A stretch of 64,000 nucleotides of DNA from Paraspadella gotoi (Eukaryota > Animalia > Chaetognatha), in contig CM119268.1 of assembly GCA_051294375.1 (NCBI GenBank), positions 16,435,074-16,499,073 on the forward strand, in the 5' to 3' direction. The notes under the pieces are model-generated. The model was not told where the DNA came from and made no database searches. It saw only the letters and a list, made by a program, of their open reading frames with translations. The translations under genes were made by a program, and so were the position numbers. Positions 1 to 64,000 of the stretch are shown here, in pieces (positions within the stretch are counted from its first letter, which is position 1; each line of letters opens with the position of its first letter).

Positions 1-2162
1 AATGTTTGATTGATAAGTGCTACTTTGTTTTTCTTAACCTTTGATGTTGAATACGAAATCGGCGCCGTAAGAGGAATAGTTGAGAAAGATCTCCGTTTGT
101 TGGCCGGCGAATCGAAAGAAACAGAAACTAAAGAGAGAGGAAAAAGTGAACATCGCGAGACTCTGAGAGTTTATTAATAAGTTGATTGATTAATTATTAG
201 TTGATTAATATTAAAATGTTCACTTTAATTGGCAAAAAAATATTAGCTTTTAATCTTAGTTTTTCGATGTATCAATTTCAAGAAGCTAAGGAAAGCAAGA
301 GGATATCAACAAAAGTTAAAGAGAAACGATTCGCGACCACCACCAAACCACCCAACCACCAACCATCACCCCCCAATCTCCCAAACCCACCCTTCACTCA
401 CCCTAGCCTCGTCTTCAACACCAAAACGGCGATGACGAACTGCAGGAGGAATCCGCCGAAGACGGGGCGCCACTTGACGTGACCCGGATGTCGAGAGAAG
501 ACGAAGAAGAGGAAGACGAAGACGAGAAGACCGAATCCCGAGACGAGGGACGAGGGACGACGCCAAACGTCGCGACGACGATCACGAGACGACAGTGGCG
601 ACGACGACGACCAGCGCCGCCGAGATCTCGACGGCGCGGCGAAGAATTCGGAGAGAGGCGGCGCCGGGAAGCAGGGCGATCGGCGGAGGCGGCGGCTGCT
701 GCGGGCGGAGAGGCGCGGTCTGACGAGCCGCTCGTAGATGAGGAGGGCGACGACGACGACGACGGCGACGACGAGAAAATCCGCGCGATGACGACGACGA
801 GACGTTTTGAGGTCGCAGTCTTCGTCGGCCGCGCAGGGGACCTTAGGGTGAGGGATAAATGGGCTTGGTAAGGTGGGTGGGTCGGGGAGAAAAGGGAGTA
901 GGTAAGAAAGGTGGTTAAAGGTTGGACTTAAAAAATCAGTATCCTTATAAACCAATAAATAAATAATTTAATCCATCAATTAATCAATCAATTGAGAATC
1001 TACCTAGATATCTTTTCATTCGTTCATTCATTTACTATTTGATTGATGTAATCATATTACTTACTTAAGTCAATTAATTTTATTTGTTAAGAATAATTTT
1101 TTATCTCATTTTGAACGATTGATCAATTAAGTCACTTATAATTTTATGGATTCTTTTAATGTATTGATATTGATAAAGATGCTACTTTTGTTTTTTCTTA
1201 AACCTTTTGATGTGAATACAGAAACGGAACGCCGTAAGAGATAGTGAGAAAGATCTCCGTTTGTTGGCCGCGAATCGAAAGAAACAAAAACTTAATTATG
1301 AAGAAGGGAAAAAAAGTGAACATCGCCGAGACTCTGAGAGTTTAATTAATAAGTTGATTGATTAATTAATTAGTTGATTAATTATTAAAGTTCACATTTA
1401 ATTTGGCACCACAAAAACATTTAGACTTTTAATCTTAGTTTTACGATGTGTCAATTGCAAAAAGCTAGGAAAGCAAATGAGGAATATCAACCAAACCTCC
1501 CAACCACCAACACATCACCCCCCAATCTCCCAAACCCACCCTTCATCACCCTAGCCATCGTTCTTCAACACCAAAACGTCGCGATGACGAACTGCAGGAG
1601 GAATCCGCCGAGGACGGGGCGCACTTGACGTGACGGATGTCGAGAGAGAGACGAAGAAGAGGAAGACGAAGACGAGAAGACCGAATCCCGAGAGAGGGAG
1701 ACGAGGGACGAGCCAAACGTCCGACGACGATCCGACGAGACGATGGCGACGACGACGACCAGCGCCGCCGAGATCTCGACGGCGCGAGCGAAGAATTCGG
1801 AGAGAGGCGGCGCCGGGAAGCAGGGCGATCGGCGGAGCGGCGGCTGCTGCAGGCGGAGAGGCGCGGTCTGACGAGCCGCTTCGTAGATAGGAGGAGGCGC
1901 GACGACGACGACGGCGACGACGAGAAAAATCCGCACCGATGACGACGCACGAGACGTTTTTTGAGGTCGCAGTCTTCGTCGGCCGGCAGGGGACCTTATG
2001 GTGAGGGATAAAATGGGCTTAGGTAAAGGTGGGTGGGTCGGGGAGAAAAGGGATAGGTAAGAAAGGTGGTATAAAGGTTGGACTTAAAAAATCAGTATCC
2101 TTATAAACAAATAAATAATAATTTAATCCATCAATTAATCAATCAATTGAGAATCTACCTAG
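1..2162. repeat. Tandem duplication, about 1..1010 repeated at about 1165..2162 (second, indel-rich copy of two SLC28 exons)
   Basis: Same sequence seen twice (e.g. gagactctgagagttt, ttgagaatctacctagat), differing mainly by 1-3 bp indels. Confidence 0.9.
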
Positions 2163-3856
2163 ATCGATTAATCAATCCAAATCAATTATTTAAGTCATTA
2201 GAGCTATCATCAATAAATTAAAAAAGAAATCTTGCAATCATTCAATCAATCAACCTCGACGGTTGCCGTCTTGACGACACGCCGCGATGAAGTAGGCGGC
2301 AAAAAGGCAGGAAATCACAACGCTGCCGGCAAATCGAAGACGAGGTCCGTGCCTCGATTTGAAATCGGACGCGTGGTTTTGCAGTGTCTGCACCAGACGC
2401 GTGAGGGACGTTCGAAGGAGAGTCCGGATGCGTGAGAGGGTCTGCGGAGGAGGAGGGGCACAGTGAGTAATTAGTTTGAGATCCTGTAGTCGGCATTGCA
2501 TAAGTTCACCCCGTTTTATAAGCATGACACCTTCGGTCGTGACCCGGTGGAACTCACAGTGANNNNNNNNNNNNNNNNNNNNNNNNNCGATAATCAATCC
2601 AATCAATTATTTAAGTCATTAGAGCTATCAATCAATAAATAAAAAAGAAATCATTGCAATCATTCAATCAATCAACCTCGACGTTGCCGTCTTGACGACA
2701 GCGCCGCGATGAAGTAGGCGGCAAAAAGGCAGGAAATCACAACGCTGCCGGCAAATCGAAGACGAGGTCCGTGCCTCGATTTGAAATCGGACGCGTGGTT
2801 TTGCAGTGTCTGCACCAGACGCGTGAGGGAGTTCGAAGGAGAGTCCGGATGCGTGAGAGGGTCTGCGGAGGAGGAGGGGCACAGTGAGTAATTAGTTTGA
2901 GATCCTGTAGTCGGCATTGCATAAGTTCACCCCGTTTTATAAGCATGACACCTTCGGTCGTGACCCGGTGGCTCAGTGAGTAAAGCATCAGCTCATGACC
3001 ACTCGGTACTTAGTTCAATCCCAACCTGGTACCTGACCTGTGGGAAGCATGAGGACGGCCCTAAACAGCGTTGGAGGCCTGGAAATCTCTCTAGTCTGGT
3101 TCCAACCTCCATGGCTGCTCAGGGGCATAGAAGCCTACTTAGCGCCTTATTCACACTGGTGAGCCTATCCTGTCGAGCGTATTTCCAACCTTCTGATTCG
3201 AGGCCCCTACTCTAGCTGAAGATTGCTTCCCTCCCTCCACTGGAAGCAGTGCAGGGGGGCATGTATTTGGGCATGCATAAGTTCACCCTGCCTAGAAGCA
3301 TGACACCTTCAGGCGTGACTAGGTGGCGAAGTGAGTAAAGCAATCAGCTCATGATCACAATATACCCGGTACCTACCCTGTGGAAAATGTGAGGTCGGTA
3401 GTAAACCGCCTTTTGGGGCTTGAAAACACTCATGCCTGGTTCCAAGCCCAGTATCCGTGCTGAGGGGGCATAAAAGTTACGGATAGTAGTCTTCAGCCAC
3501 TTACCGCCTTATCCACAATCCGAGCAAAAGTTTTCCTGACAAATGTTAGTTTAATTTTGATTAAAAATTTAATTAAACCATCGGATAGCATCTGTCCTTC
3601 ACGTATTATGTTTTACAAAATTTATAACACTTTAAAAATAACTGGACCGGCGCGATCGAATCATACATATCTCTCTCTCTATCTCTCTCATACAATCTCC
3701 CCCTCTGTCATACCAACGAACGTCGCGGATGACGACGTATGACCAGCGTCTCGGCGCCCAGAGTCCGCGGTGCACCGGCATCAAAGTTGCGGCTTCGCTG
3801 TTCGGTTGAAGCGGAATTTTTTCGACGGCGTCGTCGAAAGCGGCGTCGCGTTCCAT
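39..3856 (-). CDS. SLC28: Concentrative nucleoside transporter (SLC28/CNT family), 5' exons; gene continues beyond the left edge of the window
   Basis: Exons with GT/AG ends at 3856-3714 (MERDAAFDD...), 2862-2677 (ISCLFAAYFIAA), 841-402 (GLLVFVFLFFVFSRHPGHVKWRPVFGGFLLQFVIAVLVLKTRLG) and 127-39 (FCFFRFAGQQTEIFLNYSSYGADFVF). The latter two match the CNT N-terminal motif V.WR.V..G..LQF...L.LRT..G...F...G.Q...FL.Y...G..FVF. Indels disrupt frames locally. Confidence 0.85.
2163..2978. repeat. Tandem duplication of about 400 bp across an N-gap (SLC28 exon 2 plus start of TRIM-B)
   Basis: 2163-2561 is nearly identical to 2588-2978; the copies are separated by Ns. Confidence 0.9.
2906..3517 (+). mobile_element. 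TRIM family B: complete miniature LTR retrotransposon with tRNA-derived LTR segment (Helenus-like), in SLC28 intron 1
   Basis: TSD ATCC (2902-2905 and 3518-3521); LTR1 2906-3155 (TGTAG...TTCACA); PBS TGGTGAGCC from 3157; PPT AGGGGGG 3253-3259; LTR2 3262-3517 (TGTAT...TCCACA). A-box-like TGGCTCAGTGAG at about 2969-2980, B-box-like AGTTCAATCCC 3012-3022. Confidence 0.88.
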
Positions 3857-3906
3857 CTTTGGAGTCGCTCGTCTAACTTCAGGTCGGCGCTCGGAAAAGC
3901 AAATTA

Positions 3907-3916
3907 AATAATAATA

Positions 3917-3964
<48 letters not shown>

Positions 3965-3989
3965 TAATAATAATATAATAATAATAATA
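3907..3989. repeat. (AAT)n microsatellite just upstream of the SLC28 start (copy at 13570-13658)
   Basis: Directly visible trinucleotide run. Confidence 0.95.
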
Positions 3990-4996
3990 GTCGCCTTGCT
4001 TTTCGGAACTTCTGATGCGGTGCGAGATCTGATACCAGTTATTTTTTAAAACAAAAATTTAAATCTTGGAAAAAAAAGTAAACCAACGTCGAAACACTTT
4101 CTTACCTTCTAATCAAGAAAGGTAGTGCATCATATAATAATAATTATGTTTTTATTATATCAAGGAGTATCATAAGAAAATCTCATGCAATATCAGTTTT
4201 CAAAAAATGTTCTTTAGGGTTTCCCTTTTTCGGACGCACTTTGTCGATGCAATTCCTTATTTTTATTGTAATATTAGTCATCAACTGGATTAAATTAAAA
4301 TTTGTTCTATAACGTTTTACTGTATCTGAGTATTTAAAAATTAACTAAGATTCCATTTGGAAACATGCGGAAACATGACCATTAGGCCGGAACAGGTTGA
4401 AAACTAGAAGTTCTTTTAAATAGATAATGCTCAAGTGACTGTTAGAGAATATGAAAATGAAAATAATTTTTAAAATTTGTCTTTTGATAAGCGCACGGAA
4501 GCATTTAAAAATTATTTTTTATTACTATATAAATTTTAAATTTTTTAAAGATTTTTTAATTTTTTATTATTATTATTATTATTATTTTTATTATTTTTTT
4601 TATTAATTATTTTATTACTATATAAATTTTAAATTTGTTTTTAATTTTTTTTAATTTTTTAATAGATTCTGATAGAGCTTTAAAAGTTAGTTAAAGGTTA
4701 TTATTACATTTACAACTTTGAAAATTGTTTGTTTTATAGATAAAAATTTAAAAAAACATAAAATTCAGCCAATAATGATGATAAAGATGATTTTTTAAGG
4801 TTTTTTTCTATTTTTAACCATTTTATTATAAAAATTTTTAAAAATATTTAAAAGCTTCAGTGCAACAACTCTCAGAACTAATTCAAAAAGTTGAATTGAA
4901 ATCGATTTTGTAATAAGAGTAGGAAAAAAGAATTCTTTTTGAGAGAACTAGAATTTATAAAAAGGTGGTTCAATTTTGGCCCGCATTAATGACCAT

Positions 4997-5648
4997 TATG
5001 GTGGAATAAAATCCACCAACCGTTCATCAGCGGCCATTGGTGCCGGAGGCAAGTCATTCGCCTCCCAACCCAAAGGTCCGGGGTTCTTGCCCGGTGTCGT
5101 CTGGCAGTTAAGAGGGACGGGGCGCTTAACCCGCCTGTAACATGGTGTTACAGCCTGATCCGAAGCTCAGGGACTGCTTATATTGAACGGTTCTGTCACT
5201 AACACATAACAATAATTACTGTCTCTTCATTGGTGAGCCCGACTTCCGAACACAACAGCAACAACAACACTTTCAGGCGACATGCCTCAACCTGGCGATG
5301 CACTTTCCGCCCACAACACATCAGGCGACATGCCTCAACTTGGTGACGAACTTTCCACCAACAACAATTCACTGAAGAGACGCAACAGACTTCTCCCTAT
5401 GGGAGGGGGGGATGTATGGTGGACTAAAATCCACCAACCGTTCATCAGCGGCCATTGGTGCCGGAGGCAAGTCATTCGCCTCCCAACCCAAAGGTCCGGG
5501 GTTCTTGCCCGTGGTCGTCTGGCAGTTTAAGAGGGACGGGGCGCTTAACCCGCCTGTAAACATGGTGTTACAGCCTGATCCGAAGCTCAGGACTGCTTAT
5601 ATTTAACGGTTCTGTCACTAACACATAACAATAATTACTGTCTCTTCA
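4997..5648 (+). mobile_element. TRIM family A: complete 652-bp miniature LTR retrotransposon with tRNA-derived LTR segment; insertion polymorphic between duplicate copies
   Basis: TSD CCAT (4993-4996 and 5649-5652); near-identical LTRs 4997-5229 and 5415-5648 ending TCTCTTCA; PBS TGGTGAGCCCGAC 5231-5243; PPT GGGAGGGGGGGA 5401-5412; empty site gaccattct at about 14852-14860. Confidence 0.95.
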
Positions 5649-6578
5649 CCATTCTAATTAAATTTGATGATTGAGTTTACAACGCACTTGATTTATTCGG
5701 GAGATCTTCCGCAACCTTCCACTTGATGAGTAAATGTCAAAAATTCAAATGATTTTCGAAAATATTTTTATATATATTTGATAATATCTATTTATGAAGC
5801 AAATTTTGTTTTTAAGGAAAATTTTCAACTGATTGCCCAAGCTTAATTCTCCACCACAGCAAGGATTAAAAGTAAGATTTAGTTGTGTTTTTTTTATTTA
5901 TAATATAAAATATTATAAAGAATCGAGCAAAGATAGGGGAATGGATCGGATCAGTCAAATCATATGGCTATTAGCCAAGGATCAAGCGAAGGATTCGGCG
6001 ATGGAACTAACTTTTGAAATAAAAGGCCTTTAAAAGTCAATCTAAATTGTTATTGAAAAAAAAACAACTTTTTATTGTGCACTATCATTTATGATTTTAC
6101 TGAATCTCTATTCTGATACCTCCTTACTCATAAATTTATAAGAATATCAAAACCTTTTTCATTAAAAGTTAATTCATTAATAAAACTTAGTAATTGAACC
6201 GACGTAAGTATTTTAAACTTACTCGCTTAACTGATTAAATCAGATTTAGTGTTACCGCATTTGAGAGGCAAAAAGAATTAGGTAACCTAAAAAAATATTC
6301 TTTGCGTTTGTTTCATCTTTAGGAACCGTAAAAAAAAAGAAGAAACATTTTTGTACTTTTTGGAAGTATTAAAAAATTACAAAAAGATCCACTCAAATTT
6401 TCAAGAATAACACGTGTTAAGCTTTCTGAATATATAATTATAATTTTTCCGATGACAGTGCGGCGAAAGCGAAGCCTTTCTGTGGATTTTTCTATCGCGA
6501 CGGAAATGAAAACTCTTTCGCGTTCGAAGAGTCGACCAAGTTTACGACACTTTATACTTTTAAAATTTCAACATTACT

Positions 6579-6579
<1 letters not shown>

Positions 6580-6646
<67 letters not shown>

Positions 6647-7520
6647 CAACAAAGAATTCAGTAAGAAGAAAAGACAAAGGAAAACAAAAGAATGTGAAAA
6701 GAAATGAAATTTGAGTGTTAATAATAATAATAATAATAATAATATAAAAATCAATTACATTTTTACAAAGTATAACAATTAATGAGAATAAATTAATTTC
6801 AATTAAACGGATGTAAAATTAATAAATTAACGAAAATAAAAAATAGTGGTGAAAGGAAATTACATTGAAGAAAAAAGTTAAAGAAAGAAGCTCAAATTGG
6901 TTGTTCTTCCTGAACAACCTGAGCCTCACAACAACTCCCCTCTTCCAACTCAATGGACTAGAAGGAGGCCTGACACTAAGCACCCATGGTCAAACAGACC
7001 CTCTTCATTAGTCCCAGCAACTCTGCCTGGTTCTCCTCAGACAGCGCGTCCAAAGACAGCAGGAGCAAGATGGAGAGGAGATTTCTGCTACGCCAGCAAA
7101 ACAAAGCAGAATATAGGGTCTGCCTCCTCAGCAGGGGAGATGAGGACAAGTTGTAGGGAGAAAGATAGGCAGCAGGACATCAGAGTGGCCTTGGGCTTAT
7201 TACCACCGCCACTTTGCCCTCAGCCCCAATGACTTTCCCCATGACCAGCTCATCCGTACCTGACCCTCATTGGGTGCCCGATGACGGCGAGGGGGCCAGC
7301 TCGATTCGTTCAATTGAAATTAATTTATTCTCATTAATTGTTATATATTGTAAAAATGTAATGGATTTTTATATTATTATTATTATTTAACACTCATATT
7401 CAGTTTCGCTTCACATTCTTTTTGTTTTCCTTTGTCTTTTCTACTTACTTATTCCCCCTACTATTCTTTGTTGCAAACTTTCTTTTGTTCTCTCTCTCTC
7501 TCTCTCTCTCTTTTCTTTCT
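6580..7520. mobile_element. Foldback/MITE-like element with about 200-bp imperfect inverted arms ending in (GA)n/(TC)n and a GC-richer core (copy at about 15791-16720)
   Basis: 6643-6810 (aacaaagaat...aagacaaaggaaaacaaaagaatgtgaa...attaatttcaatt) is the reverse complement of about 7305-7480; arms are flanked by AG and CT runs respectively. Confidence 0.7.
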
Positions 7521-7851
7521 TACTTACTCCAGAGCAAAACTGTTTACATTTAATTCACACTGATGAATGTCTGAAACTTATATATTTTCAAATAAAATTG
7601 GTTGTGAAAACAAAGAAAACTGTTCTTATATCAAATACTTTGAGGTCAAAAATACATATAAAAAAAACCCGAAAATTTATCGGTTAGTTCCTTTTTAAAA
7701 TTTAAAAAAAATCGTTTTTTCCATCGGCGAATTTTAAGTGAAACTTTTTCTCCCCAATTCACGATTCTAGAAAAAAAGAAAAAGAAAAAAAGAAAAATTC
7801 CAATATATTTGGCGGATTTTTTTTCATAATTTGTGGCGGTTTTTAAAGTGG

Positions 7852-8096
7852 TGAAATGACAGAGAGGAGAGAAGGTCACCATGCCTCTCTCACTTGGAGA
7901 TGTTTTTCGTCAGTTCCCTTGCTTTCCGGAACTTCGGATCCGGCGGCAGGCTTGCTACCGGTGGATTAACCGGCCCGTCACTGTTCCGACCCAGACTAGA
8001 ACCCGTGACATGGGTTCGAGATGAAGCATAAGCCCAGTGCGCTGAGGGAAGGAACAGTCGTATCCAACGGGTATTATATTATATTACATCCCTACA
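7852..8096 (-). mobile_element. Solo LTR, TRIM family C (related to family A)
   Basis: Minus strand reads TGTAGGG...CTCTGTCATTTCA; flanks GTGG/GTGA (3 of 4 match); shares blocks with the family A LTR (AACCCAAnGGTC.nGGGTTCTAG, GACGGGnCGnTTAAnCCnCCnGTA, GATCCGAAG). Confidence 0.75.
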
Positions 8097-10162
8097 GTGA
8101 AACCAATCCGCAAGACGTATAACTCATTTGGACTTTTTCATTATATACTCGAAACTTTAATGTTTTTTGTTGTTTTTTTTTATTAAATTTAATGTTTCTC
8201 GTGATTACGTTAAATAATCGTGAGTTAAGGAAAAAGAATGATTCATAAAATATCGGCAATTGTCACGCTTTTTAGCCTCAAAAAGTTAATCGATAACCAT
8301 AAACTTTTTCAATGTTTAAAGGTATACGTGTATTTAAATAGTTTTATAATTAAATTTTAATTAAGGGCTTATAATAAATTATAATTAATTTTACTGACCT
8401 ATACATGTTCCGATATAAAGAAACGTAGGAAAACAAAAAAAAAAAAAAGTTTTTCTTGATTGTCGCCGATTGAGCCGATCAACACCTTGATTAGGAGACT
8501 TAAATTATCTTTGAAATCACTTTGATCTATTTGAATCCCCTTTTTTTTTAACTGAAGTAGGGTCATAACCTTTACATTTATTGAATTCGCTTTTTAAAAG
8601 CAAAGGATGGTCTTAGAAATAATCACAAAAAGACATATTGAAACATCAATATCTTACCCGATTTATATAAAATGTTATGTATAAAAAGCATGAAGCAGCA
8701 TTTATTCCGCGGAACCAAGGTGAGTCTATGTCGCTATTAGAAGTTAAGAAATATTTTTTCAATGGTAATTTTCGTTCAAACTACCAAACTTTATAAACGT
8801 CCTTGGGAAAAATTCCGTTAAAAAATAGTATTGCATCTGAAGAGCTTGAATTTTTTTCCTCATCAAATAGACTACTCCTTTATGAAAAAATTTTCCATCT
8901 CTGATTTTATATAGAAATGAAAGGGATTTTTTCCCTTCAAAACAATATAAAAATGATTAAGGTATGTTCTGGTTCCACAAATGACATCAAATTGAGGCTT
9001 AGGGCTGAAAGGCTCGTAATTTTTTTTTTTAACTTTTATTTATTTATTTTTTATGGCAAAAATCTTCAAAAGAAGGGTTGGATTATACAAAGATTTTTAT
9101 TAATATTTTCTATTGTCATGGTCGGACTTATTTGAAACTTAACAATAGCAACATTGACATCATTCTACATTGGCCGGTATAAAAATATATTTAAAAAACC
9201 TTTGGCTTTTTTCGTTTAGAGTTTAGTCCTACTTATACTTCTTGGCGATCGGAAATGACTAATGTAGACTGATATCTGTTTTCATTGACTTCTCACTTCC
9301 TTTCAAGTTAGCAGCGGGCCCTCTAACCTATGAGATATCATTTTCTCTTTTACTGAGCCGTTAAAGGGACAGAAAGGACAGAAGGGACAGCAAGGGCCGG
9401 TTTACTAATGGCTCAACTCAATGAGATAACATAAAGGTTAAAAAGATTAGTCAGGGCGACTGATGATTAATGATAACCGAATGAATTTGAACTTTATACA
9501 AGGAAAATCTCTGGTTTCAGGGGAAAAAGTAAACAAACAATCACGGGGTTTGACTAATGGTCGGGAATTAAAAGTGACACGATTTTTGATGTCGATTACG
9601 TGATCGTTTGAGTGACAATTTAAGGACCGGCCGAAGGATTTTACAACGACTTAACTTCGACTTCATACTTATCTCTGTTGTTCATCTTCATTTACCCGAT
9701 ACTAAATTCGCTTCAAGACCACTGACGTAACAAGATCGAGACTTTAAAATTAAAATAAAACAAAATATACGCACATTCAAGCTAAGATATATAGGCCCAT
9801 GACTGTTTGTAACCTAAAATCATATAGTTAACCCTAAAGGTAGCATTGACCTGGTCCGTGAGTGTCGCCTGGATTAGCCATTACTTCCTCCTGATACTAT
9901 AAAAAAACTAAAAAAATACAAACCCCCCAAAAAATTTGTAAGATTTTTTAAGGATGCGCTATTAAGAAATTTAAAGAATCTTTTTAATGTAAAAATGAAT
10001 ATGTGTTTTACCTACAACACTTTTAGTCAAACGTTAAACAGAAAAAGGATTTTTTTCGTGAAAAAAAATACCCCTTTTGTTTAGCGTACAAGCAACGATA
10101 ATAAGGATCATACAAGTTCGTCAAACGATGAAAATTCGCCAAACTTCATGAAGGATGCCATG

Positions 10163-10223
<61 letters not shown>

Positions 10224-10723
10224 CGAGAGAGAGGGAAGGTGGGAATATCCAAACGACACGAAATACCAAAGGCTCATCCTCGACTAAATGAAAGTAGACC
10301 GTTAGGGTCGTTATCGTCGTCGTCTTCGTCGTCGTCATCGTCGTTGTACCATTTGTTGTTTCAGCACGCTGTTTTTGGGAGAGGCCTCTACCATGGAAAA
10401 TTTAGCGCACAGTCGCCGTTTCGCTAATAAAACGATTAAAATTGATAAAATTAACATAACTTAACTCAACTCACCAAACCCTATTAAAAATATGAGATTA
10501 TTATTCAAATGTCTGAGAAATCTAACCATCGAGATTCAGCGAACGTTCATAAACTCGTCAGGCTTCCTTCAGGTAAATTCAAATAATTTATATTCTAATT
10601 CGAGGCTGCAATTGTGAAACTGTGATATCTTCAATCTTCACCCATTAAAGGCAAGTGGCTATAAAAAAAATTGATATTTTTCGCATTTGTTATCCTCTTT
10701 TACTCTACCTTCTTTCCCATCAG

Positions 10724-12606
10724 GAGAATCGAGGCCTTTTTTTCCAAAACACGAGAATTCGAACTTACTCTTCCCAGCGCGGCGTCCACACGGAGCTCCT
10801 TATCATCTCTAACCCCTTCCTCTTACCCGGGTAAGTCTTTTTTTTCTGACCGAACCTATAATCAATGAATTCGGCCCTGAAATATCGTCGTAATGCCGAT
10901 GATTTTAAATTATCGTAATAAGACTTTTAACTTCTTAAACAGGGTCCACTTCGAAAGACGACAACGACAACTCGTTCAACGCAAAGTCTCCATCTCTGCT
11001 TCGTCCACGGATATCAGGGTGGCCGTCTCGAGTAAAAAGGGGGCCAAGAGTGTCCATAAATTTTTTTTTTTTTTTATGATCTATAAAACCTATAAAAAAA
11101 AACTTTTACCCATAATTTTATAAGAATTTAATAACCATTTATCAAACGTGCGGGCAATTCAGCAAAAATCGAGTAATTGTGGTTAGTAAAATACAAGAAA
11201 CAAAAACTAATAAGAAAAATTTGCTGGAAATGCTTCTTTTGTAAGGAATCAATCATTAATTTTCTTTTTTTTTTTTTTAGTGAACTACTTTTATACTATA
11301 ATAAACTGTCAACGAAATTCCACAGAAAAAAGATCGGTACTTACAGTTGCTTTCAAGGCTACGACAGTTGCAGAGACAACTTGTTTTACACGAACAAAGG
11401 AGAAATTATTATCACATCGCGGGTGAGTGCCTAATACTCGTTTTTTTATTATCTTTTATTATGAAAATTAATAAATCTTTCAATTTTTAGGAATCGCCGT
11501 TTTGTACACGAGATCAACTCACTCCCAACGATTCTACTTTGGTCACTCGGAAGACATACTCTCACTGACTCTACACCCTCAGGTTTTTAAAGAGTAGTTA
11601 TAAGTTTTTAAAATAGTCTAAGTACTTTAATGCAACTGTTAATAATACCATTTCTTTTTTATTTCCAGGGAGAAATAGCTGCGACGGGCGACGTCGGGAA
11701 GAAACCGACCATCAAAGTTTGGAGCCTTTATCCGAGGCACGCGTTGGTCAATTGTCATCTGTCTTCTAATTGTGTAGTTATTGTATTGTTATTGTTATTC
11801 ATCGAAAAGAGAAAAGAAAGAGCTTAGCAACAATATTTGAAGTAATGGGCTGAAATCTTAATAGTTGTGACTAAGATTCTTTTGATGAAGTTAAATGTTA
11901 TGTTTGGTTAAACTACTTTTGACTTAGCCACCCCTTCCTCAGATCCGCACTTGACGACCCTTTCCGGGATCCACGAACGTGGCGTCTGTTGCGTCGATTT
12001 TTCGGGTGATGGGAGATTCTTGGCGTCAGTGGAGTGGATGACTTTCATACCCTCATCGTCTGGGATTCGGGAAAAGGCACGTGACAACCGATTTAGCCAA
12101 TGCCGATCTTCTGACGCATTTCCGTGTAACCATTTCTATTATTATCCCAGGGCGAGCCGCTCTCTTCGAGTCATGTCACGTCAACAAAGTTTTCGGTTTG
12201 AAATTTAATCCTCACGACTCCACGAATTTGGTGAGATTTTATATAACAATATAACAATATATTAAATGAGACAACGAATTTATTTTTATTATCATAAAAA
12301 AAGAACAAGTTTTGGCTATAATGTTAGCCTTCATCAGCGAAACGAAAAGAAAGAATCAAAAAGAACAATGTATCGCATTAGGCATTGTGTTTAAGACAAA
12401 AACTTTAAGTAGATAAGCAGATAATAGATTCATTTATTATTATTACTTATCCATTATTTTTTTCTAATTTTTCCACTTGACTTTCCAGGTGACGATCGGT
12501 CAAAAGTTGGTCAAATTCTGGCGAAGAGACGAGCGGCGTCTCTCGGACGGAGGGGGGCGTTGGGTCGCTAAGCAACGCGTGGGAGGATATGAATGCCTCG
12601 CTTTTG
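10724..12606 (+). pseudogene. Truncated duplicate of the 5' half of the EML gene (probably an assembly or haplotype duplicate)
   Basis: Same exons as 19947-21826 with more frameshifting indels; ends at the duplication junction. Confidence 0.6.
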
Positions 12607-12636
12607 GTAAGGACGTTCCACAAGAAGATGCAGTGG

Positions 12637-13179
12637 CGAGTAAAGCCATCAGCTCATGACCACTCGGTACTTAGTTCAATCCCAACCTGGTACCTGACCT
12701 GTGGGAAGCATGAGGACGGCCCTAAACAGCGTTGGAGGCCTGGAAATCTCTCTAGTCTGGTTCCAACCTCCATGGCTGCTCAGGGGGCATAGAAGCCTAC
12801 TTAGCGCCTTATTCACACTGGTGAGCCTATCCTGTCGAGCGTATTCCAACCTTCTGATTCGAGGCCCCTACTCTAGCTGAAGATTGCTTCCCTCCCTCCA
12901 CTGGAAGCAGTGCAGGGGGGCATGTATTTGGGCATTGCATAAGTTCACCCTGCCTAGAAGCATGACACCTTCAGGCGTGACTAGGTGGCGAAGTGAGTAA
13001 AGCAATCAGCTCATGATCACTAATACCCGGTACCTACCCTGTGGAAAATGTGAGGTCGGCTGTAAACCGCCTTGGGGGCTTGGAAAACACTCATGCCTGG
13101 TTCCAAGCCCAGTACCCGTGCTGAGGGGGCATAAAAGTTACGGATAGTAGTCTTCAGCCCACTTACCGCCTTATCCACA
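12637..13179 (+). mobile_element. TRIM family B, second copy, 5'-truncated by the duplication junction
   Basis: Matches 2978-3517 including PBS, PPT, LTR2 and right TSD ATCC. Confidence 0.85.
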
Positions 13180-13374
13180 ATCCGAGCAAAAGTTTTCCTG
13201 ACAAATGTTAGTTTAATTTTGATTAAAAATTTAATTAAACCATCGGATAGCATCTGTCCTTCACGTATTATGTTTTACAAAATTTTAACACTTTAAAAAT
13301 AACTGGACCGGCGCGATCGAATAATACATATCTCTCTCTCTATCTCTCTCATACAATCTCCCCCTCTGTCATAC

Positions 13375-13519
13375 CAACGAACGTCGCGGATGACGACGTA
13401 TGACCAGCGTCCTCGGGCGCCCAGAGTCCCGCGTGCACCGGTATCAAAGTTGCGGCTTCGCTGTTCGGTTGAAGCGGAATTTTTTCGACGGCGTCGTCGA
13501 AAGCGGCGTCGCGTTCCAT
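13375..13519 (-). CDS. SLC28: Duplicate of SLC28 exon 1 (frame-intact version)
   Basis: MERDAAFDDAVEKIPLQPNSEAATLIPVHAGLWAPEDAGHTSSSATFV followed by GTATGA donor; phase fits the exon at 2862. Confidence 0.6.
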
Positions 13520-13570
13520 CTTTGGAGTCGCTCGTCTAACTTTCAGGTCGGCGCTCGGAAAAGCAAATTA

Positions 13571-13658
<88 letters not shown>

Positions 13659-15788
13659 GTCGCCTTGCTTTTCGGAACTTCTGATGCGGTGCGAGATCTG
13701 ATACCAGTTATTTTTTAAAACAAAAATTTTAAATCTTGGAAAAAAAAGTAAACCAACGTCGAAACACTTTCTTACCTTCTAATCAAAGAAAGGTAGTGCA
13801 TCATATAATAATAATTATGTTTTTATTATATCAAGGAGTATCATAAGAAAATCTCATGCAATATCAGTTTTCAAAAAATAGTTCTTTAGGGTTTCCCTTT
13901 TTTCGGACGCACTTTGTCGATGCAATTCCTTATTTTTATTGTAATATCTTAAAGTAATTGTTATTGTTATTGTTATTGTTATTGTTATTGTAATATCTTA
14001 AAGTATACNNNNNNNNNNTGCAAATTTTCATTAGTCATCAACTGGATTAAATTAAAATTTGTTCTAATAACGTTTTACTGTATCTGAGTATTTAAAAATT
14101 AACTAAGATTCCATTTGGAAACATGCGGAAACATGACCATTAGGCCGGAACAGGTTGAAAACTAGAAGTTCTTTTAAATAGATAATGCTCAAGTGACTGT
14201 TAGAGAATAGGAAAATGAAAATAATTTTTAAAATTTGTCTTTTTGATAAGCGCACGGAAGCATTTAAAAATTATTTTATTACTATATAAATTTTAAATTT
14301 TTTAAAAAATTTTTAATTTTTTTATTATTATTATTATTATTATTTTTATTATTTTTTTTATTAATTATTTTATTACTATATAAATTTTAAATTTGTTTTT
14401 AATTTTTTAATTTTTTTAATAGATTCTGATAGAGCTTAAAAGTTAGTTAAAGGTTATTATTACATTTACAACTTTTGAAAATTGTTTTGTTTTATAGATA
14501 AAAATTTTAAAAAAACATAAAATTCAGCCAATAATGATGATAAAGATGATTTTTTAAGGTTTTTTTCTATTTTTAACCATTTTATTATAAAAATTTTAAA
14601 AAAACATAGTACTAATTTTTATTTAACTTTTCATGCTTTATAGAAATCCGTTCTTGAAAGAGAAAATTTTTTCAAAATTTTTTGTCATTTGTTATATATT
14701 AAAAAATATTTAAAAGCTTCAGTGCAACAACTCTCAGAACTAATTCAAAAAGTTGAATTGAAAATCGATTTTGTAATAAGAGAAGGAAAAAAGAATTCTT
14801 TTTGAGAGAACTAGAATTTATAAAAAGTGTTCAATTTTGGCCCGCATTAATGACCATTCTAATTAAATTTGATGATTGAGTTTACAACGCACTTGATTTA
14901 TTCGGGAGATCTTCCGCAACCTTCCACTTGATGAGTAAATGTCAAAAATTCAAAATGATTTTCGAAAATATTTTTTATATATATTTGATAATATCTATTT
15001 ATGAAGCAAATTTTGTTTTTAAGGAAAATTTTCAACTGATTGCCCAAGCTTAATTCTCCACCACAGCAAGGATTAAAAGTAAGATTTAGTTGTGTTTTTT
15101 TTTTTATTTATAAATATAAAATATTATAAAGAATCGAGCAAAGATAGGGGAATGGATCGGATCAGTCAAATCATATGGCTATTAGCCAAGGATCAAGCGA
15201 AGGATTCGGCGATGGAACTAACTTTTGAAATAAAAGGCCTTTAAAAGTCAATCTAAATTGTTATTGAAAAAAAACAACTTTTTATTGTGCACTATCATTT
15301 ATGATTTTACTGAATCTCTATTCTGATACCTCCTTACTCATAAATTTATAAGAATATCAAAACCTTTTTCATTAAAAGTTAATTCATTAATAAAACTTAG
15401 TAATTGAACCGACGTAAGTATTTTAAACTTACTCGCTTAACTGATTAAATCAGATTTAGTGTTACCGCATTTGAGAGGCAAAAAGAATAAGGTAACCTAA
15501 AAAAAATATTCTTTGCGTTTGTTTCATCTTTAGGAACCGTAAAAAAAAAAAGAAGAAACATTTTTGTACTTTTTGGAAGTATTAAAAAATTACAAAAAGA
15601 TCCACTCAAATTTTCAAGAATAACACGTGTTAAGCTTTCTGAATATATAATTATAATTTTTCTGATGACAGTGCGGCGAAAGCGAAGCCTTTCTGTGGAT
15701 TTTTCTATCGCGACGGAAATGAAAACTCTTTCGCGTTCGAAGAGTCGACCAAGTTTACGACACTTTATACTTTTAAAATTTCAACATT

Positions 15789-15840
<52 letters not shown>

Positions 15841-17052
15841 CAACAAAGAATTCAGTAAGAAGAAAAGACAAAGGAAAACAAAAGAATGTGAAAACTTAAA
15901 AGAAATGAAATTTGAGTGTTAAATAATAATAATAATAATAATAATAATATAAAAATCAATTACATTTTTACAAAGTATAACAATTAATGAGAATAAATTA
16001 ATTTCAATTAAACGGATGTAAAATTAATAAATTAACGAAAATAAAAAATAGTGGTGAAAGGAAATTACATTGAAGAAAAAAGTTAAAGAAAGAAGCTCAA
16101 ATTGGTTGTTCTTCCTGAACAACCTGAGCCTCACAACAACTCCCCTCTTCCAACTCAATGGACTAGAAGGAGGCCTGACACTAAGCACCCATGGTCAAAC
16201 AGACCCTCTTCATTAGTCCCAGCAACTCTGCCTGGTTCTCCTCAGACAGCGCGTCCAAAGACAGCAGGAGCAAGATGGAGAGGAGATTTCTGCTACGCCA
16301 GCAAAACAAAGCAGAATATAGGGTCTGCCTCCTCAGCAGGGGAGATGAGGACAAGTTGTAGGGAGAAAGATAGGGCAGCAGGACATCAGAGTGGCCTTGG
16401 GCTTATTACCACCGCCACTTTGCCCTCAGCCCCAATGACTTTCCCCATGACCAGCTCATCCGTACCTGACCCTCATTGGGTGCCCGATGACGGGCGAGGG
16501 GGCCAGCTCGATTCGTTCAATTGAAATTAATTTATTCTCATTAATTGTAATATATTGTAAAAATGTAATGGATTTTTATATTATTATTATTATTTAACAC
16601 TCATATTTCATTTCGCTTCACATTCTTTTGTTTTCCTTTGTCTTTTCTACTTACTTATTCCCTCTACTATTCTTTGTTGCAAACTTTCTTTTGTTCTCTC
16701 TCTCTCTCTCTCTCTCTTTCTTTCTTACTTACTCCAGAGCAAAACTGTTTACATTTAATTCACACTGATGAATGTCTGAAACTTATATATTTTCAATAAA
16801 ATTGGTTGTGAAAACAAAGAAAACTGTTCTTATATCAAATACTTTGAGGTCAAAAATACATATAAAAAAAACCCGAAAATTTATCGGTTAGTTCCTTTTA
16901 AAATTTAAAAAAAATCGTTTTTTCCATCGGCGAATTTTAAGTGAAACTTTTTCTCCCAATTCACGATTCTAGAAAAAAAGAAAAAGAAAAAAAGAAAAAT
17001 TCCAAATATTTGGCGGATTTTTTTTCATAATTTGTGGCGGTTTTTAAAGTGG

Positions 17053-17318
17053 TGAAATGACAGAGAGGAGAGAAGGTCACCATGCCTCTCTCATTTCGTA
17101 TGTCCAGTGGGAATTGGAGATGTTTTCGTCAGTTCCCTTGCTTTCCGGAACTTCGGATCCGTCGGCAGGCTTGATACCGGTGGATTAACCGGCCCGTCAC
17201 TGTTCCGACCCAGACTAGAACCCGTGACCATTGGGTTCGGAGATGAAGCATAAGCCCAGTGCGCTGAGGGAAGGAACAGTCGTATCCAACGGGTATTATA
17301 TTATATTACATCCCTACA
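17053..17318 (-). mobile_element. Solo LTR, TRIM family C, longer allele (266 bp)
   Basis: Same as 7852-8096 with an extra ~20 bp at about 17093-17114; TG...CA ends on the minus strand. Confidence 0.75.
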
Positions 17319-19392
17319 GTGAAACCAATCCGCAAGACTTATTCCTCATTTGGACTTTTTCATTATATACTCGAAACTTTAATGTTTTTTGTTGTTTTTT
17401 TTTATTAAATTTAATGTTTCTCGTGATTACGTAGAATAATCGTGAGTTAAGGAAAAAGAATGATTCATAAAATATCGGCAATTGTCACGCTTTTTAGCCT
17501 CAAAAAGTTAATCGATAACCATAAACTTTTTCAATGTTTAAAGGTATACGTGTATTTAAATAGTTTTATAATTAAATTGTAATTAAGGGCTTATAATAAA
17601 TTATAATTAATTTTACTGACCTATACATGTTCCGATATAAAGAAACGTAGGAAAACAACAAAAAAAAAAAGTTTTCTTGATTGTCGCCGATTGAGCCGAT
17701 CAACACCTTGATTAGGAGACTTAAATTATCTTTGAAATCACTTTTATCTATTTGAATCCCCTTTTTTTTAACTGATGTAGGGTCATAACCTTTACATTTA
17801 TTGAATTCGCTTTTAAAAGCAAAGGATGGTCTTAGAAATAATCACAAAAAGACATATTGAAACATCAATATCTTACCCGATTTATATAAAATGTTATGTA
17901 TAAAAAGCATGAAGCAGCATTTATTCCGCGGAACCAAGGTGAGTCTATGTCGCTATTAGAAGTTAAGAAATATTTTTTCAATGGTAATTTTCGTTCAAAC
18001 TACCAAACTTTATAAACGCCCTTGGGAAAAATTCCGTTAAAAAATAGTATTGCATCTGAAGAGCTTGAATTTTTTTCCTCATCAAATAGACTACTCCTTT
18101 ATGGAAAAATTTTCTATCTCTGATTTTATATAGAAATGAAAGGGATTTTTTTCCCTTCAAAACAATATAAAAATGATTAAGGTATGTTCTGGTTCCACAA
18201 ATGACATCAAATTGAGGCTTAGGGCTGAAAGGCTCGTAATTTTTTTTTAACTTTTATTTATTTATTTTTTATGGCAAAAATCTTCAAAAGAAGGGTTGGA
18301 TTATACAAAGATTTTTATTAATATTTTCTATTGTCATGGTCGGACTTATTTGAAACTTAACAATAGCAACATTGACATCATTCTACATTGGCCGGTATAA
18401 AAATATATTTAAAAAACCTTTGGCTTTTTTCGTTAGAGTTTAGTCCTACTTATACTTCTTGGCGATCGGAAATGACTAATGTAGACTGATATCTGTTTTC
18501 ATTGACTTTTCACTTTCCTTTCAAGTTAGCAGCGGGGCCCTCTAACCTATGAGATATCATTTTCTCTTTTTACTGAGCCGTTAAAGGGACAGAAAGGACA
18601 GAAGGGACAGCAAGGGGCCGGTTTACTAATGGCTCAACTCAATGAGATAACATAAAGGTTAAAAAGATTAGTCAGGGCGACTGATGATTAATGATAACCG
18701 AATGAATTTGAACTTTATACAAGGAAAATCTCTGGTTTCAGGGGAAAAAGTAAACAAACAATCACGGGGTTTGACTAATGGTCGGGAATTAAAAGTGACA
18801 CGATTTTTGATGTCGATTACGTGATCGTTTGAGTGACAATTTAAGGACCGGCCGAAGGATTTTACAACGACTTAACTTCGACTTCATACTTATCTCTGTT
18901 GTTCATCTTCATTTACCCGAGCGCGATACTAAATTCGCTTCAAGACCACTGACGTAACAAGATCGAGACTTTAAAATTAAAATAAAACAAAATATACGCA
19001 CATTCAAGCTAAGATATATAGGCCCATGACTGTTTGTAACCTAAAATCATATAGTTAACCCTAAAGGTAGCATTGACCTGGTCCGTGAGTGTCGCCTGGA
19101 TTAGCCATTACTTCCTCCTGATACTATAAAAAAACTAAAAAAATACAAAACCCCCCAAAAAATTTGTAAGATTTTTTAAGAATGCGCTATAAAGAAATTT
19201 AAAGAATCTTTTTAATGTAAAAATGAAATATGTGTTTTACCTACAACACTTTTAGTCAAACGTTAAACAGAAAAAGGATTTTTTTTCGTGAAAAAAAATA
19301 CCCCTTTTTGTTTAGCGTACAAGCAACGATAATAAGGAATCATACAAGTTGGTCAAACGATGAAAATTCGCCAAACTTCATGAAGGATGCCA

Positions 19393-19464
<72 letters not shown>

Positions 19465-19946
19465 GGGAAGGTGGGAATATCCAAACGACACGAAATACCA
19501 AAGGCTCATCCTCGACTAAATGAAAGTAGACCGTTAGGGTCGTTATCGTCGTCGTCTTCGTCGTCGTCATCGTCGTTGTACCATTTGTTGTTTCAGCACG
19601 CTGTTTTTGGGAGAGGCCTCTACCATGGAAAATTAGCGCACAAGTCGCCGTTTCGCTAATAAAACGATTAAAATTGATAAAATTAACATAACTTAACTCA
19701 CCAAACCCTATTAAAAATATGAGATTATTATTCAAATGTCTGAGAAATCTAACCATCGAGATTCAGCGAACGTTCATAAACTCGTCAGGCTTCCTTCAGG
19801 TAAATTCAAATAATTTATATTCTAATTCGAGGCTGCAATGTGGAACTGTGATATCTTCAATCTTCACCCAGTAAAGGCAGTGGCATAAAAAAAATTGATA
19901 TTTTTCGCATTTGTTATCCTCTTTTACTCTACCTTCTTTCCCATCA

Positions 19947-22900
19947 GGAGAATCGAGGCCTTTTTTTCCAAAACACGAGAATTCGAACTTACCTCTTCCC
20001 AGCGCGGCGTCCACACGGAGCTCCTTATCATCTCTAACCCCTTCCTCTTACCCGGGTAAGTCTTTTTTTTCTGACCGAACCTATAATCAATGAATTCGGC
20101 CCTGAAATATCGTCGTAATGCCGATGATTTTAAATTATCGTAATAAGACTTTTAACTTCTTAAACAGGGTCCACTTCGAAAGACGACAACGACAACTCGT
20201 TCAACGCAAGTCTCCATCTCTGCTTCGTCCACGGATATCAGGGTGGCCCGTCTCGAGTAAAAAGGGGGCCAAGAGTGTCCATAATTTTTTTTTTATGAAT
20301 CTATAAACCTATAAAAAAAAACTTTTACCCATAATTTTATAAGAATTTAATAACCATTTATCAAACGTGCGGGCAATTCAGCAAAAATCGAGTAATTGTG
20401 GTTAGTAAAATACAAGAAACAAAAACTAATAAGAAAAATTGCTGGAAATGCTTCTTTTGTAAGAATCAATCATTAATTTTCTTTTTTTTTTTTTAGTGAA
20501 ACTACTTTTATACTATAATAACTGTCAACGAAATTCCACAGAAAAAAGATCGGTACTACAGTTGCTTTCAAGGCTACGACAGTTGCAGAGACAACTTGTT
20601 TTACACGAACAAAGGAGAAATTATTTATCACATCGCGGGTGAGTGCCTAATACTCGTTTTTTTATTATCTTTTATTATGATAATTAATAAATCTTTCAAT
20701 TTTTAGGAATCGCCGTTTTGTACACGAGATCAACTCACTCCCAACGATTCTACTTTGGTCACTCGGAAGACATACTCTCACTGACTCTACACCCCTCAGG
20801 TTTTTAAAGAGTAGTTATAAGTTTTAAAATAGTCTAAGTGCTTTAATGCAACTGTTAATAATACCATTTCTTTTTTATTTCCAGGAGAAATAGCTGCGAC
20901 GGGCGACGTCGGGAAGAAACCGACCATCAAAGTTTGGAGCCTTTATCCCGAGGCACGCGTTGGTCAATTGTCATCTGTCTTCTAATTGTTGTTATTGTAT
21001 TGTTATTGTTATTCATAGAAAAGAGAAAAGAAAGAGCTTAGCAACAATATTTGAAGTAATGTGGCTGAAATCTTAATAGTTTTGACTATGATTCTTTTGA
21101 TGAAGTTAAATGTTATGTTTGGTTAAACTACTTTGACTTTAGCCACCCCTTCCTCAGATCCGCACCTTGACGACCCTTTCCGGGATCCACGAACGTGGCG
21201 TCTGTTGCGTCGATTTTTCGGGTGATGGGAGATTCTTGGCGTCAGTGGGAGTGGATGACTTTCATACCCTCATCGTCTGGGATTGGGAAAAGGCACGTGA
21301 CAACCGATTTAGCCAATGCCGATCTTCTGACGCATTTCCGTGTAACCATTTCTATTATTATCCCAGGGCGAGCCGCTCTCTTCGAGTCGATGTCACGTCA
21401 ACAAAGTTTTCGGTTTGAAATTTAATCCTCACGACTCCACGAATTTGGTGAGATTTTATATAACAATATAACAATATATTAAATGAGACAACGAATTTAT
21501 TTTTATTATCATAAAAAAAGAACAAGTTTTGGCTATAATGTTAGCCTTCATCAGCGAAACGAAAAGAAAGAATCAAAAAGAACAATGTATCGCATTAGGC
21601 ATTGTGTTAAGACAAAACTTTAAGTAGATAAGCAGATAAATAGATTCATTTATTATTATTACTTATCCATTATTTTTTTCTAATTTTTCCACTTGACTTT
21701 CCAAGGTGACGATCGGTCAAAAGTTGGTCAAATTCTGGCGAAGAGACGAGCGGCGTCTCTCGGGACGGAGGGGGGCGTTGGGGTCGCTAAGCAACGCGTG
21801 GGAGGATATGGAATGCCTCGCTTTTGGTAAGGACGTTCCACAAGAAGATGCAGTGGCCAATTAAAAAAAAAACGGATACCTTCAGGCCGCAACGCTAAGA
21901 TCTGCTACACGGGATCGTCGAGCGGTTCCGTTTATGTTTGGAATGGAACTTCGCTGCATAAGAGGATACAAGGAGTTCATAAAGGACCTTGTTTTGCTTT
22001 AGGTTGGAAAGATTTGAGATAAAAATGTTTTTATGAAATTGGTACAATCAATATAAAAATTATCCATTCATTTAATAAATAAGTTATCTTGCCCCTGACT
22101 TTGGACAGGCTTTGGTGGTTTAAGGCCTCCATCATAATATAAGATAATATAAGATAATGACATAGCAGGTCCCTGCAAGCTTTCAATCTAGACTCTCTCA
22201 CAGTCTCGTTTATTCACTCTCTGCGGCAGTCATTTATCTTCATCATCGTTATATTGTACTCTTGATTATCTTCTTCTTCATTGTCATCATCATTATTTTC
22301 GTCCTAATCGCACGTGATCTTCATTATATAACTAGTTTTAATCACTATTATTATTGTCGCTATCGTCATCGTCATCGATTCAGATTGACCGTCAACACAA
22401 TTATTATTATTATTATCATCGTCATCATCATCGCCGCCATTTTTTCTTTTCCTCTCTTCAGACTTCGACGACGACGTTGTGGTCACAGGCGGCGCCGACG
22501 GCGTCGTCGCCTTTTGGGACGAGACGTTGACGAAAGCTTTCAAAGTCGCGCGACTCAACAACGAAAATATCACTCCGGGTTTGATTGGAAAGCTGGGAAT
22601 CGAATAAACTGAATCAATTTCATCTAATAAATCAATCAACCAAATTTAGTCTGTCTGAACTATCTGCGTATTGTAATTCAAAAGAAACAACAACGACAAC
22701 GACTTTACTCTCTTGACTTCAGACTCCCACGGATTTCTCTCCTTCGAACTTCCGCCGGTCAACGCCCTCGACATCCGGGGAGGCAGGTGCACCTTGATTG
22801 GCACCAAGAACGGGGAGGTGCTGGAGATGACGAGTCAGGGCATCCGGGTTTTAGTGCAGGTGGAAGAAATCTGGACCGGGGGGCGGGGGGAAGAAATATG

Positions 22901-24676
22901 CCATCGAACTGACCTTCCGCCCAAACAGGGTCACAACGACGGAGAATTGTGGGGTTTAGCGACGCACCCATCGGCGCCGATCTTCGCCACGGCGGGCGAA
23001 GACAAGACTCTGAGGATTTGGGACGAGAGAAGCAACGAGATGACGAGATTTAAGCGACTTGAGAGTCGAGGTAAGTTAGGTTCTTTGCGAGGGTGAGGAC
23101 GGCAAAGAGTGGGATGCTTTAATTCGATGTCGAAATTCTAACGTGAAATGTCTAACTACTACTATTATTTTGAAACCTATCATTTCTCCGTCGATGCTCC
23201 GATGCCGCAGCGAGATGCTGCGACTTTTTTCCCGACGGATCCGCCGTGGTCGTCGGCTGCGTCGACGGCCTCGTCCGCATCATCGATGCAGAGACGATGG
23301 AGGAGATCAACGCCTTCAGAGATCGAAGAAGCGTCATCTCGGATGTGAGATTCTCGCCTGGTGAGAGAAGAGATGGTTTGAGGAGAGGGAGGGAGATAGA
23401 AAGAGAGAGAGAGAAAGAGATAGAAAGAGAGAGAGAGAATAAGGAAGAAAGTAACAAAAAAAAAGATTAAAGGAAACAAAAATTCTAGGATGAATAAATG
23501 AAATGAACGAAAGAAAGAAAGAAAAAATCCAAGTGTTAACCATCTATTTAACCAACTATTTAACTATCCAATTACCTCCTTCACCCAGACGGATCCCAAC
23601 TCGCCGTCGCGTCTCACGAAGCGACGGTCGACGTTTATTGCGTCTTTTCCTCACAACGAATCTGCGTTTGCGACGACGCGTCGGGCGCCGTGCGCCATCT
23701 GGATTGGGACTTGAGGGGGGAGGTAAGGAAAAGGGGCGTGGTAAGTAACGCGGGAGGTAAAGACATACGGAGTGAAGATGGAATTGTATAATTTAACAAA
23801 ACGGAATGACTCTCTTAATCATTAGAAGTACAATGTTTATTGTATTTATTACTAATATGCCCCCAGATGCTTCACGTCGAGACGGCCGCGCGCGAAGAAC
23901 TCATCTACGAAACTCGCACGGGTCGTCGGTGCGTCGTCGGCCGCTGGGTGAGAGATAGATATGACCATACGTACAGATAGAAGGCGAGACTGACATACAG
24001 ACGAAGAGAAAGAGAAAAGAAACAGAAATATTGACATACAAGCAAACAGATACACCGACGAACCGATATTCAGACAGACAGAGATCTATTGTTTTCGTTG
24101 CCTTTCCAGGATCTTCCCCGCCTCTCGTGGGCGACGATGACGGGCATCCTTGGGGCCGATATGACGGGCGTCCGTCCGCTGGGCACCAATTTGACGGGCG
24201 TCCTCGCGGCCGACAGAAGTCGGTCTGGAGGCCTCGCCGCGTCGGCCGACGACGAAGGGAGGGTCACTTTGTACAGGTCAAGAAAACAAAAGGGGAGAAA
24301 CCTGGGATGATGGGATTTCAAAAATTGCCAGTTTTTTACGTGGATATGTATTGGCAAGATTACGCGATCTGTGATTTGTGTTTCTCACCCAGATATCCGG
24401 TGAAAAGTCGCAAAACACCTCACCATCATTATCACGGCCACAGTTCTCACGTGACGAACGTGAGATGGAGTCACGACGACGCTTTTTTGGTAACAATTGA
24501 TGTTTTAAATGATGGTGGACTGTGTTTGATCAAACTTTGATATAATCGTGACTTTTATTTGAATTAAGGTCAGCGTCGGAGGGCGGGACACATCCGTTTT
24601 TGTTTGGATTGAGACGCTAGAGTTATTTCTCCAAGTCACCAAATTTTTAAAACCGAGAAAAAGCAATTTTTTTTAA
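19947..24676 (+). CDS. EML: Echinoderm microtubule-associated protein-like (EML/EMAP) HELP + WD40 protein, multi-exon; start codon not located
   Basis: Exons encode FQGYDSCRDNLFYTNKGEIIYHIA (HELP), SQRFYFGHSEDILSLTLHP, GIHERGVCCVDFSGDGRFLASVGVDDFHTLIVWDWEK, QGHNDGELWGLATHP, LAVASHE, YHGHSSHVTNVRWSHDD, VSVGGRDTSVFVW; these resemble an EML5/6-type TAPE domain. Confidence 0.92.
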
Positions 24677-25119
24677 ACTCAGGAATCGCAACACTGCCAA
24701 ACTTTGTTTCTCAAGAAAGTGATCTTTATAATTTATCGATGTGTTTTACCGCAGTCAATATATACATTCTTGAACTTTTGTCCGTTTTGATAATTAATTC
24801 AATTTGCATACATTTAGCAAAAGTTTCATTTTTAAGCCAAATAAACTAAGACATCCAAAAAATGAATGCTGACTTCGAAAATAACCTAAGAAAAAAAATT
24901 TGGAAAATTAATAATTTTTAATTGAATGTTAATTTCGCTATGAGCTACAAATTAAAGAAAATACAAAGAGAAAGAGAAAGAAAACCAAAGGCTGCGCCTA
25001 TTCAAGTGAATCGCTAAAAGATGTTAATAAATTTTATTGTTGTTGCTTTAAAAAAAAAAAACGTTGGAAAATTCGTTTAAATTGCGACAGCGATTCACAA
25101 CTGAATTTTACTTTCTCTT

Positions 25120-28100
25120 TCACAAATCTTCTTCTCCAATTCCATGGAAACCTTCGTTCTCATCCGTTCCCTCCATCACCTTCTTCTCCACGCCTCCTCC
25201 TCCTCCTCCTCCTCCTACTCTTCCCGCCGACGATCCCCTATCCCTCATCTCCATGGCAACGGCGTCGCCGGCTTCGTTGTCCTTTGACGGCGCCCTTCCG
25301 TCGCGCGGCGGGTAAGGAAAGGCGGCGTCGTCGGCGGCGGCGAGGTTCGGCGTCGGGCGGCGTCGCGGACGAACGCTGCCCGATTCCTTCATCCCCACCA
25401 ACTCGTCGATCATCGTTTGAAGGCACATGGACATGAAGACGGCTTGGTCGGTGGTCAGGGTAATCCACTGCGGCGAAAAATGGGGTAGAGAATTGGGGCT
25501 TTGTTTATTCACTTTGAATACAAATGGACAGACAGATGATAAAAGAGCCTGTTTGCAGAAGATGTTGATCAACTATGAGGAAAAAAGAACTGTATGGACA
25601 GAAAGACGAAGAAGTCGATAGTTAATAGTTAATGTTGATCTATGAGGAGTGGGGACAAGGAAAGACAACCAAAGAAAATAAAAGAATATAAACCGGTCGC
25701 TATTTATCCTCTGTGCTATCTCGGAAATGTGGACAGTATTATGAAGGAGGGAAAGAAATTCCTGTGAAACTATCACGGTGAATGCCGTGAATCACCTGAA
25801 GCGTGTCTCTCGCCACCAGATATTCTATGCTGAGTTCGCATTTGAGTCCACCGCTGTCGTCCTTTTCCTTCGACGTTTTATCTTTGTCCTTTTCATTCTG
25901 TTGCTCTTCTTTCATCTTTTGTTTGTCAATTTGTTCTTTTGTTCGTCTTTCGTCGTCGTCTTCATCGCTCGTCGTTGTCGTCGTCGAAGGAAATTCATCT
26001 AAAATTTGAGTAACGATTCTCCAACATTTCATGCGTTGAATCTTGAGGACGCCCTCCTTGAAGAAAAAAAAAACCCGACATTGTCAATGTCGGGTTTTGG
26101 AAGGGTAGCAAAAAGTGAGCTGACTTCTCTAAACGAAAATAACAAACTTTGCTACCGCGTTCAGATCTAATTTGTGACTTTCCACAATGGTTTTCCCAAA
26201 GAGTTGGCAGATTTCATCACTAAAATCTTTCCTTTCTTCTGAGAAGAAATTAAAACAAAGTGTTTTCTGAGATCGATCAAAGGTAAAAAAGATTTAATTT
26301 ATCAGTTTTATTTTGAAATGTTTTAAATCCAAGTGTCATCGGTCAGGTTGACCTCGATGTTTTTAGACAAGAACTAAACTTCTCGCTTCGCGCTATAGAT
26401 TAGTTGCATAATTTCGGTAAATGGGAACTTTATTTAGTTAAAAATAAAATTTTAAAACATAAGCTTAATGCGAAATAAATCACTTTATCACCACCGAACA
26501 TTTTGTCAGACGACTAATGATTTTCGAATTAGTTTTCGGTTGAGATGTTTTTAATTTTAGCTTTAAAATTTCAATCACGTTAATCTTGACTTGAATGTAG
26601 TTCTTCTAATTACATTCCTATTTTTAGTTTATAAAATAATTTTACTTTTGGTAGTTGATAGGAAAGAGATAAAGCAAGATATTTCCTGTTACATATATGG
26701 ACATTACGGAGTCCCATTATCAATAATTAACATTTCTAAAATTTTTTTTAATTAACGTAGCGGTAATACCGTTTAAAATCAAATTATATAATTTTCTCTA
26801 GTCAAGTCTTTGTTTCCAGTCTACTGAAGTCTTTTCTTCGAAAAAAAAGGGTTTTTCTTCCGTCCAGCCTCGACTCACTTTAACTCCCCCTTCGGGATTG
26901 GAAATCCTGAAGACGAGTTGCTGCCCTCCGATGCAGACGACGGCCTTGGTCCCGCCGACGGGGTAGTCCATGACGCAGGGACGAAACTGACGAAATCCGT
27001 AAAACTTCAAAGTTCGAGCGAATCGCAGCAAATCGCGTTTGGAGTTTTTCTTGCGCAGAGTCTCCAGATTGCGTTGTTGTTCTTTGGTGGCGAAAATCCA
27101 ACCGCGATCCAACTCGCTGAGGGTCTTTGTTGATAAGAGAGAATTGGGATGTTGTGATTTTTTTTTTTACTATTTTTTTTATAATTTTTTTAAATTATTA
27201 TTTTGATACAACCAATCTAAACAATATCCCTTTTGCCTCTAAATTTGGAGAGGCCATACTGTTTTTTATTTCTTTCGTTTCGTTGCGTGGGTAACATTAA
27301 AGTTTTTTTTTATTTTTATAAAAATAAAAGAAACTTTTTCTTTAATATTTTTTTTTGAAATTACTTTCTTGTTGGTTTTCCTTTCTTTCTGTTTTTCTTG
27401 AAAACTATCGTTTTCATTTCTTTCTTTCTTTCTTTCTTAATTATAATAACGTCAAATAATGTTTAATTATTCGATCCACCAACGGACTGATCCCCTTTCT
27501 CACCTGAACATAAAGCAGATTGAGCGCAATCCTGTTTTCCATCAAGATCTCATCGACGGACGGATCGAAACATCTCCTGGCCAGCAGCACTCGATGCCGC
27601 GACGGCGGCGTCGACGCCAGCAGCGAGAGCGCCGGCGCCTCAAAGTCCTGCATCTCGCGGACGAAGCTCCAGTCGCCCAACGCCTCGTCCGCGACGGCGC
27701 CCTCTCCGCGTCGCACGAGAAAGAGGCCGAAGAAGACGGCGAGGTCGCGCGGGAGACCGAGGTGGTCCACGAGGCGTTCCAGGACGAGTGTGGTCGATGC
27801 CTCCAAGACGTCGTCGAGATGGAGACGGTGGTCGTTGGGGAGGGAGACGTCGAGACGGGAGGAAGAGGAGGCGGAGTCGATGCTGCCATGAGCGCGTTGG
27901 TAATTAGTCGGTCATTCCGTCAATATTTCTGTCTTTTTTGTCTAGTATTTGTCCGTCAGCCATTTGGTTTCTTCTCCTAGTATATACTTTGTTATTGATT
28001 AAATTTTAATACCACGCCAAACATAACAATCATTAACAAAACTAATTAATTACTCTATAACAATTATTATTACAGAGATTATTACTAATATTATTATTAT

Positions 28101-28891
28101 TATTTTTATTATTTTATTATTTTATTATTTTTATTACTATTTTTACAATTATTATTACTACTGACGGTTGCTCCGTGAATTCTTTCAAGTAAGGCTTTTC
28201 TGAGAAATACCTCGCCTCACCTTCCATCTCGCCTCCCGCCGGCCGACTCCCCTGCTTCCGCCGCCTTCGCCGCTTCCCGCCACAAACGGTGAGTCTCACG
28301 CTGAGCCGACAACAAGAATCTCCGAAAGACGACGTCGTTGGCCACTCGAGGGAGCTGCGACGCGTCCTGGAGCCATCGCTCCAGCAAGAGACGCCTCTGG
28401 TCCAGTTCGAACGGGGTCAGGGAAAAGACCTTCTTGGTGGGGAAAGGCGGGAGAGGCGCGTCGGCGGCGTCGACGGGAGACTTGAGGAGTTGTTCGTGGA
28501 GTCGAAGGAGTTGGCTGAAGTTAATGACATGGGGGGATCGTTGGATCGAGCGCAGTAGAGGCCGAACAGCGGTGCATGCTTCGAACGGTGCTCTCAGAGT
28601 TATGCATCATATGAAAGGTATATCAGGGATAAATAATTCAGCAATTTGATTAATTAGCCTTTCATCTTCATTTAGTAACTCGAAACGCCTTGAAAAGTGA
28701 ATCGGTATGTATCTTTACCATTATATTAATTCGCCCCACTATTCATACAAACGTTCACACTCGCCGATATCCTCTTCACACCTGTATCGTAAGGCGCAGT
28801 GAAAGGCGGCGTTGACGTGTACATTGAAGAGAGTGACGACGGCGCCGGCGGGGTCCACCCATTCCGCCGTGTCGGGGATGGCGAAGTGCAT
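25120..28891 (-). CDS. SNX17: Sorting nexin-17 (PX + FERM-like), six exons
   Basis: Begins MHFAIPDTAEW...FNVHVNAAFHCALRY; FPTKKVFSLTPFELDQRRLLLERWLQ; LMENRIALNLLYVQ; DRGWIFATKEQ; RMKCWRI; QWITLTTDQAVFMSMCLQTMIDELV; ends FHGIGEEDL, all typical of SNX17. Confidence 0.93.
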
Positions 28892-29323
28892 CGTCCGCGA
28901 GGTCAGAGGGCGAGCAGCTGAAGATCGAACCTAAATTGTTGACTGTTGAGTGTTGAGGAAAATATGGGCGGTAAAATTAGAGAAGTTACTTATGAAAATA
29001 AATATAATTCCTCTTTTTATGGTTAGTTATGATCCAAACAAATAAGGTTTTTAAATTTAAATTTATTATCAAAGTTAATAATAAAAATTCGATTATCTTG
29101 TGATTTTTTTTTATAATTCAGCCAAAAAGTTATCATGAGAATAACAAAAAAATAATTAAACAGATTTCCCAGAGGCGATGCTCGATTTCTCAATGTCAAT
29201 AATTTTTTTCAAGAAATGTTTTTTTTTAATTCTAAAACAAAAATATAAAAACAGAAATCGAAATATCAAAAGTCGAGGAAAATAACCACACAGCGAGATC
29301 GGGATTTGAGTCGAACTCGGTCA

Positions 29324-29448
29324 TTAATTTAAACGTAGATTAAAATCGACGATTAATTACGAATATCACTTCAAAATTAATTTAAACGTAGATTAATTTA
29401 AACATTAATTAAAATCGACGATTAATTACGAATATCACTTCAAAATTA
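29324..29448. repeat. Short tandem duplication (about 55-70 bp unit, two copies)
   Basis: attaaaatcgacgattaattacgaatatcacttcaaaatta occurs twice. Confidence 0.8.
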
Positions 29449-29802
29449 GTTACTTGTATTTATTGTTGAAAATGTCGACGAGGCTTTAAAGATGAAAAAA
29501 AACAAACTTTAAACCTCCCCAAAAAAATTAATGGAGAATCCTCACTGGAAATAATGATGAAAAATGATTCATTAACGGAAGACATGAACCTAAATTACGT
29601 CATAACTCGAAAGAGTTCGGATTCTTAAAGGCACAAAAAGTTCTAATATATTCGTGCTGGTTAAGCGACCAGTGAGCTTGGTTTAGCAGTAACTACAAAA
29701 TAAATAATATTTGGAAAAAGTTGGAATCGGTTAATTTATCGAAGAGATAAGGGAGTCCAAAAAAAGAGGGCGGATTAGAAACATAATTGGACTACCTTGA
29801 TA

Positions 29803-29823
29803 GCGAGAGAGAGAGGAGAGAGA

Positions 29824-29897
<74 letters not shown>

Positions 29898-29900
29898 AGA
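29803..29900. repeat. (AG)n microsatellite (others at about 6580, 10165, 15791, 19398, 51242, 55655, 57410, 59825)
   Basis: Directly visible dinucleotide runs. Confidence 0.95.
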
Positions 29901-31961
29901 AAAGAAAAGATATAATATGTACTTTAACAAAAGCCAAGAAAAAAAATACATATTTTTGTTATGACAGTCGGAACTTCCCCCCCCGCCACAAGAAAAATGG
30001 GAGGATTTTTTTTTAGAAGTCGGCGATCGATTGTTGTCAAGCGGGCTGTACTTTAATTCGAAGATGACACGTCGGTCAGCGGGTCTGGAGGGAGGTCAAC
30101 TTTTTAATTATTTCCATTTCAACAGATATTTTCTTCTCGAGAAAACACGAACGTCTTTGTCGTCGTCAGTTTCGTCGTCATCTTCGCTTTTATCGTCGTC
30201 GTCGTTGATGATATTTGAAATGGGGAAAAATCCCTTTTCTCTTCCAAACAACACGAAGTAACGGGAAGAGAAAAAGAAAGAAATCAAAGATTAGAAAAGA
30301 AAGAATAAACAAAAAAAAAATGTCAGTGAGTTTCGTTCTTTGGTGTCGAGTTTTTTTTTTTCTTTTTTTTTCTTTTTTTCCCAGATTCGTTTTGTGGCTC
30401 TCGACTGTTCCATCTCAGAAACTAGGATATTTTTAAATTTTTTTTTATTTTTCACAGTTTACGCCGGCGAGTTGGGTGAAGTACACCTTGTGTGTCAGTT
30501 GCGTAGATTTGGAGCTTTTTTTTATTTCTAGGAAATTATGTAAAACTTTTTTTTTCATTAATCAGATATTAGCGGTATTTGAACCAGAGAAATCTTTAAA
30601 AAGGTCACTTTTTGTAACAAGCTCGTTCCTTATAAAAAAAAGAAATGGTTTTCGCTCCCCAATCCGCGTTAAAAGACTTAGAAATTAAATAAAGAAACTA
30701 AATTGCTAACTCTTTTAATTAAAAACGGAAGAAAAGGGATTTGAAAAGAAAATTAAAGAAAAAAAAAATAAATTCACAGAAATAAAAATTGAACTAAAAA
30801 AAGGAAAAAGAAATTTTTTAAAAAAATGGATATTTAGATTTTAATCGAATTTCCTCAACCGTGAGATCGAGATTGAGATTTCGTGACCGTGAGATTGTGT
30901 TCCCCTTTTTGTTGACAAGATCTTTATTTTCTGTCGAGATATTTCTACTTCTTTTTACGAATTCGTTCATTTAAAGGTTTTGAGAAATTGGAATACGGCC
31001 TATGATGACGTCATTTCTCAGGCTTTCGCTAAAACGAAACCTTTTTTTTTTCGTGAATACAAGCTCGGTGAAATACCAAGCTTGATAAAACTAACGTTGC
31101 ACTTAGACTTAGTTGAAGAATAACTCCGTAAGTTTTTCTTATCTATAACCCCTATATGTATATATTTCAAATTAATTGACTTCAAGCCATCAATAAGCAA
31201 AATTACATTTTACCTAGGAAAAAAAATCAAATGTAAAACTATCGGGGTACATGATTCATTTATTGGCAATAATAACGTTATTCAGAGATAGAGACACTTT
31301 GATGGTTCAAAAACGCGTAAGAGAGTGAATCCAAGGTATCTACTAAGTGAGTGAACATCTGTGTGTGAGTGTGTGAGCAAACGAAAACCTTAAGGGCAAA
31401 GGACTTTTTCTGTCTAAGTCGAACAGGCTTTGGGATTAGCATCCTTTATTCGTTTCAGAAACCAAATTTAAAATCATACCGAATTAGAATAACATACATA
31501 CAAGTCAAGTAAAAAGCGTCAAATTTCACGTAACGCAAACTCACAATGCACAAACTCCGTTTCCATATTATCGTAACAGCGCCAATTCCACATATATATT
31601 ATATGGCAACATTGAGGCATCAAATAACGTTTGGTATGAGCAAAAAATATTTTTCACAAACTATTCAATTCCCCCTTATCCAACCACGGTCAGTCGGTCA
31701 CGAATGAATAAATTTACAAATCACATTTGAAATTTATGAAAAACAATATCAAAAATTAGTTTTCATTTCATTGTAAATGAGATTTATTTTAAATTCATAT
31801 TCGCGAACTAAGTTAAAAGACTCGATTCATATTCGAGATTTCAACGAGGGACGATGAAGAGCGCACGACGTCGACGCGGCCGTGATTCCTTATCGCAGAC
31901 TCTGACCCCAAAAACGACGTGACCCGACCCGAGGTGACCTTCACTCTTCACTCTCTCACTC

Positions 31962-34228
31962 TCAGTCGGTGATGTCGACGATGAGCGGAGTGATGAAGTC
32001 AGAGTGACGAATGCCGACAGGGAAGGCCGGCGCCTTAGGCTTGTTTATGTATACTCGTTCCGGTTGATAAGCGCTGTAGGAAAATGGAGGATTGGATTTT
32101 TGAATTGTTTAACGTATTGTTTGCCTGAGTCGATTGATTAATTATCTCGTTTTTTCGTAATTAAATTTGATTTTATTGATTGATTGATTGATTTATTTTT
32201 TGAGAGGTTGATTTATTGATTCATTGCTTGAATGATTAAATGATTCATTGATTTATTGATTCAAAGATTTATTGATTGCTTGAGTTGATTGATAAATTAT
32301 CTCGTTTTTTTCTTGATTAAATTTGATTTGATTTATTGATTGATTGATTTTTTGAAAGATTAATTTGTTGATTCATTGTTTGAATGGTTGAATGATTCAT
32401 TAATTCATCGATTGGATGAATTATCGATTGATTGATTGATTTATTTATTTCTTAATCAGCGCCATCTTTTTTTCCCCTCCCACCCTCTCCTTAATTCTTA
32501 ATTCCCTCTTCAATGTCTTCATCTTCCTTCTCACCCTGGTCCCGGCTTGATTGTCGTATCCCCAGGCAGCGTGGTCCGTCGCCCGAAAGAGTACTTGGGC
32601 TTGCGGGTCCTGATCACGTCCGGGTTGACGGGAGTGTAATGGCCGGGACCCGGGGACTTGGACAGGTCCTCGGAGAAACCGCCAATGGGCGGGCGGACGG
32701 CGAAGGAGTGGGCGGCGGCGGCGGGTTTGTTGGGGATGCGCGGGCCGAGCAGGGACGGCATCTCGTAGCTGCTCGGCGCCGGGACCGTATCCTTTTTTCT
32801 GCGAGGATAAGGAGAATAAAAAAAAAGCGTCAAAAAAGTAGCACGAAATTATAATTAAATTTCTTTGTTTAATTACAACGAAATGATTACAGATTAAGTT
32901 AGTAACGCTTGTTCATACTCGATTAGTCTTAGCCTTATAGTGGACTAAAATCCACCAACCGTTCATCAGCGGCCATTGGTGCCGGAGGCAAGTCATTCGC
33001 CTCCCAACCCAAAGGTCCGGGGTTCTAGCCCGATGGCCGCCTAGCAGTTAAGAGGGACGGGGCGCTTAACCCGCCTGTAACTCGGTGTTACAGCCTGATC
33101 CGAAGCTCAGGGACTGCTTATATTGAACATTTCTGTCACTAACACATAACAATTATCTCTGTCTCTTCAGCCTATGGATTCAAAACCTTCACTGAAGCCT
33201 TTACTCCAGTATTCGCGCTCACTCTCGCGAGCTTCTTGTCAAATTATCCAGCTTGACTGATTGAGTGGTTTCTGTCCAAATCTAGGCTCTCAAGGCCAAT
33301 TTTCTCTACGCCACGCCCAAGAATTTTCCGAATTTCCTTTCTCCTCGTTACCCACCCATCTGGTTTTCTAGGTCAATCTTTCTACGCCACTCACCTGAAT
33401 CTTGTTCTCTGCGCCATCGAATAGTTTGGCGCGTGCGGCTCGTTGGGCGGATGCACCTGCTCGTGCGCGTATTGAGACGGCGCTGGCGTCTTGAAGGTGG
33501 AGAGTTCTCCGTGACGCTGTTTCATAGTGAATCGATCGAACCCTTCCTTGCCTGTCGAGTTAAGGAGAAGTGATAAAATGAGCTGATGAAGAAAAAGTCG
33601 GCTAGAATTATATAAAATTAGCTAATGAAGAAAAACTTGGAGATAAAATTAGCCAATAAAAAAACTTGCTCATAGGATTAGCTAATAAAGAAAAACTCAG
33701 TCATAAAATTAGTACTATTGAGGAAAAAAAAAACTTGAGGTTAGACTCATTTTCATAATGAAATTCATTGCGTTTCTACCGATTCCCTCATTTTAACGTC
33801 GATACCATTTAAGAGACCGACCTCTTCTCGTGATGCTCGGCGGGATGAAGTACTTGGGACCCGGGCTGGTCTCCTTCCTGAACTCTGACCTCGCGGGCAG
33901 ACCGAACGAATACGCGGGCGACATGTGCTTGCTGGGGTCGTGTCCGATAAACCCGGCCGTGGGGGGCAAGGAGTATCTGACGCGGAACGAAATTAAAGTG
34001 AGACCAACGAGCTCGTTTTTTCTTTGCCTCTTTTGAGAATTGTTTTTATTTTTTTTTTATTTCATTGTCATTTATTATTTTATTTCACGATAACGACTTA
34101 TACCTCAGCTCAATCTCTCTCATCTCTACACTCATCTCTAATAATCTTTTAACTTACTTCGCCGGTCCAGGCCCCCGTTCCCTGGCGGCGATCATCGGCC
34201 TTTTCGGTGATTCGTCTTCGTCCCCCAT
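31962..34228 (-). CDS. ODF3: Outer dense fiber protein 3 / CIMAP1 (SHIPPO PGP-repeat ciliary protein), five exons
   Basis: MGDEDESPKRPMIAARERGPGPAK|YSLPPTAGFIGHDPSKHMSPAYSFG...SPGPKY...TPAPSQY...DLSKSPGPGHY...PGDTTIKPGPG|AYQPE...GIRHSDFITPLIVDITD*. Confidence 0.92.
32120..32450. repeat. Degenerate (ATTG)n tract with an internal ~155-bp duplication in the last ODF3 intron
   Basis: Repeated attg/gatt units; aattatctcgtttttt...attaaatttgattt occurs twice. Confidence 0.75.
32936..33169 (+). mobile_element. Solo LTR of TRIM family A in an ODF3 intron
   Basis: 234 bp highly similar to 5415-5648; TSD GCCT (32932-32935 and 33170-33173); starts TATAGTGG, ends TCTCTTCA. Confidence 0.93.
32969..33041 (+). 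other. tRNA-derived 73-nt segment inside the LTR (not a functional tRNA)
   Basis: Perfect 7-bp acceptor-like stem GCGGCCA/TGGCCGC, A-box-like TGGTGCCGGAGG, CT-CCC-AA loop, T-arm-like CGGG-GTTCTAG-CCCG; the anticodon stem is broken. Confidence 0.7.
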
Positions 34229-35024
34229 TATTTTTGTTCAGTTCTTAATTTAGTTTTTTTTAAAACAAAAAGTCGAATCGCAAATGAAACTCGTTCGATA
34301 TTCGCGTCTCAAACAGATTCCCAGGAAATGTCTCCTGAAAACCGTCGTCATGGAGATTAGCTTTCCGGCGGCGCGAGGGGCGCGGCCATCCATGGTGCGA
34401 GGGCAACACGCAAACGGCTTCATGGGGTAGAGAATTAGGCACGAAAGGATGAGAGGCACGCAAAGAATCAAATAGAGTCTGAAAATAATGGAAGGAACTC
34501 AATTTCAAGTTCAGGAGCAAGATGGCAAGCAAGTGGTTTCGAAGAATAACGATTGCACGCAAACAATGCGTCTATAAAGTTTAAATTTGTTTTATTCAAT
34601 CTACGTAACGGCAAACGCTATAGTAGCGATGTTACAGAATCGCCCCGAACGCTAAATTTGAAAGGGTCGGGATGTTTAAGAATCTGAAGATATTATTTTC
34701 TATAAAGTTTCTACGAACAATTTTTGAGAGAAATTGAAAAAACTACATCTATATAGCATTTTTATTTTAAATAAAAAACTCTTATTATAATTTGAAATTA
34801 ATTCTTCAAAACACGGTCATAAATGTTGTTGTTAATGTTTAGAAATACAAAAACTATCTTCATTACATTTAATGCAAAATGGTCAAAAAGACAAAATGTC
34901 TTTTTTTTTATGTTTAAAGTTGAGCAGAACTCTTCATGATCTTGAGAGGATATCGCATGTAAGCGTAAACCATGCTTTCTTCTGTCAATGAAATAATTTC
35001 AAAATAAAACTTATTGAAATATTC

Positions 35025-35689
35025 TTCATAACTCCTTCGAAAAGCATTTTAGAAACAATTGCCTCCAATATTTTAACCTTCGAAGGAAAGGAACATGGCG
35101 CTCTTTCTGCCCCTGACCCTGACGATCTTCAAGTCCGTTGCAGGATTGATGTCTCGGACGAAGCTCTCCGTCAAATCAACCAACTGAAGCCAAGAATGCG
35201 GAGTACATGAGGTTAAGCCCCGCCTCTCACAATCCAAGACAATACTGAAGGTCAGCTAGGGAGCCAAACCTCCGAAAGTGGTCCGATGGGAACTACGCCC
35301 GCGTTTCGGTCCAAATCCTTTGCGATTGTCGAGTAGGCGGGACGAACGCGACCCTCGTATACGATTGTTCTAAAATTAATTTTAGAATTAATTAATTAAT
35401 GACGAGTCACGACTATTATTATAATCCAGTAGAGAACCTAATGACTTGAGGCCTCTCTTGGATCCGAAGTAAGTTTCCCTCCACCTGTAAATCGGGGAAA
35501 AAAGTATGGGGGTGTGACAATCGAAATTAAAAACCATGATAACATTCTTATTATTTGGACTCTTAATTATTTTTTTTTATTTACACTTTTCATTATTTAC
35601 TTTAATCGGGCATAAAAATCGTCATTTGATAATAATGAATAACTCACTAGCTTTTTCTCTTCGGCCGCCGTCATCGAAAAAGCCGACAT
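35025..35689 (-). CDS. Small multi-exon gene of unknown function
   Basis: Phase-compatible exons MSAFSMTAAEEKKL|VEGNLLRIQERPQVIR|TIVYEGRVRPAYSTIAKDLDRNAGVVPIGPLSE|LVDLTESFVRDINPATDLKIVRGQGQKERHVPFLRR with GT/AG boundaries; 3' end uncertain. Confidence 0.5.
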
Positions 35690-35893
35690 GATTCTGGTTT
35701 TTTTTTGGGCGTTTGTGTGTTTTTTGTTTTCGTTGAAATTAACTTTAGTGTCGTACTTAAAGTAAAACAGTTCAGTAAACATTTGATTTTAAGAGATGTT
35801 TGCGCAAAACTATTTCAATTTTTTCTGATTTTATTATTTTCTTTTAACTTACTAACACTAAACCAAAATAAAATAATTCGATCAAACATTTAT

Positions 35894-38800
35894 TTATAAT
35901 TGCGAATCTTGACATCGTGTTTGCAACAGAAGGACCCATTTTGGATGAAAAGGCTTCTCAACGACATTGCCTCCAATCACTGCAACCGTATCTCTTCCGC
36001 CCACTGATACAACCGACGCTTCGTGATTGCTACGACCACCTCCTAGAGGGACGTGGGGAGAGGTTAAGTATCGACTTTTAAAGCGTTTAAAATAACAAAA
36101 AAGCGTAACGACCTCTCGAGGGAAAGAATAATAATTAACTCGTTCGGCGACGATTAAAACAAACGATCAATTAGCCGAGTTAATGACCCGTAAAAGGAGA
36201 AATTAACCGCAGTTCATCAAACAGCCATTACGTTTATTTTTACGGCCCTCTTGTTGGGGACCTCCTCTCGTTTTGATAAAAAGATTTGTGTCAAAAGTTA
36301 CTCGCTCGGCTGTCAATTTAAAACCACTGAAAAATCATGAAACGTTCAAACCTGGTCATTGAGTTTATATTGTACGGTTTGTACCATATTTTTGTATTTC
36401 TTAATAGAATTATTCCTTTAACGCCCTGACGAATATACATAGATACCCAAATTATCGGGGATGTTCTTTTGTCTTCTCCAGTGATGACGTCGAATATCAT
36501 AAGTCCAGACGTCGGCCAGAAGATGGAAGGAGGAGTCTGATCCGCCAACGAGGATGAGAAGGGGGCTTGTCGAAGAGGAGGAGGAGGAGAAAGGTTGAAA
36601 GGCCGAGAGGGTGTGTCCTCTGCGAGGAGACGGTCTGATTTGAAGAAAAAGGCACTATTTAATTTATTCGTATATTGAATTTCTTCAAACAATGTTTAAA
36701 ATTTAAAGTTACTCTTTGCAATTGCACTGTTTCACGTTACATTTCTTTTGGTAAATAACAGCTTTATTTGTAGGTTGTTTTAGTCTACCCGCCAGGGACC
36801 CACCCTTCTTCCACCAAGATGCGCTCCCACTTCCGCTCGAGCAGATCGAATCTCCAGAGTTCATCGAGGAGGCGTCGACCGTCGAATCCCCCGTGGATGA
36901 AGAGCTGGCGCCCGTGGGCGGCGTGGGCAAAGTCGCTGCGGGGCGAAGGAATAGGACCCTGGAGGATGTGGTTAGATGAGAACGAAATGTGAAAAACTAC
37001 GTGTGGATAAAAGCCTTAAAACCTTTTATCGACAACTAATAACTCGTTTACTCGTCTTCTGGTCATGAGGCCTCTTTATGCGACGAAAATAAATTAAGAT
37101 CAAACCATCGTTTATTTCTTATTTCATCGTCTGCTAGGTTATAATTCCAATTTTTTCCGTTTTTGTAACGTCTTGATTACTCGTCTGTATTTGTACAAAT
37201 TTACGATCTTACTATCTCCATAACCCACCTGAACGACGACGTCTCGCCACTCATTCGTTCTCAAGGAATACGAAATCATCTGATTGGTGAACGAGCCTCG
37301 CCACTCTCCACCAATCAGCGAATCGTTGGGTTTTGCTTCAGAACGCCAACCGCCGAAAACGACGAACCCTTCACCGGTGACGTTGGCCGCGCACGCCATC
37401 TGTTGGCGTCCAGCCGGTTTTAAGCTCTTGGGAGAAACTGGGTGGAAAGGATGATTGAGAAAAGTGAGCAAAGGGAAAATAAACCTTTTTTTTAAATCCG
37501 GCCTTACACAGTACACACCCGTTGTCCATTTGGCCCGCCGAGGATCGTAAATTTTGAGGTCGTCGTTGTACTTAAAGAGATAGCGACTTTGCCCGCCGAA
37601 AAGGAAGACGCGCTCGCCGACGCGGGCCGCGCATGCGTCGTGCAATTCCCAGGGACAATCTCCGGAGGTTTGAACGCGGAACCACGCCATCTGGGCGGTG
37701 GAAGGAAAAAGACGATAACAAAAAAGTCAGAAAAGGATGTACACAATAATCATAGACGACAGGTAGGAAGTCTGAAAGTTACGACACCGAAGGAGATAAT
37801 CATCAAATAAAACAATTGTAATGTGAATTATGATTATGTTTATGATATAAAAACTTTATATTGATTGTCCCTATTTTTAAACGAAGAAGATGTAAAACAA
37901 CTTTTGCTGACAGGGGCTTTGGTAAACAATATTACCCAATTATCCTAACCCTAAACCCTCTAAACCCCCTTAACCCCAATTTCCCCTAACTTTAAACCAC
38001 CCTTAACCCAAATCTCCCCAAGCCCAGTCGGCGAAAATAAAATTATGCCATTTTTTTTTTTTTACACGCAATCGCGGCGACGAAGACGGCGGCGTCGCGA
38101 CGGATCGAGAATATCGCGAGCGGAAGTAGCGCGCCCACCAAATTAACGCTGGATCAGCGGGGGCGGGACGAGATCTGAAGCGAGATAATTTGAGGGATAA
38201 TCATGGCTTTATGGTGGGCCGTGCGATGCTCTTTTGTTATCGATTAGCTCTTCTGCTTTGTTCCCAGTACTTTCAGTAGCTTTTAAACATATTTTATGGA
38301 ACGTCAGTGAACAACGCAAGAATGATCTTACTTAGTTTGCACTTGATCTAAAAAAAATTTTGGGGTCACGCTCCGCAAACCACCTGGTCGGCCGTGTTTC
38401 CAACTCGTACACCTGACCCAACCATGCGACGTCCGACGGCGCGTAGTTCGTCGTTTTGGTCCTGACGTCCCATTGACGACCGGAGGCGACGAAGACACGA
38501 TTGTCCAACGTGGCGGTCACGTGACTGATGCCCACTGGCCAGGTACGGGAGTGACGGTGGCGTCCAGGAGGCACGGGCGGACTGTGGGAGGAGTGGACCA
38601 CGACGTCGCAGGCTAATTGGGGGGGGAGATTAGGGGGGAGTACTTGGAAATTGTAGAGTATGTAGCATATAACTACATAGTTTTAACAACTTATTTGTTA
38701 CACTTATTGTCTAACGGATCTCCACACTAGCTCTTAACCCCAGCTGCACCAATCCCCAACCAAAACTCGGTTCAAATTACATTAAAAAAAAATTTATGAA

Positions 38801-39249
38801 CGGTTGAATAAATGTAGTTCTATTTGATGTCTAAAATTCAAGCGCATGCAATGTTAATGACAAAATCTCTGTTAAAATAAACTAACCTCGTATGACAAAC
38901 GTTGAATTTTCCATTTTTAAACAGTAATTGGTTCGAATTTGTAAAAAAAGTAAAAACCAGCCGAAAAAGTCTAAATATGAAAAGGAAATATGCATCTTTT
39001 TTTTTCTTATCGTCGAGAACTTGAAAAACAGACTCGAAGGATCAAGATGTCATCGAAAAAAATAAAAAAGAGGACGATCGATTCGAACAAGTGTTTCGCC
39101 CAGTCAAAATTTATTAAGGATGTATTTTAGTAATACAATAACATTAATCATAGTTTTTTTTTCTCGGGAAAGCGAGAAAACTTGGGCGAGAATTTTCGTC
39201 AAATTTACCAAGGCCGCCTTGGGGTGATTGATGAATAAGTTTTTCCATG
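35894..39249 (-). CDS. Kelch-repeat beta-propeller protein (KLHDC-like), multi-exon
   Basis: Kelch motifs: HDACAARVGERVFLFGGQ...YNDDLKIYDP...W; GRQQMAC...FVVFGGW...TNQMISYSLRTNEW; RPTGASSSSTGDSTV; GRSNHEASV...AVIGGN. Putative first exon MEKLIHQSPQGGL at 39249. Confidence 0.8.
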
Positions 39250-39473
39250 TTTGTAAAAGGATTTTTTTTTGTTCGAGAAGAAAAAAGAGAACTCAAAAAG
39301 ACAGGAAATATAAATGCCAATCGTACAGAATGTCGTACAAATATGCGAATTAAAACAAAATGGTTGGAGCTGCTTTGGAAATGGTAAATTTCTTATTTGA
39401 AACTTCGATAAATCAAATAAAAGGCTTTTTAAAGGATAAGAAGCGCACGGTCTGGTTAACGGAGTGATCGTTA

Positions 39474-42400
39474 TCACCACTGATCCAGGTCAAAAGGTTG
39501 AATCGGATATTCTCCCGTCAAACACGCGGTGCAGTGGCTGACGATTTTTTCGCCGGGTTTCCGGCCTTTAATTTCATTTCTACTCGGCTGGCTGCATTCT
39601 TTTCCCGCCGTCTGAACAGACACCTCAGCACTCCCGACACTCCCAACATCCTTAACATCCTCCACTGCGGCGACGAGGCCTTCGACGGACAAATAAGATA
39701 CAGAGTCGGCGTCGAGGTGTTTGGGAAGGCGATCCTTTGGGATTTGGTTGATCAGAAGCTCGTCCTTAAAAGGAATAATACAATGATTTTGAGGATAAAT
39801 GTCATTAACACCTACAAGAAACCGAGCCAAACGTAAGATAGTAATATTTCCACTTCACCTTAGTCGGAATATTAATTCCCATGAAGCAAGGATGACGCAC
39901 AGGAGGCGACGCGACCCGAACGTGGACCTCGCGGGCGCCGTGTCGACGAAGGAGTTGAATGATGGGTTTGATAGTGTTGCCTCGAACGATGGAGTCGTCA
40001 ACGAGGACGATCCGCTTGTCCCTGTGAACAAGAGAATCGCGAAATAGAGAGCAAAAAAAAATAGAGATTGTTTTTTTCGTTTAAACTAAAACTGGTTTTA
40101 AAAATTTAATCACTTGAAATTCTCTGTCAAAGGCCCAAACTTCTTTGTCACTCCCAGCTTTCTTTGCCGCGTCGAAGGCTGGATGAAGGTGCGTCCGATG
40201 TATCTGCATTCAAAAATAAAAGAGGCATTCTAATCAAGCTTTTAATTCATAACAAATTAAAAGTTCGAAATTTACCTGTTCTTTATAAGAACCTCCACGT
40301 AGGGAATGCCCGAGGCGTCGGCGAACCCCATGGCCGCCGGCGTCGCCGACTCTGGCACCGTCGAAACGATGTCGGCTTCGACGGGACATTCGAGGGCGAG
40401 TCGGGAGCCGCAGCGTTGTCGGACGTTGTAGACGGTTTGGCCTGAAGATGAAAGCGCCAAGAGTTCGAATGTAAACTATTGTAAAGATTTTAAACAACAA
40501 ATGAACGCTAAACGGATGTCAATAGTTTAGGTTGACAAAGAATATCTAAATACACTAGAATAAATTTACGATATTGACGACCTTCTATGACGGAATCCGC
40601 GCGAGCGAAGTAAACGTACTCGAAGATGCACAACGCAGGTGGCATTTTGGCATCGGGTCGATCGACAATGCCGAGGGAACGAACCCCTGGAGCGTATAAC
40701 AAAGAGCACAAGGTAAATGATGGAAAATTAAAACCAAAATCATTGTCTCCTACAATTCATTTCTTTCAAGTTATTTGTTAAAATACCATCTTATTTGCAA
40801 TATTTTTACCTTTAGACACCCTTTGTTAACGACTGACCTTTTCTTTAACCATTTTAACCACACAAATCCATATTTTTGCCTCCAAACTTTTCTCTCGGAT
40901 CTCACCCTCAGGCGAGATCTCCACAATCTCTCCCGGAAGAACCTCCCGATAAAATTCAGCTCCGATCGATGTGAATGCACAAGATTCTGACGAAACAACC
41001 CATCCGTCCACGCGGTCGTCCAGAGCCTCATCTCCGTTGCCGAACACTCCAGGCTGCAGTCGACGATCCTCTCCGGAGGAAGACGACGATGACGAAGAAG
41101 AACTTCGGCGCGGTTTTTTTGAGACTAAAAATATTAAGGGGAAAAAAATAATTATAGGCTTTTTATTACTATATTTGGGGCAAATCAAAAGGATACGCAT
41201 GGATATTTTTTAACACATCCCAAACGAGAGCATTAAAATGCTTTTTGTTAAGTAAATAAATAAATAGGAATCTAATCACTATATTGTTCACAAATGTCAA
41301 AATGGCTTATTTCTCATCAATTAATAGGTACCACTTCCATCTGCTGCCCCGACCAGCGTGCCCAGGCAAAGCGGCCGATTGCCGAAAGGATCGCGAGCAG
41401 CGTAGATTCTATCTTCGTGCATCACAAGCAGAGAATAGGAGAGGGGCGTGAGTGACATCAAGCGGCGGATGCGAGACGCCCAATCGAGGCGATTATTTGA
41501 TACCGCGGTAGTCTCGGCGGAGGGGACGTCTTCCTCCGTGGGGCGTGCCAGGATTTGGACAATCACCTATGGAGAGTAAGGCTTCAACGTGACCAATTTG
41601 AACAGCCCGAATTTAAACTCCCCCCGTCATTGACCTCAGAATCGGTGAAAGTAGAGAGGCCGACGCCCCGTTCCAAGACGCGCCGGCGCAGCCTCGCCGC
41701 GTTGACCAGCTCCCCGTTGTGAGCGACGGCGATGCGGCCGGACACAGTCTCAACGACAAAGGGTTGGCAGTTGGAAGGGTCGGTTCCTCCGGAAGTCGAG
41801 TAGCTGATGGGCCATTTGATTAGAAAGTACTTACACATTTCGACAATATATAATAAAACCTATCAGTTAGAGATTTTGTAATTCGTAAAATTTAATTCAA
41901 ATATTTGTCAAAAATCCTTCATAATAATTTTAACTAGAGAGTTGCGAATCCTTACTTTTGTTTTAATTTTAATGTTGATGCGTCGCAGAGCAAGATTGTG
42001 CTTTAATAAATTAAATTTGGACCGCTTGTAATACTTATAATAAAATTTAAAAGTTATTTTTACACTTACCGATTATGGCCGATTCCGACTCCTCCGCGAA
42101 GACTGTCCAAAGTACGATCCGTAAAAATCTGATTCACTAGCCCGACTCCTCTGTGAGCGTGAAATATAGTAGTTTTCCTTGTTTTTTTCCACTCAGTTTC
42201 GTTGGCGATCTTCCCGTTATCCTGTGGCGTCATTCGGGGATCATCTCGAACCTCAAGCATCTCCGAGGTCACGATCCCGGCGCTCTCTTGCCCGCGATGC
42301 TGCAGTGCCACCAGTCCCAAACAAATGACGCGAGAAATGTCGAGATCCGACGTCGATCGAAAGTCTGTATGCGACATTTCGTTGTTGGAGTCACCGAAAA

Positions 42401-42494
42401 TTTGGTTTTTTAAACGGCGGCGTTTTTCAGCGGCGACAACGCCAAACACACCGCAAGCGGTCGTTAGGCCCGACGACCAAGGGTTCGAGGACAT
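39474..42494 (-). CDS. PPAT: Amidophosphoribosyltransferase (glutamine PRPP amidotransferase), nine exons
   Basis: Propeptide then CGVFG; [11 protein letters not shown]; GIGHNR|YST; [11 protein letters not shown]; RDPFGNRPL; [13 protein letters not shown]; VPESATPAA; [11 protein letters not shown]; [10 protein letters not shown]; [10 protein letters not shown]. Confidence 0.97.
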
Positions 42495-42669
42495 CGCTTC
42501 TTATTACAAAACTGGAAAAATTCCAATAAAAACAATGGATTAATAATTTTTTCGGTACAATAAAAACATTTCAAAACGCTAAAAAAGAAACGATGCGACG
42601 TCAGAATTAATAAAATTCAAACACGCAACCCATCACTCGTTTTTCGCATTAGAAACTGCGTTCGAAATC

Positions 42670-45600
42670 TCAGGTGAGCTTTTGCGGGATCTGATAAATC
42701 TTCCTCCCTTTTTTAAATCCTTTCGAACCGTCCGGCCCGTGGGGAATTCGAACAATCACCAGGTCGCTCGAATGATATTTCTTCAGTTTATTGAAAGATT
42801 TTCCGGCGTTGCTGTTGGAGTAGCCGCTCGCTTGCGGCTGCTTTTCGACCGGGTCTGAGAACGACAGGTCTGGTTTATCTTCAACTTCTTCTTCCGGCGC
42901 CATCTTCTCCTCCATCAGGCGCTGTTGTAGCTCCTCCTCCGGTTCCCGAGGAACGAACGATCTCGGTTGTTGATAGAAAATCCTGCTGAGATCATTTGGG
43001 TTCTGCTCCTGATAAAGCGGCCGCAGATTAACTCCTTCATCACGAGCGTCGAGTGCGAGTGGACTTTCGGGCGGAATCTTCGTCGGCTTCAACGGACCGA
43101 AGGGGTCTTTTGGGTCAGAACTGACGGGCTGCGGTTGCGGCCAATGGCCGTGCAGTTGTTTGGGCGAGATCAGCGCGGGTTTTGGTAGATCAATCGTCAG
43201 TTTGACCGGACGTTCACTAACGGAGGAGGAAGGCGTAAAAGGAGGAGCGGTTGGATTAAGAGGAGAGGAATGGAAGCGGGAAACGGAGCCGGCGCCTTTT
43301 CCCGCGAAAGAGACTTCGGGCACCGAGGGGTTTTGCTGCTTTTTGACATCGTAGAAAATTTCACCTCTGACGAAACCGGATATGGACATTGGTTGGCTTT
43401 TGGGGTGGGAATGACTAACGTTTACTGGAACGTAATTAGGATCGCGAAGGTCGTGCAACGGATCGCGGGGTTTTTTGGAACGTTGGTTGACCTCGGGTAT
43501 GCCGGAAACGCTGCAAGCGTTCTGTGGCTCTGGAGAGGCCCATACGCCAACTTCGAAGTCTCCGGCATTCTTTGGCGTGGACGAAAGTCTTGGACCGAAT
43601 GCAGCCTCTTCGATCGCGCGCGAATGAACATGTTTGACTGTAGTTGATTGGGGCTCGATTTGTGCTTGGCCGTTGTTTACGTCTGTAAAATATAATAATA
43701 ATAATAATGTACAAACAAGTTTCTCGAGAGTTGCGATCGTTATATCGGCTGACATTACTTATAATTATTCTCCGGGATTCACATTCTTGAGGTACAGTTT
43801 TTCGACAATTAAATTTTCTTTTAATTGTAACTTATTTGATTTGATTTTTTGGGGCCTTTAGGTACAAAACTTTGAAAAAGACATTTATTAACTTGTAAGG
43901 AAAATTAGGATTTTCTCATTCATTTCAATTCATGGAAAAACATTTTGATAAATTTATTAAGAGAGAAAAAGTTTATTTTTGTTTACATACGAGTTTAATT
44001 TTGAAACGCACTCTTTTTCGAGTTTCTTCAGCGCAAAAATCTAAAAAGAGTCGAAACATGTCCGTTTCAAAATAAAACCCTTTGTTTGTAAACAAAAACA
44101 AACTTGGTTTTCTCTCTTAATTGTAAACGCAGCGAAACAAGTCTTTTCACTATAATAAATTTATTTAAGAATTGTCCCCTAATTCTTCTCTAACACGTAT
44201 TTGTAGCTTTTTTACACAACGTTGAAATATACAAACCCACTTAAACTTACTTTGATCTTCTGTTTCATTTCTGATTCCGCGAATGGGTCGGCCCCGGGGC
44301 AGAGGACGGTCGGGTGCAAGAAATGGAGTCTCGGCCTGGGCTCTGGCTGGTACCGTATTGGAAGCCAATTGCAATAACCGCACGGCCAAGGATACTACCG
44401 TCTTCGAAACTACCGTCTTTGGCAGCGGGGCGGACGATTGCATTAGCAGCGGGGGGGACGATTGCAATGGCAGCGGGGGGACGATTGCAATGGCAGCGGG
44501 GGGGACGATTGCAATGGCAGCGGGGCGCCCGATTGCATTGGCAGTGGGACGCTGGATTGCATTGGCAGTGAAGCGCTGGATTGCATTGGCAGTGGGGCGC
44601 TGGATTGCATTGGCAGTGGGGCGCTGGATTGCATTGGCAGTGGGGCGCTGGATTGCATTGGCAGTGGGGCGCTGGATTGCATTGGCAGAGGGGCGCTGGA
44701 TTGCATTGGCAGAGGGGCGCCCAATTTCATTGGCAGAGGGGCGCCCAATTTCATTGGCAGAGGGGCGCCCAATTGCATTGGCAGAGAGGCGCCCGATTGC
44801 ATTGGCAGAGGGGTGCTCGATTGTATTGGCAAAGGGGTGCCCAATTGCATTGGCAGAGGGGTGCCCAATTGCATAGGCAGAGGGACTCCCGATTGCATTG
44901 ACAGATGGGAACCCAATGGCATTGACAGATGGGCACCCGATGGCATTGACAGATGGGCACCGATGGCATTGACAGATGGGCACTCGATGGCATTGACAGA
45001 TGGGCACTCGATGGCATTGACAGATGGGCACTCGATGGCATTGACAGATGGGCACTGATGGCATTGACAGATGGGCACCCGATGGCATTGACAGATGGGC
45101 ACCCGATGGCATTGACAGATGGGCACCCGATGGCATTGACAGATGGCACTTGATGGCATTGACAGATGGGCACTCAATGGCATTGACCAAGAGGAACCCG
45201 ATGGCATTGACCAAGAGGAACCCGATTGCAATGGCAGAGCGGCACCCAATTGCATTGGCAGAGGGGCACCCAATTGAATTGATGGAGGGTCGCCAGATTG
45301 TATTGATGGAGGGTCGCCAGATTGTATTGACAGAGGGTCGCCAGATTGTATTGACAGAGGGTCGCCAGATTGTATTGACAGAGGGTCGCCAGATTGTATT
45401 GACAGAGGGTCGCCAGATTGTATTGACAGAGGGTCGCCAGATTGTATTGACAGAGGGTCCCCAGATTGTATTGACAGAGGGTCGCCAGATTGTATTGACA
45501 GAGGGTCGCCAGATTGTATTGACAGAGGGTCGCCAGATTGTATTGACAGAGGGTCGCCGAGATTGTATAGACAGAGGGTCGCCAGATTGTATTGACAGAG

Positions 45601-48044
45601 GGTCGCCAGATTGTATTGACAGAGGGTCGCCAGATTGTATTGACAGAGGGTCACCAAATTGCATTGACAGAGGGTCGCCAAATTGCATTGACAGTGGGGC
45701 CCCAGATCGCATTGACAGTGGGGCGCCAGATTGCACTGACAGTTGGGCCCAGATTGCACTGACAGTTGGGCGCCAGATTGCATCGGCAGAGGGTTGCCAG
45801 ATTGTATTGACAGAGGGTCGCCAAATTTCATTGACAGAGGGTCGCCAGATTGCATTGACAGTGGGGACGGCCAGATTGCATCGGCAGAGGGTCGCCAGAT
45901 TGCATTGGCAGAGGGTCGCCAGATTGTATTGTCAGCGGGGCGCCAGATTGCATTGGCAGAAGGAGCGCCATATTGCATTGGCAGAGGGGCGCCAGATTGC
46001 ATTGGCAGAGGGGCGCCAGATTGCATTGGCAGAGGGGCGCCAGATTGCATTGGCAGAGGGGCCGCGGATTGGATTGGCACTGGGGCGTTGGATTGGATTG
46101 GCACAGGGGCGGTGGATTGGATTGGCACGGGAGAGGCGGATAGCAAACTTGATTGTGCAATTCCTGCCAGCATTGCTGTACTCAGTTGGCTTGTAGCAAA
46201 TCCTTCAATAATAGATTTGACCTTTTCCTGGTCTTGAGACTGTTCTAGTAGTTGGTCAATTACTTGGCCCGTTGAATAAATGGAAATAAACTTTGCTTTA
46301 GTTTTTGGTTTTGATCGCGGTTTTTTCTGTCGAATTGGCTCATGGGCCGCTGCAGGGAGCATAAGTTGAGTTTCAGATGTAACCAGCGGCTTATCCTTTT
46401 TGTCTTTTACTTCCGCTTCATTTACGTTTTGTGCTTGGGAAAAAGTATTAGCTTCTGCTTGAACCTGCGACGGAGCTCTTGTCCCCGCCCCCGGCATGCT
46501 ACATCCTTGGGTAAGTGTTTCTGCAATGCGACGAGGATATAGAAGTGGCCATTGATCCATACCACACGAACTACTAGGCTTTTTGTAAGGACTAGCTGGT
46601 TTAATTTCGCACGGTTGTGTGGTTATTACAGGATTAGATTGAGCAGATGAGAAACTTTGAAGATCATCAGAAAAAGAAAATACAGGATCCAGGGAAGTCC
46701 TGCTGGTATCCTTTGAACTTCCGACTGAGGGAGAAGTGGCAACAAAACTTTTCATTGAAGGGAAGGAGACATTAGAAGGAGGAGTGACAGGAGCATTACT
46801 TTGGTCTTCGAAAGAGTTTGTAAGAATTGTACTAATTGTATCATTACCAGCCCCAGAATGAAGTAAAACGCTTGTAGTAGAAGAGTTGGCAGTAAATTCG
46901 AAAGAAAGAGCCGTATCGGTATCAGATTTATGATTATTAACAGTAAAAGTAGAAGTTGAAGGAGAGTTAGGTACAACCTCACGATATGCATAGCCTTCTA
47001 AACAATCTTTTTCTTGAAAATTATCATTTATCCCAACTGGTTTTTCACAATTTATTTCCATATATGGATTTTTCTTTGAGCCTGGCGATTTGTAAATTTT
47101 GATTCTCGGGGAACCGGAAGGAAATGTGACGGGTTCTTTGCCGGGAGCGAATGGTTCCATCGGGATATTCCCACCGCGGTTTCCCTGAGGGAGTGAGATG
47201 CAGGAGCCTTCTCTCGTCCCCGGAGAAGAGTCCAAACCTTCTCGGGCCGCTTGAGGGGACGAGAATTTTTTGGAGGGAGAAATCTCGAAACATTTTTGCT
47301 GAGGTGAGAAACAATACTGGCAATGATTCAGAGTATTGAGTTAGCGTTTTAAATACCAAAAACGTTAGTTTTAAGATTTCGATTTTTTTTTAACTTTATA
47401 AATGCGACTAAGGATACTATAATTAAATAGAAATTAAAAATCTAAAAATAAAGGCCAATAACTGAATTAAAGCCAATATTTGCGCAAACCGCCAAAGGAC
47501 TTTGTCGAAAATTTTGTCGGGCATCGACCTCAATCTCCGAAGGCGGTCGGGCCGCTGCGGCAGTCTGCTCAGGTTGAAAAACCTTTGGCGATTGCTCAAT
47601 TCGGGCAGCTTGGGCAATATGGTTAGGTTGGAGAACTTGCCCATTTGGATTAGTACTGTTATCTCGGAATCTTTGCATTGATTGGAAAACTTGCTCTTTT
47701 AGGGCAGTTGGGACGGTCTCTTCTGGTCGAGCCGCTTGGGGTGTCTGCTCGGGTTGGGTCGTTTGCTTTGGACGAGGAGGTTGGGCCCTTTGCTTTCGAC
47801 GGGGAGTTTGCATTTTAGGAGAAACGTGGTCAGTTTGGGCAGCTTGGGCGGTTGGCTCAGGAGGCGCAGCTTGAGGAGAAGCCTCAGCAGTTTGATCAGG
47901 TTCGGCAACTTGAGTCGTTTTCTCAAGATGTGGAGCCATGGAATGTTTATTTCTCCCGCCTTGAGAATTCTCAGACTTAGATTCCTTTTGCTTCGGCGAA
48001 TTTTGATTTTTTAAGAATTTGGCGCGATTCCTCCGGTCGGCCAT
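42670..48044 (-). CDS. Three-exon, about 1500-aa P/S/Q-rich low-complexity protein with octapeptide repeat array and PAM2-like motif
   Basis: Three separate ORF-track entries join in phase: 48044-47490 (GTTTGC donor, phase 0), 47298-44251 (CCTCAG acceptor, GTAAGT donor, phase 1) and 43682-42670 (TTACAG acceptor). 1-bp indels inside the repeat shift the frame in the assembly. Confidence 0.7.
43961..44116. mobile_element. 156-bp palindromic MITE flanked by TTAA (Kolobok/piggyBac-type target)
   Basis: TTAA|GAGAGAAAA..AGTTTATTTTTGTTTACA ... TGTAAACAAAAACAAACT..TTTTCTCTC|TTAA; inner ATTTTGAAACG/CGTTTCAAAAT also inverted. Confidence 0.75.
44420..46140 (-). repeat. 24-bp coding minisatellite, about 70 units (SGAPLPMQ / SGDPLSIQ / SGAHLSMP variants)
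   Basis: Plus-strand unit such as gattgcattggcagaggggcgcca repeated in blocks of variants. Confidence 0.97.
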
Positions 48045-48920
48045 CCCGTCTCGTAATACAACGTAATTTAAAAATACCGGGTGTTTGGACGAGAGATCTC
48101 TTGGCTGCTTTTTTGTTGTTGTTGTTTTTTGTTTTAGGTTTTACGATTATTTTTTATTTATTTTAGTTTTTGTCAAATTGTACAAATATAATCGGGTTTC
48201 AACTGAAAATAAAATGATCGTAAGTATATGGTAGTAAAATTTAACTTGACGAATCAAAGACCAAAACCAAAACCGCAGGAGTTTAAATATTCAAAATATT
48301 TTGCAGACTTTCATCGACGTAAACTTCTTGGGCATCCACTACGGACAGAGGGTACGGACTTTCCCCAAAGTAGAAATCGAGAATGAAAGCGGCAGCGACC
48401 AATCCGCTCAGATTACTTCGCCCAATGAGAAGCGGAACATCTTCACTTTCCTCTGAACAAAGGTCACCGAATGTGATACTCGAGGAGAGAAAAAATGACC
48501 CAGATGCGGATTAAGAGTCAATAGATTCACGAAAGCTTTGGACGGATTGAATAAAGGTTGAACGTCGATTGGTTCCCGCGGTTGTCACTGGGAAATCGGT
48601 CTCTCGGCAACGGTTAAATATGTTTTATTTTTCTTTATTAATACAAGTTGTAAACTATTTTTATTTACATAGGAATTATCACAATTTACAATATGACATA
48701 AACGATTTCATTATTTGTGGCATGCATGCTTTTTTAACTTCACTTCAGCTTTAGTTTTTTTTCAGTGTCGTCTCAAATCCATTTATGAAGTCATAATATT
48801 GTCGTCTTTTCATATGTATTATTAACATACAAAATCGTGATGCTCTAGAATGACACGGTCTTAGACGCCTTTCTTTTCAGCGTCAATTATTCTTGACCCT
48901 GTTTCGGTAACCCAATCCGC

Positions 48921-51263
48921 TCATCTCCCGCAGGCCATCCAATTGGCGGCAATTCTGGCTCCGGCTCGAGGCGTCCCTGTTTGAAAGGCCACGATGAATC
49001 CTTCCGTCGAAGGTCGTCCCTGAATGGAATGGTGCCTTTTGACTTTAACACGTCGCGCGATATTCAGTTGTCATTTGAAACTTAAATTTGTAATGAAGAG
49101 TACGTTGAATATTAAGTAATTTTTCAAACATTTCCGGCTTCTCTTTTCTATCTTCATTATGTCACTGCATTGTAAGTTTATTTCCCTCACCTTTTCGTCC
49201 ATTTGTCACCCGCTTCGGCCTTTAGTATCTTCTTGCCGCGGGATCAATTATTTCGACCTCCGTTCAACACTCTCACTATCAGAATGACCTCGTTGAGTCA
49301 TTCCCTTCTTAATCATCTCCTCAGCTACATCATTCAACTTTCAACTTTAGCAACCCAGTTCATCTTTCTTTTTGCTCCAGCATCTCGCTCCACCTGCCCT
49401 TCATTGTACCTGAACCCAGACGCCGAAGTCGACTGCTCCTCTTTGATTCGTCGACGTCACTCGATCGTTCGTTGGCCACGAAGCGACGCTACTCCATCCC
49501 GATGTTGCCTGTGACGTGGCCTTAAAATTAATCAATTATCAATCCATTGACTTTTAAAATATACTGTACTTAACTATGTATTAGTCATGTACACTTATAC
49601 TAATTGTTTTCGAATTCTTCCAATGAGTTGCTTGTTTAGTTCAGTTATTAGAATATAATTTTTCTTCTTTTTTTAAAAAAATTTTAAATTCGACCTTTTT
49701 ATTTTATTATTTATTTAGTTTATTAAGCCATTAACATTAAGACATTAACATTAAGAACAATTTAATATGTTTTTTTTTTATCATCTTTTACCGTCCAACT
49801 CGTCAGCCCGCCCCCTCGCGGCATCATCCCGGGCATCGGCCACGCCCCCGCGTATCTCGCGCCGACGACGACATGGGGCGGAGACGAGAAGGAAGAGGAG
49901 AAGGAGACGAAGGAGGAGACGACGTCCGACGAGGAAGAGGTGAGAGGAGGGGAGGAGACGTGACCGGAATCGCAGCGGAAGGATGAGGCGGCCAGGGCTG
50001 AGAGAAGGAGAGGTCAGGTTAAAGAGAATGCTGGCGCGGAGGGAGGGAAAGTGAGAGGGAGGTTAAATAAAGAGAGGGTGAGACGTTGGAGAAAAGAAGA
50101 AAGTTGCAATCAAGGCGACCTTACCCAAAAGCTTGATTTTTTTTAAATTTTAGTTTCGACAATTTTGAAAATAGAAGTGTAACTGCTCTTTTGTTCAAAG
50201 TTTGAGACCTTTTTTTTTCTACGTAGATAGGAAGAGTGACTGCGACTCTAATTTCTTGATAAAAAATCTATCGAGAGCCATAGAAAAACAAAAGTACTCA
50301 CCATTTTAATTCCTACCTTGTCGAGCAGCTTCATCGACCTCATCCCTTATTCTCGTCATGTATGTCTCGTTTATATCTTCCATTTCTTTGTATCGTCTCG
50401 TCGTTTTCTCGGCAAGCCGCTTGAGGTCGACTCTGGTATTTAGATAAAGTGCGCATTGCCGTGGGAGCAACAGAATGAGCATCGTTTGATTTTTGGGGGG
50501 AAAAAAAGTTCGAAGTTTCGTTGTGTAAATATTATTCATTTCGTTGGTTCTTTTTTTTAAAAAATAATATTCTAATAATACTTTGTCTTCGATTTAAAAA
50601 AAAAAAAAAAAACTCAATCACAAAGCAAAAAACAAATCACTGAAAGATTACTTAAAAAAAAACTCAGCCAGTTCCCTCGCCAACCTCACCTGTTGTTGTG
50701 CCATCTCTGTTCCCACTCGTCACCCTCATCCTCCAACCTGCGACGCACCCCGTCGACGACCTCTTCCAACTTCGAACGAGTGTCGTTCAATTCGTTCCTC
50801 CAATTTCCGACATCCCCCTCTCTCATCCCCATCAACTCCTCCTTCAACTTCCTCCACTCTCCCGTGCTTCTCACCTCCAACGCTTCCACCATCCTCCTCA
50901 TCTCTCTCTCTCGCGTTTCCCTCAACTCCTCCTTCAACCGGGTCGACCCTTCCTTCATCTCCTCCCGCGCCGATCTCGTTTCCTCGTCCCAACTCCTTCT
51001 AGTTTCGTTCATCTCCGCCAGAGCGAGGCGGAGCTCTGTGCTCTGAGCTACGAATTGCTCGCGGAGAAGTTTGAGGTCCTTCAAGATTTTATCAGCGTTT
51101 TCGGCTGGGGAAAAATAGTGTAAAAATATTTTTTTTCATTGGTAAAATTAATTTTTCACTCTGACCCCTTAAAAAAAAATTCTTTTTTCAAAAATAGCAT
51201 GAAAAAATATTGAATGAATAATAATCTTTTTTTTTCTCCTTCTCTCTCTCTCCTCTCTCTCTC

Positions 51264-51312
<49 letters not shown>

Positions 51313-51469
51313 TTTCTTTTTTTTTTGCTCTTTATGTTTTTTTGGTTAGATAGCCCGGGAGGTTTAAATTAAGTGTAATTTTCTTACCTGCTAAGGCGGA
51401 AGTGATAATGAGGGAAGTAAGGACAACAAAACTACCAACTGTCCAGTAGATCATTTTGTCCCGCGTCAT
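48921..51469 (-). CDS. Signal/TM anchor + coiled coil + C-terminal H-type-lectin-like domain, six exons
   Basis: Exon 1 MTRDKMIYWTVGSFVVLTSLIITSALA; E/R-rich heptad exons at about 51104-50690 and 50432-50337; then RCDSG...VSFSSSFSSPPHVVVG...STEGFIVAF...ANWMACGR*, fitting the H-type lectin pattern V.F...F..PP.V.VG...GF...W.A. Confidence 0.65.
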
Positions 51470-52006
51470 TTTTAAAACATTTATTTATAGTTCAATTTCA
51501 AAAACAATTTTCGTTACAAAATTATAAGAAGAGCGTCGAGCGACGCTTTTCGAACACAGAAAGTCGAAATTCTGACTTTCAAATTAATGGAAATTTATTC
51601 ACGTGAAAAAATTTCACACGATCACAAAACTCGACTCCTTTCACTTTTGTCGCTAATTAACATCAAAGCCTGTGAGACTCACTTGCGGTCGTCTTCGTCG
51701 ATATTTTAGTCAATGACATATTCTTCGTGGTTGTGTCGTTTTTGTTTGAACTATTTGAGCTTTCAAACATTTACAGAATGTTGCTTGACTACTCTCTTTC
51801 GACGAACAAAAAGAAAAATTCGAGCTCAAAATTTATTTTAAAGGGAAAACGTGATAATTATTATCAAGTATTAATCAATAATAATAATCAATTAATAATC
51901 ATATTATGAAAAAAATTTCTTGTTCGTGATACATCTACTACAGTATCTTATTTATAAAAAAAAGGAAGTATGACAAAAATTAATTGTTTTAACTGAAGGA
52001 TTGATA

Positions 52007-52416
52007 GTAAGGTGTTGTAGCTCCCCTAGTTGCTACACGTGCCTCTTTATCATAAAATCAACTTGTATAATGTAATGAATGTTTTTATCCATTTGTTACC
52101 GAGAAATAAAGAATCTATTACCCAAAAACGTTTTCTCTCCAAATTATTCTCACACCAACGCCCAATAACGAGTTTCCCGAGCGGAGATAGCGAGTTGAGT
52201 TTGTAGTATTAGATGCTACAGTATCGTTCTTTCTCGAAAAAAAAAGCGAATATCTCTCTATTCACACTCGCCGTTCTCCTTTTATACCTCGTCCCCTCCT
52301 CTCACTCCCTTTTTTTCGTCGGCTGATGAGGGCCAGCTTGCCGGACACCGACTCCTCGGGCGAAAAACCAGCAGATCAACGTGTTGCGTGTGCCTTGATA
52401 GCTACAAACACCTTAC
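52007..52416. mobile_element. MITE-like element with 16-bp TIRs and TA flanks (copy at 56446-56868)
   Basis: TA|GTAAGGTGTTGTAGCT ... AGCTACAAACACCTTAC|TA (one-base indel between the TIRs). Confidence 0.65.
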
Positions 52417-55400
52417 TAGCGAGCCCAGGAGCATTGTACTAACTACTGTATAGAAGAATTGTAGTAGAATACAGTCAGGTTTTGTATATTTATATGAAGA
52501 TAAATAGTACAGAGTATTACAACAATTTTCTTTTAATGCAGAGCATAACGCAGCTCTGTCTTCGTGGATTGAAAAGTTGGGAATATTTCTTTCCTTTCCT
52601 TCCTTTCCTTTTATACTTTCCTCCGTTCCTCCCTAAACACATGACCTCGGTTTCCAACGCTGACCGCCGCAACGCTTCTCTCAAAAGCTGTCGGTTCCAT
52701 CGTCCAGCGACGCGCCCGACGCGTCACTGGCCACCCTAGTCACGTGATTTCGTTCCATCTGATTCGTCGGAGCTCATTTGCATATTTCCGTGCTTCTTCC
52801 TTTTTCCTCGTTATATCTCCGTCGCTCTCTCTCTCTATATATTATATATATCTCCGTCGCTCCCCCCCTCTCTCTCTATATCTCCGTCGCTCTCTCTCCC
52901 TCTCTCTATATCTCCGTCGCTCTCTCCCTCTCTCTCTATATCTCCGTCGCTCTCTCTCTNNNNNNNNNNNNNNNNNNNNNNNNNNNNNNNNNNNNNNNNN
53001 NNNNNNNNNNNNNNNNNNNNNNNNNNNNNNNNNNNNNNNNNNNNNNNNNNNNNNNNNNNNNNNNNNNNNNNNNNNNNNNNNNNNNNNNNNNNNNNNNNNN
53101 NNNNNNNNNNNNNNNNNNNNNNNNNNNNNNNNNNNNNNNNNNNNNNNNNNNNNNNNNNNNNNNNNNNNNNNNNNNNNNNNNNNNNNNNNNNNNNNNNNNN
53201 NNNNNNNNNNNNNNNNNNNNNNNNNNNNNNNNNNNNNNNNNCTCTACCCTCTTCAATATGCAATATTGAAAAGAATGCTTTAAAAATATTGCGAAAAATT
53301 TAAAGTTAGACTTTGTCATCGCTCAACTTTTTTTCTTTTTTTTTCCCCAAATCGTTATGGAGAAAAACAATCGTTAAAGAATCAAACTTCAGTTTTTGAG
53401 AATCGAAAAATAGAAATAAAAAAAACAACAAAAGAGCAACAAATTCGAGGACGAAGATGGCGGAGATAGAATGTCTGCAGAGAAAAGAGAAGCTAGAGAA
53501 GGAGGCAGAGTGGTTGAAGAGATGTTGCGACCAAAAGATGGAGATTTGCAACATCTCCACTCTCAAAAAGAACGTGCTGGATAAGAGCCCCGAACCGCAG
53601 TGGTTTAAAAACGGTGGGAACTTCTTTTCTTATCGAGTCGGATAAGGAAAAGTCGAAGGGGAAATGAATAGATAATCCGACAGTGGATTTCGATAATATT
53701 TGAAACCTTAGCTCAATACAAAATTAATAATAGCTTCTTTCTCTGACGATGAATACACCTCACATAGCCATTTTTAAATTATCCAACCATTCATTAATAG
53801 AAAAAAGCATTCTNNNNNNNNNNNNNNNNNNNNNNNNNNNNNNNNNNNNNNNNNNNNNNNNNNNNNNNNNNNNNNNNNNNNNNNNNNNNNNNNNNNNNNN
53901 NNNNNNNNNNNNNNNNNNNNNNNNNNNNNNNNNNNNNNNNNNNNNNNNNNNNNNNNNNNNNNNNNNNNNNNNNNNNNNNNNNNNNNNNNNNNNNNNNNNN
54001 NNNNNNNNNNNNNNNNNNNNNNNNNNNNNNNNNNNNNNNNNNNNNNNNNNNNNNNNNNNNNNNNNNNNNNNNNNNNNNNNNNNNNNNNNNNNNNNNNNNN
54101 NNNNNNNNNNNNNNNNNNNNNNNNNNNNNNNTCAATTTTTAATTATCGTGTCACGATCCGATCCCTGACCGACATTCCCATTTCGTCACCACCCTTACCC
54201 ACCCACTCCCACAACCCCATCTTCAGGCTTCGACCCGATCGAGTTCCCCTTCAGCNNNNNNNNNNNNNNNNNNNNNNNNNNNNNNNNNNNNNNNNNNNNN
54301 NNNNNNNNNNNNNNNNNNNNNNNNNNNNNNNNNNNNNNNNNNNNNNNNNNNNNNNNNNNNNNNNNNNNNNNNNNNNNNNNNNNNNNNNNNNNNNNNNNNN
54401 NNNNNNNNNNNNNNNNNNNNNNNNNNNNNNNNNNNNNNNNNNNNNNNNNNNNNNNNNNNNNNNNNNNNNNNNNNNNNNNNNNNNNNNNNNNNNNNNNNNN
54501 NNNNNNNNNNNNNNNNNNNNNNNNNNNNNNNNNNNNNNNNNNNNNNNNNNNNNNNNNNNNNNNNNNNNNNNNNNNNNNNNNNNNNNNNNNNNNNNNNNNN
54601 NNNNNNNNNNNNNNNNNNNNNNNNAAGTGCTTCAAGCATCAGGTAGGGAGGTAGTTGAGGGCGACATAGGACTGACGCGTTTCGTTAAATGGTTCTGTAG
54701 AAGAGAAGGAGGGCTGTAATTGCCATAGTCTAGTTTATTGATTTTCCAAAGCGAACGGTCGTTGCTTAATCGTTATTGATTGCGGTTTTTTGATAACCGC
54801 AAACTCCAGAGCTCCAGAGCGCAGACTGCCTTTGGATAAGTTTTCGCGGTTTTTTTTATCTTATCTACACATCCTCCTTACCGCAATTGAAACTAATTAA
54901 TTTTAACCTTAAAGAGAACTCGTGGGAAAAAAAATTTTGCGGTATAAACAGGGATGTTTAAAGGGATAGACACCCAAAGAGAGAGAGAGTGGTGGCTGCC
55001 AGCATAGTATCTATCCCAGATAAACTACTCTCATACCATGCTCATAGAGCTAGCCAACGACGCACCCCGTCGACGACCTCTTCCAACTTCGAAGAGTGTC
55101 GTTCAATTCGTTCCTCCAATTTCCGACATCCCCTCTCTCATCCCATCAACTCCTCCTTCAACTTCCTCCACTCTCCTCCGGTGCGGTTCTCTCCAATCGT
55201 TACCATCCTCTAAGTCTCTCTTCTGTTAATCGATTTTCACTCACACATTCTCTACCCTTCAACTGGGTCGACCCTTCCTTCATCTGCCTACCTCGCTGCG
55301 CCGATCTTCTGCTTCTTTCCTCGTCCCAACTCCTTCTAGTTTCCGTTCAATCTCCGCCCAGAGACGTGAGGCGGTATAGCTCTGTAGCTCTGAGACTAGC

Positions 55401-55664
55401 GAATCTGCTGCTGGACTTCAAGCTGTTGAAGTCTTTTATGTTTGCATAGTCTTCTAAGATATTTCATCAGCGTTCTTCTCCGTGCTGTCGTGAATCAGTC
55501 CTACATATACATATTCTTCTCTTCTCATCTCGTAAAATTAATCTTCTTCTTCACCTCTGACCCCTTACTCGCTATAATAAATACTTTTTCTATTTTTCCA
55601 AAATCAGCCATGAAAAATATTTTAGCGGAAGAATAATAATCTTTTTTTTCCTTTCTCTCTCTCT

Positions 55665-55746
<82 letters not shown>

Positions 55747-57271
55747 TTCCTTTCTTTTTTTTTTTGCTCTTTATGTTTTTTTGGTTAGATAGCCCGGGAG
55801 GTTTAAATAAGTGTAATTTCTTACCTGCTAAGGCGGAAGTGATAATGAGGGAAGTAAGGACAAACAAAACTACCAACTGTCAAGTAGATCATTTGTCCCC
55901 GCGTCATTTTTAAAAACATTTATTTATAGTTCAATTTCAAAAACAATTTTCGTTACAAAATTATAAGAAGAGCGTCGAGCGACGCTTTTCGAACACAGAA
56001 AGTCGAAATTCTGACTTTCAATTAATGGAAATTTATTCACGTGAAAAAATTTCACACGATCACAAAACTCGACTCCTTTCAACTTTTGTCGCTAATTAAC
56101 ATCAAAGCCTGTGAGACTCACTTGCGGTCGTCTTCGTCGATATTTTAGTCAATTGACATATTCTTCGTGTTGTGTCGTTTTTGTTTGAACTATTTGAGCT
56201 TTCAAACATTTACAGAATGTTGCTTGACTACTCTCTTTCGACGAACAAAAGAAAAATTCGAGCTCAAAATTTATTTTAAAAGGGAAAACGTGATAATTAT
56301 TATCAAGTATTAATCAATAATAATAATCAATTAATAATCATTTTATGAAAAAAATTTCTTGTCGTGTTATATCTACTACAGTATTCTTATTTATAAAAAA
56401 AAAATGAAGTATGACAAAATTAATTTTTTAACTGAAGGATTGATAGTAAGGTGTTGTAGCTCCCCTAGTTGCTACACGTGCCTCTTTATCATAAAATCAA
56501 CTTTGTATAATGTAATGAATGTTTTATCCATTTGTTACCGAGAAATAAAGAATCTATTACCCAAAAACGTTTTCTCTCCAAATATTTCTCACACCAACGG
56601 CCAATAAGAGTTTCCCGAGCGGAGATAGCGAGTTGAGTTTGTAGTATTAGATGCTACAGTATCGTTCTTTCTCGAAAAAAAAAGCGAATATCTCTCTATT
56701 CACACTCGCCGTTCTCCTTTTATACCTCGTCCCCTCCTCTCTTTCCCGCACGTACTCCCTTTTTTTTCGTCGGCTGATGCAGGGCCAGCTTGCCGGACAC
56801 CGACTCTCGGGCGAAAAACCCAGCAGATCAACGTGTTGCGTGTGCCTTGATAGCTACAAACACCTTACTAGCGAGCCAGGAGCTTGTACTAACTACTGTT
56901 AGCGATAGAAGAATTGTAGTAGAATACAGTCAGGTTTTGTATATTTATATGAGATAAATAGTACAGAGTATTACAACAATTTTCTTTTAATGCAGAGCAT
57001 AACGCAGCTCTGTCTTCGTGGATTGAAAAGTTGGGAATATTTCTTTCCTTTCCTTCCTTTCCTTTTATACTTTCCTCCGTTCCTCCCTAAACACATGACC
57101 TCGGTTTCCAAACAGCTGACGCGCCCAACGCTTTCTCTCAAAAGCTGTCTTTGGTTCCATCGTCCAGGGACGCGCCCGACGCGTCACTGGCCACCCTAGT
57201 CACGTGATTTCGTTCCATCTGATTCGTCGGAGCTCATTTGCATATTTCCGTGCTTCTTCCTTTTTCCTCGT

Positions 57272-57517
<246 letters not shown>

Positions 57518-57853
57518 AGCCGCTTCAAAACGGACCTGCAAGTGAGGGCGGGTAAATTCCGCGCTCCTTTTTTTCTTAATATTTTTCAAGCTCCGGGCCC
57601 CGGTTATTTCCTTAATTTCCCCATTCTGCTATTTCCTCCTCTCTACCCTCTTCAATATGCAATATTGAAAAGAATGCTTTAAAAATATTGCGAAAATTTA
57701 AAGTTAGACTTTGTCATCGCTCAACTTTTTTCTTTTTTTTCCCCAAATCGTTATGGAGAAAAACAATCGTTAAAGAATCAAACTTCAGTTTTTGAGAATC
57801 GAAAAATAGAAATAAAAAAAACAACAAAAGAGCAACAAATTCGAGGACGAAGA

Positions 57854-59824
57854 TGGCGGAGATAGAATGTCTGCAAGAAAAGAGAAGCTAGAGAAGGAGG
57901 CAGAGTGGTTGAAGAGATGTTGCGACCAAAAGATGGAGATTTGCAACATCTCCACTCTCAAAAAGAACGTGCTGGATAAGAGCCCCGAACCGCAGTGGTT
58001 TAAAAACGGTGGGAACTTCTTTTCTTATCGAGTCGGATATAGGAAAGTCGAAGGGGAAATGAATAGATAATCCGACAGTGGATTTCGATAATATTTGAAA
58101 CCTTAGCTCAATACAAAATTAATAATAGCTTCTTTCTCTACGATGAATACACCTCACATAGCCATTTTTAAATTATCCACCCATTCATTAATAGAAAAAA
58201 GCATTCTGGCCCCTGACTTTGGGGCTTTTAGTCCTTCATACCTCTTTCAATAACACTTCTAATTACATATAACTACAGAGACAGACGAACAAATCAATTT
58301 TTAATTATCGTGTCACGATCCGATCCCTGACCGACATTCCCATTTCGTCACCACCCTTACCCACCCACTCCCACAACCCCATCTTCAGGCTTCGACCCGA
58401 TCGAGTTCCCTTCAGCCGACTCCTCCAGGACTTCCACCACAACCCTTCGGAGAACGTGAGGAAGTTCCCACGAGATCCGCGACTTCGTGGACTCCATCTT
58501 CGAAGAGGCGCGGAAGAGAGAGAGAGTGGAACCCAGGAAGTGCTTCAAGCATCAGGTAGGGAGGTAGTTGAGGGCGACATAGGACTGACGCGTTTCGTTA
58601 AATGGTTCTGTAGAAGAGAAGGAGGGCTGTAATTGCCATAGTCTAGTTTATTGATTTTCCAAAGCGAACGGTCGTTGCTTAATCGTTATTGATTGCGGTT
58701 TTTTTGATAACCGCAAACTCCAGAGCTCCAGAGCCAGACTGCCTTTGGATAAGTTTTCGCGGTTTTTTTTTATCTTATCTACACATCCTCCTTACCGCAA
58801 TTGAAACTAATTAATTTTAACCTTAAGAGAACTCGTGGGAAAAAAAATTTTGCGGTATAAACAGGGATGTTTAAAGGGATAGACACCCTCACACCCAGGG
58901 ACCGGAAAAAAGCTCATGTGCTGAAAAAATTTACATTAAAAATAAAAGGGGACATTAATTTTCATCACGCATAAAATGGGGTAAAACCGAAAAGGAATAG
59001 TTTAAACGTTTACCGCGTTGGAATTCGCGAATTAAGTGATATTTTCTTCATTTTATTGATTTTCCCTGAACAAATTTTTCGTTCGCATACGGCGAATTCA
59101 AGAGGATGAAAAGACCTTTCAACTCGTTACTGAAATTCATGGATATGTCTCACGGTATGGCCCGCACAAAATGAGAACAGTCTTCTTGAAAATCTTTGAG
59201 AACATATTTAGTTGTTTTTACTTCCTTTTTGATAAATTCTGTCTTTTTATCATAAATTTTAGATTCTATTGATACCGGACTCCAATATTCTGCTGACAAT
59301 GGTTTTTTTAGCGGCAATATACCTTAACAAGATGTTTGCTTTGAACTTGAGAAGTTCTAGAGAGTCTTCTTCTTCTCTCTCTCCTTTCTCTCTTTCTCTC
59401 TCACTGTCTCTCTCTCTGATTTTCATCCTTTAATCTGATTTGAAAATGATTTGAATTTCGAATGCAATGTTTATAATAAATAAACCAATCTCGATATTTT
59501 GTATGAATTATTGAATAAAAACCTTTTTATGCAATAGTAATTAGGAATTAATTATTTGAAAAAAAATGAGAAAAAAAGAATTGAGAAAAAAAAAAAAAAA
59601 TTAAGGAAAAAGAAATTTTTAAAAAATCTGAAATTTAAAAAACCGGTAAAGAAGATTCCGAAATCTTTTTGTTTACACGATTGCGAAAAAATATACCCCG
59701 TTTTATGCGTGATGTATACACCTTTTTTGGATCATTAGGAAATCTTGAAATAGAGTGTAATTTTGAAAGGTTGGTGGGAAAATAAGCTTCGACTTAAATC
59801 GTCTGACTCGCTCAATCCAGAGAA

Positions 59825-59905
<81 letters not shown>

Positions 59906-62900
59906 TCTCTCTTTCATCCTGTAGTGCGCTATTTAATTTTCTTCGTGACGAGAATTAACAATTCTTGCCACTTAATAAGAAATGGGGACGAAAGAAAGGG
60001 GGCGGAATAAAGGGGTTTTGTGGCAAGTTAACCTCGTCCCGTTTATTTGCCTCAGTTTCTTAATTACACGCTCAAGTTCAGCTTTATCTCCTTCTGCCAA
60101 CTCCACCGCCAATGCTCCAATCCGAACGACCCATCCCCTTTCTCTCAGCCACGCGCGCTTCGATCGACGGGCAAAGTCCCCGTCTCATGCTGCAACCATT
60201 ACAAGGATTCGCTCACCCTCTTCGATTGGCTCGTCGAGGAGGGCCGCTGGTGGCGCGGGATTGAATTCGTCGACGATTCCGGAATCCCTCGTAGTGACGT
60301 CGACGCCACGAGGGCGTTGAGCAACGAAGATGCGGGTGAAAGGGCGTGGATGGGTAGACAAATAGTTTGGAGTTGTGAGACAGCGGGAAAATAAAAGATG
60401 GTGATTNNNNNNNNNNNNNNNNNNNNNNNNNGATATCAAAGGGGAGATAGTGAAAAAAAAAAGGAACAATATAAAAGTGAAAAATTCAAAAAAATGTCGA
60501 TCGTCGCATTAAAAGTCAAAAAGGTACGTTGACCTTTAGAGCATTCTGTCGGAAGATTAAAATAAAGGAGAGGGAAAAAAAAAATAGCGAACTTATGTTT
60601 CCCTTTTGTTAAAAAAAATGCAGTCGACCGGTTTTAACATGGGAGTATTCCGCATGTTGATTAATAACCCAGATAAAAAATGTTGCAAATAACCTGTATC
60701 ACAATTAAAATTCTCTTCTTCCAAAAAAAGGTCGGTATTGGCCCCCCTACGGCCACGCGAATCGCCGCCGTCCGATCAAGATGGTGTCGATCCTGGCGGA
60801 CGAGGGCGACATGACTCGGGACTGCAACGCGGCGCTGCTGCGCAAAGCCTGCGCGGCGGCGCGGCGTTCGGTCGGCTGGGACGTGCTGCAGCTGAAGGAA
60901 TTCAACAACGAAGAACAATACATCTTGCAGTGGAGAAAATACAGGGGTGAAAACAAAGCCGACGTATTTGTCACGAGGATGCATCAGGTTGTTGTTGTTG
61001 TTGTTATTCTTGTGTCTAAGGAAAGTAAAATAATGTACTATTTTGCGGGGTTCCGGGCTTTGGACAAAACTAATAAAGAAATATCGTTGTTTGACAATCA
61101 ACCCTTTAATAAAAGACAATAAAATTGAGCTTTCCTCGACCTAGTAACGTTACAGTCACTCAAATAACTTCTCACTTTTCCTGAAATTTAATTGTCATCT
61201 TTTAACTATTTCTGTTTTAATTATAAAATTGATCTAACCTTGTTGGAATTTCGATTGTAAATAAACATTATTTATGGAAAAAAAATAATTTTTTTAAACG
61301 TGAATAGACAAACCAAAATTTTCCTCTGGATTCCTCAGGTCTTTGGCTACGACATGGAGCCTCTCCATCAAAAGCTGATGTTGTCCTTCGAAGAGCTCCG
61401 ACAACATCATGGTTTCGAGCTGGAGTTTCCCGACCTCATCGCTCCTGCGGCAGGTCTGCTCATGGTCGGTCGGATGGTCTCTCTGCGGTTCTTGACTCAG
61501 GCAAGTATTGAGTGGATTGCTCTTTTATTTCGTCGTTTGTTTTATCTAATAGCTTTTTAATACTATTATTATTAGTAAAGAATTTTGATGCGTCAGAAAC
61601 CAACCGTAAGGGAAGACTATTATTTAACTTAAAGCCAATTTTGAGTATGTTTAACTTTCGTTCCATTTATATTGAATTATGTAACTGAATTTAACCGCCG
61701 ATAATGAAGACGACAGTCGAGTTTCAAATCCCTATTCAGAAAAATTCTAAAAAAGGTCTGTCACTCTTTATCTCAGAACAAGACGGTCTAATTTTGGCCG
61801 TATTTTCCCAGAACGCCCCAAGTGGCGCCATTTTATCCAAACTTAATTTTTAAGTTTAAAGATTAGCGTTTGGGAATATGTTAAGGATTAGGGTCAGGAT
61901 CTTCGGTTTAGGGTTAGGAATAAAAGTTAGGGACTGGGTTACAGGTTTTGTAATTATTAAGGTTAAATATTAACGTTGAAATTAAAATTGACGGATTCGG
62001 TAACAGAAATGAGGATCTTTTGCAAAAGAGAGCTCTAATTAAAAAACAATCAACAATTCCGCATAGAGAAGCCTCCTACCTTCTAAAAATAGAAATATGA
62101 AGATCACACCTGAAAGATAAGGCTGTAATCTTATACATTCAGATCGTAAACAAGGGATTCCTTCCAAAAAAAAGAACTAAAGCCCGAAGAGAAAGTTCTC
62201 ACAAATGCAGCTTAACGATATATTTCTGATGAAACATTTAACGAAAATTGGTTTCTTGGTTCACGCGAGATGTCGCAGCTGCGGAACTTTTCTCAGGATA
62301 GATTTTGTCACCAGAGAACGAAGGGGCTCCTCTTTACTAAAAGGAAAAAAGGGGAAAAATAGGTCGGAAAAGAGGAGGAGAAAGCAGAGGCTAACAAGGA
62401 GGAAAAAGAGAGAGAGCGAGAGCGAGAGCATTAAAGAATAGAAAGTTGTGTATTCCTTTCGCTCGTTTAATAAAAAAAAAAAAAAAAATAGCTGGTGGAA
62501 TTATAAGTTTGTAAGAGGAAGTCGTTAATCGTAAAAGGCAAAAATGTGGGAAAAAAGGGGTGGATTTTTGATGGGCTTTCTACGATTACTCCACAACCTG
62601 AGGTCCCATTAAAGCGAAACTTGAGATTCACAATATTGAAGTCATTTCACATCTTGCTATATAAAAATTGAATGAGAAAACCACTGGCCTCTTTCGATAT
62701 AGCGACTTCCTACGAGTCATAAAATCGGCCGGGATTTCCTTAAATTTGTCTCTTTAACTAGAGCCAAACTTCGTCAATGGGGTGGGTCAGAAGTTGGATT
62801 TGGGAACCTTTCCAAATGAAACTTCATACATTTCTGAGAAAACTTTCAATGGAGCAAAATTTTCTAAAATGGCAAGAAGCATTAGTAATTAATTTTTTAA

Positions 62901-63612
62901 TATTTATTTATAGATAGGAAATGTCAAAAAATTTTTTTTGAATTTTTTATTTTTAAAAGCAGATTCAAATAGCTTATGAAAAGTTATCTACACAAAGTAT
63001 AATTCTTTTTTCAATATTTTGATGATAAGTGGGTTTAAATTGAGAAAAACCTTAAAAAATCATCATCATCATCATCATCCGATGATTTTAGCAGTTTTTA
63101 CTAATTTTTAGTAATAAAACATCAAAATTTTAAAAAGTTGTAATTATATTTTTTGCTTAACTTTTTAAGCTCTATCAGAATCAATTAAAAAAACTTAAAA
63201 TATACAAAAAAAATTTTTGACATTATATAGCAATATAATAATATTAATTAGCGAATTACTCATGGTTTGGAACATTTTTGCAAAAAAATATTTTAACACA
63301 ATAATTAATACCAATAATGGATTAGTTTAATGCTGTTCCCATTAAAATTTGAATTTGGTCGGCTACCGCTACTTTAACTTCTCCCTCCGTCCGGCTTTCT
63401 CCAAATGACCAAACGATCAGATCTCGTCGATGGTGGAGGCGATCCTCAACTGCCACGCCGCGGAACAGGCCTGCAACGTCGTGCCCTACGGCTTCACCCC
63501 CTCGGCCGCCCAACCCTTACCCGCCTTTATCCCCAGCTACCCGCTGCTGCTGCGGCTGCGGAACCAAGCCAGTCACGCCCGCTACGTCGTTTTCGATCAC
63601 GGAGGCCTCAAG
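57854..63612 (+). CDS. Divergent inositol-tetrakisphosphate 1-kinase-like (ITPK1, ATP-grasp) protein with N-terminal extension; continues beyond the window
   Basis: Exons at about 57854-58008, 58389-58555, 60170-60334, 60731-60987, 61339-61500 and 63421-63612. LRKACAAARRSVGWDVLQL...ADVFVTRMHQ...LMLSFEELRQHH...PDLIAP and YPLLLRLRNQASHARYVVFDHGGLK align by eye with ITPK1 (RGMEVVQL...DVIIHKL...FQEYIDAHP...DP; FPFICK...SHEMAIVFNQEGL). Exon 1 is duplicated at 53457. Confidence 0.55.
62880..63290 (-). repeat. Dispersed AT-rich repeat, inverted relative to about 4500-4850 / 14260-14700
   Basis: taactttttaagctctatcagaatc (about 63158-63182) is the reverse complement of gattctgatagagct(t)taaaagtta (about 4665-4689); aaaaccttaaaaaatcatc matches gatgattttttaaggtttt. 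Confidence 0.6.
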
Positions 63613-64000
63613 GTTGGAAGAGGATTGAGGGGGTTGGTTAGGTGGTAGGGTGGTGGTAGTCGTAAATGTCGAGGGTAATTTAATGGAAAGTTCGACGATG
63701 ATGATTTTCTGGTCAGTGGAAATATTTTTTTGGCGTTTTCGGCTGCTGAGGAAGCGCCTCGTTTTCTGATATAGTTTTAGTTTCTTTTTTAAATTTTAAT
63801 CTGCTCTGGACTCCGGACTGGAGCTGTAAGTTATTACACTTCTTCCGTGCATAATGATCCCCGGTTCGACTCGAATCAGATTAAAGATTTTTTTTTATTA
63901 TCTTGATTTTTTTCCCGCCGAATTTTCGAGCTACCAATTGTTAAGAGTGTAGTTTAAGTACGAATGATTGTTAAAATTATTTTAGACTCAGTTCCTCTCT

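Follow-up and report, generated by a model that had tools for sequence, protein, structure and literature searches.

Helenus-type mini-TRIMs of a chaetognath carry a predicted twister-like fold in their LTRs and may follow a retrozyme-like cycle

Helenus (TRIMp3) elements are an established group of animal TRIMs that bear a tRNA-like head in their LTRs and are flanked by 4-bp TSDs (Kojima 2024, PMC10886601). They are non-coding and shorter than 1 kb, with a tRNA-like segment in both LTRs as well as a PBS and a PPT, and families A and B described here share this layout, a precedent to which the original prediction had rightly pointed. In most of the Helenus LTRs that we viewed the head is followed by a T-run, whereas here it is followed by a twister-like fold; Kojima 2024 has no mention of twisters, and the word ribozyme occurs solely in one reference title. 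Plant LTR retrozymes (Cervera et al. 2016, PMC4918200) resemble the present elements in being non-autonomous, in having a self-cleaving motif in each LTR (here a predicted fold), and in their PBS, PPT, 4-bp TSD, Gypsy dependence (presumed here) and predicted unit RNA without an R repeat. However, their ribozymes are type III hammerheads and their PBS is of the tRNA-Met type, where the present elements have a twister-like fold and a Trp-like PBS; they are also larger, reside in plants and lack the tRNA head, and their circular RNAs, demonstrated by northern blotting, are highly structured, while the predicted unit RNAs here are not unusually structured as circles (z of only -1.2 for A and +0.5 for the decayed B). 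The animal retrozymes so far described have no LTR, PBS or PPT (PMC7229834). Those of amphibians are tandem non-LTR repeats with hammerheads, another class of ribozyme, but they share with the present elements a closing helix of one bp with a palindromic tetraloop and two copies of the motif per transcript (PMC7229834). The Perere-3 5′ twisters of Schistosoma (PMC8501958) are likewise associated with a retrotransposon, but lie at the 5′ end of a LINE and not in LTRs.

We analyzed a window of 64,000 nucleotides from contig CM119268.1 of Paraspadella gotoi, which holds complete elements of families A and B, solo LTRs of A and C, and a fourth, unrelated twister-like motif, D (Table 1). A PPAT exon of the host matched bivalve, mammalian and unnamed proteins at 78-84% identity among its top hits, in line with an animal. 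Four LTR loci had been proposed originally; these stand as A, B and the two solo LTRs, while the copy at 17053 is the duplicated C insertion.

Table 1. Positions of the elements and of their predicted components in the window.
Feature	Position	Strand	Details
Family B complete, decayed TRIM	2906-3517	+	LTRs 2906-3155 and 3262-3517; internal 106 bp; 612 bp in total; TSD ATCC
tRNA-like head, B 5′ LTR	2962-3033	+	A-box at 2969, B-box 3012-3022
Decayed twister-like fold, B 5′ LTR	3034-3121	+	G 3051; predicted cut after 3062
PBS of B	3157-3165	+	
PPT of B	3253-3259	+	
Twister-like fold, B 3′ LTR	3374-3461	+	G 3391; predicted cut after 3402; Rfam Twister-P5 15.1 bits
Family A complete TRIM	4997-5648	+	LTRs 4997-5229 and 5415-5648; internal 185 bp; 652 bp in total
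TSD of complete A	4993-4996 / 5649-5652		CCAT
tRNA-Gly(CCC)-like head, A 5′ LTR	5029-5102	+	ARAGORN 78.5, below default threshold
Twister-like fold, A 5′ LTR	5104-5178	+	General-base G 5116; predicted cut after U5127; hexamer GGCGCT
PBS of A	5231-5243	+	
Polypurine tract of A	5401-5412	+	
tRNA-Gly(CCC)-like head, A 3′ LTR	5448-5519	+	ARAGORN 82.3, below default threshold
Twister-like fold, A 3′ LTR	5522-5598	+	Predicted cut after U5546
Family C solo LTR	7852-8096	-	TG..CA ends; distant relative of A; tRNA likeness weak
Twister-like fold, C solo LTR	7918-7992	-	Hexamer GCCGGT
Tandem duplication, ~9.6 kb	2978-12637 vs 12638-21857		Whole span 2978-21857
Second copy of B insertion	12638-13179	+	Inside duplicated stretch; 5′-truncated at junction
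Empty site of A insertion	14854-14857	+	Single CCAT, in duplicated copy of region
Second copy of C insertion	17053-17318	-	Inside duplicated stretch; no separate locus
Motif D, twister-like fold	22084-22150	-	Hexamer AGGCCT; antisense in intron of EML-like gene
Family A solo LTR	32936-33169	+	TSD GCCT
Head of A solo LTR	32969-33041	+	
Twister-like fold, A solo LTR	33044-33117	+	Predicted cut after 33067

The LTRs measure 233/234 bp in A, 250/256 bp in B and 245/266 bp in C, in agreement with the 230-265 bp proposed previously, as are the two internal regions of 106 and 185 bp; A and B do not align above the level of shuffled sequences. The 4-bp TSDs of the earlier reading are perfect in three cases (ATCC, CCAT and GCCT), while that of C matches at only 3/4 positions (GTGG/GTGA), and a one-base register shift gives C a perfect AGTG pair but turns its ends into GT..AC. 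The single CCAT at the empty site demonstrates the TSD of A directly. Furthermore, loose ends of public contigs pile up at 32935/32936 and 33169/33170 in 4/4 runs, confirming the termini of family A. The LTRs of the complete A are identical at 228/235 positions, as expected of a young element, and since family A looks young, with near-identical LTRs and a filled and an empty site in one window, it is a practical test case. The two LTRs of B are identical at merely 180/273 columns, and both have drifted from a single family type. The possibility that B is a chimera of two different subfamilies was discarded, the letter common in the family being that of the other LTR at 20/24 aligned sites among those listed (4 further listed sites fall in gaps, and the sites are part of a longer list with 27 more rows). 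The original prediction had missed this divergence. It had also overlooked the twister-like fold that lies 3′ of the head and that alters the life cycle these TRIMs are likely to have.

The tandem duplication is likely to be an uncollapsed allele; within a 7-kb block of it there are 30 mismatches against 93 gap openings. Families A and B are abundant genome-wide, with thousands of matching contigs: in run X1, 8,559 contigs matched the A LTR and 1,249 that of B, numbers of contigs that do not equate to copy number. These counts refute the dense local radiation that had been envisaged.

In both A and B the PBS, TGGTGAGCC, starts one base past the 5′ LTR and the PPT is G-rich, as originally described. 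The A PBS agrees at 12/13 nt with the tRNA-Trp PBS in Fig. S2 of Kojima (bee), and the PBS bases common to A and B number just 9-10. The combination of 4-bp TSDs with a PBS of the tRNA 3′-end type bears out the earlier view of Helenus-like non-autonomous LTR elements and points to a partner that is probably of the Gypsy type; no RT or integrase family was found among 14 ORFs scanned of the 156 in the window.

The tRNA-like segment had been placed 30-55 nt inside the LTR. The heads are present, that of B beginning ~57 nt inside, but their likeness to tRNA is weak and sub-threshold throughout. In the tRNA-model check that had been proposed, the A solo head scored 14.7 bits with the Rfam tRNA model (gathering 29; E 2.5 over 4227 families). 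The A head fold has a z of -3.6, and the A/B-box positions of A are nearly invariant family-wide in public contigs. The box sequences of A and C are non-canonical, and family-majority letters at 3010-3012 make the B-box of B canonical. The A/B-box score was equalled by 5/200 shuffles for the A solo, 21/200 for the A 5′ LTR and 2/200 for the B 5′ LTR, and by 11/200 for the B 3′ LTR, in which the B-box of the head is partly deleted and the best site lies outside the head. In the two C copies (80/200 and 68/200) it was no better than chance, and C is weakly counted as tRNA-headed, via homology to A. ARAGORN at its default threshold called no tRNA gene, and Rfam at E≤1 found no tRNA and no ribozyme across the window. 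At lowered thresholds ARAGORN made 28 calls (80%) and 185 calls (70%), many by chance, and its scores for the heads are therefore merely supportive; its top call (98.6, 13027-13119) overlaps twister-like stems and not a head.

Directly 3′ of the tRNA-like head, each LTR is predicted to form a type-P5 twister-like fold. This shares with type-P5 twisters (Rfam RF02684) the GA with 3-nt T1, the UAA, T2, P3, and P4 with its 8-nt loop, but differs in its self-complementary hexamer at P1, its 3-nt P2 strand and its sub-threshold scores. The GA, the UAA and the 8-nt L4 with U..AA, which include the catalytic and core positions, are retained in A, B, C and D, and the catalytic G of GA and the U|AA cleavage motif are found in 9/9 aligned copies. 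The T1 pairs are CGG/CCG in A and C, GGA/UCC in B and UGG/CCA in D, and those of T2 are GC/GC or AC/GU across families, while P3 and P4 vary in sequence between families with pairing kept, such that compensatory changes affect both pseudoknots and P4. T1 is complete (3/3) in 7/9 copies, the other two being the B 3′ LTR copies (2/3), and T2 (2/2) in 8/9. In the alignment of nine copies 85% of cells pair and 10/17 pairs differ on both sides, figures that are inflated by related copies and lowered by the D loop, which lies one column out of register; 0/500 shuffles matched the percentage paired, and slid controls reached 22-48%. A blind scan of the window with a descriptor free of any palindrome requirement found motif D unprompted. 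No tRNA head was seen at D, and of the 82 x 7 combinations compared for its element ends, four gave a 4-bp candidate, about the number expected by chance. A covariance model built from the nine copies yielded only one extra match, the duplicate of the B 5′ LTR, and its next score was 10.6 bits.

The fold also has defects. P2 comprises only 2 pairs in A and 1-2 pairs in each other family, against ~4 bp in twisters; P1 within one molecule consists of one pair and a palindromic tetraloop and not of at least 2 bp; and the strand from UAA to T2 is 3 nt long in every one of the four families, one less than the 4 nt of published examples. The best Rfam twister score, 15.1 bits, is below the gathering threshold of 37.6, and at E≤10 there was no twister match for the A solo or C. 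For C and for the duplicated copy of B, the predicted lowest-energy folds are other structures than the twister-like one, and the fold of D is weak and poorly defined. Natural twisters tolerate defects of P1 and P2 but not of the pseudoknots or catalytic positions (PMC11662667); since the defects here follow the same pattern, we counted it for the twister reading. A type-P1 reading of B, with a downstream GAGGG, was dropped by eye because T2 is absent in that register. In its first form a pattern scan for relatives gave 0 matches; 19 metagenome matches and 1 viral match to the pattern were rejected as chance, none having more than 3/5 P4 pairs or a fully self-complementary loop.

P1 has shrunk to a self-complementary hexamer that differs in each family. 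All six real matches to the descriptor with a six-nt loop were self-complementary (6/6), compared with 0.13 six-nt-loop matches and 0.03 palindromic ones for each of 60 shuffled windows. Between two copies the hexamer duplex would have 6 bp at -8 to -9 kcal/mol (A, C and D), and a self-complementary hexamer in place of P1 suggests a dimeric twister. Axolotl hammerheads with a 1-bp stem and a palindromic tetraloop cleave much better as dimers (PMC7229834). Predictions were written down beforehand and then read against family-wide public contigs. As predicted, the B family letters restore the T1 pair at 3395 (96% in X1) and turn the hexamer into a perfect palindrome in each of the two B LTRs (3061; 3399-3400). 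The third P2 pair that was also predicted is absent from the family letters, position 3067 reading C. At 3413-3414 the family letters remove the T4 run of B and lengthen P3, and the family A variants listed within the fold are confined to the P3 loop and CpG sites.

On balance we lean towards reading these elements as Helenus-type mini-TRIMs with a predicted self-cleaving twister-like LTR fold and a retrozyme-like cycle, in which their RNA would be cut, circularized and copied by Gypsy machinery. Transcription by Pol III would begin at the 5′ LTR head and continue into the 3′ LTR, whereupon the two LTR hexamers would pair with each other into a 6-bp P1, so that cutting would be favoured with both copies in one RNA. 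In A, cleavage at the U|A sites following 5127 and 5546 would release a unit RNA (5128-5546, 419 nt) with the PBS, the PPT and one permuted LTR; a host ligase would circularize it, and a Gypsy RT with a Trp-like tRNA primer would rebuild both LTRs before the integrase generates the 4-bp TSD. We are more hesitant about a stronger version, which we offer tentatively: the elements would be LTR retrozymes of an animal that possess a Pol III promoter of their own and a twister that is an obligate dimer. Its palindromic P1 would then serve as a switch that registers the presence of both LTRs, and full-length transcripts alone would be cut to unit length and circularized.

The active ribozyme might instead mainly form the 3′ end of a linear RNA that begins at the tRNA-like start of the 5′ LTR and ends where the 3′ LTR is cut, the twister replacing the Pol III terminator; with a ~95-nt repeat at each end, this RNA could be reverse transcribed via ordinary strand transfer. 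Consistent with this, A and C have no T4 terminator and family letters erase that of the B 3′ LTR, although the lack of a T4 run on the A sense strand, over 652 nt, is expected about one time in four by chance from base composition and is weak alone. Cassandra likewise relies on a short terminal repeat that Pol III produces (PMC10886601), and the unit RNA is without the strong structure of known retrozyme circles. However, the same fold is present in both LTRs, a symmetric dimer would cleave both, and no block on the 5′ copy was seen, which makes this alternative unlikely. An ordinary Helenus cycle with an inactive twister-like relic, derived for example from a SINE bearing an RTE 5′ end, would account for the short P2, the missing monomer P1 and the sub-threshold Rfam scores. 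RTE 5′ ends do carry twisters, the P3 stem of A resembles Schistosoma twisters in Table 1 of the same study (PMC8501958), and Kojima proposed SINE insertion as the source of Helenus heads. We nevertheless consider a relic rather improbable, because it would not retain pseudoknots, catalytic bases and palindrome by compensatory change in four mostly unalignable families, and RTE twisters are of type P1, whereas those here are P5. Read-through (Pol II) transcription, which has been proposed to supply the RNA of plant retrozymes, could also sustain the retrozyme-like cycle here, with the head now vestigial or structural: the boxes are non-canonical in A and C, D is an intronic fold without a head, and two cuts would liberate the unit from any transcript (PMC7761336). 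The canonical B-box in the B family letters, together with the retained tRNA-like fold of A and its nearly invariant box positions, renders this source of RNA no less improbable than a relic.

If cleavage by the fold in the preferred retrozyme-like cycle holds, eukaryotic twisters would gain a second defined role, and the range of LTR retrozymes would come to include animals as well as plants, and twisters as well as hammerheads. It would also explain, in a way open to testing, how TRIMs of the Pol III type can yield an RNA fit for replication although they have no terminator. Dimer dependence in a twister would amount to a ribozyme architecture that is new and that was missed here by standard Rfam scans. 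In annotation, such families may give rise to false calls of tRNA-like sequences, and they may place RNA cut sites within host transcripts.

Short-motif searches of the catalogued Helenus (Data S1) gave no family match and isolated 8-9-mers, with line breaks that may hide motifs, and a stretch of 12 nt shared by the LTRs of A and Ajax was set aside as probable chance. Rfam found no hammerhead in window-wide or element-level scans. Helenus-2_SyJa and Helenus-2_SyUm from Synergus gall wasps have a tRNA-Trp PBS that agrees with that of A at 12/13 nt, and by eye their LTRs appear to contain an unnoticed hammerhead 3′ of the head, in the same place as the twister-like fold here. If so, a tRNA head with a swappable ribozyme, hammerhead in the wasps and twister-like here, would be a recurring and unrecognized LTR design.

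The positions predicted for four insertions of miniature LTR elements (A, B, C and a solo LTR of A) were borne out, and A, B and C are new families of the Helenus type, a real feature of this DNA: a tRNA head in the LTR, 4-bp TSDs, Gypsy-like PBSs and animal hosts characterize this group in the available text of PMC10886601. The 4-bp TSDs in the original prediction stood for A, B and the A solo LTR, whereas the pair at C matches only in part. A self-comparison of the window showed that a stretch carrying A occurs twice; its second copy lacks A and has a single CCAT (14854-14857), which proves the TSD of A and indicates that this insertion is recent or polymorphic. Over 7 kb of this repeat there were 93 gap openings against 30 mismatches, a pattern suggesting sequencing noise in an uncollapsed allele. 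The repeated stretch takes in the 17053 copy of C and, at 12638, a truncated B.

Positions of the features in the window
Feature	Position	Strand	Description
A, complete	4997-5648		LTRs 233 and 234 bp, identity 228/235; interior 185 bp; PBS, PPT; TSD CCAT
B, complete	2906-3517		TSD ATCC; LTR-LTR identity just 180/273
A solo LTR	32936-33169		TSD GCCT
C solo LTR	7852-8096	-	ends TG..CA; TSD matching 3/4
C, second copy	17053-17318	-	
Motif D	22084-22150	-	perfect palindromic hexamer, minimal P3; antisense in intron of EML-like gene; no tRNA head
Match to motif D	58170-58228	-	76% over 62 nt to 3' part; probably a decayed second copy
Repeated stretch	2978-12637 and 12638-21857		tandem near-duplicates
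Tandem pair	1-1009 and 1158-2164		near-duplicates
Tandem pair	2165-2550 and 2588-2971		near-duplicates
Tandem pair	50741-54975 and 55058-58888		near-duplicates
Host genes	398-42500		nucleoside transporter, EML-like WD40, SNX17-like, SHIPPO-repeat, Kelch, PPAT/amidophosphoribosyltransferase exons
Inverted repeats	6729-7387 and 15934-16594		84 nt, 94% complementary, AAT-rich, flanking GC-richer insert of ~490 bp
ORF	44443-47340	-	965 aa; long 24-bp (8-aa) tandem repeat; weak Cornifin match

Contigs of four of the nine public sequencing runs that cover part of this DNA were aligned to the A solo LTR (8,559, 15,345, 2,522 and 958 contigs) and to B (1,249, 1,320, 706 and 139), counts that are not copy numbers. 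Depth on the A solo LTR was about four orders of magnitude above its flanks, with loose contig ends stacked at the exact termini, and the interior of B was covered too. The A and B families are thus clearly genome-wide, and the notion of a dense local radiation falls. Among the sites listed for B, the majority letter was that of the opposite LTR at 20 of the 24 aligned, the other 4 lying in gaps; judging from these letters, B is a single old copy whose two LTRs diverged by drift.

The tRNA-like segments proved real but weak. The head of the A solo LTR scored 14.7 bits against the Rfam tRNA model (gathering threshold 29; E 2.5 over 4,227 families) and folded at z -3.6. Scored against consensus A and B boxes, the B 5' LTR exceeded 198 of 200 shuffles, and the B family letters at 3010-3012 yield a canonical B-box; C was not above chance in this test. 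C aligned to A over the head and beyond (score 69, shuffle maximum 37).

The original prediction had overlooked a twister-like fold of type P5 directly after the head. Its parts follow one another alike in A, B and C: GA, a 3-base T1, a 6-base stretch, UAA, a 3-base stretch, T2, the P3 hairpin, then P4 with an 8-nt loop, which pairs back with the pseudoknot strands T1 and T2. In a narrow Rfam search the B 3' LTR matched Twister-P5 weakly (15.1 bits). The pairs are kept while the sequences differ among families; across nine aligned copies 85% of cells were paired (slid controls, 22-48%) and both sides had changed in 10 of 17 pairs, figures that are support rather than a probability, since the copies are related and the structure was named from them. 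A descriptor requiring T1, T2 and P4 pairing, with no palindrome demanded, matched A (3 copies), C (2) and the unrelated motif D in the window, as well as, with other loop lengths, three AT-rich loci and an alternative parse of the A solo LTR; the decayed B copies did not match its strict form. Each shuffled window (60 shuffles) gave on average 3.3 matches over all loop lengths, 0.13 for 6-nt loops and 0.03 for palindromic ones. The family A variants listed within the fold lie in the P3 loop (33082-33083) and at three CpG sites. Twenty bare-motif matches in other sequence collections all fell short in P4 pairing and were set aside as chance.

Six restorations in B were predicted ahead of the contig alignment; four were readable, of which three were confirmed and one failed. 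T1 was restored at 3395 (4,253 of 4,417 depth in X1, one of the public runs), and the hexamer in both LTRs (at 3061, and at 3399 and 3400). The predicted third P2 pair was not gained in the B family letters, where C is the commonest base at 3067. This leaves three bases following UAA, the last an unpaired C. Published Schistosoma twisters have four bases here (PMC8501958, available text), one more than A, B and C, and the folds of A-D also depart from the canonical twister in P1 and P2. This short strand, the Rfam scores below threshold and a cleavage that is predicted only are the main doubts about the putative twister.

At the P1 position lie four different hexamers, all self-complementary: GGCGCT (A), CGGCCG (B, family letters), GCCGGT (C) and AGGCCT (D). 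Within one molecule each would form one pair and a tetraloop, and between two copies six pairs, with an energy between -8 and -9 kcal/mol in A, C and D. Axolotl hammerheads in which a single pair is capped by a palindromic tetraloop are described as cutting far better as dimers (PMC7229834), and by analogy we infer that the A-D folds would do likewise. Because P1 is reported to be dispensable in twisters (PMC11662667), the predicted monomer could still cut. The motif is an unusual and probably dimeric one. A full-text literature search, including passages of PMC6765202, PMC5680766, PMC13570524 and PMC8782182, brought up no title, abstract opening or examined passage on a twister in an LTR or TRIM or on a dimeric twister, while the original twister alignments, Repbase and Dfam, outside its scope, could hold such motifs.

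The families likely work like LTR retrozymes, non-autonomous elements with a self-cleaving ribozyme, although the hammerhead that marks those was not found in A, B or C. Cutting at the predicted sites, after U5127 and after U5546, would release 419 nt that contain the PBS, the PPT and a single permuted LTR but lack a terminal repeat, a gap that plant retrozymes are described as overcoming by circularisation and Gypsy-driven copying (PMC4918200, PMC7761336, available text). We lean somewhat towards such a cycle of cutting, circularising and copying. The A unit RNA was not unusually stable (z -1.2; fold window off by one base), which counts against a close likeness to plant retrozymes. A linear RNA, with the twister-like fold serving to make its ends, is unlikely. 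That the fold is an inactive relic appears improbable. The A sense strand has no T4 run and the B family letters abolish the one in the B 3' LTR, so Pol III could read through, a point weak on its own. That Pol II read-through transcription feeds the cycle instead is, if anything, slightly more improbable than a relic.

The LTRs of Helenus-2_SyJa and Helenus-2_SyUm (PMC10886601 Data S1) contain, by eye, CUGAUGA and GAAAC cores on the 3' side of their tRNA-like heads, together with three stems and loops complementary to each other. We take this motif, matched by eye to the type III pattern, to be an apparent type III hammerhead. The available text of PMC10886601 makes no mention of a hammerhead in these two elements. 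From this apparent hammerhead, a tRNA head joined to a ribozyme in the LTR looks like a recurring design.

The family A P3 stem (33075-33093) resembles that of Schistosoma Perere-3 twisters, a likeness that may point to derivation of the ribozyme from an RTE element. A 12-nt match of 5122-5135, around the UAA of A, to Ajax LTRs (PMC10886601 Data S1), with a hairpin next in both, is probably chance. The tandem near-duplicates differ by many indels and some adjoin N gaps, and are likely uncollapsed alleles or assembly overlaps. The inverted repeats at 6729-7387 possibly delimit a MITE or DNA transposon.
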